Shown here: piece after piece, positions 1-64,000 of the stretch
How the letters are laid out: each line of letters starts with the position of its first letter
How positions within the stretch are numbered: the stretch's first letter is position 1
From: Amoebophrya sp. A120
Taxonomy: Eukaryota; Protista; Dinoflagellata
Direction of reading: 5' to 3'
Length of the DNA stretch: 64,000 bases
Assembly (NCBI GenBank): GCA_905178155.1
Contig: CAJINV010000002.1
Span: 634,422 to 698,421 of the forward strand
Translations under genes and position numbers: made by a program
The notes under the pieces: generated by a model
Seen by the model: the letters and a program-made list of their open reading frames with translations, nothing else
Database searches by the model: none
What the model was told of the DNA's origin: nothing

Positions 1-701
1 AATGCGAAAAGCCCGAGAGCCTTTCGGGAAGGGTTCCCAGAGGGGTTCCGGGACCCCTTTTGGGGAGGGGTAGCACCATCGTGATTCGAAGAAAAATCAA
101 TAGGCTTTTTTTTAGGGTTCCGGGCACCCCTCCGGCCCCCCCTTTTTGGAAGGGCTCCGGAAAGGCCTTCGCGGCCAACATATATGCGTGGTGCCCGCTA
201 GAGACGACGAGGCCAGGGCCTGTGTAGACATCTCTCGGGGCGCCAGCCTCACACGCTGATCCAGGCCATAGCGGCAAATACCTGCACGGAGAGAGCAATC
301 GGGGAAGCGGAGCAAAATATTGCGCGCGCCCGGCGTTTTCTAGGTGAAAACATCAGCCACAGAAGAACCCCCAGCGCCCCACCCCCCTTCGCGTCAATAC
401 TCACTTACCTACTAGAGCACTGCTGCTGACAAGCTAGCTAAAACAAACCGCGTTCAAGTCAGCCCCTCACTAGCGTGCACAGGTTTACTAGCTTTGCGCC
501 GCGAAAAAATGCGCGCAGAATTTTTTTTACGGTCTGAGGCAAATACAACGTTGACGACCCCATGTCGAAAACGACATAGAGACTACTTTTTTACAGCTTT
601 CGCATACTAAATTTCTCAGGCAAACAGCATTGTCATGACAGGAAAAGTTCATCGCATTTTTGGTCCGTATGGAAATTGTTTTACTATTACTTGTTGCAGC
701 A

Positions 702-2597
702 TCACTTGGATAAAAAGTGCGACCCAAACATGGTGCCTCCAGCTCGTTTATGAACTGCAAAAGTATCGTACTAGTATAAACTGCATTACAGATTCCACCA
801 GCATTACAAATTGAATTTGTAATGGTGATTTACCTTGAGACAGAGATTTGTAATGCAGAAATGCAGTTACTACGAGTACGATACTTTTGCACAGGATATC
901 GTTCTCGAATCGCATTCCGGACCGCATAGTACCGCAGGGTTCCGTACGCCGCAGAAAAAACACCGAGCAGAACAAACATAATGGCGCACAAGTTGTCAAC
1001 GTGGGACTCCGTGACCAGATTCAGTTTGTCCATCGCGAACCCCAGGGTGACCAGGCCCGCCGCTGTGCGGATCCAGGCCAGAAACGTGCGCTCATTCGCC
1101 AAGTCGGTGCGGAGGAGCGCGAACCTTGTGGTTTCAGACATGTCTGTATCAAATGTAAAAGTGTCTGGGTCTGGAAGGATGTAACCTGTGGTGCGCATTT
1201 CGGAACTCACAAAAATCTCTCATGCAGAGGTAGCAAGAGCTGCTCACTTTCTGTCACCAAATTGGGGGATTTGTCATCCGGGTTCGACATTGCGGAAGCT
1301 TCTCGAAACCTGTGATGCTGGAGCTTCCATACCAGACCTTCTGTGTCATGCAGAAATAGCATGACTCTTCCAGACCCAGACATTTTTACATTCGATAGTC
1401 TGTCGCATAATTTCCGGTCCTCGACGCATCCTCGACACGGTTGGCGGCCCTCGTAGTTGTCTCTTCTTGTTGTTTGCTGGAACAAGTGTTCAGTGTCCTG
1501 GTAGTTGTGCTGGAGGAGTTGTTTGCATGATCTGATGCAGCTGATACGACGAGGACCCTATTTATTTTATATGGGTGTGTCAGGATCGAAATTCTCAAAG
1601 TTGAAAAAAAAATCCGGGGGCCCCTGAAGAGGTGCCGGGATTTTGCGTTTCAACTCTGACACATTCGCCCCCCCTCCGAGCTAGCCACCACGCTATGCTG
1701 GAATGTGTCAGAGTTGAAGGGGGTCCCGGAGGGGGTGCCCTGAAGGCCCCCGCCAAGTTCTGCCAGAATTTTTTTTCAACTTTGACGATTTCAATCCTGA
1801 CACTGCCATATTTTACTGCCATTCGTTACAGCTGCACTCCCCGCAGGATGATCAGGTCCCGTCTTCACAGAAGCCGCTGAAGCAGTAGTTGTCCTGACAT
1901 CTTCCACGTTCGACGATATCACCGGCGGAGGAGCTGACGGCGAAGCGGTTTCGTGCTTTATTTGATGCGCAGGACGAGCAGCCGTGTCGTCTGCTACAAC
2001 TCCGTGGTAGTCTCTGAGCGATCCCGCAGCGCTGGAAATCATAAACGACGTTGAGGTTCTGCAGGACCCCGCAAGCTTCACAACTTGTTCTTCCGTGCAG
2101 TCAAAGTCCTTGGTACAAGAACTCCTGCTCGTGGTTGCACAGTGGAGATCTTCTCGTGCGAGCAAATCCCCATCATCGAGAAGCGACGAGCCGTGTTGAG
2201 CCAGCAGGTGGTCCGCCCCTCCTGCGTCTAGAGCATCGCCCTGCATCAAATTCGGGTCAGATGATGAACTGGTGGTGGTTGTCAGCGTTATGTTCGACGG
2301 GAAACTGAAATTGTGCAGCTGCCCATGCCCATTCTGGTCTACTCGATTGATCAGCGGTGTTCTCTTCGTGCTGAGCCGCGACGAAGTCGTGGCGTAGCAG
2401 GGGAGATCTTCGCTGCTGTCTGCTTGTGGCGGAAGCGGAAAATGACCGTGTAGTTGACGACCACATTGTGGGTCCTCCCCGTGCAGCCTGCGCTCGTCCC
2501 TCAACACGTGGGCATCTTCTCGGGACCCGTCGCCAGTGCCGCTACTGTTCATCGCAGATGCAGTTGCCCGCGACGTGGTAGAACGACGCCCGAACAT
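702..2597 (-). CDS. DUF202/YidH-type (VTC1-like) membrane protein with a long low-complexity N-terminus; 4 exons, 3 introner introns
   Basis: Motif RTDLANERTFLAWIRT followed by hydrophobic helices. Removing 1570-1810, 1147-1397 and 749-898, each with one 5-bp repeat, joins the ORFs in frame (NGSK|INRV, NYATD|MSETT, IRER|AGG). ATG at 2597, TGA at 702-704. Confidence 0.8.
749..898. mobile_element. Introner element, family B (150 bp)
   Basis: TATGAACTGCAAAAGTATCGTACT...AGTACGATACTTTTGCACAGGATA; DR TCGTT on both sides. Confidence 0.9.
1147..1397. mobile_element. Introner element, family A (251 bp)
   Basis: TATCAAATGTAAAAGTGTCTGGGTCTGGAAG...CTTCCAGACCCAGACATTTTTACATTCGATA; DR GTCTG; interior closely similar to 54730-54981. 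Confidence 0.9.
1570..1810. mobile_element. Introner element, family C, atypical GC-rich interior
   Basis: TATGGGTGTGTCAGGATCGAAAT...ATTTCAATCCTGACACTGCCATA; DR TTTTA; internal inverted pair TTCAACTCTGACACATTC/GAATGTGTCAGAGTTGAA. Confidence 0.88.
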
Positions 2598-4163
2598 TCT
2601 GTTTTTTTCTGTTCTTCGCTACCAGCAGAACTTGGGCGGCCGGTGCCGAATTGGAATCATGAAGCGCCTACGTTTTATTGCGAACGCGTTACCTCGACGT
2701 AAGTAGGTCTGCGTCTGCTGCAGTCGTCCAGTGTCTTGCACCAGGCAGGTGAAGACGATGAAAAAAATGGCAGAGCGAGGTCGGTGTGACGATGGGATGA
2801 AAAAAAGCGGAATAAATTCTTGTTAAACGCAAAATGTTTTAGTAAACCAATCGGAATCGAAACGCCAGACCGGCGGAAGTTGATCTCGTTCGGTCGTACC
2901 GGCGATCATATTATCCTCGGCGCTGCATGGGACCTCGATCTTCATGGTCTTCCTTTATTTGTATTTCATGATCTTTCATCACAGGAGACGCTTCTTAGGC
3001 CACAGCTCTTCTGTTTGCACCGAGTCAAAAATGCCATTCTTGCTCAGGACAGAAGTTCTCCACCAGAATACAGTAGAACCCGACAGATCGTGTACAGTCC
3101 TCAGACCACCACAGACCCGAACTTTCCGTACTTACGGGGTGCTAGTGGAAAGTTCTTTACTCATGGGAACAAAGCGAAGTGGAAGTTTTCATATAGGGCC
3201 GTTTTTCATCACGAAGGCGAGCCGTCGGTGTTGTCATCGGTGTTTATCTCTACTTCTTCTATGCACCTATTACATTGACATTATTTATTTTCCAGTTTTT
3301 GTAGTGTACAGCCATGCGTTTGCGTCTCTTTATTCTTTTCAATGGATATACAGATGTGCTGCGTCATTTGTACGATGTACATGTTGAATCTTGCACCTAA
3401 CTTTCTGAAAAAAATGCTCGAGCTGCTTAATTTGGTGCAACCTTGGCAACAATTGCTCAACAATGAAATTACAGTGCATTTGGCTGCTTTACTCGACGCT
3501 GTTCGTTTTGATTTTCAACCAGTCTTCGATAGTGGGTGTTTCGCTAGAGAAATACGAACCACAACTACGCCGAGAGTGCTCGCTGATATTACTTCTAGGC
3601 ACGTCGAAGAGGACGACGGTTTTTGGAATAAAAATACTTGCGTGGAGAAAAGATTCTATCAAGAGGGAGCTGTATGGTTATAAAAGAAGATCTTCTTGAT
3701 CTACCAACTAAAAAGCGCGGCCGCTTTTCTATTGTTTACTTCTGCAACGAAAGATGAAAAGTATTGTCTGCTAAACGATAGACTCAACTAGACCTACGTG
3801 CTCTATACAAAACTCCATGTGCTGAGCGACGTCGTGGTGCCTGTTCTTATCGCGTTTCTTCTGTGCGTTTCTTCCGCGGCATTTTATTTTGGCTGTGCTA
3901 GCTTGTCCTGTCGCAGTCGTGCCTTGATATTAACAACTTCTACAACGTAAACGGACTAAACGGTAGTTGAAAAAAAATGTGTACAGAGATGCTGGAGCGC
4001 CGCTGCTTCACAGCTTGTCATCTCTTGCTCGTTGATTATGATTGTAAACTCTAATACGAACATATAAATTTGCTTGCTGTGCGATATAGTACTTTTTCGT
4101 CTTCATCTTCTTGGAAGTTTAATTGTGTGGATGTGGAACAAATTCTGTACTTAAAAAAACATT

Positions 4164-4226
4164 GGTCCTCATCTGCTCGGACCATTACAACTACGGTAGT
4201 TGTAATGGTCCGAGCAGATGAGGACC
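4164..4226. repeat. Perfect palindrome, 31-bp arms with a 1-nt spacer
   Basis: GGTCCTCATCTGCTCGGACCATTACAACTAC-G-GTAGTTGTAATGGTCCGAGCAGATGAGGACC. Confidence 0.95.
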
Positions 4227-4577
4227 TTCTAGCTTGATGTTTGAATACCTATACCGTGGTGCTTCTGAGCTCGTACACAATCCACCAGCACAAGCATCAA
4301 ACTGTATCTGTAAGTAAGTATCGTATATTTGCGCGACTTCTGTGAAAAAAAATATTGCCAGAAGGTGTTCCTCTAAAAATAAAATTCAACACCTTCTTCA
4401 CATTGGTTGTTTTTTCTTGTATTCATCTTCTCTTACACTTTCACTTTGAATTTGTTTCGAAACGTTTTTAAATCGACTTTTGCATAAGCACGATTCGCCT
4501 AAACTCCCTCTAGTACGTTGAGAGGACCTTTTTCTAAATCTACTACTCCAATCACACCTCATCCACCGACAGAAATT

Positions 4578-7500
4578 TCAAACCCACACCGGTTCCCGCA
4601 ACTCAAAGGGTTTTTTGTTTCTGCTGCAGCACCAGCTGCAGCAAATGCCGCAGGTTTTTTCGCTCTCATTCTGCTTGTTCTCCCTAGTGGACGTCGGACA
4701 GGAACTATCATTTCCCTGCAATTTTTTCCGGTTCATGTGATCCTGATGTGCAACATCAACGGCCGTTTCGCTAGTGCTGGCGCTGCTAGTAGCTCGTGTG
4801 GCTTGTGAAGGGCAGATGCTGCTTCCCTCAGCTCTAGAAGCAGAAGCTGAGTTGCCACCAGCTGGAGCACGTTGCTGCCACAGGGACGAGGAGAACAACG
4901 ACCACGACCTCCGGAAAAAAATATAGCGGAGTAACAGCCAAACGACAAGCAGCAGTACCACAAACAAGGGTAGATGTTGTTGGGGACCAGCCGTCGATGC
5001 TGCGAATAAAAACAAAAAGCTGTCAACGGGACCCGGTTGTATCGCTTGTGTAGATGAAGACGTAGTTCTAGTTTTGATTGTGCCAGCACCCTTCGTGGAG
5101 CTAGAGATTCTACTTGTTCCCTCTCCAGCTTGAGATTCTACTTGTTCTGCTCCTTGTCCAACAGATGATGTTGAAAATCGTAGCTGCAAGTTGTTGAGTG
5201 TTTCCGAAAATGCCGCTGGTAAATGGAATGACGGAAGGAACTCAAAGTCGAACGGGAAGGAGAACGGATCGAAATCCATCCAATTAAAAATGGATCTGCT
5301 GCTGATCTTCGTTGTAGTTGTGCTACTACTATCCACTTCATCGCCCCCCGCCGCCGCCGCGTCACCGACAGCTGCTGCGTTAGTAGATGAGGTAGTACTA
5401 CCAGCTATCACAAGGAAAAGTGTTAACGTTAACGGAATTTGTGATGCAGTAATGCATCAGAAAAGTTGCCCGAATTTGTATTGCGTAGCATGCCTGGAAG
5501 GCAAAATTTGTAATGCATGACTGCCATCTGCGGAAACCGTTAACGTTAGCACTTTTTTGTTTGATACCAGCTCCACCAGACGAAGTAGACTTCGACGATG
5601 ACGCGGTTCCCCGCAGATTGCCGCGCTTGACGCTAGGAGCAGTTGTGCTTTTCGCGGAATCATAGCTGTTCGTCGAGGATGCACGTTCCTGATCTTGTAG
5701 TTCAATGTGGTGTAGTTTTTGTTGTTCTTCTTGATCGTCGCGGCCCGTTTTCGGATTTTTCATCCTCTTGGCACGACCCGCTAGCACTTCTACTTCTTCA
5801 TCCTGGTTACTACTTTCTTGGTGCGAGCTCTGCAGTTTCGCCGCGGGCTGGTGCAGCTCCCCTTCTTGCTCCAGAAACGAGGAGGCGAATGCGTTACTGC
5901 TGGTCCCTATCCAGGAAAAAACACCCATCCCCATCCATTTTTTGCATGGCAAATAGTGGACTTTATGCATGTTTTGCATGACAAATTGGATGGGGATGGG
6001 TGTTTTTTCCTGGATAGTCCCCGAATAGAAGCTACGGCTGGTAGTAGCACCACTTCCACCTTCCCGCTCTTCTTCCATTTCGGCCGCGGAGTCGATTTCC
6101 TCTGCGGAGGAGGGGGAAGTGGAGGACGCCGCGTCTGCACCAGCATTGTCCGCGGATGAAATATCTTCCTCCTGTGTTCTGAGTAAAAACGTCCCCACCC
6201 CACAGCTGTCATGCAAATCTGCATGCCAAAAAAAGATTTTCATGCGGAGCCCCATGAGAAGCATTTGCTAGTCGTGTTTTGGGATTTGTGACGCTAGAAT
6301 CAGCATGAGAAACTAGATCTGTGATGCTGCTGAACTAGCTAAACAGGATGACACTACGACCACAAAGAAACTTGTCATGCGAAACAACCAAAGCTGGTTG
6401 ATTTGTCTAGCAAATTTCACATCTTGACTCTGGTGTGGGGACGTTTTTACTCAGGATATCCTGCATGTCGCTACTGTACCAGGATTCGGAAACGTCGTTG
6501 TAGTATTCTGAGTATCCTGTGCAAAAGTATCGCACTCGTAGTAATTGCAGTCATGCATTACAAATTTTCTTCCTAAGGTAAATCCGCATGACAAATTTCA
6601 TCTCTCATGCTGAGGAAAGTTGTAATGCATTTATACGAATACGATACTTTTGCAGTTCATACTGAGCAAAAACGTTCCCACCCCAGCTTCAAGTTGGTAA
6701 GCCTGCAACACAAATCTGCAAGTTTTGGGACTGATGCATGACGAGCTTCCTGGTTAGCAAGGACAGAAGCCGCATTACCAAGATGCCTGCTTATGTCTAG
6801 TATACTTACGTTCTCGTTTACAGCATTACAAATCCCAGTACACGATTACCAATTCCTCTGATGCGGATGCGCATTACTATTACACTTACAGGCACTGTAG
6901 ATGCAAATTATCTGCATGACAACTATGGCGTGGGGACGTTTTCGAATACACTGGATATGTAGCGCGCTTCCACCATTTCGTTTACGGTCGTTTCTGGGTC
7001 GGCCAGCAGCGCTGGGGCTCCTTCATGGAGGTCGCGCTTTTCCTCCACAAAGGAGGAGGAGGAAGTGGCATGATCTTGGTCCTCTTTGCTTTTGCTTTTG
7101 TGGTGATGCTTGTGCTTCTTGTGCTTGCGGTCGTTTTCTTCTTGTTCTTTCTTCTTACGGCGGTGCCGGTGTACTAGATGGGCAGCTCCCCCCACAAGTC
7201 CCGCGCCGACGACACCCGAAAACACTTCCGATCGGACCACCTTGTTCTTGTCTGCACCTGTGGGTGCCTCTTATCAAATGCAAACGTGTCGTATTTCCAA
7301 GTAGTAACCGCAATGTTGATCTCGCTCTCGGCATCGCAAATCTATCCTTGTTCTCGTGAAGTGGGACTGATTCATTTTTCATACTTTTGACTTACTTCCA
7401 TGATTTCAATCATTGCAGTCACTAGTTGGAAGCGCGAGGCTTTTGCAATGCATACCTCAGTTGGTGCTTCTGTGGGTGCTTCTGTGGGTGGATCTGTCGG

Positions 7501-8457
7501 TGGATCTGATGTCGGTGGCCCTGATGTCGGTTCCGGTGGTTCTGATGTCGGTTCCGGTGGTTCTGATGTCGGTTCCGGTGGTTCTGATGTCGGTGGGTCG
7601 GTTGGATCTGTCGGTGGCTCTGTCGATATGAGAATGCACAACTCCTTCTATTTTCCCCACACGTAAGGCATGAGCATCTGTATACTAGCCTCTGCAAGAA
7701 TACATGGAAAAATCTGCACAGCAGGATGACAGGTCGATGCACAAGCACATACAGTTAAATAGTGGTGCAGCTGCTTGGCCGAGAGCTGCGGCCGAAAGCG
7801 ATGTTGATGCAATGAATCAGTGCAGCCCGGTGGCAATAAAGCGTAGGCTGGACAGATGGCAAAGATATTTTGCATGACAAATGAAGGGGACGTCGAAGGG
7901 GCGTTGTGCACTTCTCTACTAGTCGGGCCTAGCGGATTTGGATCCGTCGTCGCTGGCGTATCTGGCGAGTCGCTGTCCGGCACATGAGGGTGGTCATGCA
8001 TGGCTCGCCGAATTTCTTGGGTCGACAGGCCGTCCTTTCCAGTAACGTCCCTATGAAAGCCTCAGAATGAATGGAAATCCTCAAAGTGGAAATGCTTTGT
8101 GATGCATGAAATGTGACGCAACAAAGACTGTATTGCAGAGGACGCAATTGAGGCCGACTATTTTCCTGCTAGGGGTGAAGAATTGGAGTGCTGCCAAGCA
8201 CGACAGAAGGGCACCCCTTTGCCTTAAACTGCATGACAGACATGCTTTAGGTGCCCGGGAAATTTGTCATGCGCCGACTACAAATGCCGCTTCACCTGGA
8301 GTCGTTTTTTTGCATTACAAATCATTTCCACTTTGAGGATTTCCAACCTGAGGCTTTCATAGTCCCCTGCCTGTCCGTGCTCCGAAGTGCCAGCCGCTCC
8401 TTGTTCGTGGCTCGAGGTATCCGCAGCGCTGAAGTGAAGTAGAATACACAGTAGCAT
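4578..8457 (-). CDS. Putative secreted/type-I membrane mucin-like protein (signal peptide, Pro/Thr/Glu repeats, C-proximal TM helix)
   Basis: ATG 8457 gives MLLCILLHFSAA; PTSEPPE repeats at 7455-7625; TM-like PLFVVLLLVVWLLLRYIFF. The frame is restored across introners 8052-8361, 7627-7921, 7272-7454, 6504-6957, 6175-6458, 5908-6016 and 5406-5566. Confidence 0.7.
5406..5566. mobile_element. Introner element, family F-like
   Basis: TATCACAAGGAAAAGTGTTAACGTTAACGG...CCGTTAACGTTAGCACTTTTTTGTTTGATA; DR CCAGC. Confidence 0.85.
5908..6016. mobile_element. Introner element, short (109 bp) with ~29-bp TIR
   Basis: TATCCAGGAAAAACACCCATCCCCATCCA...TGGATGGGGATGGGTGTTTTTTCCTGGATA; DR GTCCC. Confidence 0.9.
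6175..6458. mobile_element. Introner element, family H
   Basis: TGTTCTGAGTAAAAACGTCCCCACCCC...GTGGGGACGTTTTTACTCAGGATA; DR TCCTG. Confidence 0.88.
6504..6957. mobile_element. Nested introners: family H outer element with family B element 6513-6661 inside its left TIR
   Basis: Outer DR TGTAG; inner DR CTGAG splits the TIR TATTCTGAG|CAAAAACGTTCCCACCCC. Confidence 0.88.
7272..8361. mobile_element. Three introners (7272-7454, 7627-7921 family E, 8052-8361 family C-like) separated by exons
   Basis: TAT...(A)TA ends with TIRs; DRs CCTCT/CCTCA, GTCGA/GTCGG and GTCCC. Confidence 0.8.
7455..7625 (-). repeat. Coding tandem repeat (21-bp unit, PTSEPPE)
   Basis: TCTGATGTCGGTTCCGGTGGT-like unit x3 plus degenerate copies. 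Confidence 0.85.
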
Positions 8458-8924
8458 GAGCAATCAAAAATCGTAAAACTGCTATATCAAACACGTGTCT
8501 ACACAATTACCCGCGCATCAACCCCCTCACGAACATACGTAGCAGGCCAATGTCAATGATTTGGCTTTTGCAGTGTAGTACGTTGCAAAAGAACTCGGAC
8601 ACAATGAAGATAGAAACTGAAACACAAATAAGTATTTTTATACTAAAATTCCTCTCTGCTCACTTCGCCATTGTTGTCCTCGTCTAGGGCGCGGACCAGG
8701 AGGTCGCGTTTATGGCTTGCTCAGATGTTAGTACAATCTCGAACGCTAGTACGACAAAAATTGTCTTGCATCAACTACGGCATGAGAAGTACCAAACAGA
8801 GACTTCTTACGCAAGATTTTTTCTCTACAACTAGGGGGTGTAGTTTGTTTGGCGCTACTTCCTAAACTTTTCATGCAGCGCCAGCGCATCTGTTTCCCGT
8901 GTTGAGAAGAGGCCGGATCATCAG

Positions 8925-11900
8925 TCACCTGCGTGCTGTGTCATGAATCTGCACTTCTAGTGTAACTGAGATGATTGTGACACCTGAGCAGTTTGTAGTG
9001 CTTTCCGTCTCCGTGTGATTGGTCGACCAGCAGGTTGGGGTCGTGGTTTTTCGCTTCCTCGTAGGTCCTATGCAGTGCAAATATTTCAGGGCCTGGAAAA
9101 CTGTAAAGGTTTGTCATGCTCGACTAGCATGACTTTGACCCTCAACGTTGTCATGCACGCTCCCCAAATAAAGCTCCATTACAATGACTTTATCATGCAG
9201 AATCTACGCAGTTTGTCACGCCGGAAACCCAACAAGCAATGCTGAAACACTAGCAAGCTAAAAACTGACATCAACACCTAGCAAACCACAAACTTGTCAT
9301 GCTTACCCGTCAATTGTAATTGAGGACTCTTTGTGAAGATTATCTTTGATCACCATGATGAAGATCACAAGTTTATTCCAGACATCTTCCAGATGAAATA
9401 TTTGCAATCCATAGCTCAGGCGGTTATCGAGGTCCATTGCGTTCATAACTTCCTGTTCCTCGTGGCCGATCATGTTTTCGTCACGGTGTATGCATTGCAA
9501 ATATGTCTGGGTCTGGAAGGATGCAACTTGTGATGCTACCTTTGGACTCTACACAAAATCTGTATTGCATGAACAGCAAAAGAGGCGCAATTTGTGCTAC
9601 GCGGAGAGGCCATTTCTCATGCGGTATGAGCATCAGAAAGCCGTCACAGAATCTCTGACGCTCGGGCATGCATCACAGACTCCATGGGTCAAGGTCATGG
9701 AAAATCTGCATGACAAACCTTTGCATTCTTCCAGACCCAGACATTTTTGCATTTCATACCGAGCTATCCCATACAAAACTGTATCTCCGTACTCTACGTA
9801 TCCAGAGTGGGCTAAATTTTTTTTCAATTTCAACACAAAAATCAACGCTTAATTACTACATCTTTCTACATGAGAAGAAAATAACCAAACAGGAGCAAGA
9901 ACTTCTTTTTCTTCTATATTTACCACTTCTACTGCGTTGTTCGTTGTAGTCATCTCTTCTGCAAAGAATCGAATGCAAAAATATAAAGACCTAGATGATG
10001 TAACTCTGTTCGTAGTACGGAATATCTTTTATGACTTTGGTATGGATGTGTCAGAGTTGAAATCGACAAAGTTGAAGTAACTTGCAATGCATGAAATCGA
10101 TACCAGTTGCAAGCCCAATGTCTAAGCGGCACGTGACAAATTTGGGTAGAGCCGAAATCCAGTTTGTAATGCTGTTTGGGTAAGGAAGACGCCTTTTGTC
10201 ATGCTACTTTAGCAGCTCTATTTCTACCCCGAAGCTAGAGGCTTACAATCTTCTGCCTCCCTTAAGTCTACTCTGCAAGACAGGCATTTTCTGTGTTGCA
10301 TGTTATGCATGGCAAACTGTTTCGACTTTGACGATTTCAATCCGGACAGTTCCATATTTGCGGTCACCCGCGTACCCCCATGTTGAGATTCTCTAGGTCC
10401 TGCGGTGTATGCATTGCAAATTTATGTCCTCCACGTCTGGAAGAATGCAGGTTGTCATGATGCGAGCACAAAAGAAAAATGTGTTTAACATCGTCGGCAC
10501 AAGTTGCCCATTGCTTGCTAGGCAAGTAGTAGCAGTGACCATAGGCGACTAAGACTTCTCTTGCTAGGCAAAAGGCGGACTTCTCATGCGGAATGCGCGT
10601 CGGGGAGGTCATCTCGCGAAGCAGTCTGTAGTGCTTCTGTGTGCATTCCAGCCCAACATGCGCGTTCTCGTCGAGATGCACAAGTTTTGCATTCAACCTT
10701 CCAGACCCAGACATATGATTGCATTTAATACGGTGTAACCCTCCCGTCAGCCCCAGCGTATTGGTTGAAGGTCCCTGTTATTTAAAATTATTTGATTCCG
10801 ATTTGCACTTAGTAAAGACGTAAACTGCTTGCTTGCGTGCATAAAATCAAGTCGAAGACTTCACTTTATATATAGGAGTCGTGTGACAATAAAGCTGCAA
10901 CCCTGCATTCTGAATCTCATCCGAACAGCTGATGACGCGCACCTCGGTCTATCCCGCCGAGCCCATCAGTGTGGACAAATCCCCCGGTCACCCTCAAAAT
11001 CAACCTATGAGCAGCAGCACGAGCAACGGCAGAAGTACAACAAATCGCAGGACAAATCTGAACCCGGCAAAGGGGAAGCAGTACAGGGAAAGCAGCACAG
11101 GCGACGGCCCTCACATGACAAATCTTAACGCGGACAATGGAGCACAGTGTGAGCAGGCTCAAGAAAATTATTGATGCAGACGGTGTTTGTTCCACGCAAG
11201 ACGGATTTTGGCATTTCTATTTGACGCATTTCACAATAGAGAAGGGGCGAGAGGGGGAGTTGTGCACTAACATATGCCTGCGCTTCCTCCCAAGTGACGA
11301 CATTCTGTTTGCCGTGTTCCTATCAATTGCAATTATGTCTGGGTCTGGAAGATTCTGAGACTTGTCATGAACGTTTTGAATGAGCCATGATGTCTGTCAT
11401 GCATGCCATAGCATCACAGATTTTTTGAGGGCTTCTTGATGCCTATTCGGCATGACAAATGCCCTCTCCGCGTAGCAAAAATCGCATTCGCTTTGCTGCT
11501 CATGCAATACAGATTTTTTCAGAATCCAAAGACAGCATCACAAGTTTTTGCATTCTTGTTCCAGACCCAGATCGATGTTTGCAGTGGATAGTTCCGTATC
11601 CATTTTATTCCAATCAAACCAGCTGATTGAATATCAAACTCAGAAGCACCGCACTGTGCTCCTCGTCGCGCCAACGGAGGTCGTTGTATACCGCCAGCAC
11701 GCAATATGACAGGAATTATCTTGATTTCAAAATGAAAATCAGCATCACAAGTTTCATTTTCGCTTTCGGAAAAAGTTGTAGTTCATCTCTTCAGCAATTA
11801 CTAATTTGCTCCAGAGGTGGTACGACGAGGCAAGCAGTTTTGATGGTGCCACGCATACTACAGTATCGCTGGACTTACCACCGCCCATCTTGAAGAGGTC

Positions 11901-14900
11901 ACGTTATGCATTGCAAATATCGACGATCTCGGTCTGGAAGGGTGCAGAAGTTTGGCATGCAGGTTTTGGACGATGACCTCCCTGAAGATCTGGAAAAATA
12001 GCAAGGGGCTTAGCATCACAAGTTTATTTGCAAGGGCTTTTTGGAATGCCTATCCCTATCCCTATTCTGCATGAGAAATCGCGTCTCTTCAAGTTAGCCG
12101 AATAAATGTTGGGACAGCCTTTCATGCTACTCGTGCACGACAGATTTTCGTGCAACTGAAAGCGAGCATCACAAGTTTGCATCCTTCCAGACCGCCGGCA
12201 TATCAACTGTAAAAATGTCTGGGTCTGGAAGAATTCATGTTTGTCATGCTTGTCTGGCATGACTCTTAAATCTGTCATGCACGTTACTCAAGAACTCCGT
12301 TTTTCTGTGATGCAGAAGCGCAGTTTGTCATGCAGAATAGGCAACACCTAGGAGCTCAGAAACTTGTCATGCTGAGCCAGCATCTGTAGCCTCATCATGA
12401 GACGCCACCCAGCATCACAAGTTTCCAGACCCAGACATTTTTGCTTTTGATACGGCACATAATTTTTGCAAGGCATACGTCCTGATCATGACCATTGTCG
12501 GGATGCATTAGGTCTTTCATGTCATCTTTTGACAAGCCGTCTGTTGGGATATGCAATGCAAAAAGTATCGCACTTGTAGTAATTTTTATCGCTGTTATAT
12601 GCATTACAAATCTACTCCATCCAAAGATAAAACTAAAACAGCATAACAAATCCTATTTCTAATGCTGAGAAAATTTGTAATGCAATCCATACTAGTACGA
12701 TGCTTTTGCAATGCATATCCGAAAGCATCACGGAATTCTTGCTTCCCGAGGACGTTTATCCTGAGTAAAAACATCCCCACCCCAGAGTCAAAATGGGGAT
12801 CTCGCAACACAGCAGGTCGAGAAGTTTTGAGAGTCACGCATGACAAGTTCCTCTCTGTACTGTAGTGAAGTTCAGTAAGTGCAGCCGCATCAGAAAGCCA
12901 TCTACTCATCTTCCGGTTTACAGCATTACAAAGTCCAAAACGCGATTGGGAATGCTTCTCATGGGGATGCGCATTACAAATCTTCCTGTGATTGCAAAGC
13001 TGCATAACAGCTATGGTGTGGGGACGTTTTTACTCAGGATAACGTTTCCCAGACCCTCCTCAGCCTGGTGGTGTCCACCCGAGATTATCCTTTGTAAAAA
13101 CGTCCTCACCACGTCCCAAGATTTGTCATGCAAAATGGCATGCCTACAATGTTTGTCATGCGCAAGAACCTCGACATGAGGAGCATCCTCTGCAGATGCT
13201 ATGTGGCAAGAAGGTGGACTCGTCATGCTCTAATCCGGATGAGGTGATGAATTTGTGATGTCTCTTTACAATTACATGATAAACACGGTCGAGTACTTGA
13301 GTAGTTTTACACTGAAAGCACAAGGAGATTGTCATGCGCAAGAAGCCAAACTACCTTGTTGATTTGTGCAGCGAAAAAACAAAACATCTTGACTCTAGGG
13401 TGCAGCTGGGGACGCAGTTTTTACCCAGGATAGAGATGGCTTTGAACACATCCCGTGGTAGGCCGTTTTCTTGCCACTCTCTCTCTCCGATTCTGTATCC
13501 TGGGTAAAAACGTCCCCACCCCAGAGTTGTCATGCAGATTTGCCATCACAGGAACATTTGTGATGCGCAACCCCATCACAGGCATTTTCAATCGTGTTTG
13601 AGAACTTGTAATGCTGTAAACAGGATCAGCAGATCGATTTGTGATGCGGCTTTCCTTGCTAACTTGCACTACCTTACGCCGGACTGAAACTTGTCATGCG
13701 TGACTCCCAAAACTCCTAGGTTTGTGTTGCAAAATCCCCATCTTGACTCTGGTGTGGGGACGTTTTTAATCAGGATATTTTGCCGTCGCCATCTTCGTCC
13801 ATAGTGTTTAGGTCGCCCAAGGTGATTTTGTCGTCGCTTCCAAACTCTCGCGCCAGATATGCATTACAAATTTATTCCCGTACATGATGTTGTACAAAAT
13901 GCGTCACAAATTTCAACTTGTCATGCTGAAGAGGTTCTTTGAACGGAAAAGTTTGTCATGCGGAAGCCACATTTGTTCGACGTCGTGTAGTACGCGAAAT
14001 TTCTTGTGGATCATATCAGATGCCCAAGCGCAACCTCATCCCTGTTCAGACCAGGTTCGCCATCTAGATTCCCTTCTGCAATGTCTACACCAGTCATGAA
14101 CGCAGGCGAGCCGGCGTGTCCCTTTCGGAAGTCGGCCTGTTTGTTTTTTGTAGTTATAGCATTTTTGCATTATGCTGCATGCAAAGAAGTCTACAAGAAG
14201 AGATCTATCGTCCATGGTTCAGAAGTTGTGCACCAGCGGCCAACAAGTTGTCCTCCTCGTGGCGAAGATGCATCAATGAAGTAGCCCTAAGTATCTGCAC
14301 GTGCTCTACAGAGGTCGTAGGAGGTACTTTTTACTTTTGTATCAGGAGAACGAGATGTAATGTTGATGTCGAGATTGATGATGAAGATGATTCTGAAAAA
14401 GAATAAGTAAATACGATATCGTGAAAGTCGTCCGAGTCTCCGCCACCTGCTTTCCACTCGTCCAGGCTAAGCTTTCCGTTGCCATCAAGGGGAAAATATC
14501 GATCTGGGTCATCTGGAAGAGAGCAGACACTTCTGGTCGTGGGGTTTTTATTGCATCTCCAAGAGGCGGATCTTCGTCTTCCTCATGGGAAATGCCAATG
14601 CCTTGGTCGCCTGGGCACAAAAAAAAACACACATTTTTTACTAGTGGATTTTCTCAATAAAGGATTATTTGGCCTAAGTGATTCCTAAGTGTAGTCCCAC
14701 CGTGTTTAGCTTCAAAACCCGCTTGATATCTGGATTTTGTTCTGATTATTTTGGATTGCCCTACGTAGACCGGTGGCAATTTGATGCGTTCTGCGTATTT
14801 CCGTCGGTCCTCTTTCCAGCATTCCAACCAATTTAGACAAAGCCCAACACGAACGAATTTTACGGCAACGACTTGGTGCAAAATCTCGCCTACGAATCAG

Positions 14901-17900
14901 CGACATAGAGAGGTGAAGAACGAAAAAGGGCGACACGCGATCTGATTTTTTGCACGATGTTTGCACTAGAGACAGCTGCACTTTTATCCCGCCCAGCGAG
15001 GCGGCGAAGACGCGACGCACTGTCTGAGAGGATATCGACAGACCCCTCTTGATCAGCCCAAGCAAGAAGGGGCAACGAGTCAACATTTCTGATCCGACGA
15101 CGCAGACGCCACTGTGCACAACAGATCCGCAATTTATCTCATAAAACCGGTCCGAGATCTTCGCTGTTTTTTTGAGTTTTGTGCTATCTAGTTCTAGACG
15201 TGGATCTTGCGCGATTTGGGAAAGTCGCAAGCACGTCGCCGCGGAAGCTTTTGACTCGTGCCCTGCGTCATTATTTTTGGATTGGCGTCCTGCTGTTCAT
15301 AGCTCCATGTGGTCAGATTAAATGAGTCAGTTTTTTAGTGGGGGAATGTCGATCAGATCAATTTGCGCGGCCTTTCAGGCGGACGCTATCGCTTCGCAGA
15401 TGGAATAGGGGCCTCTGACTCTTGGGCAGCGATTTTCGTGATCGAGTGGAGGCATTGCCTCGGAATTCAGAAAATAAAGCATCTCGCTTGCAGATCTTTC
15501 TAGGTCAGTGCTTTCTCGCTGTCCATCGACACTTCTTGCTATCCATCGCAACATAATCTTTCGAGAAGATCTTAGATCTTGCTATGCGTCGAATATCTCT
15601 TTTCTTGTTTTTCCTAGATCCTCCTATCCATCGAGAACGACCCAAGCTGCCACGGGCAGCACTCGAGTCCTGAATGCCACGGCATCATCGAAACACCCCG
15701 GATCCAAGATCCAACGCCCCTTCAGAGACTGCGCCATACTCATTGAAAACCACTTTCTTAGCAGGCGAACCGGCAGGACGCCCTTCGTGAGCGGATTTTC
15801 ATTTTCTGAAAATTTATTTGGGTAGAGCCGAAGCCGAGTCTAGGAGCCGACTCATCGACCACGAGAAGGCTTACTTTCCAGTGTTAACGACCTAGCGAGG
15901 TCAGCGATCTACTTATTGCAGCGTCTTCACCTACCTCTTCAGACCCGCGGTCAAGTGCTTCCAGCATCGGCTGAATTCGCAGAGGTAGCTCGTGTAGAGA
16001 ATTTTGTCCCGTAGATCGTTGCCTGTCCAGTTTTCACCACGGCGAACGTCGAAAACTTTGCGGCAGTTTGGCGCTGCTTCGGGGTTTTTCGTCATCCGGG
16101 TCCGCATTCGCACGAAGAACTCCAGGGCGTTATCTGAAAAAAATTGCAGGTCGCACTTTTTCTTTGTTGCCGTCGTCGCGACGTTTGGGTAGTCCGGACG
16201 GAAGCAAAGATTGAGGGTGCGACGTGGGCCACCACCAAACACCAGCGTCGATTTCGATGCAACGCGCAGGCACCCCGGCAAACGCTCCGCTTCCGGGTCG
16301 CGGTCCAAGTCGTATGAACCCTGCATCCAGAGAATGAACTTGGAGGCCGTCCAGACACCGCAACAATCCACCGCCTCCTTGACCAGGTCGTTTTTTTCGA
16401 CTTTTTCGCCGTTTCGCCCGCGCTTCTTGAACCGCGCAGCCTTGTCGTCTAGCTGGCTCCACAGCTCTGTCTCCGCGGCTGCGACATACTTCTCCGATTC
16501 CTTACTCCGCCAATACTGGTCTTTCTTCCAGTAGCGGCCCGCGTTTTCCGGCACCCGCATCAATGCCTTCGCTGCAGTTTCAAACTGCGACGCCGAGATG
16601 TGCCCGGTTCCTGGGAACCACTCCTCGAGGTCGGAGATAAAATTCACGCTCATCTCCCAGCAGCACACCAAAGTGGTCCTGACCCGATCCTGCCAAGCGG
16701 TTCGAGAACTCTTCACCGTGCGATTAATGAGCTGCAGCCGCCGGACCGCCACAGAGTCTGAATTTTCCGCCCTGCCTTTCGTTGCGCACCAACTGTCAAC
16801 CGCCTCACCTGTAATTGTCACTTCATCACGAATGACGTCGCCATCCAACCGCGGGTCATCACTCGTTTCCCAACACCCGAGCTTGCGGTAGACCGGGACG
16901 ATGATCGTCTCGCCAGCAGGCGGAGAAAGCGTGGCGGCTTCTGGGTCTTTTTCTAGGCGAAGCAAAAAGTTGCACCACCTCTCCTCGACGAAGAAAAATA
17001 GAGGCCAGAAGTGGTCCGCCTCTGGTGCGAATAAAACATCGCGGGGTGTGCCTGTGCCGGCCATGACGGAAGTCGGCTAAGGCAGAGGTCACTCATAGCA
17101 CTAGCTCACGCCAAGGCAGAAGTCAGGTAGCGTGACAGCCTCGAAAGTAGCCTCTTGGGAGAGCAACGATGGATGGAAACGAGCGGCGGAGTCATATTGT
17201 TCACTATCAATACCAATTTTTTGAACTACGAACCTGCCTTCAACACTGCAGCGCATGGATGTTGCGCGTTTCCAGCCGCCACCCCACTAGTAGCCGCGCG
17301 TTTACTGTAGCACGAGCCAAAAAGTCACGCGGTGGTGTAGTGTTTTGCCGGTTAGTTCGTATCTGTCTCGTGCAGTATCTCTATCTTGTTCTTTCTTTGG
17401 ATCTCGTGGCATCATTGCAAGGTGACGAAGAGAAAAGAACGAAAACTAACGCACGAGAAAACACAAAGGCCAGAACCAGCGCACTCTCTGGCCAGGATTC
17501 ACTGCGATCCAGAAAGAGGTGGCCAGAAGGAGCAACCTTTTGTTACGAACACGCAGCCCGTCGGTCGGTGGTAAGGTTACTTACAAAGGCTTTTCTAGAA
17601 AGAAGGCGCCAGGGCTGCCTCCGGCGTTTTGTTTTCATCGTAAACTTTTCCGTCATGTGTATGCTTGTGTCTATGCCCCGGTGAGTTGATTCGTTCATAT
17701 CATGTGGACCCATTTATTTCTCGTTTTTTCTTTTTTGCTTTTGTTCTTACGCAGGACTTGTTTTTTTTTTGCCCTGCTATCTTTCCTCATAAATTTTTTA
17801 TATCTTCAACATAGGAATAAATATAAATATATCATTTACTGATGCTTTACTTCTTCCCCCGAGGCCTCGGGTTCTGCTTCGGGTTTTTCAGACAGGACGA

Positions 17901-20900
17901 CTGCTGCCTGCGAGAGTGCGACGTCGATCCCTAGGTCTGTACGATCGACCTCATCAATTAATTTTAGGCTTTTATCACTTCTACGACCTTCTTTTTCAAA
18001 TTCAATTGATTCTCCTGCTATTCATCGTATTAAAATAGTTTGGAAGTAGCGTTTGCACCTCAATCCAGCTTGACAACTACACGCCCCGCGTCACATTTCC
18101 AAACTCCGTCCGCCGACAACGCGAGGCGCCACGGCGCGGCGCCCACCGGCGCGAGGGAGGGGACGGGGAAAACAGAAACGGGCGCCCGCTGGCGCAGTCC
18201 CAGCGAGCGTGGGGGCGCCCTCCCTTTAGCAGGTTCGGGCGCGTGAGTTTCTGCCGGGAGGGACAGACAGGGCCGTGACTGGGTTCTGGGCTGCTAGACC
18301 CGGAGATGGGCGGCCCGAGCGGCAAAGCGCGCGCGAGGGGTGCGCACAGTCTTCGCAGGGCCGGATAAACCTCGTCCTCAAGGCGACCGCGACAGTGGCG
18401 CATTTCCAAGCGGTACGCCATCAGACGCCCCGCCCGACAGCTGCCCCAGCCATCTGCGAGTTCCGGTATGCTGGCGCTGCCGCCCTGGCGCTGTTGTTGC
18501 TGCATTGGCTTTTCGCAGCCAGGGTTCGCACGCCGCAGCTACCCTGCTGCGCGCACCTTTTGCAGCCAAAACAGGGTCTAATGCTGAAAACGTCAGCTCG
18601 GAAGGCTCGCGAGCTATCGAAACGGCAAACCGCTCGCGTTTTCCAGCTTTCCACGCAGAACGAGGGCCCTGCCAGTGCTTGGAGCGCAAGAAGTTTCAGG
18701 AGCGCAACACAACTTCCGCACGAGTAGAGAAAATTATATTTTTGAATTACAACGAAAAAGATCACCAGGAGCAAACCTCCTCCTCCTCCTAGTAACCACG
18801 CAAGAAATATTAATATTTTTCACTTTCTATTTTTTCTTTCATAAGTTGTAGACGAGCAGTCTATGGCTCCGGGGAGATGAAAACTCACGCTTAACTAACC
18901 TATGCCTTCAGTGTCCGCGATCCAGATAGAATTATTTTCTACTTCAATATATACTTGCAATTTTTTTTTTACTGTTCCTGTCGACGCCATCGCAAAGCTT
19001 TGCGCTTTTTTTAATTTTTCCTATCGTGCCAGCAATCTATTTTTTATTTATTATTTCTTCATCTACAAAGTCATGCTGTCGCCAAAGTTTGCTCTAGTTT
19101 CCAGTCTTCTCATGTCTGTATCGTAAATCTATCCGCTCGCAAATCAAGACTGAAATACTCGCTTTCGATCAAGATGGCGAGTATGCTGCATGGAGATGGA
19201 ATAGATACATCGCATGGTCGATCCATGAAGAACAACTCGATCCATGGTTATAGACTCGATCAATGGAGAGGAACTCAGTGGTCGCGCGGAAAAATAGAAG
19301 TAAGCGCTGAAAGAAGTCAGCTACTTTTTCCTACTTACAGAGACGATAGTAAATTGATGAGAAGTTATTCATAAACTAATCATATTATCGACGATTGCAT
19401 CTAGTTTATGATCAAATCATTATCAAATAACTTCAATGCTCATGATCATCGCGCTTTACTTCCTCTTTCCGGCGTGCTTCATCTTCATCTTCGTTGCACC
19501 TCCTTGATCTTGTTCCCCCTGCCCTTCATCGGCAGCTGGGTCCTCCTCCACCTTGACCTTGAGCGGATTCTTGTTCTTGGTGTTTTCTTTCCGCACCGGC
19601 GACTTATTTTTGTTTTTCTTCCCGGACGCGGACCCTGCAGCGGTTGGCTCCTCCGGGGCCTGCGCGACCGGAATCTGCTCCTCCTGCTGCTCCACCGCGA
19701 TATTCTTGCTGCTCTTGCGGTTCGGTTTCTTCAGCGGGGTCATCAGCTGAGCGTTGGCGGTGACGCTTTGTTTGTTCACCCGCTTGTTGTTCCGCTTGTT
19801 GTTCCCGTCCGCACCAGCAGCCTGGAACTGGATGTTGTCCTCCATCACAATGTCCTCCTGCATTACCAGGTTGGCCGGGTCGCGGGCATCTTTCGCATCG
19901 ACGTTTTTGCTATTCTTGCTCCTCATCGCTTTCATTTTCGGAAACTTCGGCTCCGCCGGCAGTCCGGCCCCTTCGGAAACATCCAACTCGTACCCAGCCA
20001 GGCCGTAGGCGCTGAGCTCCTGGTCGGTGTTGGTGGTGGTAGTGGTGGTAGTGGTTGTGGGGACGCCGAAGCTGCGGATGAGCAGCCTGGCCTCCGCCGC
20101 CCTCGACGGAGAGATGATGCCCATCCGCTGCACTAATTCGTCGATGTCGTCCTCCGGCTTCCGGACTGGACTGGATTGCTTCTTTTTGTTTTTGGTCGTG
20201 GCGCTCGGGGTCTGGTCGTCCAAAATCGGGTTGTCATCGATGTCCGGCCCCTCCGAGCCGAGGAAATTCAGCTCCGCGGGTTCTGCGCTTCCCTTCTTCT
20301 TTCGGCGACCCCGCAGGGCGAGGAGCTGTTTCCCCACAGCGGTGGTGTTGTCGAACTCCTGCCAGTATGAACTGCAAAAGTAGCGCACTAGTATAAATTG
20401 CATTACAAATCGGCTCAGCATTACAAATTAAATGTGTAATGCTGATTTCTCTTAAGACCTAGATTTGGAATGCATAGCCGCAATTAGTACGAGTGCGATA
20501 CTTTTGCACAGGATACCCAGTGCGGGAATTCTGGGATTATGTCGGAGAAATCCCGCTCCGTCGCGGTGATTTTCACCCTGATTTCCTCCGCTTTTTTGTA
20601 GTTACCTGTTTAGATTCACAAATTAATTGAAAACTTGCAGCCCATGTAGGAGAACTCACACTGAGACTCAAAAGTTGAAAACTTGAGTTTAGATTCAAAA
20701 ATCTAAAGTTGAAAACCCTACAAGTTCAAGCACAAGCACCGAGTTCAAGCGCAAGCGCCTACAAGTACCTACAAGCTCAAGTACCTACAAGCTCAAGCAC
20801 CAGTGCGAGCGCATTACAATTCCCAAGTGCAAGTGCGTACAACTTCCAGCACAAATGAAACCCTACAAGGGTACAAGATCAAGTACCTTGTTCCCCCAGC

Positions 20901-23900
20901 TCAACAATTTTCGCGATGTCCGGCTGCTGGATATCCTTCAGATGCTTCGAAAAACCCAGCACGAAGTCCTTCCATCCACCGTTTTTGCTCTTCGCATTGA
21001 AGGCGGCGACCGCTTTGTACACCTCCTGCCGGTCTTCCGCATATTCGGCCAAACTGGTGCGACTCTTCACCGCACCGACGCACTGCGCCAGTACGTGAAC
21101 CCACGGGTCGTACTTCGAGTCCTTGGGCTTGCCCTGCTCGGTCCACAACAAACCGAGCGGGGGGCAGAATTCCTCGTTCGTCCGCAGCTGTTTCAGCAAC
21201 AGCTGGTGCTCCGATTTCTTCGCCGCGCTAACCGCCCCCGGCATCAGCTGTTCTATGCACGACAAGAACTGCTGATGCCGGGAGAGGAAGCGGGCGGGCA
21301 AGAAATAACCGTCCTTGCTCAACATACATTCGTGAAAACCCGTCATACCATCCAGGATGGGTCGAAAGTCCTCCAGACCGTCAAGCAACAGGCTGACGTC
21401 ATCGCCCAGCCTCGACATCCATTCGAACTTCTGCGCCGGCTGGATGATCTGAAGTTTTGGCTTGGGTTTGGAAATAAAAGCACTGGCTCCGGGTGGGCTA
21501 CAACAACTTGCCTCGGTATCGCCGAAACAAAAAAGCCTTCGCTTGCCAACTAAAAACAAGCTTTTTACTGTCCAAGTAGGTGCGGCACTAGAATTAGAAA
21601 AAATAACTTGTACAATTTGCTCCGCTTCCATTCCCGGGAATTCCAGCGCAAAGCACTGGCTCATCACCTGGGCCAGCGTGTACCCGCGACTCGTGATCCG
21701 CCTGCAAATTTCCGGCAAACCCACCAGCTCCGTCTGGTTCCCAGTAGCCAACACTTTCTGGCACAGTGCTTTGTGCTCTGCTTTGATTTTTCGCACAGTG
21801 TCCTCATACCGCTCGTAGGTCTTGGTGGGTCCACGGTCCGCTTCGGCCAACTTCATCAGCAACGCGGCTAACTGTAGGAGAGGGTTGTACTATTTGATTT
21901 ATTTCCGAAACAAACTCCTCATGGTGTTTCTGGAAAAGTATTTGATTGGAAAAGCAACTACCGGCCGTACCGAAGAGCCAAAATTCTAAATCCTACCCGA
22001 GACCATTCCAAAACTAATTCGTAGAAGTACCTCTTCTTTCTTCCCACCGGCCGTCACTTGCGTATTCGTCTGCCCCACGAGCTGCTGCTGCTGCTTATTC
22101 TGCAAAATCGACTGCTTCTGCCCGAGCTGCTGCTTCATCGGCTTCACCGTCGTTGTACTTTTCAGCTTCTTCCCCTTCTCTCCATCATCCTCTTCACCAC
22201 CTTCTGGAGCTTCGTGTCCGCCTTCGAAAAGCTTTTTCGTAAGGTTCTGCGGCGTCACCGCAGCCGCGAGGTTGGACGGCGCTGAATTCGCAGGAGCTTC
22301 GGTGGGGGGCTCGTTGTCCTCCGCGTGCTGTTTTCATAGTTTGCAATTGTTATATCAAAGCTTGGCTATGCGCAACAAGTAGCAGCATGCTTATATTTAT
22401 CGGGGGCGAAAAAAAGGTTTGAAGATATGAAAAAAAACTCATATGACAAACAGCCGAAGAAAGCGAACGATGTGATGATGAGCGAATATTTTTCCCAAAG
22501 CAACAAACTAACCCACCTGCGGCTCGCCCTGCTCTTCCTCCTCGGCCTTCACCCGGTCCATGACCAATTTCCGGATGATCCCCCTCCGCGCTTTTTCTAT
22601 CCCGATCATACCGGGCAAGATGGTCGTGGTTTTTCCCTCTTCCAGCTTCATGCACAGCCGCTGGTAGTACGGCACGTCGAAGACGGACTTATTGGTCAAT
22701 TCGGCGTACGACAATTTCGACATTTGCTCGGAAGTCAGGTCGTACTGCAAGATTTTTTCCTCAGTCAACGGCTTCGCAGTGTACTGCTGGATGTGCGCCC
22801 AGGAGATGTCGGTCCACTGGTAGAAGTTCCCGTCCGAGCCCTGCAAGTACTTATGGACGGGACTGCTGCAGAGGGGATCAAATTGCTCCATATAGAAGCC
22901 TATCAACTTTAAAAATGTCTGGGTCTGGAAGATTCTGACACTTGTCATGCACGTTTTGCATGAGCCATGATGTCTGTGATGCATACCTTAGCAATACAGA
23001 TTTTTTGAGGGCTTCTTGATGCGTATTCCGCATGACAAATGCTTTCTCAGCGTAGCAAAAATTGCACTTCCTTTGGTACTCATGCAAGACAGATTTTTTT
23101 GGAATCCAAATGCAGCATCACGAGTTGCATTCTTCTAGACCCAGACATTTTTACACTTGATAAAGCCACTCACCGCGTCGTTTTCCTGGATGAGCTTGGT
23201 GATGTCCTCCAGGCGAGTGTTCTCGCCTGTTTTCATGTTATGGTAAAAGATGTTGTACAGCGTCTCATCTTCCACTGTGCAGACCAACGGTAAATCGTCC
23301 ACGATGCTGCTACTGCTCTCCACGATGCTGTTCTCACCCGCCTGCTCGCCCTGGCCATCGACCGCATGTTCCTGCTCCTGGTGGGAGGTATGTTCCTCCT
23401 CCTGGTGGGCCGCCGCCGCCGGGCCCTGCTCCTGGTGGGCCGGATTTCCCTCCGCCACATCTTCCCCGCCCGCCTGCTCCTCCTGCTCGGCGCCGGAGAC
23501 CTCCGAACTTTGCTCCAGGGGATAGTCCTCGATCGGCTGGCTGCGCTCCAGGGCGGCCTCCGCGCTCAACAGCTCCTCCGCCATGGTCATCTGCCCAGCA
23601 TCCGTCTGCATGTGCTGATCCGTCTGCACTTCCACTTGGTCATCCGTGGTGGTCGCCGGCTGCGGCTCCTGCTGCTCCTGGCTCTCTTCCGAGTTCATCT
23701 CCGCCTCCGAGTCATCCACCGCATGCAAAGATTCGTCGTTGTTACTATTGGATCCACCAGAAACCGCCGGCGCTTTCTCGGACTCAACATCCTGCTCCTG
23801 ACTTTCAGATTCCGAAGACTCTTCCTCGGATCCGGAAGATTGCTCTTGATTCGACTCCGGATTACTCGCCGCCGCTGCCGCGGGGGGATTGTTCATTTTT

Positions 23901-26900
23901 TGTTGGATGGAGTCGAGATTCCGCTCGACCCATTTTCTTCGTGCGTCGGAAGCGAGGGTTTGCAGGTGTTCCTGGTTGCGCTGTAGTTCCTCCTGCTGTT
24001 TCTGCTGCAGCTGCTCCAGGTGCTGCTCCCGGTACACTGCCGCCTTGTTTCCCTGTGCGCGTCCGTTCGTGATATCCAACAAACCCCGGCAGAGAATCTC
24101 CAAAGGCTTATCAACGCCCCGCGCTTGCAAAACCTTTTATTTTTGCGTTTTTTTTTTGAGTTACGAGATAACAAACAGTGCGCGACTACGAAAGAACAGG
24201 TTCGTCACAAAGCATATCAAGCGCACTACTTCACTGTGAGAAAAACTAGGACTACGGCACTACAAACACTCCACTACTGAAACTAACGTCTACCAAACTT
24301 TCAAAAAACAGAATCTCCATCGTCATCACTACTGTACATCGCAAAACGCCGCCCAGAACGCCGGCTCGCCGTCGAGGACGATCACTGTTCTGTTTGTAGG
24401 GTCCTTTTTGTCCTTTTCCTCCTGCATTTTTGCGATCTTCTTGTTTGCCAACGACACCAACTGTTGTTTCTGGTCGATCAGTATGAAATGCAAAAGTGTC
24501 TGGGTCTGGAAGGATGCAACTTGTCATGCTAAATCTGAAGCATGCAAAAATCTGTGTTGCATGAGTGCCAAAAGCTGTTCGCTTTCAATCTCATGCAGGA
24601 CAGGCATGAGAGAGACCTCACAAACTCTGTCATGCTAGGTTCCGCATTCCAGATCCAAGGGTCATGGAAAACCTGCTGCATGACGAGTTTACACTCTTCC
24701 AGAGCCAGACACTTTTGCACTTCATAGTCAGCAAGTCCAAGACCTGCGGGCTGTTGCTGCACAAAGCAGACTTGACGCCGTCCAGGTCGAAGACCGGGTG
24801 CGATAAGCCCAACCCTTTCCACCTGAAGAAAGGAAATCAACGCGACAGTCATGCTGAAATGCGACAAGCCTAAACCGTCAATGTTGAAGAAAGGAAAAGC
24901 ATAGTCATCATGAAAATCAAAATTATAAGTGCTCGCGATCATGAAAACGCCATAGCTGGCATGAGAAGCCTATCATGACAATACCAGTGTAAAAAAAAAT
25001 TACCAAGTCATAAACGTCTCCACAGTGCAATTGACGGCAACCCGTGCCATTAGGGTCCACATCACCTTGTGGACACCGTGGCGCAGGTCCCGACCGTTGT
25101 GCGGCGCGGCGTTGTAGACATTCTTTTTGAGTCGCAGGGCGAGTTGCTGGAAATTTGTTTTGTCCTTGGACTTTCTGTATGCAGCGCAAACAGAAATGAC
25201 TGGGCCTGGAAGGGTGCAGCCTGTGCCGTTGCATTTGATCACACAGCAAATTAAGCAGTCTGTCATGCGAAAGTAAGTTTGTCCTGCGGAAGTAGGTCTG
25301 TCATGCGAAAATATGTCTGCCATGCGAAAATAAGTCCGGCATCAGCATGCCCACAGAGAAAAAGTCTGTCATGCGAAAGTATAAAAACGGCAGTCATGCG
25401 GGAGCGACATCGTAGAGGACGCGAGTGCCGTGGCTCATGCATAACATGCATCACAAATCCCCACTCTTCCAGGCCTAGACTCATTTTTTTATCTGTCATA
25501 CGGTAATGCTGAAGCACAGCGGGCTCGCCCAAGCGTTCACCTTTGCGTGCGCGGCCCTCGGGGCGGCGTTAACATTCAGCATGAACTGCTTTAACAATCC
25601 GTCGACCCGGTCCGGTTCCTCTTCGTATTCATCCTCATCGCCCAGCTCCGCATTTGAATCGAAGTCGAGGTCGAACGGGTCCCTCATCGCCTTCTTCTTT
25701 TTAGCGTCTTTTTTGGCTTTGGCGGATTGTTCGCAACCTGAGTTTTGGTTTTATTTTGCTAGTCGATTTCTTTGCCACTCAGGGCCATGCGTTTACTCTT
25801 ATGGCGCAGACTGAGTCTAATACTGTGGCATCTTCTATCTACCTAGCTATGTACTAACCATGCAAAAGCTTCGCGACGAGGCTATCAATATAGGAATAGC
25901 TCATCTTATAAACGACAAAGAACTTGCAGCTGCGGCAGCTATGGGCTGCCGTTTTTGTGTGAAAGAGGATAAAAATACGCTGCTGCGCTTCGGTCAACCA
26001 CTGCTGGAACGCCACCGTACCACGTAATTTCCCCACTTGCTTCGCCGTGGGCTTTTCCTGCCGGAAGTGCGTCCTGCACTCGTTCTGCAATCCGAGCGGA
26101 ATCTCTTCCCATTGAAGGTTCAAACTTGACAAATCCTTCTTGGTCAGCCCGACGCCCTTTGCTGCTTTCTGCAGCTCAGCGAGCGCAAACTCGGGAGTAA
26201 ATTTCCACGCCATGGCTATGCTTTTACTTTGTTGTTGTTCAGAATTAAAAGTTTTTTCGAAACAAACGGGTTTTTGAAAATAGATTTTTGGCGCTACGAA
26301 AGCACCCCGTACTTGGCTCGGGTTACCTAAGCAACCTGCTTGTGTTTGGTAATCGAGGACGAAGGTTTTTCTGGGTAGTGGCAGTGGTAGTAGCAACAGT
26401 AGTAACACTAGTAGAAAGAAGTAGCACTAGCAAGCTTGCTAGCTTCTGCAATGAAGGACTTGCTTCCACAAAGAAAAAAAGAGTGACAATCTTATACATA
26501 TCCAGGAAAAAAAGGACGAGCTCGCGCCCACCATGGACGAGAAAAAACGGAAAAAAAGAACCGATGGGAGCACGGAAGTGGTGCTTGCGCTCCTGGGTGC
26601 ACTCGTGTGTCACTCTATATTTCTCAGCTTGCTACTCACAAAAACACGCGGACGGAAATCAATGAAGCGCGCCCACAAGAAGGCAATCGAGCCGCTAGTA
26701 GAGGCTAGGACTTAGAAACGAGGTCGAGCCGCCGCTTCAGTTATTAGGCGCAGCGCAGGCGGACCGCACCTACACAAACAAAAACAGGCTTATGGACCCA
26801 CCAGGAGAAACAACCTAATGTTGTAGGCCAGTGAACATAGATATCTATGCTAAGGCCGCGGGCCTTCTCCAGCCTCCAGTGGCCCGGCCAATTTGTTCCT

Positions 26901-29900
26901 GTTCCCACAAGCGGGGCGTGTTCGTTTTTTCGTGATTTGCAGCTTTTTTTTCGCGTTTTGCAACTTTTTTTTCGCGTTTTGCAGCTTTTTTTTCGCATTT
27001 TCCTTCTTTTTTATTTGTCCTTGCCGGTTTTCGATCGGGTTTTCTCCAGCCAATTGCGGGAAAGCGAATTTCCTTGCGAGTGGCCGGGCAGCCCTCGAAC
27101 GAAAACCCGCAAAACCCGAAAAAAAATGTACAAAACGCAGCAAAAAAATCCCGAAAACGCGAAAAAAGATGGCAAAACGTAGAAACCAAACACTGCGGCC
27201 CACCTGCCGCCGCCGGGTGGCAAAACAGCCGAAGGCACGGCTTCCCAACATTAGGGCAATGGCGGACGCGACAAGACAGATGGCCCGCGGCATCCGGGCT
27301 CGAAGCAAGTCATGAAGTTCCACCACAAATCATGTCCAAAAAAATCAGAATCATCCGCCAAAAAAATCAGAAAAATTCGGCAAAAAATTCGGCAAAGTGC
27401 GGAAAACCCTAAGTGAAACCTAAGTTGAGCCTAAGTTTTTCCTAAGTGAAACCTAAGTTTTTCCTAAGTGAAAGTTGGGCCATACCATGCGGCTTCACTT
27501 AGGTTTGACTTAGGTTTGACTTAGGTTTGACTTAGGTTTGACTTAGGTTTCACTTAGGCCAAAATCCGACCCCCCTCATTTTCGACTTAGGTTTGACTTA
27601 GGTTTGACTTAGGTTCGACTTAGGTTCGACTTAGATTTCAAGTAGCCCTCGCCGGGGTTTCGAGTGGCTGCGGCATGAAACAGGCGCGCGCCGCTTGTGG
27701 AATTTCGGGAGGCCAATGCCCGCCGTTTTTTGCCATTTTCGCAAATATTTTTGCCATTTTCGCAAGTTTTTTTTGCGATTTTCGCAAGTTTTTCTGCCAT
27801 TTTCGCAAGTTTTTTTGCTAATTTCGCAAGTTTTTGTTGCGAAGCTGAGCGCGGAACCGCGAAAAACGAATCGCCGGGAAGGATCCCACCGGCAATGGCT
27901 TGTAGGCCATGAGGGTGAGGCCCATAAATAAAGAGGCCACGCGCCGAAAATACCCCGGGGACCCCGGGCGGCCAGATGTCATGCTTCCCGTCCCAAGCAC
28001 CTTGTTTTTCTGCGTTTCGCAACTTTTTTTCCCGATTTTGCGAAAAAATGTCCGGAAACAAGAAGAAAAGGGCCACCGCTGGCCCCCCGCAAGCCCAGGC
28101 GACGCCCCCGGGGGGGGCGAGGGAATGAGCCCAGGCGCCTGGGCTTCCGGGGGGCCAACGGTGGCCCTTTTTTCCCTGTTTCGTAAGGTTTTTCCGCAAA
28201 AGCGGCAAAAAAAGTCGCGAAACGCAGAAAAACGAGGCGGCCGGGGCCCCCGTCGGCACCCGCGCTAAGTTTGCGGGGAAGGGGAGCGATTCCACGGCAC
28301 CCGGGCGCACGGCCCCAGGCGCACTGCTGAAAAGGGCCACACACTGGTCCCGGCCGCGCGCCTTCTTGCCTTTCTCGATTCCGACGGGCCCGCGTTCATT
28401 TTTCGCGATTTGGCCATGAAAAAGCCCAAAAACGCCAAAAAAAAGGGTAGAAACGCAAAAAAAAATGCGCAAAAGCGCCAAAAAAACCCCAAAAAAGCAA
28501 AGTCCAAAGCGCCAAAAGCCCAGGCGACACCCCCGAGAGGGAAGGGGGAGCAGCCCAGGCGCCGGGGCTCGCGGGGGGCCAACGGTGCCCCTTTTCTTGC
28601 TGTTTCCCAACATTTTTCCGCAAAATCGGCAAAAAAAATGGCGAAACGCAGAAAAACGAAGCGGCCGGGAACCCCGTCGGCGGCCGCGCTGAGTGCGCGG
28701 GAAAAGGAAGCAACCCCACGGCCCCCGACGAAATGCTGAAGAAGGCCGCAGCCCGGTCCCAGCCGCCCGCCTTCTTGCTTTTGCGGATTCCGGCGGGCCC
28801 GCGGTCATTTTCCGCGGTTTTGCAAAAAAAAGCCCAAAAACGCAAAAAAAAAGCCGAAAAACGCCAAAAAAAAGCTGCAAAACGCAAAAAAAACGCCAAA
28901 AAAAGTCCAAGCAAAGCGCCAAGCGGCTTGTTTCTCTTTTTCTCTGAAATGGCTCCGGTCGCGTCTTGCACAACCTCAAAAAATGATCCTAAGTATTTCC
29001 GGCAAAGAATGATCTCCAGAGATCACATTCGCCATACCATAGACCTCACCTTGTCGTCGGTCTTTCAAAAGTGGTTTCGTTTTAGTAATGCTTCGTCAAA
29101 TCCTTTTCGCGGTCTGTCTCGCTCTTTGGATCGCTGTCTAAATTGCTGCTGAGCTTGATTGATTGATGCTTCCAGCAAAGCTCTCCATTCAATGATAACG
29201 AAGCACGACGCGCTTCAATATCCTCGGGGGGCACTCTCGTATTGCAAACGCGTTGAATTACCATAGCGCCTCATAAAATGTTGAATAAATCAGCAGAACG
29301 CCCCAAAAAAACCTTGCATCTGGTGTCTCTCGTTCGCACGACGGCTGCTGGCTGGTGTCATTCCGGCGGCAAAAGGGTCTCTCGCGGTTGCGCTTTGGCT
29401 GCTGGCTGCTTCGGCGCGGGCCCGGCCCCCGGCGCCACGATAGCGCGACTTCCAGCTTTGGCTTTACCGCCCGCTTTCGGCTTAGCCTTTACTCCCGGCT
29501 TTGCACCTGTTCGCGCCGTGGGTGCCGTGCGTCCAATGCTGCCCGGCAGCGCGGACGGAGCCGCCGCCGGGGGTGGCGCAGTCCGGCTCGGCTCGTTTCC
29601 GGAAGCTGCGAGCAGTGGCTGGGCCGCCTGCTTCCCTATCGGCTTTGCGTGCTGTTTTTTCGGATTCTGCTTCTGCTGGGCCTGCCCCCGCGCGGCGCCC
29701 GCTGCAGCAGCCGCTGCGGCGGCGCGGTGCTTTTCCAGCGCGACCGCAACTTGAGTCAGGGTGGTCACCGTACCCAACGTAACCTCCTTCAACCTGGTGT
29801 AGGTGGCCACGCGGCCATACTTTCCGAGTTTGCTACCAACTATGGAAGCCAGGGGGCGGGCGTATTTTTCCAGCTCGCTCTGGATGTACTTCAAGCGCTC

Positions 29901-32900
29901 CTCTGCGGTCCCGAACTTTTGCGTTACGTCGCCACGCTTGAGAGCTACGTCCAGAAGGAGAGACACGCGGCAGGCGTACAGCCTCGCCAGCTTCCACGCG
30001 GTGTCGGAAGTCTCCCGCTTCAGCTGGTAGTTGAATGTCCGCACGCCGAGCTGAGACCGAAGGCCGAGGATCTTGCGGATCGACTGTCCGTACTGTGGCA
30101 AAGCGCACAAGACCGGAAGGTACTTGCGGTAGACCGGCTCCAACGGCTCCACCTTGACGCTCCTCTCGCTGCTTATTGTTATGGAGAAGCCCCGGTCGGT
30201 TGCGCCATGCCGAACTGTTAATCTCTCTGAACGGAGACGACGCTTCCGCTCTGCCGTCGAAAGCAAGTGCAGGTATTGGCCCCGGGCTTCCGGGATTCCG
30301 CGCACGGCGTCCTTTTCTTCACCACTCGACTCCTGCTCACTCGCGGAGCCTTCCTTCTCACTCGCGGAGCCTGGACCTGGGCCTGCGCTGCTGGAGGTGG
30401 CGGACGACGTGGCTGCGGACGACGACGTGGAGACCTCGCGCTCGGCCGCAAGCTTCCGCGCAGGCGGAGCCGCGTTTTCTGGCCTTTTCGATTTAACTTT
30501 GCGAGCCGCAAGACCGGCTACCTTTGGCTTTTCGGGTAGAACAGAATCCCAGGCCATCAGCGGGTTCCGACGGTTAGAACCGCCCAGACTCTTCCCGCTA
30601 TCTTCGTCGCTGCTGCCAAAGTCGATGTCTGCTTTCTGCACCAGCTCGACTTCGCCGCTTCTGGGAATTTGCACAGTAAAACTCTCTTCCACTGCTGCAA
30701 CGCCACCGCCTTCAAGCCGCACGGAATGAAGGCGGATTTTCTTCTGGTCGAAGAACCGCAGGCGGTTTCTGTACTCGGGTGAGCAGAAAAACGCGTCCGC
30801 CGCAAGTGTCTCCGGCAGTCGCACTTCTTTGAGGTCCTTCTCCGCGTCGTAAATCGGGCTCACCATCACGCCGCCGAAGGCGTACGGTGAGCGCGAAATG
30901 TAGTACACTAGGCAGTACGCCGGAAAGCAGGCAGCGTCTTTGAAGATTTTGTTTGCGGGGACGAACACAAGATCGGCGCTCTGCTGCTGCTGTTGGCCGC
31001 CGCCCGGTGCTGTGTCTTCCCCGCCGTTTCCCTTGGGCCGCACCCCGACGGAGAACTCGATCAAAATGGCATTTTCGGGTCGGGAGGAAAAAAACTCGTC
31101 AACCAACGGCATCTGATTCTGAAACAGCTCACCAACCTCCACTGCCTCGCGCCGCCGCTCCTGCACTTCGTATATCCAGGCCGCAAGCTTTCCCCAATTC
31201 TCTTTACATGACCGGGAGGTTTGGACCCAGGCGCATAAGCGCTCGACCCCGGACGGTGGAAAGCGGTACAACTCCGTCGCGACTATGCCGCGGGCTTCTT
31301 CCAGGCCCGGGATTTTTTCGCCATACAACCGCGCCCGCAGATCATCGCGCTGCTCGCTCTTTTTGTACTGCAGCTCCGGGTTCTTGTCGCTCCTGTGTGC
31401 CTTCTTGCGTTTATTCTGTCCCGTCCCCACGTTGGCGTAGAAGTGGAGCTTCGTCAGCTCTTTCAGTTTGCTGTAGTACCGCAGCTGGCATGATGCGCGG
31501 TCATCTCTCTCTATTTCAGCCCGCACACGCTTCTGTCTCTCCGCCCAGTAATCTGCCTCCGCTTTTTCCTGCGCCTTCACCTGCTGAACCCGCAGCTGCT
31601 CGACCTGCTGCTGCAGATTGACGCGATCCTTATCCATCTCCTCTTTAAACTATGAAGTGCAAAAGTATCGCACTCGTGCAAATGCATTACAAATTTGAAT
31701 TTCCTCAGCATGAAAAATAAAATAAAAATTTGTAATGCGCATTTGCCTTAAGAAAAACATTTGTAATGCATGATTGCAATACGAGCACGATACTTTTGCA
31801 CAGGATATAAACTTCTGGCCAACAATGCCCGTTTTCCCTTTTTTGTACAAGTTCGAAACACTGACGACGCGCTTCTTCTTTGCAAGCTCTGCAGCAGTGT
31901 ATCCGCCCGGAAGGACCGGCGACTTCGATGTGGAATCGGATCGCTCTGACTCGGACTGCGATAACAACTCCGACCCAGATGAGAGATCCGGATCGAAATC
32001 GCCGTCAGAGGGCTCGCTTCCGTATTTCTTGTAGTCCTTCGCATTCAAGCGCCCCCGCAAGGCGTCCTGCCGGATGAGAATGGAAGAAATCCGCAGTATG
32101 CCACGGTAGGCAGACTGGAACTCCTGCTGCAGCAATTTCCCCCGTCCTAGCTTTTGTTCTGCGGTCGCCTGCGTTCTCGGGCACTGGCACATCCCAGCCA
32201 GTACCATGTCAACGAATTTTACTCGCCGGCTGTGATCCGAGATCCGAAGCAACTGCTTCCTCCAGATGGTCAAACACACAGAGCCGCACGAATTCTCTGG
32301 GAACTCGGGAGCGTGGAAGAGGAATTTGCGAAGATAGGTGGAGCGCTGAGATTCCTGGCCCGCTTCCGGTGAACCGTTATCCAAAGCCGCGGCGGTGTTG
32401 TATTCGAGACAAAACTTCTGGAACGGGCAGCGATCAACGCTTGCGATGATCATGTGGAACATGACCGCCTCCGCAACGAGGGCGTGCTGCGCCTTCGCGA
32501 GTAGGTCCTTCTTCTTTTCCATCGTCAGGAGAGCTTCGCGCAGCGTCACAAACTGCATCTCCTCCAGAATCTGCGTCTCCTCTTGCAGGACCTGAAACGC
32601 TTTCCGAAAGCGTTTCTCGGCTGTCCGCTGAAGCTCCACGTTGGTCTCGTAAGTGTGCCGCTTCTTCAGAAACGAGAAGCTCGAAAAATCGTCCAGCGGG
32701 TTGGCAAGGTACCCGAGCAGAAGATGCGCGACTCTGTAGCAGGCATGCTGCAGCCCTTTGTTGTTTTTCACCAACTTCCACTCCTCGACCGAAAGGTAAT
32801 GTGGAGCATTGTCGCCCGCGGAAAAGATCATTTCTGTGTACCCGAGTGCGTCAATCACGGCCAGACGGCGGCAGGCGCGACCAAAAGTCAGCCACCTTTG

Positions 32901-35900
32901 GTGGGTGGGCTGCTTCAGCAGTCTGTACAAGGCTACCCAGGCCTTGACAACGTTTGTTTTCTGTTCCTTGCTCTGCACCGATATTTTCAGCGGGACACCG
33001 TCTCCACCCGGGTCCAGCTCCACGTATGCGTCCTCCATTGCTTTCGCAAGATCCCGCTCACGCATGTGCTCCAGGAACCGGCTCCAAGACCCGATGGCGT
33101 GTTGGTTCTTTAGCCTGTGCGCCGCCTCCTGTCCGGGCAGGCCGTTATAACCCGGCCGAATCTGCACAACCTTGTCGGCCTGCTTCTCTACGATCTCGCG
33201 AACGGTGGCAGAGCTCATGTTCATCTGCCTCGCCTGCAGATACGTCTTTTTCTCAATGAGCGGCATGTCCAGCTTCGTCGTATCCAGTGCAAAAGCGTCT
33301 GGGTCTGGAAACGTGGAACTTGTAATGCTGGTCTTGTAATGCTGGCTTGCAGTTGCTCCCCGGCATAACCAACAAAAGCTGCAACTGTTCTTGTCATGCA
33401 GAAAAGCAATCTCTCACGCTGGCTGCCTGTGAGAAAACGTTTTAGAAAGTTTTCACGCTTGGCTGCATTCACAGCTGTTTCCGTCACCCACGTTTTAGCA
33501 TCACAAGTTTCTTTTCCAGACCCCGAACTAGATATCTGCAATGCATACGTTGTAGTTCCGAGTAACTGCGAGGCGTGCTTGCCGATGTTCGCCGTGCTGT
33601 GCTCGTCGCAAGGTACAAAAATCGGCAACCACACCAAGGCTGGGCACTCCCGCTCCATACGATGCTCGACGATGAGGATGGAGCACATTACAGTTGCGCT
33701 TTCGGCGCCATCGCCGGAAAAGATTGCGGCAAAGGGGTCGGAAATACCATTGAACTCTAGTCCGTACGACATCACGGTGTTTGCGAGGCGGACGGCATCG
33801 CGCTCGTGCGGCAAAAGGTCCGGGTGGTGGCTCAAGCGATGCGGGGGCTTGTAGTGGATGTGTATCGGAAGGTTCGGAACCCGTGGCCATTTATTTGGCT
33901 CTTCCCCGTCGACAGCAAACCAGCAGCTGCCGTGGCAGACCGTCCACATTGCGCTCGGGTTGAGCGTCCGCTTCTTCGTCCTGGTGCCCCTCGACGTTCC
34001 GTCAACGCAAAACCGCGTCATCACTGCGCACTTCCCTGCAATTTTGTATGCTTCGCGCAAAGCTTTGGGACTTGCTGTGACCGCGAAGTCACTCAAAAGC
34101 ATCGCAGTCTTCAGGTACCCATCCGTTCGGGGGTTGCTGCGGTAGTTGAAATACTTCTCGACATACCTGCGGATCTTTTTCTGCTTTTTCTTCCGCCGGC
34201 GCTGCTTCGACATCCTGCAAAACCTCCCCATCTTGTTTCGTTTTGTTTTCCGTTTACGCGGCGCTATCTCACAGAAATTTGCTAGCTTATATGAATCTGC
34301 TTGCTGACTCCCGCAGGACAAAGACGGCTGCTGCTGCTCCCCATGCATGACTGAAGTGCGAAGTCCAAATCGTCCCGGGTCTGCATTACAAGCTGCAGAT
34401 AATTCCTATTGTTTTGGAGCACGCAGGTGATGACCCATGCCCTATTCTTCACTTCGTTATACTTATATTAAGACTGGGTCTACAACGAGCAAGAGTTCGT
34501 TGCTGAGAAGCTAGCGTTTTTCTGTCAGATACGTGAACCGCCGTCGCCGGAGCCGTCTCCATCGGACGAGGGCGCTGAACTCAAAGATCGCGATGATTCT
34601 GCTCGCGATGCGGACCCGGAACTGCTGCTCCGACTGCTCTCCGAATCCGTAGAAGAAGACGACCGAGAAGTTTCTGACGACGCCGCCGAAGACGTTGCAG
34701 CCCCGAGCGCCCTGTTTTTGCGGCGCCTTCGCCGCTTGTTCTCTTGTTTTCGTTTCTCCTCCGCCCGCGCTGCAAGAGGTGTGGCCTCTCGTGCCCGCAT
34801 TTTTCTTCGCATCACCGGCTTCGCTTTTCCACCCGCCTTGGCGCGCGGCCGCGGTTTCCCAATTGGCGCCGGAGGCTCACTATCAAATGCGAAAATGTCT
34901 GGGTCTGGAAGACTCTGAGATTTGTCATGCATGTTTTGTATGACAACCCAGGATGGACGTCTGTAATGCACAACCGCGCATCACAGATTTTGAGAGGACT
35001 TCCTGATGCCTACTCCGCATGAAAGAAGAACGCCCTCCCCGCGTAGCACGAACTACTAGACTCCATTTGCTGGCCATGCAATACAGATAGAGTCCAAAGT
35101 TAGCATCACAAGTTCCGATCTTCCAGACCCCGACATTTTTGCATTTGATACTCACCGCCTGCTGACGATTCCACCGAGGACGATTCCTGGTGCGCTACCA
35201 CCGCACGACGAGCAGCGGCAGCGATGTTTGCGAGCGGCTGAGCAGGGTGGCGGTTTGCGCATCCTCTGGAAAAACATCGATCTCCCTGCTTCCGGATTCA
35301 GGCACTGCCTGAGACTTCTGCTTGGCATCACAAGTCGTAGATCCAGACCACATGCATCCATGGAGACACCCCGGACTCGATACAAAAGGAACGAACAGGA
35401 AGCTACAGCTAATATACAAATAGAACAAAACTAATAGTGAACTTTGTCGACAGAAGATCCTACTACGAGTCGAGTGTGTCTCCTCTCACTGCAGCGAAGG
35501 AAGTCAAGGAGAGCTCCACCCCAATGAGCGGAGGGTACTGCTGCAGCCATGCCGATCATTCTACGGGCTATTTGCAAACTCCGACGCTCGCGAGCCTTCC
35601 GAGCGTCCGGAACGACGATACCGTCGCGCTTGGGCAGGTGGTGGCGCCGTCTCTAGCAGATCCGCGAACAAGAAGTGAGCTCCAGCGGGCAGAAACCCGT
35701 GTCGTACAGCCAGAAGGTCGAAAAGCGCAGACGCAACAAGACGAAACGCGGCGACCGCGCCTGCCTATAAGCGCGAGGGCATCTTATTTTCTGGCTCCTG
35801 GTGCAGAAATCGACTCGCATACTGTGACGCTTTTCATTGGCGTCTTGGAGGACGAAGAAACAGAAGTTAGCAACTATAGCGACCCTCTCACGCGAGGACG

Positions 35901-38900
35901 AGCGTACTTCTCTGGAAAAAAAACATCGGCTCTGGGCAAAAAAAAAACGCTCTGAGAAAAAACTACTCCTCTCTTGCGAAGAGGAAAAAAAAAGACACGA
36001 TAGCAGCGAAAACAAAAATCAAAGAAGGGAGGTGGAACCCTGGACCGGGAAAACGCACAGACAAGAAAACACCGGCGAAGCAACGCAGTCCCTGGGTCTA
36101 CCTAGTAAAAAAAACGTCGCTCTTGCCGAAGGGCTGCGCTAGGTAGCGAACCAACACGAGGCTAGCGCCCCTCCAATGACATACGAAAACAAAGTAGCGG
36201 ACCCCTCCAATCACATACGAAAACTGGCGGATCCATGCGTGACGCAAGGACCACTTTTACTTTACTTTAGGACATACAGACATTAGCTCCTGGCTCTGTA
36301 ACTCACGGACAGAAACAGGCACAGGAAAGCGATAGTAATCGCCTCGCTTCAATTTGTTGCGGCGCGACACGGGCGGCCTCAGATGAAATAAGGTTTTCAA
36401 CTTACACTTAGTATACAGCGGAGTTCTTTCGAGTGGTGCCCGGTGCATCTCTTTTCCTTCGGTAGTGCCGCCCTTTCTTTTTCAGAATTTTTTTGCGATC
36501 GAGGGCAGAAGCAGAGCTTTTTATTACTAAGCTTTTCCATTGGTAGGCTTGCTGCGATGGATTCGCTTTCAGTTAGTTTTGTTTTCGTGAAATCAAATTC
36601 AATCATTGGTAAACTCATTGGTATCAATCTTAAACCGATATGAAAACTCGTGCTAAGCGACACAGATATTTTTTGCTGTGTCTATTGTGGGCGAGCACGA
36701 CTATCAACCCACCTATTCCTATTTTGTAAACTTCGAGTCGCGATTTTTCTGCTATTCTAACATACTTCGACCACCAATAAACTATAGGCATGGCGTCACC
36801 TTATTAATTTTGTTCATCACCCAGATGGAGTTGCTTGCTTTTCGTAATTTACATACTTTTTTTTTCACATATAGCGCCACTCTTCTCATGATCCACTGCG
36901 CCGCTTCTTGCCGCTCTGTTCCGCCGCCCCCGCCACTTCTTGCTCCGCTTGTTGTGGCCGCTTCGGCGACCCGGTGCTGGAAGACGCGCGCCGGTACAAC
37001 AAGTCGACGATACCTGTGGAAGCAGGGGAGTCGTCCATTGCTTAGCACCGACCACATCCTGGAGCTCAGGAGCAGCGCCATGCAGCTTATTCATAGACTA
37101 CTAAAATAAATTTGCTTTTCTAAGTAATGTCTCTTTCTACATGATGAATAGGCCAAAAACAACCAAGGTAGTTTTAGCACCTTCCACCGCCCGCTCAAAG
37201 AGGAGCACTCCCTCGTCCGATATCGCGAGCGCATGCGCCTCCAACTCCACGAGGAAGGGGCGCAGGATGGGGGCGGACATCTCCACTACGTCGGCCAGGT
37301 CTGCCTCCGGGAGATGCGGTGTGCGAAACCGCCGCTGGATCATGTTGATCAGATCCGCCAGCACGACATCGTCCGCCACGGTCGGAACCTGTTTGGTAGT
37401 TTTTTTTCCGAAGATAGAAGGGCAGCGCGTACGCTGCTTTCATGTCTAGTAAGTAACTTACTATGAAACGCAAGCAATAAATGTGGAGCTCTGACATGCA
37501 AGTTAGTAGCTCTTTCATGTGGAGTTCTGAAACATAAGGAATAAAGCCTTTTCATGCTGTTTCTGTCATACGAGTGCAAATGCAGAAAGATACCCCGCCC
37601 GGGTAGGAGCGCGCTGCGAGCCCGGGTAGGAGCGCGGGTAGGAGCGTTGCGATCCCGGGTAGGAGCGCGTCAAGTGCGCCGCCGACCTGGGAAGAGTGTG
37701 AGAGTGAGTCAATTTATTATGGCTCAGTTTGACCACAACAATGTAAAAAGTAAGCGAAAAACACATGCAAAAGTTTATTGCTTGATGCAAAAAAAAGCGA
37801 CGCAAATCAATATAAATATTAAAAAACGAAGTGAGTCACAACTTTTGTCGAAAGTGCAAAGTTAGTAGCATGCTGCTAATGTCCCGACCAAGCAACGCGT
37901 CGTGGATCAATGACCTATGCCGAACGAAAAGAAAGAAGCAGGGAACAGATAGGTGAAATTAATATACTTCATACCATCAATCCGCCCTCCTCCTGCAAAT
38001 TACGCACTTCCACCGCAGAGCCTGCCGACGCCGAGTCCTCGTCGCGTACCTCGGGAAACGGCGGCGCGATGTACGCGAGGCCGATCGGATCGCCCAATCC
38101 GGCATCAGAGGGTGTATCTTCTCCAGGGGCGGGACAATCCGCGCTCAACGAACGCGGACGCGTGCTCGTGGCTTGCAGCTGCACGATGACGCACTTGTTC
38201 AGGGTGCACGCGTTTAGGTTCACGCTCATTTTATGTTGTTTTTTTTTAGAAAAGGAAGATGGATGGATCTAGCTGCTAGAGGTAGAGCCAATTTATATTC
38301 AGAAAACGAAGATCTAGCGGCGAGAGGTTGAGAAAAGGAGCATCTATTTGCGAGAGTAGCTACCAAATAAATTTATTATTATTGCGCGGCCCTGCATAAG
38401 CGAAAGTAACAGCGATGCTATTCTAAACGAAAACGCAGCATCAGGCCGGCCATTGCCAGAGCGTGCCCAGGATGCTGCTGCTATTAACAAATAAATTTGC
38501 ATAAGCGGTCGGGCTGAATCAAAAAAAGAACCGACGCATGCGCTAATCAATGCCGGGTTGAAAAAACAAAAAGTGGCCAAGCACTTGGACTGCATTGGAT
38601 TTCTAGCATAACATGGGGCTTGGCGTGCCGGAACTTTGGGAGTGCAGCCGGTTTTTTTCATGAATTAAAAAAGCTCGACCACGCTTACTGTACTAGTAGA
38701 GGCGGCCATCAAGAGTCAATGCTTGCACTCCGCCCGCGATACCTGACACGGACGTTCCCGGGCCTAACATACAAAACATCCATGCCTGGCGGTGCAAAAA
38801 AAGCGGGCTGACATACAACCAGTCCAGACGATGAAAAAAAACGGCGCTGGCAACGACGGCGAAAGACGATAGAAAAAACGCGGTCGTAGACGATGAAAAA

Positions 38901-41900
38901 AGTACACTTTGTGACGCTGTTGCAGATATGACGCCTATCACTTTTATTATGGTCCAAGAAACAACGCACAAGCTCTCTATCCACCAAAAAAATTCTCACT
39001 TCTACGGTCCAAGAAACAACGCACAGGATCTGTATCCACAAAACCAAAGGCACGACGGAGAACATCGAATTTCTTTGTAATGCGGGGGGACAGATGGATT
39101 CGTGAGCTGAGAAGGATGGACTCATTTGCTTCTTTCTGTTTTCTGCTGCTGAGCTCGAGAGCGAGAAGTGAGCTAGTTAGTTTGTCGCACGTAGTGCGCT
39201 GTGGATCGCATTCAGGCTGTTCATTTTCATTTTTCTTGTCACTCGCTCGAGCTTGGTTTTTCAGATCAAGAACTGCAGCGGGTGATCAGCGAGCTTGTTT
39301 TTTCAGATCAAGGCTGCGCCTAATATCAAGGACACAAGTCACAGCTGCTGCCGCTGATGCTAAGCTGCGCCATCGGATTCATTTGACACAATGACGGCGA
39401 GGGTGTGGGTTTGTTTCTGTGGTTAGCCCAAAGTAAGACACGTTTCTTTGCACGCTTCTCAGCCTCAGCCACCAAGTCAATCAATAAAGCGCGGCGCGCT
39501 ACTAGCAAAAATTGCAGAAATAAACTGTAGCTGGTGTTTGCGCGTCGCATATCACTCTGAATCAAGCGGGCGCGCAATTGCTTTCGCCTTCTGTTTGTCA
39601 AGCATCGCTGTGAAGATTTCGGTGCCGAGAATGAATGCCGCGGCTGTTCGACTTTGCGACGGACCCGAACGGCAAACCTCGTGGTTGTAATAAGTTTATG
39701 AATCAACTTGCGACGCAAAGAAATTCATTCCCATTCTCATAGTTTCTCATGCATGATGATAATTCAACGGGCTTCAATAAAGCGCGCTATCTCAAAACAT
39801 AATCTCGGTACCGCTCTTAGCTCGATTCGTGTTGTCGTGGATGCGTTTTCGAACTCGAAATCTTCAGCACCGCATAGGCTTGGTGAATCGCTTCCATGCT
39901 TCGTCCGGCCTCGGAGTTCGGTCGTTGGTTTTCCGTCCGGTTGCCGATTGTGCTGCGAAACTGCAAACGGTTTTCTGGAAATCTCGAAGCCATCTACTTC
40001 GAATCGATTCCAAATGAATCTGTTTGACTGTCGAGGAATTCCATAGTATGCGGATTTTTCCACGCCATTGCGCCCATTCCACGCCGACAACATATTCCGA
40101 CGCTGTTGCCCGCTAAAACGTACCTGCACCGCGCCCATACGCCCCGATTTGTTTTATTTCCGCGGAATTTTTGTTTCCGCTGGAGCCCTCTTCCGATTCA
40201 CAATTCCGCGGCTCTGCGTCAGCCGCGAATCCACAAAAACACTTAGGTTTCACTTAGGTTTTACTTAGGATTCACTTAGGCCAACACTTAGGTTTATCGA
40301 GAAAAACCATTACTAACATTTTTTAAAGCCGACCCTGACTATGCAAGAGCAGCAAGACAAATTATTTTCTGTTCCACAATGAGCATCAGAAGTTGTTTGC
40401 ATTCTTCCAGATAATTACCCAGATTGACGATATTTGCATTTGATAGTCGCCATCAGTGTCGTACATGCCAGCCAGGTCGTTCGAGCTGAGCGTATATCAA
40501 ATGCAAAAATGTCTGGGTCTGGAAACTTGTGATGCTGCGTCGCGAATAGGGAGTGCTCTGTAATGCACAGCCAAGCATGAGAAATATCTGCGCTTCTTTG
40601 TGTTGCGTTTTTCGCATGACAAACTGCGTTTTTGCATGACAGGCAAAAGGGTTTCTTCTTGGACACGCATCACAAACTTTTTGGTCATCCCAGACAAGCA
40701 TGACAAATCTCGCAGTCTTCCAGACCCAGACATTTTTGCATTTGATAGCGTATCGTGATGGCCGACTTGCCCCATCAAGTGCGCTTTGGGTTATGGATTG
40801 CAAAAGTACTATCGGGGTAGTACTATTAATTGCAATACAAATTGGGTCAGCATTACAAATCCAATTTGTAATGCGGATTAACCTTCTCGTTCTCCTTCAC
40901 AACTGAATTTCGTACTTAAATGCATAGCTGCAATGAGTGCGAGTACGACCCTTTTGCAATTCATACGAATGAGGCCGCGACAAATTCGTCCGGACTAAAC
41001 TTGTCATTCCTTCTATGGGAGTGCACAACTCGTCCCCCTCATTTGTGCCGGGGCAGGAGAAGCAATACAAGCATCGGCCTCGACGAGGAGATGAATGCAG
41101 GTTTTGCATGACAAATTCACATCGAAGACTGTAGTGCTGTTTTTGGTCGTCCCGAAAGAACTTGCCATGCGAATCGTGCAAACTGATAGATACTACTACT
41201 ACATGGACCACTGGGCAGTTTGCATGACAAACGAGGGGAAGTAGGGGGAGTTGTTGTCCACTCTCATACGATCCATCCAGCATGTTGATGGGACCGTGGC
41301 GTTCAAAGTCGGTCTCCGTCAGCTCATGATCCGGTCCCGCCATGAGGTGGAAGACATCGGGATCCCCTCCCTTTTCTACCCATTCTTTCTCCGAGACGTG
41401 GCCCGGCGCGCCATATCAAAATGAAACATCCCCCCGCCCAATATAATCAAAATGGAAATCTACGATCATGCGGGATGTGTGTACACAAATCGAATTTGCC
41501 TTGCGGTAGAGGACTGCACGCAGATCCCGAGCCTACTAGGCCGGGGGATTCACTTCGCGTAGGCGTCTAGCATGGCAGACGTCTCCTGCCCTGTAGGCCG
41601 CGGCCTTACAACATGATTACAAACCGCCCGCATAACGCGGCGGGCTCTCTGAATTTGCCGTCTTGCAAGACAGACAGGATTCATCGTGGTCGTTACAAAT
41701 CTGCATCGAAACTTTTATTCTTTGGAAGGATGCGCTTTTATAATAAATATGGAAATGGGGGGATTTTTCCTCACAATACGCCGTCGTCGTTCGCCATGTC
41801 CGACAGGTCGCCCCACGAGAACCGGCCGGCCGGGGCGTGGTTGTCTGCTAGGTTATGGATGAAGTTTGTGTCCGCCTCTTTCTGGTGCTCCACCAGTGCT

Positions 41901-44159
41901 TCGTTGTAGTCCTCCGCAAAGTCGTGACCATATGAGTTGCAAAAGCATCGCGCTAGTATAAATTGCATTACAAATTAGCCCAGCATGAGAAACAAAATTT
42001 GTCATGCGGATATGCCTCGCTGGAAACGATTTGTATTGCATGAACATGATTGCAATTAGTACGACGAGTACGGTACTTTTGCAGTTCATATACCATCGCC
42101 ATCACCAACATGATCCATCCACTCCTGCACATCGCTCTGCGTATGGATGTGTCAGGTTTGAAATCGTCAAAGTTGAATATAATTTGTCATGCATAAAATG
42201 CGATACAAAAAGTGACTCTATTGCAGAGGACCCACGGGAGGCAGATTATAGTCCTGGTAATCGTCAAAAGTTGGACTGCTAACTAGCATGACAGAAGGCA
42301 GCTCTTTTGCCCTAAACCGCATGACAGACTCGCTTCCAGGACCGGGAAAATTTGCCATGCACCGACTACAAACAGTAGGCCTGACTGGTATCCGTTTTAT
42401 GCATGACAAACTATTTCAACTTTGACGATTTCAAACCTGACACATCCATACTGCTGCGCATTGGCGCATTACAGTGAAAAATGCCCCCACGCCGAAACAA
42501 GTTGCAACAATTTGTGATGCGAAGTTTCCAAATGAAAACTTTTTGTTTTGCATGAATGGACCGATGAATCTTTCTGGTGCAGAGTCTAGTCGTACTATAC
42601 AGCGCCATCGCGTGACGCATGACAAGCGCCGCTCTTGCTGGGATCTTTTGCAATACAGATTTTATTTGCCATAAACGATTGAAAATCATCTGTAAAGATG
42701 CTGATAAATGCAAACCGGCGAGTGTTTCCCTTGGAAAGGTTTGCAATACAAATACTCCCAATTGGTTCTGGGGTCGTTGGAGCATTTTTCGTTGTAATAT
42801 GGCGAGGTCGACTATGGAAGCGTCAGGTTTGAAATCGTCAAAGTTGAAATAATTTGTAATGCATGAAATGCATGACCCGAGGCGCGTGTGTTGCAGAGCA
42901 GGCAAGTGAGGCCGATTGTAAGCCTGGTTGGGGTTACAGCTCGAGCTGCTAAAGTAGCATGAGAAAACCACTCTTCTTTGCCTAAACAGCATGACAAGCT
43001 GGATTTAGGGACCGCCGAAATTTGTCATGCGCCACTTGAAAACTGGGCTCCAACTGGCATCCATTCTATGCATGACAAATTATTTCAACTTTGTCGATTT
43101 CAACTCTGACACATCCATATCGACATCTGGATGCATGTACTCGTTAAGCGCGTATGAATTGCAAAAGTATCGCACTTGTACTAATCGCATTTATGCATTG
43201 CAAATTTCTTTGCCAAGTTAGATCCGCATTACAAATGTCATTTCCCATGTTGCTGAGGAAATTTGTCATGCGTTTTATACTACTTAGTGCGATACCTTTG
43301 TATTGCATAGCGCGTCTTCGAAGGCAACTTTCTGCTCCGCGTCCATGTATGGATTGCAAATACGTCTGCGTCTGCGAGAGAATTGCCAGGTTTGTCATGC
43401 ATATTGCGTACGACGACCCATGATGCCTGTCTGTCACGCATGATGACCTAGCATCACAGATTTATTTTAGAGGGTATTTCAGCTGCTGCTTATTCCGCAT
43501 GACCAATTCCCTCTCCGCGCGGCACAAACTGGATCTCTCGGATCTCTCTTGCTGGTCATGCAATACAGATTTTTTTACAATCGAGAGACAGCATGACAAG
43601 TTCCAACATTCTTTCCAGACCCAGATCGATTATATTTGCATGTATCATAGCATGTTGCTCAAGTCGACCTCGTTGTCATTTCCCACAACGTCTCCCCAAG
43701 AGCCTAGATTATCATCATTACCGAAGTCGGGGAGGGTAATGTCGAAATCCTCGAGAGCGCGGCAGAAGAATGTCGGAAGCAGCAGTAGCTGCCCGCGGGA
43801 GGTCGCGGGCATGATCATGATGCGAGCGACGTCTACTACGCAGAAAAAAAGCAGGAAGATGGTGGCAACCGTCGAGACATATCCAAGAAAAAAACTGTGT
43901 TAGTGTAACTCTCTTTGGCTGACAGAATTACAGATGCGCTCCATGACAGAGAAAACCTGATATGCGTGGCTTGTAAGGGACAACACAGATGGAAAGAAGA
44001 CTTGATGGCTGTCTGGCATGACAAGTGTAACAGTTTTGCGTCTTCTGCATCACAGATTTACACTCACATAGTTTTTTTCTTGGATAAGACAGCTTGCACT
44101 ACTAGTGGCGTTTCATCCTCCACCCGTGGACGACCCTTTTTCCGCCGCCGTTTTCTCAT
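8925..44159 (-). CDS. Multi-EF-hand calcium-binding protein with an N-terminal hydrophobic segment; about 30 short exons; one intron contains the 25.7-kb transposon
   Basis: ATG 44159 gives MRKRRRKK...VSTVATIFLLFFCVVDV. Spliced EF-hand loops DTDGD|GKLSLDE (40450|14477) and DEDGDGK|IGERE (13778|13490), plus repeats GHVSEKEWVEKGGDPDVF and DLDNRLSYEE. The 3' exons and stop near 8925 are approximate. Confidence 0.7.
9489..13777. mobile_element. Introner cluster in the 3' part of the EF-hand gene
   Basis: A: 9489-9758, 10408-10730 (DR CGGTG), 11321-11590 (GTTCC), 11905-12477 with nested 12201-12452 (CGGCA). C: 10041-10356. B: 12550-12717. H: 12757-13041 (ACGTT), 13086-13432 (GAGAT), 13496-13777. 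Confidence 0.8.
14639..14690 (+). repeat. Left TIR of the giant transposon
   Basis: TACTAGTGGATTTTCTCAATAAAGGATTATTTGGCCTAAGTGATTCCTAAGT aligns to the reverse complement of the right end, TAGTAATGGTTTTTCTCGATAAACCTAAGTGTTGGCCTAAGTGAATCCTAAGT. Confidence 0.85.
15931..17064 (-). CDS. Intronless 377-aa cargo protein; possibly a divergent 5-hmdU DNA kinase helical-domain / aGPT-Pplase1-like protein
   Basis: Clean ATG-to-stop ORF. Ordered motifs FFFVEER, SDDPRL, CGVWTASKF, FGGGPRRTLNLCF and YLCEFSR recall that family; matched by eye only. Confidence 0.5.
   Translation of the reverse strand: MAGTGTPRDVLFAPEADHFWPLFFFVEERWCNFLLRLEKDPEAATLSPPAGETIIVPVYRKLGCWETSDDPRLDGDVIRDEVTITGEAVDSWCATKGRAENSDSVAVRRLQLINRTVKSSRTAWQDRVRTTLVCCWEMSVNFISDLEEWFPGTGHISASQFETAAKALMRVPENAGRYWKKDQYWRSKESEKYVAAAETELWSQLDDKAARFKKRGRNGEKVEKNDLVKEAVDCCGVWTASKFILWMQGSYDLDRDPEAERLPGCLRVASKSTLVFGGGPRRTLNLCFRPDYPNVATTATKKKCDLQFFSDNALEFFVRMRTRMTKNPEAAPNCRKVFDVRRGENWTGNDLRDKILYTSYLCEFSRCWKHLTAGLKR
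19456..26213 (-). CDS. Large multi-exon cargo gene (or two adjacent genes) of unknown function, with E/Q-rich and K-rich low-complexity tracts
   Basis: Co-oriented ORFs join in frame across introners 22901-23162 (SGF|YMEQ), 20366-20515 (HW|EEFDN) and 24482-24726, and across GT-AG introns (e.g. ~20586-20885). Candidate ATG 26213 (MAWKF); the 5' exon linkage is not fully resolved. Confidence 0.55.
20366..20515. mobile_element. Introner, family B, inside transposon cargo gene
   Basis: TATGAACTGCAAAAG...CTTTTGCACAGGATA; DR GCCAG/CCCAG. Confidence 0.88.
22901..23162. mobile_element. Introner, family A, inside transposon cargo gene
   Basis: Family A TIR; DR AAGCC. Confidence 0.88.
24482..24726. 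mobile_element. Introner, family A, inside transposon cargo gene
   Basis: Family A TIR; DR ATCAG/GTCAG. Confidence 0.85.
26930..28930. repeat. Low-complexity region of periodic A/T tracts, including a ~425-bp degenerate duplication
   Basis: Repeating TTTTCGCAAG/TTTTGCCA and AAAACGCAAAA tracts; 28093-28290 resembles 28518-28710. Confidence 0.8.
27408..27635. repeat. Central inverted array of the 11-bp terminal motif
   Basis: 6 x CCTAAGTnnnn (27408-27473), a short spacer, then 6 + 5 x ACTTAGGTTTG (27497-27558, 27585-27635). Confidence 0.95.
29358..34348 (-). CDS. hAT-like DDE transposase, ~1,518 aa, with a long C-terminal extension; 2 introner introns
   Basis: Three ORFs fuse in frame after removing 33281-33547 (GTTT|KLDMPL) and 31651-31807 (QKF|KEEMDK). 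Motifs in hAT order: VDGT (~34002), GDGA (~33711), CDEH (CxxH, ~33605), PTHQRW (~32893), PRTQATAE (~32158). The start may extend upstream via a GT-AG intron at 34351-34532. Confidence 0.75.
31651..31807. mobile_element. Introner, family B, inside the transposase gene
   Basis: TATGAAGTGCAAAAG...CTTTTGCACAGGATA; DR TAAAC. Confidence 0.9.
33281..33547. mobile_element. Introner, family A, inside the transposase gene
   Basis: TATCCAGTGCAAAAGCGTCTGGGTCTGGAA...TTCCAGACCCCGAAC...GCAATGCATA; DR CGTCG/CGTTG. Confidence 0.88.
34533..35290 (-). CDS. Basic/Ser-rich coding segment; probably an upstream exon pair of the transposase, or a separate gene
   Basis: The frame is open across introner 34881-35150 (DR CTCAC; AGGE|PPAP). 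No ATG was found in this frame. Confidence 0.35.
37600..37669. repeat. Short direct repeats CGGGTAGGAGCG x4
   Basis: Seen directly in the sequence. Confidence 0.85.
38951..39045. repeat. ~40-bp direct repeat x2
   Basis: GGTCCAAGAAACAACGCACA...TATCCAC.AAAA twice. Confidence 0.8.
40240..40315 (-). repeat. Right TIR and subterminal repeats of the giant transposon
   Basis: 5 x ACTTAGG, then TTTATCGAGAAAAACCATTACTA, then the TSD ACATTTTT. Confidence 0.85.
40495..44086. mobile_element. Introner cluster in the 5' part of the EF-hand gene (11 elements)
   Basis: 40495-40747 (DR GCGTA), 40792-40965, 41014-41268, 41414-41778, 41931-42090, 42142-42450, 42467-42799 (TGGCG), 42813-43119 (TCGAC), 43153-43309 (GCGCG), 43348-43649, 43880-44086 (AGACA). 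Confidence 0.85.
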
Positions 44160-45424
44160 CTTGATTTAGGAGGAGAGACGATGGACCAAGTTCACGAGTT
44201 GAGATGACATCTCAATGAATGTATCATTTTTATCGGCACTGCATAATGGTCTTTGACATTCAGATTCAGCACAAGTGCGAAAGATGAAAAAGATTTGTTT
44301 TTGTTATACTGGTAAGAAGTACAACTTCGGCACCATCTTCACGCTATTGACGCATGCTACACTTCTTTCCCGCGCCACCGACGTCGTAACTCGCACGCAG
44401 AAGTTGTGCCCCGATTTGCAGCAGGCCGCTTGTTGTAATGATACCGTGGAGCTGCTCTCTACTCGTTTGATGGACACGTCGCCACTTTTTGCGTCCCACG
44501 CTCAACGAAAAGTACCAATTGCAGGAGCCCGCTCCTCGCTCATCAAAACCAATTGTAATTCCTATTGCACCACCGGAGCTCTACCTCACAATGAAATGCT
44601 TTCTCAAGTAGAACAGGAGAGCCAAAGCTTCTCTCACCCTTTGCCGTGTGATGGCGACCGCATGGAAATGGAAATGGAAATGGAAAGGGGTCCTGAAGAA
44701 ACGCGTCGCTCGTTGTTTTCCCCGGAGGTGGCTAATAGTTCGACACGATTCAGTTTGTTCGCCAGCCTGGTGGCTGGGTACAAAATTTCTCTTCCCCGTT
44801 ATACGGTAATCGTCGTGGTACCCATACTACAGCCCTGCAATGGATTAATAATTTTATCTACTGAAGATTTTATTTAAGATGGGTTAATACACTGCTGAAG
44901 AAACGTGGTCGCTGGCATCTATACAATCGATTTACTTGCAAGTTCGAGTTGTTATTCTTTGTCTTAGAATACATCAAAATTTCCCAAAGGATAAGGAGGT
45001 ATCCTAGGCAACACAAAATCGAGTTTCTTATGCCTCTCCACTACGATAAATGATAAAGGGCTACTTACTGTGCCTGTCCAAAAATGATTCAACTTTTTCG
45101 CGTCTCTGCTACTTAAAAGGAAAGAAATCAGATCAAAACAACAGTGCTGTATTTTCAAAAAAACTGTAGAAATAGCCCTAATAAAATTGTAATTTGGTCG
45201 TGCTAGAAATGCTTGTGAAGAAACAATTGAAACAATAACACCCGTTGAAATTAACCCAATTAAGTGTAGCGCCAGTAAGCGCTTGAGCTTGACTGCACTC
45301 AAGTGCGCGGCTCCTATCAAGGCATGTGTAGTTGTGCCCGCAAGTATTGGTACTTTTGAAAAAGTTTTACTGGAAAGATACATGTTGGCTTTTTTGACGT
45401 CCCTCCCACACCTCCTTTTTTTTC

Positions 45425-48400
45425 TCACTGACTCTCCCTTACATTCCGCTTATGCACTGCAAATATGTCTCCTGGGTCTGGAAAGTTGTGATGCATGTCA
45501 GTTAACAGAAATCACACTGTAATGCACTGCCAAGCATGACAGACTTTGCCGTGGCTCCGTGTTGCGTATTCCGCATGACAGACAGCGTTTTTGCATGACA
45601 GACTAGAGGACCTCTTGCTGGCCATGCAATACAGAGCTCAGCGTCATGCCAGACTAGCATGACAGATCTCGTACTCTTTCAGACCCAGACATATTTGCAT
45701 TTGATACCGCTTCGCCTTCCCCAGCTCCACCGTCCGGGCCCGCTGGGCGAAGGACAAGTATGGCGCTCTCAACTGTTACACTCTCAGTCAGCTGTTACAC
45801 GGATTTGTGATGCAAGAATGGAAAAAGTGAAAGCGGTGACCTTGCGCGTCTTGCATGACAGATTTGGCACAGATTCCCATCCTCTTTGGCTCTTCGAGAA
45901 TTTGCCATGCAAAGCAGCTTGATCGCGTCGATTTGGATTGTAGTTTCGCATGGCAAATCATGTAACAGCTGAGCGTGTAACACTTGAGAACGCCATAACA
46001 AGGTAGATAGCGTTTCGGTTACGTTGGTCTGGGCCGGACTGCATTGCACGATCATCAACATCTTTGCGTCGCCCCCCAGGCTGTCCTTCAGCATCATCGT
46101 CAGCTTGCTGTTCCGGTACGGGACGTGTATGGTGTTCTCAAACGTTACATTCTCAAGTGTTTACACGATTTGTCATGCAAAATCAACATCAACATCCACA
46201 GGGTGAAGCGACTTCGCATGACAAATTCCCGGAGGTCTGCACAGCATGTAAATCTGTGCGGAATTTGTAATGCTAGAGGTGCATTTTCATTTATTGTCCC
46301 CCTTTGGCTTTTGCTGTTCTTGCATTACAAATTCATGTAACAGTTGAGAATGTAACATTTGAGAACGCCATAACGTGCCCGGACTTGTTTTGCAGCGAAG
46401 AATATGCACTGCAAAAGTATCGCACTCGTATAAATGCATATACAAATTTCATCCTCAGCTGCTTGAGAAATGAAATTTGTAATGCGGATTTACCTTAAGG
46501 AGAAGATTTGTAATGCAAGATAGTTGCAATACGAGTACCAGTACGATACTTTTGCAGGGCATACAGAAATCACGTCCCCCAGTGCGGAAAGCGACTTGTT
46601 GATGTTCTGGGCCTATCAAAACCAAATATGTCCGAGTGTGGAAGGATGAAAAGTTTGTCGTGCACATTTTGCATGACTCCTGATGTCTGTGATGCATGCC
46701 CTAGCATCACAGATTTTGTGAGGGCTTCCTGATGGCTACACCGGATGAGAAATGCCCTCGCGCCAAGGCAAAAACTGGATTGCTTTGCTGTTCATGCAAT
46801 ACAGATTTTTGTAGAATCCAAATGAAGCATCACAAGTTGTATCCTTCCAGACCGAGACGTATTTGCAATGCATAGCGCCTCCTTCAGCGTCTGGCCGGTG
46901 GCGCCGGATTTCCCAACGTTCTCACTCCCGGCCAAATCGATCAGGTGGATTTTGTATGCATTGCAAAGCGTACCGTGTTAGCAGTCATTGGATTACAAAT
47001 TTGCTCAGCATGATGAGAAATGGAATTTCTATCATGCGGATTCAGCTTAGGAAAGAGATTTGTAAATGCATGACTGCAATTAATACTAGTAGGTGTAGGA
47101 TGCTTTTGCAAAGCATATTTTGCCGAAGTACTGCGACCCGGTTTCCAGGGACTCGTTGTCGGCTTTGATGGTAACGATTCGGTTATCCAAGGAAAAAAGT
47201 GCATACGGCTACAGGCGACTTGTAGAGAATTCAGCATCACAAACTTGCCTTGCATGACAGAGAAAACTTGTATATGCAGAGTAGATCATATGGCAATAAA
47301 ACGCACATGAAAAAACGAGGCTCATAAGCATTTTGCGCATGGCAGAGGTTGTTTCTCTTGCGTGTTCTGCAACACAACAAGGTGTAACTGTAACATTTTC
47401 ATCCTGTGATACTGGTGCGACCGAGAAGAGTACTCGTTCATGTCGGTTGTTCCAACCGCCCGGTTTTTGTCGGCGTCGTTCATGAGGCGCGTGACGTCGT
47501 TCATATTTTTGATACTGTACTCCTCCACGTTGGTAAGCTGGATCGCTGTGTCGTGATCAAAGGTTTATTAATTGCAATCAAAGTGCGGAATCAATCGAAA
47601 AACTTCTCATGCAAAAGTGAATTTAAACAAAACTACCGAAATGTAGTAACCTGTCGTGCAAATAAATTTTCTTACATCCATCCTGCTGCAGCTTCACGTC
47701 CACTTTTTTCCCCCCTGCGCCGCCATTTGTTCCGCTGACCAGCAAGTCGCGCAGAGATTCGTTGTAGATCTCCGTGATCATCATTTTATCGTAACGAAAA
47801 ATCCCCCCTCCCCATATTGAAAGCGCATCCTTGTGAAAATTTGTGACGCAGATTTGCGACCACAAATCGGGTCTGTCTTGCAAGAAGGCACACTCAGGCT
47901 GTCCGCCACGTTATGCGCGTGATTTGTAATGCTGTGAGGCTTACAGGGTAGCCGTCTACCATGCTAGGCGCCTACACCAAAAGGCCGCCCCCGCCTAGGC
48001 TCACGATCTGCGTGCATTCCTGTACTGCAAGACAAATCAGATTTGTGTACGCAAATCCAGCATCATAAATTTCCTTTTCGATATGGGGAGGGGGGATTTT
48101 TCCTTTTGATACATTTTCAGTGAGATTCTGTTGCTCATCTTTTTCTCCCCCACGACTTTAAAGAGTTCCGTCAAGACTCGGATGTACAAACCCGGATTAT
48201 CGCTCGGCCCCCGCTATGAAGTGCAAAAGTATCGCACTCGTAGTAATCGCAATGATGCATTTACAAATTTCCATCCCAAGGCCAAGGTAAAACAGCATGA
48301 CAAATTCCACTTTTCATGCTGACCGAATTTGTAATGCGATTTCTACTAGTACGATGCTTTTCTTTGCAATGCATACCCGCATGGTAAACGTCTTCCCCGA

Positions 48401-51400
48401 CCCGGTCTGTCCGTAAGCGAAGATGCACACGTTGTAGCCGTCCAGAACCGAGGTTGCTAACGCCTGCGCGTTATCCTATGCAAAAACGTCCCCACCCCAT
48501 AGTCGTCTTCGTCATGCAAATCTGCATGCTCAAAATGTTTCTCATGCGGAGCGTCATGACAAGCGTTGTCTAGTCGCGATTTGGAATTTGTAATGCTCCA
48601 ATCAGCATAATAGGCTAGCTCTGTGATGCTGCTGAACAAGCAAAACATCACTACACTACGAGGCCAGACTTGTCATGCGCAACAACCAAAACTGGCTGTT
48701 TTTGTCTAGCAAATTTTCCATCTTAACTCTGGGGTGGGAAGGTTTTTGCTCAGGCTATGCTTCCGTGAAGACCTCCTCTTGGATGGAATTCGGGCGGAAC
48801 ACCTTGTCGAATTCGAACCAGCGTTTCCGGGCGTCGTAGGCGTATGAATTGCAAAAGCATCGCACTCGTACTAACTGCAAACATGCATGACAAATCTTGT
48901 TCCTAAGGTTAAAACAGCATTGCAAATTTCATTTCCAATACTGAGGGAATTTGTGATGCTATTTTTACTAGTACGTTTACGTTACTTTTGCAGCGCTTAA
49001 GTCGTTGTAGATCGCGATTTTTGACTCCTCCGAAAACTCGGTCGTTTTGGCGCCGGAGCTATCAAAAGCAAACATTTCTGCGTCTGGAAGTTCAAGTGTG
49101 TGTTGCTGATACCTGCATTACAAATTGGCCGCTTGTACGGCATAACAACATGAGAAGTTGTTTTCCTCAGCTACTTCATCTTCTTGCGGATTCATCATTC
49201 GTATTTGGCATTACAAACTGGCTTCAGCACGACAAAAAAAATGGATTTGAATTTGATTTAACAGCCGTACTAATGCATTGTAGACCTTGTATGCCCTTCA
49301 AATTTCGCATCACAGATCCAGACCCAGAAATATTTGCAATGCATAGGACCGCGGCTCGGAATCCTGCTCGTTGTCGTTCAGAGGGCGAACACGGGCGAAC
49401 ACCTATTTGCCGTTTGACGAAATTTGTATTGCATCAAAGGCATTGTGTTCGTGTGACAGCACGCACAAGCTGCAAGACAACATCCTCTTCTGATGCAATA
49501 TTAGCAATGCACTGGGTAATCCGTATCCGTTTTTGCATGACAAATCCTATACGTCGCAAAGAAATACTCTATACCCGGATATTCCCTTTCAGTTCCAACA
49601 CCAAATTGTGCAGCCTCCTTCTTTCCGCCTGGATATTCTTGAAGGAATCTTGCATGCTCGCAATCTGGTTCCCCATCTGCTTGCAGGAACGAATCAACGT
49701 GACTAAATAGCTATCCTGGAACTGCCTTAACTCCACCGAAACCGCGGATTTGAACTCGGTGAACTGAATCTTCAAGTCGTTTAGCTTCTGGTTCAGTTTC
49801 ACCGTCGCGACTTGTTTGGAAGAGGATTCCTTCTCGATCTTGGACTTGAAAATCTGATTTTGCTCCTTCAACTTCTTATTCTCTTCGGATAGTTGCCGAT
49901 TTGTGACGGTCGTTTCCTCGATTTCTTTCGAGAGTTGCGAATTCTGCTTCTTCAACGTGTCGAGTTTTTTATCCAAACTGTTCTCCCCGCCCTCATACCC
50001 GTCGAGCTTTTTCTTCATGGTCTCAATCTGCGTCGCTTTCTTCTGGATTTCATCTTTCAGCTTACTCATCTGCTCCTCCTGCTTCTCGTTCGTTCTCTTT
50101 GATTTACTATCCTTTTGCTCGAATTCGGACAATTCGGTTTGGAGTTTCTCCGCTTTGGTTTTCAGATTCTGCTCGTTTTGCTCGAACTGCTTGATATTGT
50201 AGTCCTGCTGTTTTAACTTGTCCTGCATCTGAATCACCTGCTGTTCCTATCAGAATGAAAAATGCCCCCACCCCCGAACTGGAAAGCATTTGTATTGCAA
50301 ACCTTTCCAAATGAAACATTCGCCCTCTTGCATGTATCAGCATCACAGGTTTCCAATCGTGAATAGCAAACATTTGTATTGCAAAAGATCCCAGCAAGAG
50401 CGGTGCTTGTCATGCAAGCGATGCGAAACAACACTAGAATCTGCATCAGAAAGATTCATATTCCTTTCATGCATGACAAAAAGGTTTCATTTGGAAACTT
50501 CGCATCACAAATTTTTGCAACTTTGGGGGTGGGGGGCACTTTTCACTCTAATAGTTCCAAGTCACTGCAGCGCTCGGAGAGAAACTTAACCCGTTCGTTT
50601 ATGAATTGCAAAAGTGTCTGGGTCTGGAAGAGTGCAAGTTTCTCATGCTTGTCTGGCATGACTCATAAATCTGTGATGCAGGAGCAGGAAAAGGGCCTGT
50701 GGTCTGTCATGCAGAAACGTAGTTTGCCATGCGGAACACGAAACACAAGAGCAGCTCAAAAATTTGTCATGCTTGGCTGCGTATTGCAGCGCGCCAACCA
50801 GTCACATTTTAGCATTACAGGTTTCCAGACCCAGACATTTTTGCATGTGATATCGTTTCCATCGGTGCCAGAGGTTTGGTCCATCTTCTTCAGCCTGTCG
50901 TTTTCATTCTCCAGTCGTTTCACCTCCAGTTCCAGTTGGGAAAGATTCCGCTGGCTGTCTGCCGCTGACGCAGCTGTTGAAGATGCGCGATTGGGAGACG
51001 GAGACGGAAGGGAGCCGGCGCCTGAGGCAAGTTTCGTTTTTGTCTACTTTCGTGCTGATTTGCAACATAGCGAAGAAAAACAACTCTGTGATGCATAGAA
51101 GCAAAACAGGATCGAGTGGTGCATGTGCAAATGAAATCTTCACAGTAACATAGTACCAGGGCCTCGTGACAGTTGGTCCGCACTCTTAATCCCCGGTAAT
51201 TGCTTGGGCGCGGCTAGCTTGTTCGGCCTGTCGGGGCTTCTCGGCAGGGGTCGGAAACCCGCGGTGCTACTCGGTTTAGTCCGCCAAAACTCCTCCGCAG
51301 ATTTCTGATACTTCGCTCCCATGTCGTTCACGGTCTGCAAAAAGTGCCGGCCGTAGGTGAGCGCGAATGCGTGGTGCGCCTTGTCGGCGATTTTGTACTG

Positions 51401-54400
51401 GGCTTTCTTCACCAAAAACTGCGAATCCGACAAAGTTGGCATGGACTGCCCGCCCGTTCCATAACGGGAAATCAAGTACTGCAAACCCAGAAACCAGATG
51501 TCAATCATGCCACCGTACGTGGCGAGGTCCAGGGTTCTGCCCATAAACAGCAATGAGAAACAGCTGCAGGACTCGTCGCGCGAGGAGGAGGAACTGGAAG
51601 TTCCGCCAGCGGATGCTGATCCCGCGTTGCACCGAAGAAAAGTGGTGGTCACCGGGCCGTAGATTATTCCGATACAATATGAAAGCGCACAACTCGTGCC
51701 CCTCCCGCCCCTTTTTTGTACTAGGGCCCTAACAGCAACAAAAGCAACGGCAGATATGTGGCGAGTTCCGCAAGACTACAAACCTGTACCTGCGCGCAGT
51801 AGATTTTAGTACTTCTGCAGTGTCGTGAGGTAGTAGCTCCAAGATTTGGCATGCAAACAGTGCCTCGAGGCAGGTTGTGGATTTAGTATTTTGCATTACA
51901 AATGACAATGAGGGGTAGAAGGGGGATTTGTGCACTCTCATATGCAGTCCCGCAAGTCGACCTTGCTGTATTCGGTGACGGATTTGGTTTTCCCCCAGCG
52001 TAGTTCATCTCCCGCATCGGAAATCCAGAAAAGCCGTCGGGTTCGCTTGTAATTTGAGTAGTTGTATTTCACCAATTGTTATCCTGTGCAAAAGTATCGT
52101 ACTCGTAGTAATCGCAATCATGCATTGCAAATCTTTATCCCAAGGCAAAATAGCATGACAAATTCCATTTGTTATGCTGAGCTAATTTGTATTGCAATTA
52201 CTACTAGTACGATACTTTTGCAGTTCATAATTGCGCCCCGTTGCGCAGAAGCTCGATCATGTTCTGGATGTTTTTCTGGCTCTCGATGATACAGGACTGG
52301 AAGAGGTCGTACCTGATTTAGGTTTTCATGTGTTTGTATATGCAAACCGCGCATGACAAAACATAGAATAAATGCATGGCTTCGCATTACAAATCTATCC
52401 GATATTCCTACCAGTGCTCCGCATCTTCCTCCGTGTTCGCTACCAGGGTGTATTCCCACGTGTACGGCGCATGCGCCTTGATCTCCAGCTATCGTGAGAA
52501 AAAAGTGTTACAGTTACACACTCTGATGGGAGAAAAGCAAGACAGTCAACCTCTGTCATGCAGGAAATGCTTGCCACCCTCATTTCATACGTGTTTTTCC
52601 TTACAGTCTGCGCATCACAGGTTTTCTTTGCCATGTCGAGCAACTTTGTGATGCAGAAACCCCAACAAATGTGTAACTGTAACACTTTTTTCCTGTGATA
52701 CCAGTACCCCATCGTGCAGCAGATTTACCTCCCCGCTGTGTGCAAGGTGGATTTGCTTCAGGAGCTCCCCCTGGTCATTCCGGTAACTTCTCAAAACCCC
52801 CTTCCTCAAAACGAAGTACTCCTTCCGCCCCGTAGAGTCGTTCAGCAAATAGCCGCGACGCTCCATAGTGAAAAGTGCAGGGCAAATTTCCCGCACATTC
52901 TACAAAATGCATGATAAATTTTGCTAACTTGGAGCGTCAAACATGTCATGCGGACTAAGATTGAAGGCAAGTTTGTTACGCAGAAACAGCATTTGTACGT
53001 GTACGGGAAAATAATTCCTGTGGATACGGTTGATGATGTTCCAGAAGTTTCTTCAAAAAGTTTTTCCTTCTATCAAAAGCTCAAGCTCTCAATCATGAAG
53101 TGCAGCTGCCCGGTGGCGTACAGAAAGTCCGCTTCCTCGCGTTGTTTCTGGAAATGCGGCATCAAAAGGAAAAATCCCCCCTCCCCATATCGAAAACGAA
53201 ATCTGTGATGCTGTATTTGAGTACGCAAATCGACTTGTAATGCTAGAAGGCCAAGAGACGCAGCTGTGGCCTTCGTTGCAGGCAATTTGTCATGCTGTTT
53301 CCCACTTCCAGCTGGCCCCTGTTATGCTGAAGATGCAAGGCTTTCCCACGCCAACCAGCACTACAGTCCGCATCTTTTCCCTTCTAGCATGACAATGCTG
53401 ATTTGTGACCGCAAATCTGCATCACAAATTTCTAGTTTGAATATGGGGTGGGGGGATTTTTCACTTTGATATGCGGCTGCAGCTGTCTCGTCTGAATCAC
53501 GAAATCGTTCGACGAAATAGTATATCCTGTGCAAAAGTATCGTACTCGTACAAATGCAAGTCTTGCATTACAAACATTTTTCTTGAGGTAAATCGGCATT
53601 ACAAATTTCATTCCTCATGCTGAGGAAATTTGTAATGCATTTATACGAGTACGATACTTTTGCAGTTCATATAGTATTCTGACTTCTTGTTCTTACCGCT
53701 GTTCGTGCTGCTGCAAGGCTGATACTGGTTCTCGCTGAAGAAGTCGCAGTGCTCCTCGTGCTGGGGTACACTGATGTTGCCGACGCAGCAGGACCTGGAC
53801 CTCCACGACTTGTGCTGGGGACCCCGATTGGTGCACCAGCACCACTACCCGGAACAAGTGGTCCTTCTACCGAGGAAGTAGTCGCCGCAGAGGTTCCGCC
53901 AGGGTTTGTAGAGGAAACTAGTTTCACCAAGTACGCGACGATAAAAAAAGTCGTGTACGTTGCCGCCGAATGCGCCAAAATCCCCGCTAGCCCGAAAGGG
54001 AAGTAGATCGTCAGGACTAATTTCGCTTGGTGGAAAAAATCGATGAAATTGAGGTAGCTGGCGTGGAGGAGGGATTTGAAATCCTGGACGGCTTGGTAGC
54101 AAAAGTTCCTCACCGCTGATGGGACGGTTTTGAATTTGATGAGAAATTTGTAAACCCGCTTGTACAGTGGGGGAACGACTACAACTACCACTTCTTCTAC
54201 TTTCGTACTCCTCGTCGTGGTTCCACCAAGAGGAATTCCGTTTCTCAGCCACACCTTCTTCCACGGGACGCACTGTTTCACGCTGTCGTAGGTAATCGGT
54301 TTTTTCCCGTAGAAACCAACGTTGTTTTGGTTCAGGTCTACTTCTTCGGCGGAGGAGGTTGTGATGGATGAAGATGAACTGGCGGTCTTTAATATAATTT

Positions 54401-57400
54401 TCGGCTCCGTTTTTACGTACACCCAATCGTAGACTGCTTCTGCTTTCTATGAGAGTGCACAACCCCCCCTCTACCCCCTCATTTGCCATGCCAAATCCCC
54501 AATCCAATCGCTGCTCTGTGGGACTGTTTGCATGACAAATTGCGGAACCGAAAACAGTACTACACTAGGCACGTGAACCTGTCATGCACAGGCTCCATGT
54601 TTGTTTGTGTTTGTACTGCTGTTCAAGTTCATGCAATACAAATGAAAGGGAGGAGGGGTTGTGCACTCTCATACTTCCGAAGAACAGTCGGACTCTGTTT
54701 CGGAATCCGTTTCGCACTCGCTTTCGGTATATGGATTGCAAAAGTGTCTGGGTCTGCAAGAATATAAACTTGCGATGCGCATTTCAGAACACAGAAAGAT
54801 CTCTCATGCATAGGTAGCAAAAGCTGCCCACTTTCTGTCACCAGAGTGGGAGACTTGTCATGCGGATTCGGCATCGCGGAAGCTTCTCGAGACCTGTGAT
54901 GCTAGAGCTTCCATGCCAGACCTTCTGTGTCATGCAAAAACAGCATGACTCTTCCAGACCCAGACATTTTTGCATTTCATACGGTAGTTTCACCCTCGTC
55001 CTCTGAGCTGCAATCCGTTCCCTCTTCTTCCGAAGATCCGGCTTCGCTGTCGCATATCCTGTGCAAACTAAGTATCGCACTCGTATAAATGCAAGTCTTG
55101 CATTACAAATCTTTTTCCTATCGTAAATTCGCATTACAGATTTTATTTCTCATGCCGAGGAGATTTGTAATGCATTTATACGAGTACGATTATACTTTTG
55201 CAATGCATATCACAATCAGAGCCACGATTTCCTGACGAATCGGTTTTGTTTTCTGATTCTGATTCTGTCTCCCAGTCGCTGCCGCTTTCTGACTCCGACT
55301 CGTCTTCTTGCTGATTCCCCACGCCAAACCCGAAAAACCCTCCACCAAACCGGCGCTGCTGAACGACTCCACCTGCTGCTCTCTCGTCGTCGTCGTCCTG
55401 CTCTTCCTCGTCCTCCTCGAGTGTATGAACTGCAAAAGCATCGTACTCGTAGTAATTGCAGTCAGGCATTACAAATCTTTCTTGAGGCAAATCCGCATTA
55501 CATGTTCCATTTCTCATGCTAAACAAATTTGTGATGCAATTTTTTTATACAGTACGATGCTTTTGCAAAGCATAGAGTGGCAATGCGAACAAAAACCCGT
55601 ACCGCAACTCCACTAAAGCCAGAAACGGAACCAAGTACGTCAAATAAGCGCAGAAGAAGAGAAACAGCGTCTCCTGGTACTTGCAAATCACCGAAAAACG
55701 AAACCAGTAGCTTGAGTAGGAACCGTATTCGAGGTAGTTTTTCTGGAACTCGGAGTCTGCTGTTGTTGGAGCAGTAGACGCGGTGCTGTGCGTGCTTGCT
55801 CTCTTCGCTGTTGGGGAAGATGATGGGGCACTGGTCCTGCTCTGGTATGCCAGATGATGTTCCGAGTTTTTTTTGTACTGGCTGCTCGTCCTCGTTGTCC
55901 CTGTAGTTGGAAGGGAACTTACTTTCAGCAGGCTGCCCGGGACAATGCTGAAGTCGTCGCTTCCTTCTTGTTATCCTGTGCAAAAGTATCGTACTCGTAC
56001 TAATTGCGTTTATGCATTACAAATCTTTTTCTTACGGCAAATCCAAATCCGCATTACAAATTTACTTTGTAATGCTAAGCCAATTTGTAATGCAATTTAT
56101 ACTAGTTGTACGATGCATTGCATACTTCTTGATGTTGAAAAACCGACGTGGTCTGCAGTAAAATCCCCAAATCTTTCGGGATCGGTATTGCAGTGAAAAA
56201 TGCCCCCACCCCCAAAATTGCAAAAATTTGTGATGCGAAGTTTCCAAATGAAAACTTTTTGTCATGCATGAAAGGAGTACGAGTCTATCTTTCCGATGCA
56301 GATTCTAGGCGTATATCGCATCGCTTGCACGACAAGCGCCTCTCTTGTTGGGGTCTTTTGTAATACAAATGTTTGCTATCATTCACGATCGGAAACCTGT
56401 GATGCTGATAGATGCAAGAGGGCGAATGTTTCATTTGGAAAGGTTTGCAATACAAATGCTCCCAAGTTCGGGGGTCGTGGGGGCGTTTTTCATTGTAATA
56501 ATCGGGCAGTGCACTTTCACCCACCGGGGGAGCGAGCACCAGGGAAACCAAAAAAACGAACAGAGGAAGGTGAGGAAGGAGGTTTGTTGCTCGTCCTCGC
56601 GATGATGATGTAGGTCTACTTCCGGGTGGTCGTTCTGGTCGTCCTGAAGGTGGTTGTAGTTGTCCGCTGTTGTTGATGCGTCTACTCGCGCGATCGAACG
56701 ACCCGAGTTTTCTTCCAAATTGACCTCACCTTCGGGGGAACTGTCAAAAGAAAATTCCTCCTGCTCGCTACTGCTACTGCTACTCGGTGTCCTGAGCGCC
56801 CACGTACTGATATGCAGTGCAAAAGTAGTATCGTACTCGTATAAATGCATTACAAATTTCCTCAGTATGAGAAATGAAATCTGTAATGCTGATTTACCTT
56901 GACAAAAAGATTTGTAATGCATGGCTGCAATGCGAATGCGATACTTTTGCACAGGATAACTGAAGCCGCTATAATCGTCCAACACGTCGTAGATACAGAG
57001 TCTCTTCGGGAAAAACCTTATGAATTGCAAAAGCTTATCGTACTCGTATAAATGCATTACAAATTTCCTCAGCATGAGAAATAAAATTTGTAATGCTGAT
57101 GCACCTTGAGAAAAAGATCTGGAATGCATGATTGCAATACGACGAGTACGATACTTTTGCACAGAATAAACCTGCCTTCTCGTTGATGTTCCACCTGCTC
57201 CGAAGGAGCTGCTGCTTCCACCACACGACCTGCTGCAGTCGGCAAGAGACCACGTTGGTCCGGAAGATCTTCTTCAACTGCGAAATAGTACCACCACCAG
57301 GACCCCTCTTCAGTGTAATAAATATCCTCCAAGAACTCGATGAGGTCGGTGAAAAGGGTCTTGTCCGCGTTTTTAACAGGCGGCCGTGGTTCGTGGTTCT

Positions 57401-57467
57401 CGAGAATGGCAACAAGGATCACGACACCTGACAAAAAACTTAGCAGCCCGCAAGTTGTCCACGACAT
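45425..57467 (-). CDS. Kinesin-14 (C-terminal motor) with N-terminal hydrophobic segments, two PH domains and a coiled coil; ~1,700 aa, 32 introns
   Basis: Spliced motor motifs: [112 protein letters not shown]; stop at 45425. The motor call is firm; the 5' extent is less certain. Confidence 0.88.
45451..50852. mobile_element. 14 introners in the kinesin motor and coiled-coil region
   Basis: 45451-45706, 45759-45997, 46128-46372, 46403-46563, 46614-46874, 46955-47117, 47184-47411, 47787-48111, 48215-48375, 48472-48757, 48843-48999, 49060-49345, 50248-50553, 50600-50852; each removal with one 5-bp repeat keeps the frame. Confidence 0.9.
47546..47675 (-). other. Canonical GT-AG intron in the kinesin gene (others at 49403-49574, 51022-51156, 52313-52411)
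   Basis: GTAAGA...CACAG; the frame is restored (DG|SIQL). Confidence 0.8.
51678..57168. mobile_element. 13 introners in the kinesin N-terminal region
   Basis: 51678-51942, 52080-52229, 52490-52700, 53160-53471, 53523-53671, 54448-54673, 54730-54981, 55055-55209, 55424-55574, 55972-56124, 56186-56500, 56811-56958, 57019-57168. Confidence 0.88.
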
Positions 57468-57996
57468 TGACGGCTCACTCGTGCCCGGAAGAACCGCATG
57501 GAGCGTAGTTGTGTTTGTGTATTGCAAGAGCACCGAAGGCTACTTTATGATGGTGGCGCTATTCTACTAGGACGGCTGATGTTGATGCGCTGTCGTGTTG
57601 ACTACAACCACACGAAGATATGCCACCAACAACCTGTATACAACAGAACAGCTGTGCTCTCTCCAATACTTCTTTTGCAAGTTTATTTAGCTGTCGCTGT
57701 GCTTGTTCTTCATCTCACATGTGTACCCTCTGAAAAAAATCCGCCGGGCACACTCTGCAACTAAATTGTAGTCTGGCTCAAAGAACCTCCCACTCAAAAG
57801 ATGGTGCCCCTGCACCTTAGCAGCACGCCTGTTTCTCAACTCCACTACAAATAATTCCGCGCGCTCAAATAAAAATTGCTCTAAAACAAGTGCTCTCATC
57901 ATGCCCCCGCGGCAATTTGTTGTGTTTCGCCCACCTGGCGCAGGAGCCGCAGGAGGTCCTCGTACGACTTGTGTTACAAGCAGAACGAGACTGTTT

Positions 57997-60016
57997 AAGA
58001 TTTTTCTCGAGGCTTGCCAGAAGTTGTGCGGGGAATAGAGCGGGGCCGTCGTGCCAAATGTGAAATCGCCTGTATTTTCCGGGTTGTCTTGGCTTTCACA
58101 AGCAGATTTCCGAAACGCGCACCGAGCAAACGAATAAGAATCTACAACCAAGTCAACCGAGGGCTCGCACACTACCCACAAGCCAATAGTGTTCTTTAGG
58201 CGCAAGCAGAAATAAATCCCGGTAAAATGTAATCCAAAAAGGGCACAATATCCATCAATGTGTTCTGGCCGGACCTAGTCCAGCCCCAGCGTAGTAAAGG
58301 TTCTTTGTGCTTCATCCTAAAGCATCGCGTAAGCCCCTAACGTTTCCCGTGGTGTGGACGTTCCTGATGCGGTAAAGACAAAAGTGGCGCGCAGTTAGTC
58401 AGTGCAGGAACCTAGATCATGCAGCAGCATGCTCTGCGCTTCATTTTCTGAACCCTGCGTCGGATTTCCGGTCCTACCAGTGGAAACTGGGGCGCCATTT
58501 TGCGCCTTTTGATCCATTTGCCATGCATTTTTGGAACTAAAATATGCCATTTTTGACCTGAATCAGGCCTAATTTGAGCTAAAATAGAGCCTAATTTGTT
58601 GAATTTACATGAAAAAGGTAGCTGTACGTGCCAAAAGCGGAGATTTTCCCAGAAGAGCTGCAACGGTCGAAGTCGAAGACGACCACGAGCGTTGTAGCCA
58701 TTATAGTATAGCGAAAACTGTAAAGCCAAATCACGCCAGCAAGGCTACCCCAATGTAAATCTGTAATGCGAAAAGGAAATAAATATAAACCTGAACCCAG
58801 CTCCTGCGTGAAGTGATGCGGAATCGCGCATCTCCTCCAAGCGCGGCCGCGGTTCGTTTCAAATAAAGAAGCGACAACCCTTGTCGCGCTGATGTGTAGT
58901 ATATGCAGCTAACTATCTTCATAGAACAAACCATGCTTCGTTCTTCGCTGCGCGTCAAGTAATCACAGCCAGAAGTTGTGCGCCAGAAGAATCACTGTTC
59001 AAGATTTTTCTGGAGGCTTGCCAGAAGTTGTGCGGGGACTAGAAAGAACGGGGCGGCGGAGAAAAAAGAGTACTCGTCTATTTTCCACGGCAAATGGCTC
59101 ATGGTGTGGGACGAACGCTAGCAGGACAGAGAGAGAGATTGGAGCACACACTCTACGCAAAATAGACTTTCGAAAGATACTAGTGCGAGGCACGGGGCGG
59201 AGCCATCTGGTTATTGGTAGGAAAAAACTTGCAACGCCTACTGTACGCAACACGACCGACGTCTTTCCTTGAAGATCTTTTTCGATCATGGATCTGCGTC
59301 AGGATTTTACTTGCTTTTAATCTTCCGCGCATTACAAATTTAGAAAGAACGCCCACGCGCGTTTATTTGTCAAAAAAAGCCAATCAACACGACGAAGCTT
59401 TCGCGAGCATCAGGTAAAAGCTTAACCTGTTGGATCATGTAGTGAGACCGTGCCAAATGGTAAAAACTTGTCATCTGTGTGTACGAATCGAGCAGGGCGT
59501 GGCGGGCTAAGTAGACACGTGGTCACGCCACTTGATCACGAAAACGCTTAAGACGGGAGCCGTAATAAATGCAAACGGAGCTGCGCGACCGCTACTAAGC
59601 TCAGAGGCAGGACGGCTCAAGCACAGGCGCTCCTACTTGCCACCCATCGCCATTTCTTTCATGATTGCCAATGGGCACCGTTATCAAGTTGGCCACTGGA
59701 CATGACAAAAGCAAAAAAAACTCGCATGACAAATCCACTTATTTGCGTGAGCTCTTGCGTATCCTATTTAAGGCCAAGAAGAACACCTGCATCTCCGCAT
59801 TTTTTGCCAGTGGAGGAAAGGCTACCGAGCCAGCCGCCGTGGGGGCCGACGCATCTGGGACTTTTCTGCGCTGCCACCCTGCCGAGTCGCGTGCTCTCCG
59901 TAGACGAACCTGCTAGACATGTGGGTTGCGTATGAGGGCGTTTATTTCGGTACTTGGAGTAAGATTTTTCTCGAGGCTTGCCAGAAGTTGTGCGGGGACT
60001 AGAAAGAACGGGGCCA
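57997..60016. repeat. Three copies of a ~55-bp motif spaced ~1 kb apart
   Basis: AAGATTTTTCTCGAGGCTTGCCAGAAGTTGTGCGGGGA(C)TAG at ~57997, ~59001 and ~59960. Confidence 0.85.
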
Positions 60017-60631
60017 TCATGCCAAACACATGGTTGGATACCGCAGAAGCAGGCAGCAATGCCTTATTTTGGTTGATAACTTCTAATCTTGTTGGATTTC
60101 GCTCTGTACAGTGTGATAAAATTTTCAACAAGTCCTCAAAGTTGTCGTGGTCTACTCCTGCGCATTAACAAAATCTTCAAAAGCTGTCGGACTTGCGGCT
60201 CTGTGCAACGTCACAAGAGTGTCTGAAGATCTTCACCCCATAGTCATAGTCCTAGTAAAGCTTCTGGGTCCGTAAACAAGTAGAATCCAAATTCTGTCTC
60301 TGTCTCGTCTGTCTTGATACTAATCTGTCATAATCTGTTAAAACGGTTTGCTAATAAGGTTTTGCTCCTGCCGTGAATAATCTGTGTCATAATCTGTTAA
60401 AACGGTTGTCGGTGTATTGAAATTTGTCAATAAATCTGAGTAGTATTAAAACGGTTGGCTCTGCGAGATATCAAACTAGTCCGATAAAGTTACGATCACA
60501 ATGAAGTGAAAGCTTAGCTGGCTCTGATCGGCAAACTTTCGATTACACAAAACGAGTAACTCTTCTACCTGTGCTCTCAAACGGTTCGCTGTTCTGTAAA
60601 GTTTGTTGAAAACTTCCTTTACTTCATCCCC

Positions 60632-61903
60632 TTACGCCATCTGCCGGATGACTGCCAGCCCGAGTTCTCGCAACTCTGCTTCCCACGTGCGCGCCTTATG
60701 CATTGCAAAAGCATCGTGCTAGTATGAATTGCATCACAAACTTCCTCAGCATTAGCAATGGAATGTGTCATGCTGTTTCACCCTAGAAGGAAGAAGATTT
60801 GTCATGCATATTTGCAATTAGAGCGAGTGCGATTCTTTTGCAGTTGATACGCCTCGTTCTCGTAGAGAAGCTTCATTCGGTTTCGTCGGCGCTTCGGGTA
60901 TGGTGGGGGAAAGGACTTGTTGAGTTTGTCATGCAACATAGGATGAAAGCATACCCATGCGATAGTTTCTCATGCACAAAATGCATACACAAAAAACATT
61001 CCCCATAGAGATCTATGCATGACAAAGTGAAGAACTACAAACGCAACAGCAAAGTTCTTTCCCCCACCATATTTTCAACTCGATGTTGGCCTGTTCCAGC
61101 TCCTCGTTGATGGCCCTGATATTGTTTTTTTTTTCGGTAAGGATCGATTTGTCATGCGTTTCTTTGCATGACAAAGTCTGAGATGTAATGCACGTTTCTG
61201 CATGACAAATTCAAAAAACTCTAGTACTCCGTTTCCCTCTTCTGGTTGTCTTCGAAGTCGAACTTCACCTTCTGTTCAAACCACCAAATTGTGCATTGCA
61301 AAAGCCGCATCGCACTCTTTCTCGTACAACTTCTAATTGCGATCTTGCATGACAGATATTTTTTCTCTAGCTGGATCAGCAATGCAAATTCCTTTCTACT
61401 TTCTCAGAATTTGCAATGCAATTTCCTCTACAAGTAGTGCGAACCGTCTTTTTGCAATGCATAGCAGTCTCCCCGGCGATCTTGACCATTTTCGAGCAAT
61501 ACTCGCTGGCCTCCGCATATTTATCAAATGGAAAAATCCCATATCGAAAAGAAAGCCACAGAAAGTCTGCAATGCTGATTGGTGACCACAAATCGTCTCT
61601 GTCTTGCAAGAAGGCAAGTCCACAGGTTGCGCCGCATTACGCAGGCGGTTTGTGATGCTGTTGGGCCGACAGCGTGGAAATTTGTCATGCTAGACGCCCT
61701 TGTCAAAACCTTGCTTCCCAGGGTTGGCATAAGCGTGCAGTCCTCTACTGCAAGACGAATCTGATTTGTGTACGCAAATCCAGCATTACAAACTTCCTTT
61801 TCGATATGGGGAGGGCGAGGGGGGATTTCTGCTTTTGATAATATTTCGTGTTTTCCTTCACCCGCCTCTGGATCACGAAATCAGGTGGGAGTTTCATCGC
61901 CAT
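60632..61903 (-). CDS. Small coiled-coil protein resembling CFAP141/C1orf189 ciliary microtubule inner proteins
   Basis: MAMKLPPDFVIQRRVKENTKY...INEELEQANIELK...RRRNRMKLLYENEARTWEAELRELGLAVIRQMA*; introners 61522-61840 (DR ATATT), 60697-60849 (CGCCT), 60899-61071. The family match is by eye and some junctions are unresolved. Confidence 0.5.
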
Positions 61904-64000
61904 CTTTGCTTATACTTTGATTTGTGAAGGATTGAAAAAAGTTTATTTCACAAGTTGCTGCTCATACACGACCACTTTGCTCCTAATATCAATTTCGTTT
62001 ATCTTTTTACAACTGAGGAGGAGGAGGAATAAACTCTACAGTCAGCTTCTAACTACTAAGCTACTCTCTCTGTGTAAGCTAACCATAGGAAAGATTTTCG
62101 CTGGGACTAGGTGCTGCCTGCCGATGGTTTGCAACGCTTCAACTTTCCAGGTAGTTGTAGCCGGTTGTCTCTTTCGGCTGGTATGCGACCCCCTCAGCAG
62201 GTCTACTCACGAGTGTCCTTTGTCGTCTTCGCTGCTTTTTACAGTGGCTCTGTAGATCGGTCGACGTGTTGACTTAGTTGTGGTCTGCCGCTGGATCTTA
62301 GTTTTGTGACGTTCTGACTACCCAAGGGTGGGCAGCCGAAGCCGCCGTGGCCAAGGGATGCCAGGTTGCCCCTGAGGGGACTTATTCGTCACCGCGGTAG
62401 GAAGAAGTGAGCCACTGCGACGGTTAGTTGTGAGGACACCCGAGGTAGAGTTACCCGTCGTGTGCCGCCCGCTGCAGAGGATTTGTAGTCCCTCCGCAGT
62501 CGTCATGAAGTAATGCAGAATGCTGATAGTGCGTCGCCCGCTCCGACGTAGTACAGAAAGCTCCCCCGTCGTCGATCCTCGGTTGACCCTCCCCCGTCGT
62601 TGGCGGAAATCCTTCTGTCGCGCGTGTAGGCGCGTCCACGTCCGACGTCGTTAAGAGGGGCGTTCTTCTCGAGCACGCTGGCTGTGCTGATGCACAAAGA
62701 AAGATAGCCTGGGTGGAATCAAAGGAAATAACCAGGGGAACGGAAAAAGATCGATGAGGACAAGCCCACGGGTTCCCCTCACTGACATGTCCTGCGCCCT
62801 CGTCCCTAAGAAAAGCGCAGGCCCTTGTCGCGTCGCTCGATCACGGCACGAAGGTCACGACCACGGCGGGCGCGGAGGTGGAGCGTGTTATCTACTACTA
62901 GTCATTATTTTTTCGTAGGCCCGGTTTCTACTTCTGTGTTGGTCTCGGTAAAAGGAAAACGCGTAAAGTAAAATATAGACTATCGACACGCGCCTGCGCT
63001 GTGATCGCGGGCGGCAGTATCCGTTCCCGTGCCTGCGGTGTGCCGGGGCCATTGAAGGGGGTCAATGCACTATGCAATTTGTCAAGCAGTATATCTACCT
63101 GACCTTCTTTTTCAACATCATGCGCACTGTATATTTGTCTATCCGTATCCGCCCTTACACTGCGTAGCGCAGTGGGCACCTCCGCTCTCACATGACATCA
63201 TGCCTACTCCGGTCGCGGCGGGCAAGCATGCTTATTCGGTGCCTTGTGCACGAGTCCCCCCCTCCGGTCCCCATCCGCGACGGCCCTCATGGCTCACCGC
63301 GGCTAGTCTGCTGTTTGGGTTCTATGCCTCTTTTCCACGATATCCCGCGGGGGGGGAGGGGGTGCGGGTCCAAGGTTGGCGGGCACGCCTCGCGTATCAC
63401 CGAGCTTGTGTCTCCAGCCGCTAGTCTTACTGCTACTTTTTATTTACTACTCTATCCGGAGCCTTCTATCTAACTCCACGACGGGGCTATTCGGTGGCCC
63501 GTGCTGCAGCGGCGCTGTCAGTGAGGGGGGCGACGCCATCATTTTCTTTCTTGTATTTTTGTAGTAAGAGTGAACTGCTACAGAAAGTTTTTGTGTTGTT
63601 AGCACTACTGTAAAAGGGGCACAGAGGACCCGCCACGTACGGGTGTTTATTTAATTTCATTTCGAAACTCCACTGCAGGGAGTCGGGGGAGGTACCGACG
63701 TGGCGTCAGTGGTAGGTAAACAATTGATGAGAAAAACAAGAGATGGTCCTACTCTACGGCATAGCTCCCCCTGTTCTACATTGATGGATCTCAGGCAACA
63801 AGACAAACGTCTTGAGCCAAATTTATCTTTTTACAACTGCTGCCCATGAAGATGACAACTTGAACTTTCATCACTACCCTCTTTCGTGAGTGAAAACAAA
63901 TTCCTCGACTTTGTTCTACTTCTTTCAACGGACCCACTCAGGAGGACCCCCTCGCTTGACGACCCCGAAAAATTCCCCTCTGAAAGAATCCCACGTGAAA

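Follow-up and report, generated by a model that had tools for sequence, protein, structure and literature searches.

Introners of Amoebophrya sp. A120 (Farhat et al. 2021, PMC7789003; Gozashti et al. 2025, PMC12130899) are described, in the available parts of the two papers, as non-canonical introns that bear TIRs of the form TAT-seven bases-AAA and short direct repeats, fall into many families, and occur in a setting of co-oriented genes, and their supplements list TIR-element lengths of 106, 148, 160, 252-260, 278, 305, and 319. The same parts of PMC7789003 pose both the mode of mobilization and the splicing of non-canonical ends in A120 as questions. Among transposons, Hermes, Ac, and Tol2 depend on short repeats of mixed orientation in the subterminal region beyond the TIR, and such hAT repeats are asymmetric between the two ends, adjoin AT-rich bases, and are bound by the transposase, according to the available text of PMC10368747.

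The window, i.e., the whole 64,000-nt stretch of A120 DNA analyzed here, contains elements that share TIR ends, direct repeats, many families, and co-oriented genes with the introners as portrayed in those parts of the literature, and the family lengths found in this study (~110, 150, 161, 250-263, 280, 305, and 322 nt) match the lengths given in the supplements. The motif reported here belongs to TIR introners matching those published for A120. New are the presence of its sites in all 14 multi-copy families, the 31-33-nt spacing of same-strand sites, and their 36-60-nt distance from the element ends; in the A120 introner literature searched (PMC7789003 and PMC12130899, as far as available), the ends only are described, with no mention of a shared internal motif, a spacing rule, or a position rule. 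Like the hAT subterminal repeats outlined in the available text, the introner sites are several, short, located inside the TIRs, mixed in orientation, asymmetric between ends, and flanked by AT-rich bases; unlike them, the motif measures 9-13 nt, is common to families with different TIRs, recurs at 31-33 nt, and resides in elements that are spliced as introns. The introners also differ from the hAT superfamily in their target duplication, which is 5 nt compared with 8 nt in hAT elements. The subterminal TnpA sites of En/Spm and the inner and outer direct repeats of Sleeping Beauty also provide several transposase sites per end, some of them back to back, but the ends and target duplications of these elements differ from those of the introners, and the likeness is a resemblance only.

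The spaced motif and the elements that carry it

The 228 elements collected, which are repeated, non-coding, and mostly 110-350 nt long, form 14 multi-copy groups and 20 singles. They have the ends TAT...ATA and a 5-nt target duplication; of 237 copies found by profile, 155 have a perfect duplication and 52 a duplication with one mismatch. All 14 family consensuses begin with TAT at both ends, and most have an A run (AAA near position 11-13); only this TAT-N7-AAA is common, and the TIRs are otherwise very different between families. A derivation of the TIR from the motif was considered and abandoned, since the TIR scores as a motif variant in only 2 of the 14 consensuses, and two TIR calls (14157 and 17715) were dropped as AT-rich and false.

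The strict motif, GCAT[TGC]ACA[AG], occurs 203 times in the window (783..61792, both strands) compared with 3.5 times in dinucleotide shuffles (maximum 7 in 30 shuffles). TIR elements hold 188 of these copies, GT-AG introns hold 8, and the other 7 lie elsewhere; at least one strict copy is found in 67 of the 76 TIR elements in the window, and none in the other 9. In a second assembly, 497 matches were located inside elements vs 22 outside, which corresponds to 11.2 vs 0.2 per kb. Each of the 14 multi-copy consensuses contains 2-7 conserved sites, for which the fuller consensus is H-GCAT(G/T/C)ACA(A/G)(A/G)YYY, with GCAAT, GCATGAGA, and GCATGGCA as tolerated variants.

An earlier, sequence-only reading of the window had assigned this motif to nearly all introns, in both orientations and in otherwise unrelated families, and had considered it scarce in exons. 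The motif itself is real, but "nearly all introns" is too wide because, of 14 GT-AG introns picked by hand, only 5 hold a strict copy; 12 of the 14 were inferred from the reading frame only, and one was added because it bears the motif. The rest was largely confirmed. In the kinesin-like locus (44669-57400), 76 copies occur in 6,796 intron nt against 0 in 5,936 exon nt, and the orientations in the transcript are balanced (38 + and 38 -). The families are mostly unrelated, as what BLAST matches between families consists for the most part of TIRs or motif pairs, although the spacers of 32-nt pairs are slightly alike. The kinesin-like locus has 32 introns, 15 shown by RNA-contig joints (among the joints listed, 15 of 76) and 17 inferred, and 29 of them have at least one strict motif (13 of the 15 RNA-shown among the joints listed and 16 of the 17 inferred). 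In one contig, built from two runs of one sample that are presumed to be RNA, 13 TIR elements are skipped by non-GT-AG splicing, again among the joints listed (15 of 76).

In 11 of 14 families (null mean 1.8, maximum 8 in 20,000), a same-strand pair of sites is separated by 31-33 nt, and the window alone, which is free of search bias, gives this spacing in 9 of 14 TIR groups. Within families, 55-93% of copies keep the 31-33 intervals to within 1 nt. The outermost site is 36-60 nt from 27 of 28 element ends, facing out in 17 cases and in in 11, and the two end sites are non-complementary in five families. Back-to-back sites 7-9 nt apart occur in 6 of 14 families. Convergent spacings of 23-25, 55-57, and 73-75 and a same-strand spacing of 17-20 were lost under multiple-window control, and the result for a divergent spacing of 38-42 was obtained with a window wider than that of its null.

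Table 1. Coordinates of representative introners, GT-AG introns, and the transcribed locus in the window.
Feature	Position	Strand	Description
Family G1 example	40495..40747		~250-260 nt; outward sites 40535/40566 (31 apart) and 40667/40698 (31 apart); more inside
Family G3 example	42142..42450		~307 nt; outward sites ~50 nt from both ends; 33-nt pair 42286/42319
Kinesin-like transcribed locus	44669..57280	-	kinesin-motor-like reading frame at its end; label from reading the translation; intron/exon test set
GT-AG intron, strict site absent	47546..47675	-	RNA-shown; two weaker matrix sites
Family G4 example	48472..48757		~280 nt; strong sites all on one strand; RNA-shown intron 48468-48758
GT-AG intron without TIRs	49403..49574	-	RNA-shown; strict site 49535 and further matrix sites
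Family G10 example	50248..50553		~305 nt; RNA-shown intron 50243-50553; 31-nt pair 50471/50502
GT-AG intron without TIRs	52313..52411	-	99 nt; inferred; intact pair 33 nt apart (52351, 52384)
Family G6 example	53160..53471		~320 nt; 32-nt pairs by both ends, 53211/53243 and 53387/53419
Family G0 example	53523..53671		~150 nt; 21 copies in window; inward sites: same-strand 53565/53596 (31 nt), facing 53638
GT-AG intron without TIRs	61116..61228	-	inferred; strict sites 61157 -, 61166 +, 61200 +

Conservation of the motif and its possible reading as DNA

The proposal of the sequence-only reading that the motif is a putative site for one common factor agrees with the conserved islands in all 14 consensuses, the 31-33-nt spacing, the non-A fifth base, and the lack of strand bias and covariation. 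On balance, the motif probably represents helically spaced subterminal sites on double-stranded DNA for one putative shared mobilizing protein. This protein would be required by all families for copying and could be a transposase or a cofactor of transposition supplied by the host. A distance of 31-33 nt, taken as three helical turns, would place neighboring protomers on the same face of the helix. The array might thereby recruit several protomers to the region directly inside each TIR and assist the pairing of the two ends, in the manner of hAT subterminal repeats. The dissimilar TIRs would supply the end for cleavage and the pairing stem for splicing, and the motif would act as a common "mobilize me" signal, most sites of which would decay after insertion under little or no selection. 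GT-AG introns bearing the pair would then be old or remodeled introners. Against this reading, no transposase family was detected by Pfam among the 17 ORFs of the window, nor was a binding protein or an autonomous element found, and PMC7789003, in its available parts, records no transposase for A120 and itself disputes general transposase-mediated mobilization. Family 38 of PMC12130899, which has Copia-like homology, is a candidate for a long element with the same ends and motif arrays around an ORF.

The motif is better conserved than its surroundings: positions 1, 2, 3, and 8 differ from the consensus in 3.5-7.4% of non-ascertained copies, compared with 24.6% for the remaining interior, where the 46 copies that contain the search pattern were excluded from conservation and age tests but kept in the consensuses and covariation tests. 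Position 5 varies freely among T, G, and C, while A is avoided (5 vs 190, element interiors). These features bear on a quite unlikely alternative, in which the motif pairs are a ~42-nt module inherited or swapped from one ancestral element and have no present function. Part of the spacing may indeed be inherited, because the spacers of 32-nt pairs show a slight likeness between families (35% compared with 28% when shuffled, with 70% for the best pair), and a few cross-family matches, such as that of G0 with G10, span motif pairs. Most spacers, however, are unalignable, the motif is much better conserved than the spacer within families, which had already weakened the inherited-module reading, and the fifth position is free among three bases yet avoids the fourth.

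Pairing of inverted copies, which would fold RNA or single-stranded DNA into hairpins joining the intron ends, offers another explanation. Hairpins are proposed for A120 elements in the available parts of PMC7789003, and in predicted folds of the consensuses, 12 of 14 families show motif sites paired with one another for one strand or both. The folds of G4 and G9, however, have no site-to-site pairing, and the strong sites of G4 are unable to pair with one another because all are on one strand. At position 5, covariation was found in 0 of 21 opposite-strand site pairs, some of them uninformative, and covarying variable pairs amount to 9 of 23 in the terminal 32 nt but to 1 of 58 among inner pairs. 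Since pairing also leaves unexplained why one fixed sequence occurs in all families and why same-strand sites are spaced, the hairpin explanation seems very unlikely. We regard as equally improbable the possibility that the motif is a two-way signal for branching or snRNA pairing, with a UnAy core on both strands. A site 36-60 nt from almost every end means that either orientation gives UnAy near the 3' splice site. The textbook branch-point core is, however, UAAC, expected on one strand and as a single site near the 3' splice site, and the motif variant that yields UAAC is just the one avoided at position 5; neither strand is favored, and a branch point does not require 2-7 copies with a spacing of 31-33 nt. 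An Rfam search of the window gave no matches.

Loss of the motif with age was observed. In older copies, the loss was +0.049 for motif bases, +0.047 for other conserved columns, and +0.057 for the TIR, and the terminal TAT/ATA decay too. Relative to other conserved columns, the motif in older insertions decays at a rate of 0.83 (0.44-1.43), an interval that excludes complete constraint but would be compatible with partial constraint by the host; of the two age tests, one uses 16 old copies and the other a proxy that includes pre-insertion change, and families with <6 young copies (first test) or <5 copies (ratio test) are omitted. The decay at the neutral rate in old introns that the sequence-only reading had taken to count against its own proposal is, therefore, observed at least partly.

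GT-AG introns and possible marking by a host protein

The GT-AG sites to which that reading had pointed (49535, 52351, and 52384) are correctly placed. Eight TIR-less GT-AG introns with an intact 32-34-nt pair were aligned, four of them not chosen by the search pattern, and a weaker inverted site often lies between the two members. Simple neutral decay would rarely leave such pairs, and their presence counts against the mobilizing protein as the best explanation. A host factor is a candidate because some TIR-less GT-AG introns keep the pair intact: a DNA-binding or chromatin protein might label the stretch as intronic and thus direct its co-transcriptional splicing, so that only marked insertions would be spliced and tolerated. 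This reading, which we consider possible but doubtful, is consistent with a matrix site in all four GT-AG introns of the kinesin-like locus, with the 3.5% difference at motif position 2 compared with 8-14% per position in TSD copies, and with the redundancy of 4-7 sites per element, which could mask selection on single sites. According to the available parts of PMC7789003, no U1 snRNA was detected in A120, which would also suit such marking. A strict site is, however, present in only one of the nine other inferred GT-AG introns, i.e., those outside the kinesin-like gene and 61116-61228, and besides the nine TIR elements with none, splicing removes the RNA-shown TIR intron 46949-47116 even though it lacks a strict site. 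GT-AG introns in 19300-35500 are frame-inferred only because RNA contigs did not span the genes there, which has no bearing on whether these genes are expressed, and raw RNA runs (2026) gave 93 and 3 matching reads, on repeats.

The stronger proposal of the sequence-only reading, that the motif defines introns independently of their ends as a general rule, is not supported, given its absence from most of the inferred GT-AG introns outside the kinesin-like gene and its decay with age. Its suggestion that canonical introns are decayed introners fits some cases. Intron 61116-61228, in which a back-to-back pair is 9 apart and a same-strand pair 34 apart, scored above all 100 motif-preserving shuffles against the profile of family G1, and 52313-52411 is similar, in reverse orientation, to a GT-AG intron found at locus L044; the four GT-AG introns of the kinesin-like locus gave no such sign, with scores that were equaled by between 8 and 85 of their 100 shuffles. 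The most far-reaching view, which seems unlikely, is that a helically spaced DNA code, read by one host protein, marks introns in place of splice sites in a genome apparently without U1; transposons carrying it would become spliceable whichever way round they lie, and during the conversion of introners to GT-AG introns the pair of sites would last longer than the TIRs.

Occurrence in other assemblies and significance

A metagenome scan for the motif pair, covering 9 of 64 parts, gave 123 loci, 50 of which came from one assembly with the same families, and the other 73 metagenome loci and 23 viral loci yielded only two weak profile matches each. No spread to other lineages was seen in these parts and viral loci, and no locus orthologous between the assembly with the same families and the window was found. 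Loci L046 and L110 are satellites.

One spaced motif common to families with dissimilar TIRs would tie these families to one trans-acting factor. The motif array can serve as a well-specified DNA bait in pull-down and as a precise target for mutation, and it also provides a marker by which old introners may be recognized within the GT-AG class. Should the factor be a transposase, the introners would represent a subterminal-repeat system of unusual breadth, and if it is a host protein, a new way to mark introns. ApiAP2 sites in apicomplexans, e.g., TGCATGCA, share TGCATG with the commonest motif variant, while the motif is non-palindromic beyond GCAT, ends in an A-tract, and is intronic; an alveolate host factor of the ApiAP2 kind is, judging from the letters of the motif, a lead.

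Distribution of the motif in introners and GT-AG introns

The window is eukaryotic DNA in which co-oriented minus-strand genes are interrupted by elements of 110-350 nt that start with TAT and finish with ATA, with a 5-nt direct repeat on either side. These mobile introns with terminal inverted repeats (TIRs) agree with those that the available text of PMC7789003 reports as introners of Amoebophrya sp. A120, and their family lengths with the A120 lengths in the accessible part of the PMC12130899 supplement. TIR elements occur in both orientations within one gene and are clustered in some genes. They are skipped in one 6,124-nt contig from runs X3 and X5, presumed to be RNA from one sample, and among the 15 of 76 contig joints listed, 13 cross TIR elements and 2 cross GT-AG introns.

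The strict motif, GCAT[TGC]ACA[AG], is present in 203 copies, compared with 3.5 in shuffles: 188 in the 76 TIR elements (67 of which carry it), 8 in GT-AG introns and 7 elsewhere. Weight-matrix hits number 6 in ~17 kb of apparent intergenic DNA vs 17-19 per kb in element interiors. At the kinesin locus, 76 matches fall in 6,796 nt of intron and none in 5,936 nt of exon, which bears out the proposed enrichment in introns over exons; 29 of its 32 introns contain the strict motif, 17 of the 32 being inferred with summed lengths that fit the contig save for 8 nt in one stretch. The motif is real and strong and has more structure than the sequence-only reading had recognized, but its scope is narrower than the "nearly all introns" stated there: because most matches lie in TIR elements and only 5 of 14 hand-picked GT-AG introns have a strict site, it is a marker of introners and of a subset of GT-AG introns.

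A scan of 9 of the 64 parts of a metagenome collection for the motif pair gave 123 loci, 50 of them from one assembly (contigs JACKZZ01...) with families that are also those of the window. These loci (151.5 kb) added 157 elements, bringing the total to 14 multi-copy families. Since they were chosen by pattern, the tests of conservation and age excluded pattern-holding copies, and site spacing was checked also in the window alone. The strict site was found in 112 of 122 copies not selected by pattern, and the assembly has 497 matches inside elements and 22 outside. L046:290-720 and L110:1-930 were rejected as introner loci, being unrelated satellites whose unit contains GCATTACAAA and from which introner families are absent.

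Site geometry and the nature of the signal

Every family consensus contains 2-7 sites, each recognizable as a conserved island. Departures from consensus are seen in 3.5-7.4% of copies at motif positions 1, 2, 3 and 8 and in 32% at position 5, where G, T or C is found and A is avoided; the values are 24.6% for the rest of the interior, 12.7% for TIR positions 4-28 and 2.3% for the terminal three bases. A spacing of 31-33 nt between same-strand sites is found in 11 of 14 families against a null of 1.8 (maximum 8 in 20,000), in 12 at a lower cut-off, and in 9 of 14 TIR groups of the window alone. Of the 14 families, 6 have back-to-back sites separated by 7-9 nt and 6 have facing sites separated by 41-43 nt (p ~0.03 for each, allowing for any spacing interval). 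The outermost site is centered 36-60 nt from the end at 27 of 28 ends, with 17 facing outward and 11 inward; end sites are non-complementary in five families, and spacer likeness across families is 35% vs 28% in shuffles.

In predicted folds, sites are frequently paired with each other, as might be expected if the inverted copies formed hairpins, but none of 21 opposite-strand site pairs covaries at position 5, and covariation is seen in 1 of 58 variable inner pairs vs 9 of 23 in the terminal 32 nt, so that hairpin formation seems very improbable. The strand split at the kinesin locus is 38/38, and we give scarcely any weight to the idea that the motif is a branch point. The fixed sequence, the free non-A base, the lack of a pairing constraint and the three-turn spacing point to a putative site for a protein on double-stranded DNA.

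Proposed mobilization or host marking, and decay

When age was judged by target-duplication mismatch (16 old vs 85 young copies), the increase in change was 0.049 for the conserved columns of the motif, compared with 0.047 for the remaining conserved columns, 0.057 for TIRs and 0.043 for the termini. With a combined clock (172 copies), the motif core decayed at 0.83 (0.44-1.43) of the rate of other columns. Decay at the neutral rate in old introns, which the sequence-only reading had named as refuting its proposal, is seen at least in part: the motif changes at about the rate of other conserved columns with no strict retention, although some TIR-less introns keep the pair. Because the motif is not strictly kept after insertion, selection at the copying step is favored. 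The most likely reading, to which we incline somewhat, is that a shared, helically spaced array would bind a common protein used in introner mobilization; inheritance without function appears improbable.

That a host factor marks introns via the motif is a less likely alternative, although worth more than passing consideration: eight aligned TIR-less GT-AG-like introns, with predicted boundaries, still hold both sites of a pair unaltered at 32-34 nt, in many cases with a weak inverted site lying between them, and those not selected by pattern are 52313-52411, 61116-61228 and the metagenome loci L033 and L078. The decay ratio argues against such marking. The intron at 61116-61228 resembles family G1 beyond the motifs (0 of 100 shuffles score as high), and that at 52313-52411 resembles an intron of metagenome locus L044 in opposite orientation, the match including the motif. 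The proposal that canonical introns are decayed introners suits these two, but the four kinesin GT-AG introns show no clear likeness to family profiles (8, 10, 19 and 85 of 100 shuffles as high). Motif-bearing TIR-less introns would fit decayed or remodelled introners, and a host role is also possible.

Known systems and other features

According to the accessible part of PMC10368747, Hermes, Ac and Tol2 have subterminal repeats that are short, of mixed orientation, asymmetric and transposase-bound. The motif layout here is similar, but binding, known there, is only putative here. The window elements were not assigned to hAT, their target duplication being 5 nt. Copia integrases produce 5-nt duplications. 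For A120, the available text of PMC7789003 reports that no transposase was found; that of PMC12130899 reports Copia-like ORFs in TIR elements, from which a mobilizer might come. No mention of a shared internal motif was found in the available text and supplement text of PMC7789003 (strings GCAT and "internal" absent from the supplement text) or in the available text of PMC9860276, PMC11282704 and bioRxiv 2020.10.14.339549, nor were the motif strings found in the accessible supplementary files of PMC12130899; an earlier mention in print, for example in figure logos (Figs 3, 4, S19-S25), is possible.

Possible explanations for the in-frame stops in the kinesin locus, which one presumed-RNA contig spans, are that two genes are present, that the spot is a footprint, or that an intron was misplaced.

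Features of the window by position
Position	Feature	Observation
6513-6661	Nested insertion	Within 6504-6957
12201-12452	Nested insertion	Within 11905-12477
14100-19400; 26300-31600; 35200-40300	No accepted TIR element	Long stretches including intergenic DNA and long exons
15931-17076; 19456-24136; 29358-34405	Long reading frames	No Pfam family above curated cut-off
20606-20886	Inferred GT-AG intron	Largely short tandem-like repeats; one strict motif at 20811
22901-23162	Nested insertion	Inside inferred GT-AG intron 22841-23173
26800-28950	GC-rich region	Internal duplication, A and T runs; introners and motif absent
27420-27640; 40240-40295	Short telomere-like arrays	11-nt unit with TTAGG; distant from any visible end
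44669-57400	Kinesin locus	Minus strand
52490-52700	Family G2 (example)	Covariation of the two TIR arms of a copy (6 of 7 variable pairs) exceeds that in other families; either constrained pairing or copying between the arms
53070-53075	Two in-frame stops (TGA TAG, minus strand)	Split ~790-codon upstream frame from kinesin-like frame; resembles introner end; 8 nt of exon sum unexplained between 51671 and 53671
57995-58050; 59000-59055; 59960-60015	Three near-identical copies of 40-50 nt	Upstream of kinesin locus

Follow-up and report, generated by a model that had tools for sequence, protein, structure and literature searches.

A putative giant gene-carrying DDE transposon with hAT-type ends in an Amoebophrya-type genome

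Features in the sequence of the window, the whole 64,000-nucleotide stretch of Amoebophrya sp. A120 DNA analysed here, support the presence, in this Amoebophrya-type genome, of a giant DDE transposon that carries genes and whose ends and catalytic motifs are of the hAT type. It is probably a single-copy DNA transposon of 25,677 bp with an intact hAT-like DDE gene, which entered an old introner of an EF-hand gene by one cut-and-paste insertion and is tolerated via splicing.

Ends, target duplication and insertion site

The element spans 14639-40315 and is bordered by a perfect 8-bp target site duplication (TSD), ACATTTTT, at 14631-14638 and 40316-40323 (plus strand), as the sequence-only reading had noted. 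The TSD is T-rich, and it departs from nTnnnnAn, the target preference given for Hermes in PMC10368747. End alignment and motif counting delimited a left end at 14639-14690 (plus strand), with a 23-bp core of the terminal inverted repeat (TIR) and two CCTAAGT repeats, and a right end at 40241-40315 (minus strand), with a TIR and five CCTAAGT repeats, the latter also marked by raised depth in the bin 39926-40442. The two termini match at 19 of 23 positions ungapped; the imperfect inverted repeats of about 52 bp with CCTAAGT described earlier hold good at 41/53 only with one 1-nt gap (26/52 ungapped over the full length). This pairing of TSD and TIR exceeds chance. The window contains 69,592 identical 8-mer pairs, and in 10 of them the inner ends are complementary at 17 or more of 23 positions; nine of these lie inside introner copies by coordinates and sequence, leaving the element as the sole remaining pair, and the best end complementarity in 20 shuffles was 16/23. 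CCTAAGT occurs 25 times in the window against 4.35 expected, a count reached in 0 of 100 shuffles, and 24 of the 25 copies fall within the element, those at the two ends on opposite strands. By analogy with Hermes and Kat1, the transposase would bind the CCTAAGT repeats, pair the 23-bp ends, cut, and insert with an 8-bp stagger.

The insertion site is itself informative. Left of the element lies the decayed left half of an old host introner (14484-14630), and right of it the other half (40324-40446), 73% identical to the introner at 11321-11590 (E 3e-9). When the element and one TSD were deleted in silico, a 278-bp introner resulted, which could be aligned over its full length with introners nearby (best z 10); the element-free site is introner-like with a terminal inverted repeat, and the host introner's own direct repeat matches at 4/5 positions. 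The element thus likely arrived by a single cut-and-paste event, its target being an old introner within the host EF-hand gene, whose minus-strand exons lie upstream (40456-40494) and downstream (14414-14487) of the element, the second completing the EF-hand loop begun in the first. One contig of run X5, seen as a 30-letter loose end in a run whose RNA status is a guess, joins 14487 to sequence unique to 40456; the joint is in frame and creates the EF-hand loop, a pattern occurring 2 times in 127,996 window codons. This contig implies a host intron of 25,968 nt, which is non-canonical, with no GT-AG among the 8 possible cuts. The host gene therefore likely splices out the whole 26 kb, and this is the likely reason why the element is tolerated. 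Like the Amoebophrya introners described in PMC7789003 and PMC12130899, the host intron ends like an introner and lacks GT-AG boundaries, and the element itself contains seven introners; the non-canonical introns in those accounts average 120-240 nt, as against 25,968 nt here. If the 26-kb intron is precisely removed, the splicing signal would reside in its ends, independent of a short hairpin, and the host intron offers a ready test of non-canonical intron splicing.

We also compared the assembly with sequencing-run contigs. X5 covers the left junction with 0 differences, indicating that the X5 strain carries the element. An assembly artefact, or the chance pairing of two unrelated family ends, could be suspected from the T-rich TSD and from the right junction, where no bridging contig was found among those listed and the unitig stops at 40286. 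Such an error is nevertheless very improbable, as contigs in two samples bridge the left junction, the flanks together make up a single introner and carry successive exons of the same gene, and those interior contigs that were examined show 0 differences and an even depth. In DNA run X1, from which the assembly may have been made, depth stays at 41-44 across 14980-20350 and 27001-40286, repeats apart, which makes the element single-copy in the 19 kb covered; no second interior copy was seen in the X1 contigs over the same intervals. Run X4 gave contigs on the host exons and none on the transposase, a pattern in which contigs cannot show absence.

The ends recur elsewhere. At least eight other X1 contigs match the left end in diverged form, and one RNA-type X5 contig begins at the same left boundary but has another flank. 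The starts of other contigs lie at 14638-14642; the first ~300 bp are common to other family ends, and similarity stops ~300-340 bp in. These left-end contigs, the one different flank and the raised right-end depth may represent the other copies with different TSDs for which the sequence-only reading had proposed a search. A scan for the end pattern gave 0 matches in viral and 0 in prokaryotic contigs, collections where a match is not expected.

Transposase gene and its affiliation

The long ORFs of the element are on the minus strand, in agreement with the earlier description of long co-oriented ORFs including a DDE protein. The transposase gene (29358-34231, minus strand) encodes 1,479 aa after removal of the introners at 33281-33547 and 31651-31807, and it is once these are removed that the D..D..CxxH..RW..E series appears, as D77 (34003), D174 (33712), C208xxH211 (33610), R355-W356 (32894) and E601 (32159). 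When 11 proteins of Amoebophrya AT5.2 were aligned, these sites were invariant in the homologues covering each of them (D77 7/7, D174 8/8, CxxH 7/7, W356 9/9 and E601 9/9), the remaining proteins being gapped at the given site. The protein also bears a conserved C-terminal extension of ~700 aa. Upstream, a Lys/Arg/Ser-rich open frame (34525-35297, minus strand; 165 aa after removing the introner at 34881-35150) is possibly the 5' exon of the gene, judging from its composition and a phase-compatible GT-AG intron.

The RW motif is typical of hAT transposases. In Hermes, the tryptophan W319 is cited in PMC4763223. The accounts of Hermes and Kat1 (PMC10368747, PMC4763223) describe further features that the element shares, namely an 8-bp TSD, short TIRs that match imperfectly, subterminal repeats that run in opposite directions at the two ends, the D-D-CxxH-RW-E order and a long helical insertion before E; hAT TIRs are given as 5-27 bp in PMC12506042. 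The differences are also considerable: the element measures 25.7 kb against ~3 kb for Hermes, its transposase at least 1,479 aa against 612 (PMC10368747), and, compared with hAT elements, it lacks detectable sequence similarity or a clear BED finger and adds the ~700-aa C-terminal extension, about three extra genes and a central motif array.

Comparison with Pfam, PHROG and PDB linked the transposase to no transposase family, word-indexed protein searches with both halves returned no match, a protein search with the homologue alignment retrieved P0001 itself as the sole match, and none of the 107 pattern matches in a metagenome scan was confirmed. Single-sequence structure models (pLDDT 40 and 33) were unusable. 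In Atlas, both halves led to hAT-type Pfam sets (PF05699; DUF4371/FAM200), the only named sets among the clusters listed, at scores of 0.79-0.85, below 0.9. No BED zinc finger was found by Pfam in the window pieces or 14 homologous proteins, nor by eye, the true N-terminus being uncertain. It is conceivable, though unlikely, that the protein falls outside hAT, in another CxxH-type DDE superfamily such as P, Mutator or a KDZ/Zisupton-like one, or in a new, undescribed one. It has no link to hAT by HMM or structure, CxxH is common to several superfamilies according to PMC4763223, Zisupton is described as also making 8-bp TSDs (PMC12730594), and the protein is more than twice the 612 aa of Hermes (PMC10368747), without a clear BED finger. 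Against this stand the hAT-type Atlas sets, although below 0.9, the RW motif, short TIRs and subterminal repeats, which are consistent with hAT, and the absence of KDZ and Mutator Pfam matches: neither a KDZ domain or its cysteine clusters nor a Mutator domain was matched by Pfam in the window pieces or homologues, and the 8-bp TSD is all that is shared with KDZ/Zisupton. The proposal of a giant cargo-bearing hAT therefore stands as regards hAT-type ends, conserved hAT-type catalytic motifs and other family ends, but not as regards strict hAT membership, given the missing Pfam or PDB match, the Atlas scores below 0.9 and the lack of a clear BED finger.

About 10 loci of this divergent DDE family were found in AT5.2 (g654, g5848, g6366, g8670, g9230, g10461, g10613, g14203, g15257 and g15498/9), all missed by Pfam. 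Such a family contrasts with the near-absence of DNA transposases in published accounts of Amoebophrya genomes, where PMC7789003 gives two putative ones for one strain and none for a second, and PMC12005148 reports none for a third genome.

Cargo genes and the history of the interior

Besides the transposase, the element carries about three genes, all on the minus strand. C1 (19456-26213) is predicted to encode ~1,450-1,500 aa with acidic and Q/K-rich low-complexity stretches, and contains 6 GT-AG introns and 4 introners, all in frame; exon-wise Pfam/PHROG searches and a viral scan gave no family match. C2 (15931-17064) is an ORF of 377 aa from Met without a family match; low-depth contigs of the RNA-type run X5 were found at 16838-17202. 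C3 (36850-38229) is a putative multi-exon gene, its exons read by eye, also without a family match. The several cargo genes of the earlier claim come to about three, none of which could be matched to a family. Co-oriented with the transposase and the host gene, the cargo genes are most likely element-borne nuclear helpers or passengers. We also considered C1 as a relative of the unexplained P0014 tail. A first region scored 63 against 36±5, a score reached by 0 of 1,000 shuffles, but a second region was equalled in 734 of 1,000 shuffles and 4 of 72 real-protein controls reached 63, and the relationship was not accepted.

Large gene-bearing TIR elements have been described before. The Chondrus En/Spm elements are 16-20 kb with 4-5 ORFs (PMC6431247), and fungal hAT7 and KDZ elements carry TET/JBP (PMC12730594); as presented there, both kinds resemble the present element as TIR elements enlarged by extra full-length genes, while differing in belonging to other superfamilies or having 7-bp TSDs, and the cargo here is without a known domain. 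The element is also longer than the En/Spm examples given in PMC6431247. Polinton/Maverick and Teratorn, as described in the same source, share its size class (15-40 kb and up), TIRs and several genes. They differ in their protein-primed PolB, retroviral-type integrase, ATPase, capsid and other viral genes, none of which was detected in Pfam/PHROG scans of the long ORFs.

By one mechanical rule, 5 introners lie inside the element and 42 outside (0.19 versus 1.10 per kb, P=8e-6), bearing out the introner-poor interior noted earlier; with two introners added by eye the inside share is 7/49 (P=8e-5), and all 7 are removable in frame. GC is 52.0% inside and 47.0% outside. Local introners have TAT..ATA ends and 5-bp repeats, and on the basis of these different ends and repeats the transposase is unlikely to be their mover, an idea that was rejected. 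No second copy of the full 25.7 kb was seen, and we infer from the TSD and the insertion site that the 25.7 kb would have moved as one unit. It is improbable that the original insertion was a smaller element with just a transposase, later enlarged on the spot by insertions or gene capture, so that the 25.7 kb never moved whole. The interior is single-copy, likeness to other copies ends ~300-340 bp from the left end, seven introners have accumulated inside, and no homologue ties the cargo to the transposase elsewhere (the C1-P0014 comparison having mixed controls), all of which would suit growth in place. However, no internal TIR and TSD pair of a nested element was found within the element, and the 20 largest families listed include no long direct repeat of LTR type. 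In addition, introners are sparse throughout the interior and its GC content exceeds that of the flanks, a perfect TSD contrasts with the 4/5 match of the host introner's own repeat, and a motif array lies at the midpoint of the present length.

Central CCTAAGT array and phased A-tracts

This array (27408-27638; z -7.2) is double, with 6 CCTAAGT copies in left-end orientation followed by 10 exact copies in right-end orientation at an 11-bp period. These 16 of the 25 window motifs form a palindrome centred at 27483, 6 bp from the element midpoint at 27477, a coincidence noticed post hoc. Around it extends a 2.1-kb non-coding block of A/T-tracts (26850-28990) phased at ~10.5 bp and predicted to be bent DNA (TRF periods 10, 11, 21, 22 and 43); of the ten 500-bp windows with the strongest periodicity in the 64 kb, nine fall in this block, its A-tract spacings peak at 10-11, 20-21, 30-32 and 41-43, and its centre, 27920, is displaced from the midpoint by 440 bp. 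Without the 7 introners, the arms measure 11,849 and 12,121 bp. The idea that the array is a nested MITE was rejected, since neither a 23-bp TIR nor an 8-bp duplication of its own was found around it. None of eleven viral loci with three phased CCTAAGT encodes a transposase relative (best E 0.3), and an Rfam search gave 0 matches.

In one scheme, the same transposase would bind the 16-copy palindrome, which together with the phased A-tract block would form the apex of a bend or loop aligning the two 12.8-kb arms and allowing the ends to meet. We put forward such a transposase-bound hub at the midpoint only tentatively. There is an even chance that the element is real but that the array is instead an operator or decoy through which the transposase regulates itself and the downstream cargo gene, or an internally deleted, tipless family relic. 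With the transposase stop at 29358 and the C1 start at 26213, the block falls in between, where promoter and terminator signals are expected, its centre is displaced by the 440 bp given above, and the midpoint falls within a 3-kb intergenic gap, making the coincidence less rare (a few percent by our estimate). In addition, a TIR-inner motif occurs inside the array, and the order of left-type then right-type copies resembles a miniature element. On the other side, the 23-bp TIR and 8-bp duplication are absent around it, its 16 copies, exact and in strict 11-bp phase, point to upkeep rather than decay, and the palindrome is centred only 6 bp off the midpoint.

The strong gyrase site of phage Mu, as described in PMC10052514, is comparable to the proposed hub in being a central site with DNA-bending repeats in a long transposon whose ends have to pair over tens of kb. 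The Mu site binds host gyrase and its role is proven, whereas the central site here consists of the element's own end motifs and any role would follow by analogy. Natural cut-and-paste elements are regarded as confined to a few kb, because efficiency drops once cargo exceeds ~6 kb (PMC6431247). An element of 25.7 kb whose transposase is intact and which has a candidate cis-device for end pairing bears on this length limit and on large-cargo vectors. The fullest version, a giant hAT-like family in Amoebophrya that beats the length limit by a midpoint hub, in the manner of the central gyrase site of Mu, and is hidden in an introner and spliced as a 26-kb intron, is speculative and on balance doubtful as a whole. 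Both the 16 mid-element CCTAAGT motifs and the location of the element within a host intron had been overlooked in the sequence-only reading.

Boundaries of the element and its relatives

The sequence-only reading had proposed a transposon at 14639–40315 with an exact 8-bp duplication around it, imperfect inverted-repeat ends sharing CCTAAGT and an introner-poor interior, and each of these features was borne out. The 8-mer ACATTTTT stands at both 14631–14638 and 40316–40323 and encloses 25,677 bp, and the ends are identical at 19/23 positions ungapped and 41/53 with one gap, against a best value of 16/23 in 20 shuffles. Across the whole window, 10 of 69,592 identical 8-mer pairs had inner ends at least 17/23 complementary; nine lay within copies of introners, the short intron-generating repeats with TAT..ATA ends, and the remaining one was the element. 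CCTAAGT occurs 25 times in the window versus 4.35 expected, 24 of them within the element. Two singletons, at 14286 in a host intron just beyond the element and at 28988 at the edge of an A-tract block, may be due to chance. A single rule (TAT..ATA ends, 5-bp repeats) found 5 introners inside the element and 42 outside (P=8e-6, or 8e-5 with two further inside copies found by eye), and GC was 52.0% inside versus 47.0% outside. The same ends and repeats are common to at least five introner families, and introners 50248–50553 and 56186–56500 (87–93% identity, inverted orientation) form a young pair. The seven introners within the element show that its lineage has resided in the genome for some time; the perfect duplication and open frames suggest that this copy is fairly recent or still competent.

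Public contigs were compared with the window at 13900–20350 and 27001–42500. Over the interior, contigs of the DNA run X1, possibly the assembly's own source and not independent evidence, had 0 differences and a depth of 41–44, equal to the flanks. At the left end, at least five other X1 contigs among the matches listed fell on 14639–14785 with 9–16 differences each; eight contigs had one substitution at 14761 in common, and the likeness faded by about 14980. In X5, a run of guessed RNA type from a different sample and study, a contig on 14638–14907 showed 85% identity and a flank different from the element's. Because of the several left-end variants, the different flank and the flat interior depth, the ends are assigned to a family that is dispersed and diverged and has the boundary as proposed, and the interior is single-copy at the thresholds used in the stretches examined. 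The search for other copies yielded diverged ends, and no second copy of the whole element was seen in those stretches. The left junction was bridged in both X1 and X5, so the X5 strain has the element; for the right junction no bridging piece appeared among the matches listed, an output flooded by introner matches. The right end had a depth of 153 in its X1 bin, with a unitig break at 40286. The eight bases before the X5 copy's end also start with ACA and form a near-palindrome, like 14631–14638, making a preference for such targets possible from two sites only. At 38616–38706, X1 depth was raised with a unitig break, and a contig from a further sample, X4 (depth 47), matched with 6 differences, so this is a small repeat common to other loci.

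Transposase and cargo genes

Removal of introners 33281–33547 and 31651–31807, each together with one repeat copy, joined three minus-strand ORFs into a transposase frame of 1,479 codons (34231 to 29358), which had no match in Pfam, PHROG or PDB. Of the 12 matches at E<=0.001 from a full HMMER scan with the 488-aa middle piece of this frame, nine were gene models of Amoebophrya sp. AT5.2 and the other three were short proteins from Logan; two of these three cluster with additional AT5.2 models, for a total of 11 models at about 10 loci. BLASTP of ten AT5.2 models showed 24–29% identity across up to about 1,200 residues. In the 11-protein alignment, the catalytic residues were invariant wherever covered: D77 (7/7, the P0007 match being left out as an alignment artefact), D174 (8/8), C208 and H211 (7/7), W356 (9/9) and E601 (9/9), with R immediately before the conserved W in each homologue, in line with the DDE protein noted earlier. 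About 700 residues C-terminal of the catalytic core were also conserved, and we infer that they are a candidate repeat-binding part. Two neighbouring AT5.2 models, g15498 and g15499 (P0011 and P0007), are two halves of one transposase, and g5848 (P0014) has an extra tail of about 440 aa missing in other homologues, perhaps a fused neighbouring gene. Together with the introners, the homologues point to an Amoebophrya-type syndinian dinoflagellate as host.

The order of these residues matches the D, D, CxxH, W, E of Hermes and Kat1 (PMC4763223). The AT5.2 homologues had no significant Pfam match, their alignment retrieved nothing from PDB at E<=10, the protein cluster resource Atlas returned hAT-type clusters only at scores of 0.79–0.85, both structure models were unusable and no BED finger was seen by eye; for these reasons a firm hAT assignment is withheld. 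The element is a real giant DDE transposon, hAT-like in working. Of the giant hAT first proposed, the giant gene-carrying DDE transposon stands, and strict hAT membership awaits a fold match. Most likely, with chemistry modelled on Hermes and Kat1, the transposase would bind the end repeats, excise the donor and insert it with an 8-bp stagger into an introner.

Three putative cargo genes accompany the transposase, and all element genes lie on the minus strand, as does the host gene, in line with the co-orientation noted earlier. C1 (26213–19456), with six GT-AG introns and four introners, gives one frame of 1,501 codons, or about 1,450 with one more in-frame intron out; C2 (17064–15931) is a 377-aa ORF, and C3 (about 38229–36850) is a putative multi-exon gene with exons placed by eye. 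None of the three matched Pfam, and pieces of C1 and C2 had no PHROG match and no relative among viral contigs. A resemblance of C1 to the g5848 tail failed controls and was rejected.

Top-ranked full-text matches held no description of a giant hAT-like element in Amoebophrya, a family that Repbase or introner supplements could hold. One study lists two putative transposases in one Amoebophrya strain and none in the other (PMC7789003), another found no DNA transposons (PMC12005148), and a third ascribes some introners to diverse TIR elements (PMC12130899).

A probable 26-kb host intron

Deleting the element and one target duplication in silico left a 278-bp remainder that ends like an introner and carries a direct repeat matching at 4/5 positions. 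This remainder could be aligned along its full length with introners nearby (best z 10 of 15 tested, both orientations); its right half was 73% identical to 11504–11592 (E 3e-9) and its left half was decayed. X5 contigs leave out adjacent host introns, and one ends on the window at 14487 and then runs into letters unique to 40456, an exon join based on this single contig with a 30-letter loose end from a run whose RNA status is guessed. The joint is in frame and yields an EF-hand loop, whose PROSITE-type pattern has two matches among the 127,996 codons that the six frames of the window comprise. The skipped stretch is 25,968 nt, with GT-AG at 0/8 possible cuts, whereas the mean published for Amoebophrya non-canonical introns is 120–240 nt (PMC7789003). 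The host gene would be retained because splicing relies on introner ends irrespective of the content between them.

This gene (13400–14487 and 40456–44160, minus strand) has the EF-hand loop, acidic repeats and many introners splitting it, and its N-terminus resembles a signal peptide by eye. At 45420–48000 (minus strand), exons interrupted by many introners resemble, by eye, a putative kinesin motor domain in their motifs.

The central CCTAAGT array

Sixteen exact CCTAAGT copies at 11-bp spacing occupy 27408–27624, six in left-end and then ten in right-end orientation. The array is a long palindrome (z -7.2) centred at 27483, with the element midpoint at 27477 and arms of 11,849 and 12,121 bp once seven introners are removed; it has no 23-bp TIR and no target duplication. 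The array falls within block 26850–28990, whose A-tracts recur at 10–11, 20–21, 30–32 and 41–43 bp; of the ten windows with the strongest periodicity in the 64 kb, nine come from this block. One further X1 contig covered 27477 with a difference, a hint of a similar array at another locus.

Curved DNA is located at loop apices. In phage Mu, pairing of ends 38 kb apart requires a central site, for which the middle position is best and one arm of which carries DNA-bending repeats (PMC10052514). Given the element as interpreted, the array might tentatively be assigned a Mu-like part in pairing the ends. At least as likely, it is an operator or decoy between the transposase and C1, or the relic of a deleted copy. 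The midpoint falls within a 3-kb intergenic gap, and the coincidence was spotted after the fact. End pairing by the array and concealment of the element in the intron, taken jointly, are rather improbable. Among the top-ranked full-text matches, no eukaryotic transposon was described with its end motifs arrayed at the centre.

Eleven viral contigs (L001–L011) carry three phased CCTAAGT each, and none encodes a transposase relative. A second, weaker patch of phased A-tracts lies at 58251–59000, and an approximately 65-bp repeat occurs in three copies about 1 kb apart (57990–58058, 58994–59054 and 59960–60026) in a gene-poor, introner-free stretch.

Follow-up and report, generated by a model that had tools for sequence, protein, structure and literature searches.

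RNA joined across a 25.7-kb hAT-like transposon lying within an introner of an EF-hand-type gene in Amoebophrya sp. A120

How can a gene give rise to an intact mRNA when its two halves lie 26 kb apart, separated by a large DNA transposon and by an intron without canonical splice sites? This question is raised by a 64,000-nt stretch of the genome of Amoebophrya sp. A120 (GCA_905178155.1, CAJINV010000002.1:634422-698421), which is called the window here and from whose first letter all positions are counted. According to excerpts of the genome report on Amoebophrya (Farhat et al., 2021; PMC7789003), the majority of introns in the genus is removed without GT-AG, IEs of A120 have a mean length of 240 nt, introns were mapped with a limit of 10 kb and analyzed between 40 and 1000 bp, U1 was undetected in the genus, and putative transposases were found in A25 only.

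A transposon inside an introner inside a gene

The sequence-only reading had described a transposon that sits within a degenerate introner (parts of 156 and 122 nt, 5-nt direct repeat), an arrangement that is present in full on the minus strand. The gene and its split introner consist of the following features:

40446..44221, minus strand: 5' half of the host gene, 12 exons with ordinary introners between them, based on RNA contig pieces (44087-44221, 43651-43874, 41779-41926 and 41269-41408) and a gene model
40446..40450, minus strand: upstream copy of the direct repeat; the 5' splice site probably lies between 40447 and 40446, and the RNA has the third base of this copy
40324..40445, minus strand: 5' part of the introner, 122 nt, with a TAT-type 5' arm (family match over nt 1-94)
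14483..14630, minus strand: 3' part of the introner with the 3' arm, whose last base is G and not A
14478..14482, minus strand: downstream copy of the direct repeat; the 3' splice site probably lies between 14479 and 14478, and RNA paths branch after 14479
11700..14477, minus strand: 3' half of the host gene, exons 14414-14477 and 14017-14135, then introner-separated exons, 3' end by model
14136-14413: GT-AG intron between exons 14414-14477 and 14017-14135

The host gene encodes a repeat protein with EF-hand-type loops and an N-terminal hydrophobic stretch, and micro-exons of 8 and 11 nt occur among the 12 exons of its 5' half. Two gaps without alignment in the RNA contig of this half, 126 and 116 nt long, correspond to modelled small exons; the latter (record 704-819 of the X4 contig) equals three predicted exons of 34, 39 and 43 nt. 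For the 3' half, the RNA contig shows the pieces and the joint, and its loose end matches 13824-13853. The reading frame is kept when the halves are joined, which gives 436 aa in the gene model. An EF-hand loop comprises 12 residues with D or N at positions 1, 3 and 5, G at 6 and E at 12; this PROSITE-like pattern matches the model twice, at residue 316 and at residue 232 across the junction, and the earlier claim that removal of the insertion builds a 12-residue loop of this type is borne out. A Pfam scan of one 46-aa host exon was blank, and a metagenome scan with the host exon returned three loci with 10-residue matches each, which were taken as chance, and neither an orthologue nor an empty-site allele. 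Copy number and paralogues of the host gene were judged from contigs alone.

On the minus strand, the direct-repeat copies at 40446-40450 and at 14478-14482 agree at 4/5 positions. With one copy of the target duplication counted in, the 3' part of the introner is 156 nt long (14483-14638), and both parts sum up to 278 nt, the empty form without transposon. Its nt 1-94 share 72.6% identity with the family copy at 11504-11590 (E 1.7e-8), the 3' part resembles the family arms over its last ~50 nt only (E 0.047), and nt 95-225 gave no convincing match to the family; hence, the introner is called degenerate. In global alignments against shuffles, 13 typical copies reached z values of 6.9-11.4 and five others 2.9-5.6. 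Like an IE, the split introner shows TAT inverted arms, a direct repeat of 3-5 nt, family sequence and non-canonical removal from RNA, whereas the length of a few hundred nt without a transposase inside fits only the 278-nt empty form, since the present intron carries the 25.7-kb insertion. The host intron is itself a transposon relic without canonical sites. In a twintron or stwintron, the inner intron breaks a splice signal of the outer intron and must leave first. Such a structure was ruled out, because 122 and 148 nt separate the transposon from the arm tips, the arms are whole, and the transposon itself lacks introner ends.

The inserted element is composed of the following features:

14639..40315, minus strand: hAT-like DNA transposon of 25.7 kb, GC 0.52 against 0.47 outside
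14631..14638 and 40316..40323, unstranded: 8-bp target site duplication, both copies identical
40240..40315, unstranded: right inverted end with 11-bp subterminal repeats
14639..14695, unstranded: left inverted end with subterminal repeats; multi-copy DNA contigs start at 14638/14639
29358..34231, minus strand: hAT-like DDE transposase gene, 1,479 aa, or 1,518 aa if the start is at 34348
20366..35150, unstranded: seven nested introners (34881-35150, 33281-33547, 31651-31807, 25178-25500, 24482-24726, 22901-23162 and 20366-20515)
15931..26213, minus strand, as the host gene: cargo ORFs 15931-17064 (377 aa), 20879-21856 (325 aa), 19456-20124 and 25854-26213
22508-23896, minus strand: cargo ORF of 373 aa once its introner is removed
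26925..28904, unstranded: internal repeat block with an inverted pair of 11-bp subterminal arrays (27408-27473 and 27497-27638)

The inverted ends are imperfect over ~55 nt, and a 10-nt word common to the vicinity of both ends was equalled in 6 of 5000 shuffles; a tyrosine-recombinase reading of this end repeat was dropped given the DDE protein and the 8-bp duplication. The interior appears to be single-copy and the ends are common to other loci, where further element ends with different flanks are evidence of past mobility only. DNA contigs match 14669-20340 and 24700-40286 with 0 differences and short breaks at repeats. The internal repeat block holds subterminal arrays without terminal tips among 21-bp T-rich and A-rich arrays. 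A metagenome scan for the element-end pattern gave 0 matches and a viral scan none, and the cargo pieces scanned had no significant match in Pfam, PHROGs, NCBIfam or Rfam. For the 377-aa cargo ORF, the word-index search found no homologue, the Atlas search was blank and the single-sequence fold (pLDDT 32) was unusable; conceivably, it could resemble a DNA-hypermodification helical domain.

The transposase frame is open only when the introners 33281-33547 and 31651-31807 are removed. The residues D77, D174, C208xxH211, W356 and E601 are kept in its homologues, i.e. both Asp, Cys and His in 6/6, Trp in 7/7 and Glu in 7/7 of those covering the respective site (eight aligned), and their putative catalytic roles were assigned from order and conservation. 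The protein has a long C-terminal extension, and named homologues come from Amoebophrya AT5.2 only; the word-index search with its middle part found no homologue, the profile search added one protein, and a PDB sequence search with the profile gave 0 matches. Structure searches were done with a model of the homologue P0002 and not of the window protein: Foldseek placed Hermes at ranks 1-5 with weak E values (0.036-0.063), VIA gave Z scores of 11.0-9.7 for Hermes but also 9.5 for Tn5 (best Hermes rmsd 5.5 over 324 aligned residues), and the named Atlas matches were hAT-related at 0.82-0.85, which we regard as leads only. The Pfam hAT dimerisation domain and BED finger had no match in the window pieces or the homologues, and the alignment of the structures extends to residue 609 of Hermes. 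Altogether, the element displays an 8-bp duplication, imperfect ends of ~55 nt, 11-bp arrays and a DDE protein with insertion domain, CxxH and Trp, as expected for hAT transposons. Since the introners have 5-bp repeats and the element an unlike duplication of 8 bp, the element is unlikely to be their mobiliser.

RNA across the junction and from inside the transposon

Six of the 15 listed sequencing runs were examined, over 13990-20340 and from 24700 onwards; the evidence on the junction comes from assembled short-read contigs of one sample record and one study. RNA that joins the exon at 14477 to the exon at 40446, for which a search had been suggested, is present in contigs of 3/3 runs examined at the left end (X4, X5 and X6): the exon piece extends to 14487 with one letter differing, and the following letters equal 40456-40485 of the window. 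The X4 contig (1,592 nt) aligns to both gene halves, base for base, which refutes the possibility that the gene is simply disrupted, and the joined full-length mRNA is the major form at the locus. In X5 (967 nt) and X6 (950 nt), the contigs continue for more than 900 nt without break beyond the junction; hence, no sizeable RNA path enters the intron on the side of the upstream exon. A contig of X7, which covers the right part only, stops at 41264, and raw RNA reads of X13, which has the same species label, matched an introner arm only. When sought in the window with up to three mismatches, the joined sequence was absent.

In the best register, the excised intron comprises 25,968 nt (14479-40446); the registers 14478-40445 and 14480-40447 yield an identical RNA, and GT-AG, GC-AG and AT-AC are absent from all three. 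Of the two junction variants offered by the sequence-only reading, the first, with the upstream repeat copy, is the one in the RNA, and the second fails.

A further RNA was detected at the left end of the transposon:

14450..14990, minus strand: second RNA form, contiguous from the transposon interior through the 3' part of the introner into the exon, with a sharp end at 14990/14991

It was found as 541-nt contigs with 0 differences in X5 and X6 and as two pieces in X4, and its end is sharp in 3/3 runs. Starting ~350 nt within the transposon, it runs into the 3' exons, and its strand is deduced from the fact that it joins the spliced downstream path. Because it crosses exon, introner and transposon with 0 differences, the insertion is present in the source of the RNA. 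It accounts for ~20-37% of the downstream path by contig depth, a poor measure of abundance (8.26 vs 14, 13.1 vs 32.1, and 2.4-3 vs 12.2). It is likely that an outward-facing start inside the transposon, with a putative promoter, yields this minor, 5'-truncated RNA. A spliced-leader acceptor was ruled out, as there is no AG before 14990/14991 and there are no loose letters. The earlier view of introners as possible safe havens for large elements has this single case behind it: the insertion is tolerated, yet it is not silent, because a truncated transcript is added.

Ways in which the two halves may be joined

On balance, we consider it probable that one long precursor is spliced in cis and that the intron ends are defined by pairing of the introner arms, and not by length or GT-AG. 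An introner of ~280 nt would first have entered the codons of the EF-hand loop, and the hAT-like transposon would later have inserted into its middle, leaving the 8-bp duplication. Polymerase would transcribe through the nearly silent element, and the 5' arm (40445 inward) would pair with its own 3' arm (14483) and skip the four nested introners that belong to its own family, which are possible decoys, supposedly because its own 3' arm pairs far better. The inverted ends of the transposon may form a second, nested stem. Splicing machinery of some kind would then cut 1 nt ahead of the 5' arm and 4 nt beyond the 3' arm, so that a single copy of the 5-nt repeat would be left in the mRNA. The same register is found in the RNA at sister introners of the host gene: position 5 of the direct repeat comes from the downstream copy at 3/3 differing junctions with a visible piece end (43651, 41926 and 14017), and the upstream copy supplies positions 1, 3 and 4, at 41779, 14480 and 41269.

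Pairing was computed on 60-nt pieces, with co-transcriptional folding ignored. The arms at 40445 and 14483 form a duplex over ~55 nt of -53.4 kcal/mol with a wobble as terminal pair, compared to -16.5 +/- 3.2 kcal/mol for shuffled arms (minimum -30.6 of 500). For either arm, its own partner is the best site across the 26 kb; among foreign introner ends, the strongest values are -40.5 and -40.2, and such a first rank of the own arm was found in only 1/13 ordinary family copies. The arm variant over 14492-14525 also occurs in a DNA contig of another locus, and therefore the private arms may mark a subfamily and not result from co-evolution. Furthermore, the internal array 27400-27479 pairs with the 5' end of the transposon at -67.6, stronger than the true far end (-59.7), which weakens the picture of a nested stem. 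The earlier idea of splicing across 26 kb guided by inverted ends hence stands as the best reading and is supported by the energies of the arms, though this pairing is a calculated one.

Alternatively, a nascent RNA of the 5' half and the separate RNA starting at ~14990 could anneal via the arms, and also the transposon ends, and be spliced in trans, in which case an unbroken transcript of 26 kb would be unneeded. The second RNA holds the 3' arm, ends sharply and feeds the spliced downstream exons, pairing of the arms would be equally good in trans, and RNA covers the element in patches (depth 0-4 apart from introner matches), without any intron-spanning precursor in the contigs examined; we do not read this thin cover over the cargo as proof of silence. 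However, the matches listed include no RNA that continues past the upstream exon into the 5' arm, although a nascent partner could be missed, the junction contigs have no break on the upstream side, and partial transcripts started by transposons are common without trans-splicing, as stated in excerpts of the maize Mutator study (bioRxiv 10.1101/2023.06.05.543741). We therefore regard trans-joining as unlikely.

A similarly low probability is given to a mosaic in which some nuclei lose the element through the transposase, regain the ~280-nt introner and make the joined mRNA, while other nuclei mainly make the 14990 RNA. The frame and the catalytic residues of the transposase are intact, footprints would be harmless in an intron and, if varied, each too rare to assemble, and RNA cover over the transposase gene is low. 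DNA contig depth is 28% lower within the element (19.7-22.3, mean 21.4 of six contigs) than in the flanks (28.1-30.8, mean 29.7 of four contigs), which GC does not explain and which is no share of cells; a 745-nt contig of another locus, however, also has a depth of 22.7. Moreover, the DNA contig 13990-14696 runs with 0 differences from the exon through the introner part into the transposon tip, and the DNA run shows no branch, loose end or joined copy at the junction or at 14638 while it extends 58 nt into the element. Upstream run-on RNA, as expected from element-bearing nuclei, does not appear, and the arms fit each other better than any inner end, a fit that would matter only with the element in the precursor.

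It is very improbable that the junction was formed in vitro by template switching of reverse transcriptase between 10-nt near-identical end stretches. A hairpin with direct repeat is a known setting for this artefact (excerpt of PMC2923612; see also PMC8240250), and all data come from cDNA-derived contigs; nevertheless, the major path of 3/3 runs contains the junction, which keeps the frame, the crossover lies in a 2-nt identical block and not in the favoured 7-nt block, it fits the register of the sister introners, and an abundant template with the 5' arm was not seen. Just as little weight is given to an insertion-free copy (paralogue, retrocopy or co-cultured strain) as source of the joined RNA or to a misassembled window, for although the right boundary is unbridged among the DNA contigs listed, with a piece stopping at 40286, the RNA pieces equal the window exons on either side, the DNA contig of the downstream exon has no branch, DNA and RNA both cross the left boundary, and the perfect 8-bp duplication links both ends to one insertion.

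Known systems and the meaning of the locus

Statements on published systems refer here to excerpts of the cited reports. The cis-spliced intron favoured here resembles Amoebophrya IEs (PMC7789003) in its TAT arms, boundary direct repeat, lack of GT-AG and RNA-backed removal, but it is 25,968 nt long, ~100x the usual length, and contains a full transposon; whereas transposases are given there for A25 only, an intact DDE transposase is found here in a genome of A120-type signature. With the hAT elements Hermes and Kat1 (PMC4763223), the transposon shares the 8-bp duplication, inverted ends, subterminal repeats, DDE with insertion domain, CxxH and Trp, but it measures 25.7 kb with cargo, and its ~1,480-aa transposase is split by two non-canonical introners. 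The 13-kb CACTA element TgmR* of soybean (PMC4219821) is likewise a large intron-borne DNA transposon that is removed so that functional mRNA is made, in that case from an ordinary plant intron and not from a non-canonical transposon relic. As in maize Mutator (bioRxiv 10.1101/2023.06.05.543741), transcription starts inside the element and continues into the host gene's 3' part; however, two partial transcripts are typical there, and joined mRNA is the major form here. Nonconventional introns of euglenids (PMC12501133, PMC11282704 and PMC11170887) are similar in end-pairing, fixed-distance cuts, non-GT-AG borders and likely MITE origin, but they belong to another lineage and have another motif, the longest in the E. 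gracilis set has 5,931 nt, and no nested autonomous transposon is reported in these excerpts.

In ordinary introners, proximity cannot be told from pairing, given how short and similar they are. The present locus represents a natural experiment, with ends 26 kb apart, four decoys of the same family between them and an RNA joint that is still precise, and it offers testable rules on the cut register in the 5-nt repeat, on the choice of the partner via the arm sequence and on cis versus trans. Gene models with an intron limit of 10 kb would split genes like the host gene, and a divergent, introner-split DDE transposase can evade domain searches. More speculatively, an RNA duplex, a fixed ruler of 1 and 4 nt and an address code in the arms could permit U1-less splicing at any distance, even between RNAs, with a 3' partner provided from the transposon end, a view that we regard as unlikely. 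If it is true, giant cargo transposons would find landing pads in introners that have private arms, and the transposase's own introners would place its mobility under the control of host splicing.

The split introner and its insertion

The host gene, an EF-hand-type gene on the minus strand, is interrupted between its 5' half (40446..44221) and its 3' half (11700..14477) by an introner with 5-nt direct repeats:

40446-40450, minus strand: upstream repeat copy at the exon end, followed by the family arm
14478-14482, minus strand: second repeat copy, with the matching arm at 14483

Without the inner element, this introner comprises 278 nt, of which the first 94 nt match a copy of the family (E 1.7e-8) and the last approximately 50 nt are arm-like; its middle gave no convincing match to anything. 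The inner element (14639-40315) is flanked on both sides by an identical 8-mer and has imperfect inverted ends bearing 11-bp repeats. The sequence-only reading had placed a transposon inside a degenerate introner, which is borne out by the 5-nt repeats, the 278-nt remainder, the family match and the flanking 8-mer. DNA contigs equal the element interior with 0 differences in the compared regions. One of them bridges the left element boundary, the right boundary is not bridged among the pieces listed, and further element ends occur in DNA contigs with different flanks.

Generally, the window is dense in elements of 150-350 nt with TAT start, ATA end and 5-nt direct repeats (51 in a simple scan); TAT-start introners with direct repeats are described as the A120-type signature of Amoebophrya in PMC7789003. 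Within the host gene, a 573-nt introner (11905-12477) encloses a complete second one (12201-12452), i.e. nesting on a small scale, and the introner 42467-42799 has a terminal G in place of A, hence wobble at the terminal arm pair seems to be tolerated. Elsewhere, the introners 50248-50553 and 56186-56500 are 87-93% similar in opposite orientation 6 kb apart, and 56811-56958 and 57019-57168 are near-twin copies. An introner-riddled gene lies upstream on the minus strand (45400-47800), and its exons presumably encode a kinesin motor domain, as judged by sequence motifs.

Seven introners are located inside the element. Removal of the introners 33281-33547 and 31651-31807, each leaving one repeat copy, opens a frame of 1,479 codons, and the remaining three of the four removal combinations give early stops. 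The residues D77, D174, C208xxH211, W356 and E601 are conserved in every homologue covering each site, in an order agreeing with that given for hAT enzymes in PMC4763223. All nine homologues of this large protein that were looked up are from Amoebophrya AT5.2; the nine protein records (P0001-P0007, P0011 and P0012, two of them adjacent) represent at least eight diverged loci and have no Pfam annotation. One homologue, P0002, was modelled instead of the window protein (mean pLDDT 65). Its Foldseek ranks 1-5 are Hermes, none of them at E<=0.001, VIA gave Z 11.0 for Hermes and 9.5 for Tn5, and Atlas leads, which are leads only, agree with the Hermes/hAT direction. Pfam found no hAT or BED domain in window pieces and homologues. 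The transposase is predicted to be hAT-like. For its Amoebophrya set, PMC7789003 lists putative transposases from A25 alone.

The other long ORFs of the element are mostly on the host strand and the pieces scanned showed no family match (Pfam, PHROG, NCBIfam); away from introner matches, RNA cover within the element is 0-4. A 377-aa orphan ORF near the element end (15931-17064, minus strand) gave no family, homologue or usable fold, and faint RNA cover from run X5 exists at 16838-17202. Furthermore, a block of approximately 2 kb in the middle (26925-28904) lacks terminal tips but carries subterminal arrays in inverted arrangement together with T/A arrays of 21 bp; it may be the relic of an insertion or serve as a hub for transposase binding. 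Other copies of the element ends (14633-14664, 40265-40318) are entered or crossed by RNA contigs of different loci (X6, 987 nt, depth 41; X4), suggesting further insertions in transcribed genes.

The junction in assembled RNA

Contigs of six of the 15 listed sequencing runs were compared with the window. X4-X7 are presumed, not recorded, to be RNA runs; their contigs skip introners and the GT-AG intron 14136-14413, and are therefore spliced. The junction check proposed from the sequence could be run in these assemblies. In all three runs compared at the left end (X4, X5 and X6, which share one sample record), a contig tracks the exon to 14487, with one letter differing, and then equals 40456-40485. 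As far as assembled RNA shows, the join is real. In the X4 contig of 1,592 nt, pieces align with 14017-14135, 14414-14487, 41269-41408, 41779-41926, 43651-43874 and 44087-44221, and its unmapped gaps of 116 and 126 nt are equal in length to modelled small exons. Micro-exons of 8 nt (42800-42807) and 11 nt (42451-42461) lie between neighbouring introners, and the 126-nt gap fits only if both are included. A joined DNA copy was not evident, the DNA contig covering the downstream exon being unbranched.

The joined gene model has 436 codons, its 3' end being model-only. By a PROSITE-like pattern, we take residues 232 and 316 to mark EF-hand-type loops; the former spans the junction, in line with the loop expected upon removal.

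The giant intron is 25,968 nt long, with three equivalent registers that are all non-canonical. Where the two repeat copies differ, repeat position 5 is that of the downstream copy at 43651, 41926 and 14017 (all three visible cases; a fourth informative junction, 40965, is not visible in the contigs), and positions 1, 3 and 4 are those of the upstream copy at 41779, 14480 and 41269. The kept letters place one cut 1 nt upstream of the 5' arm and the other 4 nt downstream of the 3' arm, so that the intron here is 14479-40446.

Explanations for the join

We regard cis-splicing defined by end pairing as probable, and as likelier than any rival. The ends of the giant intron would find each other by arm sequence, not by proximity. 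The computed duplex of the two arms has -53.4 kcal/mol compared to -16.5 +/- 3.2 for shuffles, and for both arms no other site within 26 kb pairs as well as the partner arm, the strongest foreign introner ends having computed energies of -40.5 and -40.2. Of the proposed TIR-guided splicing across 26 kb, the RNA junction is observed and the preference for the own partner is computed, and the mechanism itself is the most likely one. In a folded mini-precursor, the transposon ends are also computed to pair (-59.7), nested inside the arm stem. However, an internal array pairs better with the transposon 5' end (-67.6), and this speaks against a plain double stem. Moreover, all junction data are contigs of one sample record and include neither precursor nor long read, which weakens the case for cis-splicing.

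Trans-joining of two separate RNAs is unlikely, albeit a second RNA from inside the transposon supplies a possible partner. X5 and X6 each contain one 541-nt contig (14450-14990, 0 differences, without loose end), and two X4 pieces end at 14991, past which the DNA continues. No unspliced path across 14136-14413 was seen in the RNA contigs, so this RNA most likely joins spliced 3' exons, is sense and starts approximately 350 nt inside the transposon. By contig depth, a rough measure, it makes up about one fifth to one third of the downstream exon path, and no AG precedes its end (14990/14991). Since it crosses the insertion boundary, the RNA source carries the insertion. It resembles outward-reading Mutator transcripts of maize (bioRxiv 10.1101/2023.06.05.543741).

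Mosaic excision of the element in some nuclei appears similarly improbable. DNA contig depth is 19.7-22.3 inside (six contigs) versus 28.1-30.8 outside (four), which GC does not explain, but another locus also has 22.7 and contig depth is unreliable as a share of cells. With the intact transposase frame, the lower depth could be read as loss in some nuclei; however, no empty-site branch was seen in the DNA contigs. An artefact such as template switching, known to occur at hairpins with direct repeats (PMC2923612), is very improbable, as the crossover lies in a 2-nt rather than a 7-nt identical block, and origin of the joined RNA from another gene copy is equally remote. Metagenome scans with the element-end pattern and the host exon found no orthologue.

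Known systems and private arms

Large transposons removed by splicing are known, e.g. the 13-kb soybean TgmR* (PMC4219821), whose host is an ordinary intron and not, as here, a non-canonical introner. End-paired nonconventional introns are known from euglenids (PMC12501133, PMC11282704, PMC11170887); the longest of one E. gracilis set has 5,931 nt, compared to 25,968 nt here. In PMC7789003, Amoebophrya introns were called with a 10 kb cap and analyzed at 40-1000 bp (A120 mean 240 nt). A later survey derives A120 introners from diverse TIR transposons and describes filtering out introns alike through secondary insertions (PMC12130899). A comparable intron of several kilobases filled by a transposon was not found in the literature covered, judged mostly by title and abstract start with thin coverage of subscription papers.

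Of 14 family-type introns, just two, including the giant intron, show a preference for the own partner in computed pairing. Ordinary introner copies look interchangeable in pairing and would depend on proximity. The giant intron cannot use proximity; the cargo contains four nested introners of the same family, to which its arms are orthogonal. A DNA contig from another locus carries the same arm variant; private arms may thus have been filtered from a subfamily that already existed, and need not have co-evolved afterwards.

Follow-up and report, generated by a model that had tools for sequence, protein, structure and literature searches.

A candidate introner transposase in Amoebophrya sp. A120: a hAT-like gene split by four introners within a 26-kb introner-ended element

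A minus-strand gene in the 64-kb stretch of Amoebophrya sp. A120 DNA analysed here (the window) is interrupted by four introners, is predicted to encode a hAT-like DDE transposase of ~1,600 aa, and is carried by a 26-kb element that ends like an introner and is flanked by a 5-bp TSD. The enzyme family likely mobilised both this giant element and the TAT…ATA introners of the genome, a reading to which we assign a probability of about 0.6; since the giant ends resemble introner ends, the encoded enzyme is likely the missing introner-spreading enzyme or a relative of it. The movement of introners is an open question, with most families having no known autonomous partner. Because the locus supplies a candidate enzyme, predicted catalytic residues and candidate substrate ends, introner mobilisation becomes directly testable. 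The transposase gene has itself been colonised by the element type that it probably mobilises, and it offers an enzyme candidate for the spread of introns through the genes of a marine parasite.

Between 34348 and 29358 on the minus strand, excision of introners 1 and 2 (Table 1), each together with one copy of its 5-bp TSD, leaves 1,518 aa with no internal stops, and the frame stays open regardless of which TSD copy is discarded. An earlier note on this DNA had proposed that three ORFs (375, 538 and 759 aa) fuse in frame once two introners are removed, and the fusion is borne out. The N-terminus that it proposed is wrong, as the ATG at 34348 falls within a third introner. Its size estimate of ~1,500 aa agrees with the 1,518-codon fusion but probably falls short of the whole protein: with two further introners (3 and 4) spliced out as well, the frame is still open, reading from the ATG at 34812 gives 1,583 aa or more, and the protein is probably at least that long. 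The note had also missed the enclosing 26-kb element that carries the gene.

Table 1. Coordinates of the transposase gene, its introners, the giant element and the interrupted host gene, as positions in the window
Feature	Position	Strand	Remarks
Host exon downstream of insertion	14418..14477	-	completes EF-hand loop in frame
Left 5-bp TSD copy	14478..14482	+	GTTGC
Giant element	14483..40445	.	25,963 bp; introner-type terminal inverted repeats; in coding exon of minus-strand host gene
Left end of giant element	14483..14784	+	introner-like arm, first base C not T; two 11-bp CCTAAGT repeats (14673-14690)
Cargo ORFs	15931..26426	-	15931-17076; pieces 19456-24136; 25854-26426; some with nested introners
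Central block	27405..27645	.	11-bp repeat of the element ends, running both ways; axis ~27483, 19 bp off element midpoint
Last exon	29358..31645	-	coiled coil, two homologue-conserved blocks, low-complexity tail, stop codon
Introner 2	31651..31807	-	157 bp; TSD 5/5; may end AG..AT; in-frame stop if retained
Exon	31808..33275	-	helical insertion domain; RW (Trp codon 32894); presumed catalytic Glu (32159)
Introner 1	33281..33547	-	267 bp; TSD 4/5; RNA hairpin z = -5.6; retention gives frameshift
Exon	33548..34263	-	first Asp (codon 34003); second Asp (33712); CxxH (33610-33599)
Introner 3	34265..34531	-	267 bp; TSD decayed to 2/5; GT..AG available; holds the start codon of the earlier note
Exon	34533..34880	-	N-terminal region rich in basic residues and Ser; earliest in-frame ATG 34812
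Introner 4	34881..35150	-	270 bp; perfect 5-bp TSD; overlooked in the earlier note
Upstream exon of transposase gene (probable)	35151..35297	-	degraded introner-like sequence at ~35261-35382
Right end of giant element	40198..40445	-	TATCAAATGC-type introner arm; five copies of the 11-bp repeat (40241-40292), opposite in orientation to left end
Right TSD copy	40446-40450		GTCGC; 4/5 identical to left copy
Host exon upstream of insertion	40446..40494	-	ends in first half of EF-hand loop

The four inserts fit the definition of A120-type introners, namely inverted repeats starting with TAT, a short direct repeat, a hairpin and a multicopy state; in the case of introner 3 the arms are present, the TSD has decayed, and no relative is found within the window. 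Exact 5-bp TSDs flank 32 of the 78 TAT…ATA candidates and exact 6-9 bp TSDs none of them, while three shuffles produce 0-3 candidates, a pattern that exceeds chance. The introners match the published ones of A120, described in the available text of PMC7789003 as having inverted repeats of the form TAT + 7 nt + AAA, short direct repeats, hairpins and non-canonical splice sites. Introners of strain A25 start with TTA. Fritillaria was weighed as a possible host on account of AG..AT introns and set aside, since both the homologues and the end motif indicate Amoebophrya.

The dependence on introner splicing that the earlier note supposed is supported by RNA from a neighbouring gene. Of its 12 RNA joints, nine map to a TAT element, and each of these skips the element together with 5 nt. 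Contigs of the neighbouring gene show introners of the same type spliced by the same one-TSD rule. For the transposase gene, six RNA runs gave no contig or read on its exons or junctions, the contigs being evidence of presence and not of absence; runs X6-X8 cover neighbouring genes, and runs X3-X5 matched introner fragments only and are uninformative. DNA depth over the gene is that of the unique background, with no sign of a near-identical second copy.

In the spliced protein the motifs VDGT (D116), GDGA (D213), CDEH (C247/H250), PTHQRW (W395) and PRTQATAE (E640) occur in hAT order, as had been noted, and 878 aa follow E640. The key residues D, D, R, W and E, which in Hermes are D180, D248, R318, W319 and E572, occur in the expected sequence and are shared by homologues, their equivalence with those of Hermes being by motif and secondary-structure position. 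The earlier note had described ~800 aa of unrecognised C-terminal sequence; the 878-aa region has no assignment, but two of its blocks are conserved in homologues. Twelve homologues were found (best E 2.4e-26), and nine of the ten looked up are Amoebophrya AT5.2 proteins, which are singletons with a mutual identity of 25-42%. Uninterrupted AT5.2 homologues are colinear over the junctions of both introner 1 and introner 2, with junction 1 free of gaps in five of the seven that span it. A single chain holds all five features (D, D, CxxH, RW and E) in 4 of 13 cases, and the second Asp lies 34 aa from the Cys in the window protein and in all seven homologues that cover both. Word-based protein searches added nothing new, no relative turned up in scans of metagenome and viral contigs, and the Atlas gave no usable match for the C-terminal exon.

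Evidence for the fold comes from a model of the homologue P0005 rather than of the window protein (exon 2, folded as a single sequence, reached a pLDDT of 38, too low to be of use). The model (pLDDT 69, pTM 0.68) has the strand order of RNase H with a helical insertion, so that a comparison with Hermes of the kind called for in the earlier note yields, for the homologue, a predicted RNase H-like fold with Hermes as the best match: Hermes takes all of Foldseek ranks 1-11 (best E 2.4e-4), and VIA aligns 372 residues of the homologue model to Hermes (PDB 4D1Q) with Z 11.9, at a high rmsd of 5.3. The top viral (BFVD) structural match is also a hAT protein. Together, the motifs conserved in homologues and the Hermes-headed fold searches support the suggestion of a divergent hAT-like enzyme, and the gene product, judged from these motifs and the modelled fold, is supported as a hAT-like DDE transposase that would need introner splicing.

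Several canonical hallmarks of hAT elements are absent. The TSDs of the giant element and of the introners are 5 bp and not 8 bp, the giant ends TATCA and CATCA depart from the terminal consensus (T/C)A(A/G)NG, and the scanned exons (up to 35297) and the homologues contain no BED finger, as the earlier note had observed. In addition, Pfam gives no transposase family in the four window exons or the 12 homologues; PF05699, the C-terminal dimerisation region, likewise has no HMM match there, and is carried by Atlas neighbours with scores of up to 0.89, with the structural match reaching Hermes residue 609. An introner-mobilising enzyme from a CxxH superfamily of its own, a sister group of hAT, MuDR, P, Kolobok and Dada, would account for these departures. 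It would also account for the lack of a significant match in PDB sequence searches, none being to a transposase, for the 182 aa between the second Asp and the Trp (71 in Hermes) and for the 878-aa tail, and CxxH is common to hAT, MuDR, P, Kolobok, Dada and IS256. Such a superfamily is nevertheless improbable, as the RW and the W-to-E spacing (245 versus 253) follow Hermes, which outranks ISCth4 (Foldseek rank 12), RAG1 (rank 20), the P element (VIA Z 7.3) and Tn5, and the ten best Atlas matches that have a family assignment all fall in the hAT family or clan, which is a lead only.

The giant element interrupts a host gene whose EF-hand loop is rejoined when the element is removed. An EF-hand match results from 72 of the 127,820 joins tested. 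Three of these show a TSD of 4/5 or better too, and the left end of the giant element is the only one with a TIR-like arm as well. Aligned in inverted orientation, the two ends reach a score of 94, the null maximum being 57, and they resemble the arms of 250-280-nt introners. Their 11-bp arrays are not found (as an 18-nt two-unit pattern) in the short introners of the window. The element escapes a search of the gene's surroundings for TIRs ending in TA, since its first base on the left is C. One such giant element is seen in the 64-kb window. A junction between two tandem elements does not account for the central repeat block, in which the repeat order is reversed. Pfam gave no passing match for nine cargo ORFs, PHROGs was blank for nine ORFs, and no viral or known genes were detected in the cargo scanned. 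The altered first base, the TSD mismatch and the nested insertions make it likely that this copy is old and no longer mobile.

It is very unlikely that the locus is a dead, never-spliced remnant whose giant ends are a chance pairing, even though the six RNA runs are silent on the gene and a relaxed scan yields 32 long-range end pairs, mostly of introner-internal motifs. The EF-hand rejoin is unique among the joins, the inverted end alignment lies above the null, and ~4.7 kb carry no stop or frameshift despite four insertions, where 2-20 nonsense changes would be expected at 1-10% neutral divergence on a rough clock. Selection appears to have maintained the transposase ORF.

Under the preferred reading, the enzyme would bind TAT-type ends and act by cut-and-paste, its cuts being staggered by 5 nt. 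Short non-autonomous derivatives would multiply in exons, from which permissive host splicing could remove them with one TSD copy, and some would have inserted into the transposase gene, such that production of the enzyme would now depend on splicing out its own passengers. The enzyme of this probably immobile copy could act in trans. A bolder version is tentative, and we consider it rather doubtful: an undescribed giant, cargo-carrying, 5-bp-TSD hAT-like lineage would be the engine of intron invasion in Amoebophrya, the whole 26-kb element would be spliced as one giant non-canonical intron that restores the EF-hand gene, the splicing of its MITEs would regulate the transposase, and the central palindromic copy of the end repeats may organise synapsis of the distant ends.

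Less probably, the transposase is a passenger or domesticated, with the 26 kb being a composite between introner-type ends that was moved in trans by another introner-making enzyme, for instance a Ginger/integrase-like one. Enzymes of the integrase type usually give 5-bp TSDs. The apparently single-copy gene, the intact ORF between aged ends, and the singleton state and divergence of the AT5.2 homologues would suit a passenger, as would the label of Ginger (integrase-like) for A120 fam38, with a 5-bp TSD and TA/TA termini, in the available part of the PMC12130899 dataset; the main text of PMC12130899, as available, presents fam38 without Ginger homology, termini or TSDs. The 8-bp length of the canonical hAT TSD also favours a passenger, but the available text of PMC12730594 describes hAT5 families as a 5-bp exception. 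What argues for the enzyme within the element is that the same inverted 11-bp array stands at both ends, unlike a chance pair of introner ends, and that the simplest driver is a cut-and-paste transposase lying within those ends.

According to the available text of the A120 genome paper (PMC7789003), no transposase was found, and on that ground general transposase-mediated mobilisation was ruled out. A later survey, in the part available, finally classed none of 58 A120 families as hAT. The published search for partners allowed at most 10 kb between ends and compared unspliced ORFs with known transposases, and would thus have missed an element of 26 kb whose enzyme is divergent and split. No report of the giant element or its enzyme was found in the open-access literature.

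Tandem subterminal repeats near the element ends are a hAT trait, and the giant element shares this likeness, with such repeats close to both ends. The enzyme further resembles Hermes (PDB 4D1Q), its best PDB match, in the D-D-CxxH-RW-E order and in the RNase H core with a helical insertion; it differs from Hermes and other hAT systems in the 5-bp TSD, the TAT[CG]A termini, the lack of a BED finger and PF05699 match, the ~1,600-aa length with a conserved, unassigned C-terminal half, and the 26-kb cargo-bearing element. The hAT5 families likewise combine a hAT-type enzyme with a 5-bp TSD but sit within an animal Blackjack lineage (PMC12730594, available text). Teratorn, enlarged En/Spm elements and Pack-MULEs, as described in the available text of PMC6431247, are also TIR-bounded, exceed 20 kb and carry extra ORFs; the element here differs from them in the absence of viral or known genes from the scanned cargo, the hAT-like enzyme, the ends shared with intron-forming MITEs and the insertion into a coding exon. 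The introners of A120 share with the elements described here the TAT-type inverted repeats, direct repeats, hairpins and splice sites, but are described in the available text of PMC7789003 as non-coding, whereas the introner-ended element here is 26 kb long and encodes a predicted transposase.

The earlier note had described a divergent, hAT-like transposase of about 1,500 amino acids, readable only once two introners are removed, and this fusion is borne out: excision of introners 1 and 2, each with one copy of its target-site duplication (TSD), yields 1,518 stop-free codons in which the listed motifs are present as D116, D213, C247/H250, W395 and E640. Retention of introner 1, which folds as RNA into a long hairpin (z = -5.6), shifts the frame, and retention of introner 2 introduces a stop; as a requirement of the reading frame, translation of the transposase needs introner removal. 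The start codon then proposed does not hold, as that ATG falls inside a third element, and a fourth introner-type element is also present. With elements 3 and 4 spliced as well, the frame is open for 1,653-1,697 codons, the range being set by the splice choice for element 4, and the first ATG shared by both splice models is the candidate start of a predicted 1,583-aa protein.

Features of the window discussed in the text
Feature	Position	Strand
26-kb element	14483-40445	
Inverted 11-bp arrays	14673; 40241-40292	
Region flanked by loose RNA-contig ends	40193-40318	
Orphan cargo ORFs	15931-26426	
A-tract repeats	26850-29000	
Internal block of the 11-bp end repeat	27405-27645	
Transposase, originally proposed span	34348-29358	minus
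Introner 1	33281-33547	
Introner 2	31651-31807	
Element 3	34265-34531	
Element 4	34881-35150	
Candidate transposase ATG	34812	minus
Host gene, two parts	about 9000-14477; 40446-43870	minus
Expressed neighbouring gene	44690-49100	minus

No RNA contig or read from the transposase exons was found among the six RNA runs X3-X8. In the expressed neighbouring gene, TAT elements are skipped in RNA-run contigs. Twelve of the 15 RNA joints listed (of 30) fall in this gene, mostly at introners with non-canonical ends; by script, nine of these could be assigned to TAT elements, and in every one of the nine the skipped stretch exceeds the element by exactly 5 nt, the remainder being one ordinary GT-AG intron and two joints without a match. 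Splicing of these neighbours removes the element and one TSD copy. Many such elements, of 100-350 bp with inverted ends TAT[CG]…[CG]ATA, occur in the window, where 32 of 78 TAT…ATA candidates have an exact 5-bp TSD and none an exact 6-9-bp TSD (three shuffles gave 0-3 candidates). They share the end motif published for Amoebophrya A120 introners, TAT followed by seven variable bases and AAA (PMC7789003); this motif and the source of the transposase homologues both point to Amoebophrya as host.

Exon 2 matched 12 proteins (phmmer, E up to 1e-3). Nine of ten homologues looked up originate from Amoebophrya AT5.2, and the tenth clusters with an AT5.2 protein. The homologues are uninterrupted and match, in order, exons from all three reading frames, with gap-free alignment across junction 1 in five of the seven that span it; junction 2 sits within a weakly conserved linker. 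Six of 13 homologues carry the first Asp motif, seven carry GDxAE and CxxH at a constant spacing of 34 aa, 11 carry RW and eight the Glu motif; all five features occur together in four, the others being partial gene models or fragments. Two homologues, P0007 and P0011, are the consecutive AT5.2 gene models g15498 and g15499, cover two halves of one transposase, and are probably one split gene.

In an AlphaFold model of the homologue P0005 (15 alignment rows, window exons included; pLDDT 69, pTM 0.68), strand 1 carries the first Asp, strand 4 has the second at its end, and CxxH comes directly after strand 5; a helical insertion then precedes the helix that holds the Glu. Such placement is usual for DDE enzymes. 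A Foldseek search with this homologue model put the hAT transposase Hermes (PDB 4D1Q) at ranks 1-11 (best E 2.4e-4). By VIA, Hermes residues 143-609 were matched at Z 11.9 (rmsd 5.3, 372 residues aligned); Z was lower for Cas9 (10.3, over 123 residues), Tn5 (9.4) and the P element (7.3), and the best viral structural match was a hAT protein. In the C-terminal half there is a coiled coil, along with two blocks conserved among the homologues, and database searches assigned it no family. The original observation is real, and the enzyme is very likely a hAT-like DDE transposase.

The gene lies within a much larger element. The 11-bp arrays located a ~300-bp inverted alignment of both regions, whose score of 94 exceeds the highest value, 57, reached in 287 null trials and which ends at introner-type termini flanked by GTTGC and GTCGC; these ends resemble the arms of a 250-280-nt introner family. 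When the 25,963 bp are taken out with one TSD copy, two exons on the minus strand come together as a full EF-hand loop (PROSITE pattern), and exons on either side encode further EF-hand-like loops. The pattern matched 72 of 127,820 joins tested; three of these had a TSD of 4/5 or better, the present join being the sole one of the three with a TIR-like arm as well. Since the pair ranked tenth of 32 long-range end pairs in a relaxed scan, the case is carried by the longer alignment together with the arrays and the rejoined exons, rather than by the terminal 40 nt alone. It is very likely that a true 26-kb insertion carries the transposase.

The interrupted host gene, whose upstream part is present in an RNA contig, is cut by introners into 12-230-nt exons and encodes a protein with a hydrophobic segment at its N-terminus and numerous EF-hand-like loops. 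Within the element lie cargo ORFs without database matches; a scan that missed introner 1 counted 5 introners in the 26 kb of the element and 41 in the 38 kb around it, and GC is 51.9% inside against 47.0% outside. The 11-bp end repeat recurs in both orientations in an internal block flanked by A-tract repeats of ~21-bp spacing; its axis is 19 bp off the element's midpoint, a position noticed post hoc, and it may be either chance or a putative central binding site. The region of the subterminal array is bordered on both sides by loose ends of an RNA-run contig, which suggests that the genome has related ends at other sites.

In the most likely mechanism, a hAT-like enzyme lacking a BED finger would recognise TAT-type ends and integrate with a 5-nt stagger. 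Exons would tolerate short derivatives because these are spliced out along with one TSD copy, as seen in the neighbouring gene; such derivatives would also have entered the transposase gene, whose reading frame now requires their removal. We give a probability of roughly 0.6 that this enzyme family mobilises introners. The main rival, which appears less likely, holds that an integrase-like enzyme (A120 fam38) moved the block and that the transposase in it is a passenger or has been domesticated. The copy at hand looks aged: its first base is altered, its TSD copies differ, some of its introners are nested and some decayed, and its DNA depth, which is no true copy number, is at background. That it is still mobile is quite improbable. 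As a weak clock, 2-20 nonsense changes would be expected at 1-10% neutral divergence, against 4.7 kb still open, which suggests selection after the insertions.

In the open literature, no description of the 26-kb element was found. For A120, one study found no transposase (PMC7789003), and in another none of the 58 families listed for A120 in supplementary file 8 is finally classed as hAT (PMC12130899); a published partner search covered 10 kb between ends and used unspliced ORFs (PMC9860276). Row 553 of that supplementary file 8 lists A120 family 135, possibly another giant element, with four copies, an alignment of ~18.8 kb, an automatic hAT5/hAT6 termini flag and a final class of non-LTR/Unknown (PMC12130899). 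The window element works like a hAT element, but departs from the canonical type in the length of its TSD and in its terminal consensus (PMC6027215), and neither a BED finger nor a Pfam match was found; for the 5-bp TSD, hAT5 provides a precedent (PMC12730594).

What the first reader, a model, noticed from the sequence alone, without database searches (positions are those of the whole stretch)
27408..27635. Inverted array of the terminal motif at the midpoint of the element
Seen: the CCTAAGT/ACTTAGG motif of both TIRs recurs 17 times with strict 11-bp spacing (about one helical turn). It switches orientation at ~27485, and the arithmetic midpoint of 14639-40315 is 27477. The left copies match the left-end orientation and the right copies match the right-end orientation. 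Inference: a central transposase-binding hub that could help pair ends 25 kb apart, loosely analogous to the central site of phage Mu. The exact centring could be coincidental, since later introner insertions changed the arm lengths.
Basis: partly seen in the sequence, partly recalled or inferred. Interest (0 to 1): 0.85.

Follow-up and report, generated by a model that had tools for sequence, protein, structure and literature searches.

The report
Central transposase-site array in giant transposon
A 25.7-kb hAT-like DNA transposon in a parasitic dinoflagellate-type genome carries, almost exactly at its middle, a head-to-head array of the same short motif found next to its two ends, which likely binds the transposase and may help fold the element so that its distant ends meet.

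Summary
The array is real: six CCTAAGT copies, a 27-bp spacer, then eleven inverted copies (ten exact) in 11-bp phase; its axis (27483) lies 6 bp from the midpoint of an element with 23-bp TIRs and an 8-bp TSD. The element encodes an introner-split, 1,538-codon DDE transposase with Amoebophrya homologs; a homolog's modelled core matches Hermes best (Z 12.9), so it is hAT-like. The array has no TIR tips or TSD, so it is not an intact nested MITE. It is flanked on both sides by the most strongly phased A-tract DNA of the window. Genomic contigs show a second locus with the same inversion junction (66 of 73 bp) and related flanks, although the element's genes have no second copy at 85% identity. 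Centring holds within about 200 bp after removing introners, but rests on one element; sister centring could not be tested. Best reading: a conserved internal transposase platform, likely the apex of a fold pairing the ends (0.4); rivals are a regulatory operator or a decayed end-derived insertion. Binding and function are untested.

The parts
14631..14638 (.). left copy of the 8-bp target-site duplication (ACATTTTT)
14639..14661 (+). left terminal inverted repeat, 23 bp, begins TA
   Evidence: 19 of 23 identical to right TIR
14673..14690 (+). left subterminal repeats, 2 x CCTAAGT, 11 bp apart
15931..26426 (-). cluster of long minus-strand ORFs of unknown function (presumed cargo: 15931-17076, 19456-20427, 20879-21889, 21986-22333, 22508-24136, 25854-26426), interrupted by introners
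   Evidence: no significant Pfam or PHROG match
26925..27396 (.). left flank of the array: 21-22-bp A/T-tract repeats in helical phase, in both orientations
   Evidence: phasing peak near 27050
27408..27469 (+). central array, left arm: 6 x CCTAAGT at 11-bp spacing
27470..27496 (.). 27-bp inversion junction holding one decayed motif copy (27473-27479); shared with a second locus
   Evidence: (record 3)
27497..27635 (-). central array, right arm: 11 inverted copies (10 exact) in one 11-bp phase, with a 33-bp step at 27552-27585
27665..27706 (.). 42-bp non-repeat block also present in another contig, there preceded by a motif-like word and followed by a related T-tract
27726..28922 (.). right flank: phased A/T-tract repeats, a GC-rich palindrome (28000-28237) and a ~410-bp tandem duplication (28091-28515 / 28516-28922)
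29358..34405 (-). hAT-like transposase gene; one open frame of 1,538 codons once introners 33281-33549 and 31651-31812 are removed; D1 34006-33989, D2 33718-33701, CxxH 33610-33599, RW 32900-32886, E 32168-32154; the 5' end may extend to ~35430
40241..40292 (-). right subterminal repeats, 5 inverted copies (11,11,11,12-bp spacing)
40293..40315 (-). right terminal inverted repeat, 23 bp
40316..40323 (.). right copy of the 8-bp target-site duplication

Best explanation
The array is a fixed internal part of a giant hAT-like transposon and likely a loading platform for the element's own transposase, which, together with the predicted bent DNA on both sides, would mark the apex at which the 25.7-kb element folds back so that its two ends line up. 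Shown: element ends, an intact DDE gene of Hermes-like fold, motif identity between centre and ends, mirror orientation, phased A-tract flanks, a second locus with the same junction. Inferred: that the transposase binds CCTAAGT (subterminal repeats of hAT elements are transposase sites; the Hermes site is AAGT followed by AT-rich DNA, as here); that 11-bp spacing puts the protomers on one helical face; that curved DNA plus bound protein pins a loop or plectoneme apex; that this raises end synapsis, which becomes limiting as cargo lengthens the element. The array probably arose as a copy of end sequence and was then kept and expanded. I put 'binds the transposase' at about 0.75 and 'its main role is end pairing' at about 0.4.
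For: Motif confined to ends and centre: 1 copy in the other 25.3 kb of the element, 1 in 38.3 kb of flank. Whole element is mirror-symmetric in motif orientation about 27483; arms 12,844 and 12,832 bp, or 12,172 and 12,126 bp without six introners. 7-bp core nearly invariant while 4-bp linkers vary: 1 of 119 against 20 of 68 mismatches in the 17 central units. The ten best 500-bp windows for 10.5-bp A-tract periodicity in 64 kb all lie in 26501-29250, with phasing peaks about 430 bp left and 340 bp right of the axis. A separate 73-bp contig at depth 48.7 (own contigs 43.5-43.8) spans the junction with 7 differences, and its listed change at 27477 brings the decayed copy closer to the motif; an adjoining 230-bp contig carries a right arm; two loose ends match the window's flanks at 27013 and 27707 better than 99.9% of element windows, whereas coding bins show no second copy at 85% likeness. 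Transposase. Hermes binds AAGT plus AT-rich DNA (PMC10368747 passages). Bent DNA prefers superhelical apices (PMC8478907 passages); supercoiled plectonemic domains are proposed for dinoflagellate chromatin (PMC8110477 passages).
Against: Centring is one observation, chosen after the fact; a site falls within 250 bp of the midpoint by chance about 2% of the time, and the 6-bp precision cannot be selected since introners and a 410-bp duplication moved the arms by hundreds of bp. Sister loci are seen only as contigs of 73-596 bp in one DNA run that may be the source of the window; they could be short non-autonomous copies, and their array positions are unknown. No BED-type zinc-finger pattern was found in the window's exons or in 8 homologs, so the DNA-binding domain is unidentified. 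The core-versus-linker test is partly circular because units were picked by their core. Foldseek gave no match at E<=0.001 and did not list Hermes among the rows shown. PMC8478907 also says curvature alone is not enough to form an apex; the dinoTAD work is on Breviolum, not Amoebophrya. Extra internal sites can inhibit rather than help (piggyBat).
Confidence: 0.4

Rival explanations
1. Regulatory operator: the transposase (or another element-encoded protein) binds the array to switch on, anti-silence or repress the element's genes; the central position merely reflects that the array sits in the spacer between the transposase gene and the cargo cluster.
For: The array lies about 1 kb upstream of the first minus-strand cargo ORF (25854-26426) and downstream of the transposase gene. 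VANC proteins bind tandem motif arrays in non-coding regions of VANDAL elements (PMC5735166 passages); a 2026 preprint reports that transposases activate cognate copies (10.64898/2026.08.24.746577 abstract). A/T-tract DNA also suits an open promoter region (own knowledge).
Against: Does not explain the mirror orientation about the midpoint or the near-equal arms. VANC arrays described in the passages read are tandem, and that protein is separate from the transposase.
Confidence: 0.25
2. Neutral relic: a mini-element or duplicated end sequence inserted into the ancestor, lost its tips, expanded by slippage, and is shared by sisters only by descent.
For: Left-then-right orientation is exactly that of an internally deleted copy. 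The block read leftwards from about 27570 resembles the left subterminal region (GGATT..TTGGCCTAAGTGA, 18 of 20; print-out), so it was probably copied from an end. Linkers are uniform within blocks, as slippage gives.
Against: No TIR tip (best internal match 16 of 23) and no flanking 8-9-bp duplication within the searched ranges (0 hits). The junction is about 90% identical in a second locus while the genes have no copy at 85%. Cores are intact in 16 of 17 units.
Confidence: 0.22
3. Brake or decoy: the array soaks up transposase or forms unproductive centre-to-end complexes and so limits the activity of the element.
For: 17 central copies against 7 at the ends; an internal site restricts piggyBat activity (PMC11707139 passages); the element body is at single-copy depth.
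Against: A decoy needs neither central position nor mirror orientation nor bent flanks; the piggyBat site is subterminal.
Confidence: 0.1

Closest known systems
hAT transposons (Hermes, Tol2, Ac)
   Same: 8-bp TSD, short imperfect TIRs, subterminal repeats containing AAGT followed by AT-rich DNA, DDE transposase with CxxH and RW motifs; homolog core model closest to Hermes (Z 12.9, rmsd 5.6, 372 aligned; next row Z 8.4).
   Different: About 25.7 kb against about 3 kb for Hermes; transposase about 1,500 aa with a long conserved C-terminal extension, no Pfam hAT match, no recognisable BED pattern; carries several unknown ORFs; most motif copies lie at the centre, not at the ends.
Phage Mu strong gyrase site (SGS)
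   Same: Centrally placed cis site in a long transposon; in Mu the middle position is optimal and promotes end synapsis (PMC10052514 passages; PMC3820752 abstract).
   Different: SGS binds host gyrase; here the central sequence is the element's own subterminal motif, in a eukaryote; function untested. Mu's transposase-bound enhancer lies near the left end (recalled).
VANDAL/VANC and Spm/TnpA motif arrays
   Same: Arrays of a short motif in non-coding parts of a multi-gene DNA transposon, evolving by tandem duplication (PMC5735166 passages).
   Different: Mutator or CACTA superfamilies; bound by a separate regulator; no midpoint symmetry seen in the passages read.
Nested non-autonomous elements (MITEs; maize double Ds, recalled)
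   Same: Left-then-right motif orientation inside a parent element.
   Different: No TIR tips and no TSD around the array; flanks shared with another locus.

Membership tests
hAT superfamily | 8-bp target-site duplication | tested here: met
   ACATTTTT at 14631-14638 and 40316-40323
hAT superfamily | short imperfect TIRs with subterminal repeats | tested here: met
   23-bp TIRs, 19 of 23 identical; 2 and 5 subterminal copies
hAT superfamily | DDE triad with CxxH and RW motifs (signature recalled) | tested here: met
   conserved in window and homologs (alignment; coordinates)
hAT superfamily | RNase H-like core with helical insertion domain as in Hermes | tested here: met
   model of homolog P0006 core (pLDDT 79, pTM 0.79): Hermes first of 48,161 chains, Z 12.9; Foldseek gave only non-significant RAG1/Transib rows; the window's own protein was not modelled successfully
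hAT superfamily | N-terminal BED zinc finger | tested here: inconclusive
   simple pattern absent from four window exons and 8 homologs; the 5' gene structure is uncertain and exon 35155-35430 holds 9 Cys; hence 'hAT-like'
hAT superfamily | Pfam hAT C-terminal dimerisation domain | tested here: inconclusive
   no Pfam match; ESM Atlas rows at 0.85 and 0.83 with PF05699 on 25% and 75% of members are leads only
nested MITE (array alone) | own terminal inverted tips | tested here: not met
   no match to either 23-bp tip near the array; best elsewhere 16 of 23
nested MITE (array alone) | own target-site duplication | tested here: not met
   0 direct repeats of 8-9 bp bracketing the array within about 200 bp; 0 with inverted ends in 26430-29360
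Mu SGS-type central site | located at the element midpoint | tested here: met
   6 bp raw, 23 bp without six introners; one element only
Mu SGS-type central site | position-dependent stimulation of end synapsis | not testable with these tools
   needs excision or 3C assays
Mu SGS-type central site | central position kept in relatives | tested here: inconclusive
   second locus with the same junction seen but its element ends are unknown; no assembly held
VANDAL/VANC-type regulatory array | bound by an element-encoded regulator that changes expression or DNA modification | not testable with these tools
   cargo ORFs have no identified relatives

The most novel reading that the evidence does not exclude
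A lineage of giant, cargo-bearing hAT-like transposons in Amoebophrya solves the long-distance synapsis problem as phage Mu does, but with its own parts: a transposase-bound inverted array set in curved DNA at the element's midpoint pins the fold apex and brings ends 25 kb apart into register. It would be a eukaryotic cut-and-paste element with a midpoint end-pairing hub.
Probability: 0.3. Interest if true: 0.85.

Novelty: new variant of a known kind. Interest (0 to 1): 0.6.

Why it matters
Cut-and-paste efficiency falls with element length (own knowledge), and how very long eukaryotic elements pair their ends is largely open. A compact central module that does so would give a direct test of the fold-back model outside bacteria and could be a design part for large-cargo transposon vectors. 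Even if the hub idea fails, this is a 25.7-kb hAT-like element with an intact transposase family that Pfam misses, in a genus where few transposases were found by domain searches (PMC7789003 passages).

Tried and rejected
No whole genome is held, so sister elements could not be read end to end. Metagenome scan with a three-unit pattern gave 4 loci; none shows similarity to the window beyond the repeat. Viral-contig scans: no relative of the transposase N-core (6 pattern hits, none confirmed); one locus with the inverted pattern, a GC-rich phage-like region with no protein similarity. Pfam on 32 ORFs, on 12 homologs and again at E 10 gave nothing meaningful; PHROGs on 11 ORFs likewise. Word-based protein searches found nothing new. 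PDB sequence search with the alignment was blank. Single-sequence folding of the window's exon failed (pLDDT 38). Foldseek had no match at E<=0.001. My first idea that GDNAPHY was a Tc1-like catalytic motif was dropped: it is not conserved in homologs. Reading the 21-bp A-tract repeats as coding heptads was dropped: they occur in both orientations with spacings of 20-23 bp. Rfam: no match in 26400-29400. No RNA holder listed; the RNA run laid (X4) gave only partial reads on introners, which says nothing about expression. Depth bumps and a contig break at the right end hint at other ends but were not used as evidence. Earlier-findings look-ups returned nothing. Literature: searches listed no paper on a midpoint array of terminal motifs in a eukaryotic DNA transposon; these are four phrase searches of an open-access library seen as listings, and Repbase-type entries and supplements were not searched.

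Full report
Observation. The array is as described. CCTAAGT occurs 25 times in the window against 4.35 expected: 2 at the left end, 16 exact in the centre, 5 at the right end, and 2 isolated copies (14286, 28988). With the one-mismatch copy at 27629 the centre holds 17. Six + copies (27408-27469) are 11 bp apart; after a 27-bp junction eleven - copies (27497-27635) keep one phase across a 33-bp step. The axis is 27483, the element midpoint 27477. The motif is subterminal, outside the 23-bp TIR tips.

The element. Ends are 14639 and 40315: TIRs 19 of 23 identical, unique in the window, with a perfect 8-bp duplication on both sides. The window is rich in short dispersed repeats with inverted ends and 3-5-bp direct repeats, matching the introners described for Amoebophrya (PMC7789003, passages). 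Pfam found nothing in 32 ORFs, but a full HMMER scan with the exon 31809-33278 returned 12 proteins; all 9 of the 12 that I looked up are EukProt proteins of Amoebophrya sp. AT5.2, about 8 loci. They align along 34.1-29.8 kb on the minus strand, and removing two introners leaves one open frame of 1,538 codons. The alignment conserves D, D, CxxH, RW and E motifs in hAT order, all intact in the window (the signature itself is recalled). A model of the core of homolog P0006 built on 14 sequences reached pLDDT 79. Foldseek gave only non-significant rows, RAG1 and Transib among them; VIA-align against 48,161 chains ranked Hermes first (Z 12.9, rmsd 5.6, 372 residues; next Z 8.4). No BED pattern was found, so I call it hAT-like. 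The left half carries several long minus-strand ORFs without identified relatives.

Is the array a nested MITE? Its orientation is that of a deleted copy, but no TIR tip and no target duplication surround it. One block resembles the left subterminal region over 18 of 20 bases, so an origin from end sequence is likely.

Is it shared? No assembly is held. Contigs of DNA run X1 cover the element's unique parts with 0 differences at depth 41-44, and coding bins stay at 44-50, like the flank (47), so at 85% likeness there is no second copy of the genes (depth is a rough guide only, and X1 may be the source sample). Laid on 26600-29300 at 80% likeness, 20 records fitted, 8 of them listed. Besides the element's own two contigs, a 73-bp contig at depth 48.7 spans 27445-27517, junction included, with 7 differences; a 230-bp contig overlapping it by 30 bp carries a right arm to 27558 and then diverges; three more (220, 349, 596 bp) carry related arrays. 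Two loose ends continue in sequence related to the window at 27013 and 27707 (better than 99.9% of element windows). So at least one other locus has the same inverted centre, and other contigs have related flanks; whether all belong to one locus, to full-length elements, or to centred arrays is unknown.

Signs of constraint and shape. In the 17 central units the 7-bp core has 1 mismatch in 119 positions, the linkers 20 in 68; this is partly circular as units were chosen by core, and four in-phase or adjacent decayed slots were left out. The ten highest 500-bp windows for helical A-tract periodicity all lie in 26501-29250, with peaks near 27050 and 27820 on either side of the array; one comparable peak lies outside the element near 58550. 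Rfam has no match.

Centring. Arms are 12,844 and 12,832 bp; without six introners 12,172 and 12,126. Removing also a decayed introner-like piece near 25180-25500 (about 320 bp, my estimate) and the 410-bp duplication on the right shifts the offset between about -140 and +70 bp; removing the duplication alone gives about +210 bp (my arithmetic). The 6-bp precision is therefore luck; centring within 1% of the length is robust but has about 2% chance odds for one site and was noticed after the fact.

Mechanism. hAT subterminal repeats are transposase sites; Hermes BED domains bind AAGT followed by AT-rich DNA (PMC10368747, passages), which CCTAAGT plus its linker contains. I infer that the transposase also loads on the central array, one protomer per helical turn. 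Because the element is mirror-symmetric in motif orientation and the centre is predicted to be bent, folding there would place both ends side by side in matching orientation. Mu uses a central gyrase site for this purpose, with the middle position optimal (PMC10052514, passages; PMC3820752, abstract). Bent DNA tends to sit at superhelical apices, though curvature alone is not sufficient (PMC8478907, passages), and plectonemic domains are proposed for dinoflagellate chromatin (PMC8110477, passages; not shown for Amoebophrya). I give this 0.4. Rivals: an operator for the cargo genes, as with VANC arrays or transposase-driven activation (PMC5735166, passages; 10.64898/2026.08.24.746577, abstract), 0.25; a neutral relic, 0.22; a brake as in piggyBat (PMC11707139, passages), 0.1.

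Novelty. The parts are known kinds (hAT-like transposase, subterminal repeats). Their arrangement, a midpoint inverted array in bent DNA inside a 25.7-kb cargo element, did not appear in four phrase searches (listings only), and the passages read from PMC7789003 and PMC12130899 do not describe this element; their supplements and repeat databases were not examined. Verdict: real feature, new variant of a known kind, function untested; interest 0.6.

Noticed in passing
window 15931-17076 (-): 381-codon cargo ORF; by eye its C-terminal half (GVWTA...GGGP) recalls helix-hairpin-helix glycosylase-like DNA-modifying proteins, but Pfam, PHROGs, homolog search and ESM Atlas gave no support.
   Followed up: partly
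window 58450-58650 and 57996, 59001, 59960: A second short phased A-tract block with a 21-bp tandem repeat containing CCTAA, lying among three ~55-65-bp direct repeats; unexplained, possibly part of another element.
   Followed up: no
window 28000-28237 and 28091-28922: GC-rich imperfect palindrome and a ~410-bp tandem duplication (78% identical) in the central non-coding region.
   Followed up: partly
window 28988-28994 and 29031-29040: An isolated motif copy followed 40 bp later by the 10-mer GCCATACCAT, which also lies in the array junction (27479-27488); may be a remnant of a second junction.
   Followed up: no
window 38613-38706: Short stretch inside the element with extra contigs (depth about 250 in X1, also in X8): a small repeat present elsewhere in the genome.
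   Followed up: no
window 25978-26236: A 259-bp contig of run X8 (another study; RNA only by guess) matches this cargo ORF with 0 differences at depth 2.
   Followed up: no
window 20365-35155 (six or seven sites): Introners of high-copy families interrupt genes inside the element, two within the transposase frame without breaking it, so the element has lived in this genome long enough to be colonised.
   Followed up: yes
L005 10001-10062: An unrelated GC-rich viral contig has the same inverted 2+2 motif arrangement between divergent ORFs, probably a repressor operator; no similarity to the window.
   Followed up: partly
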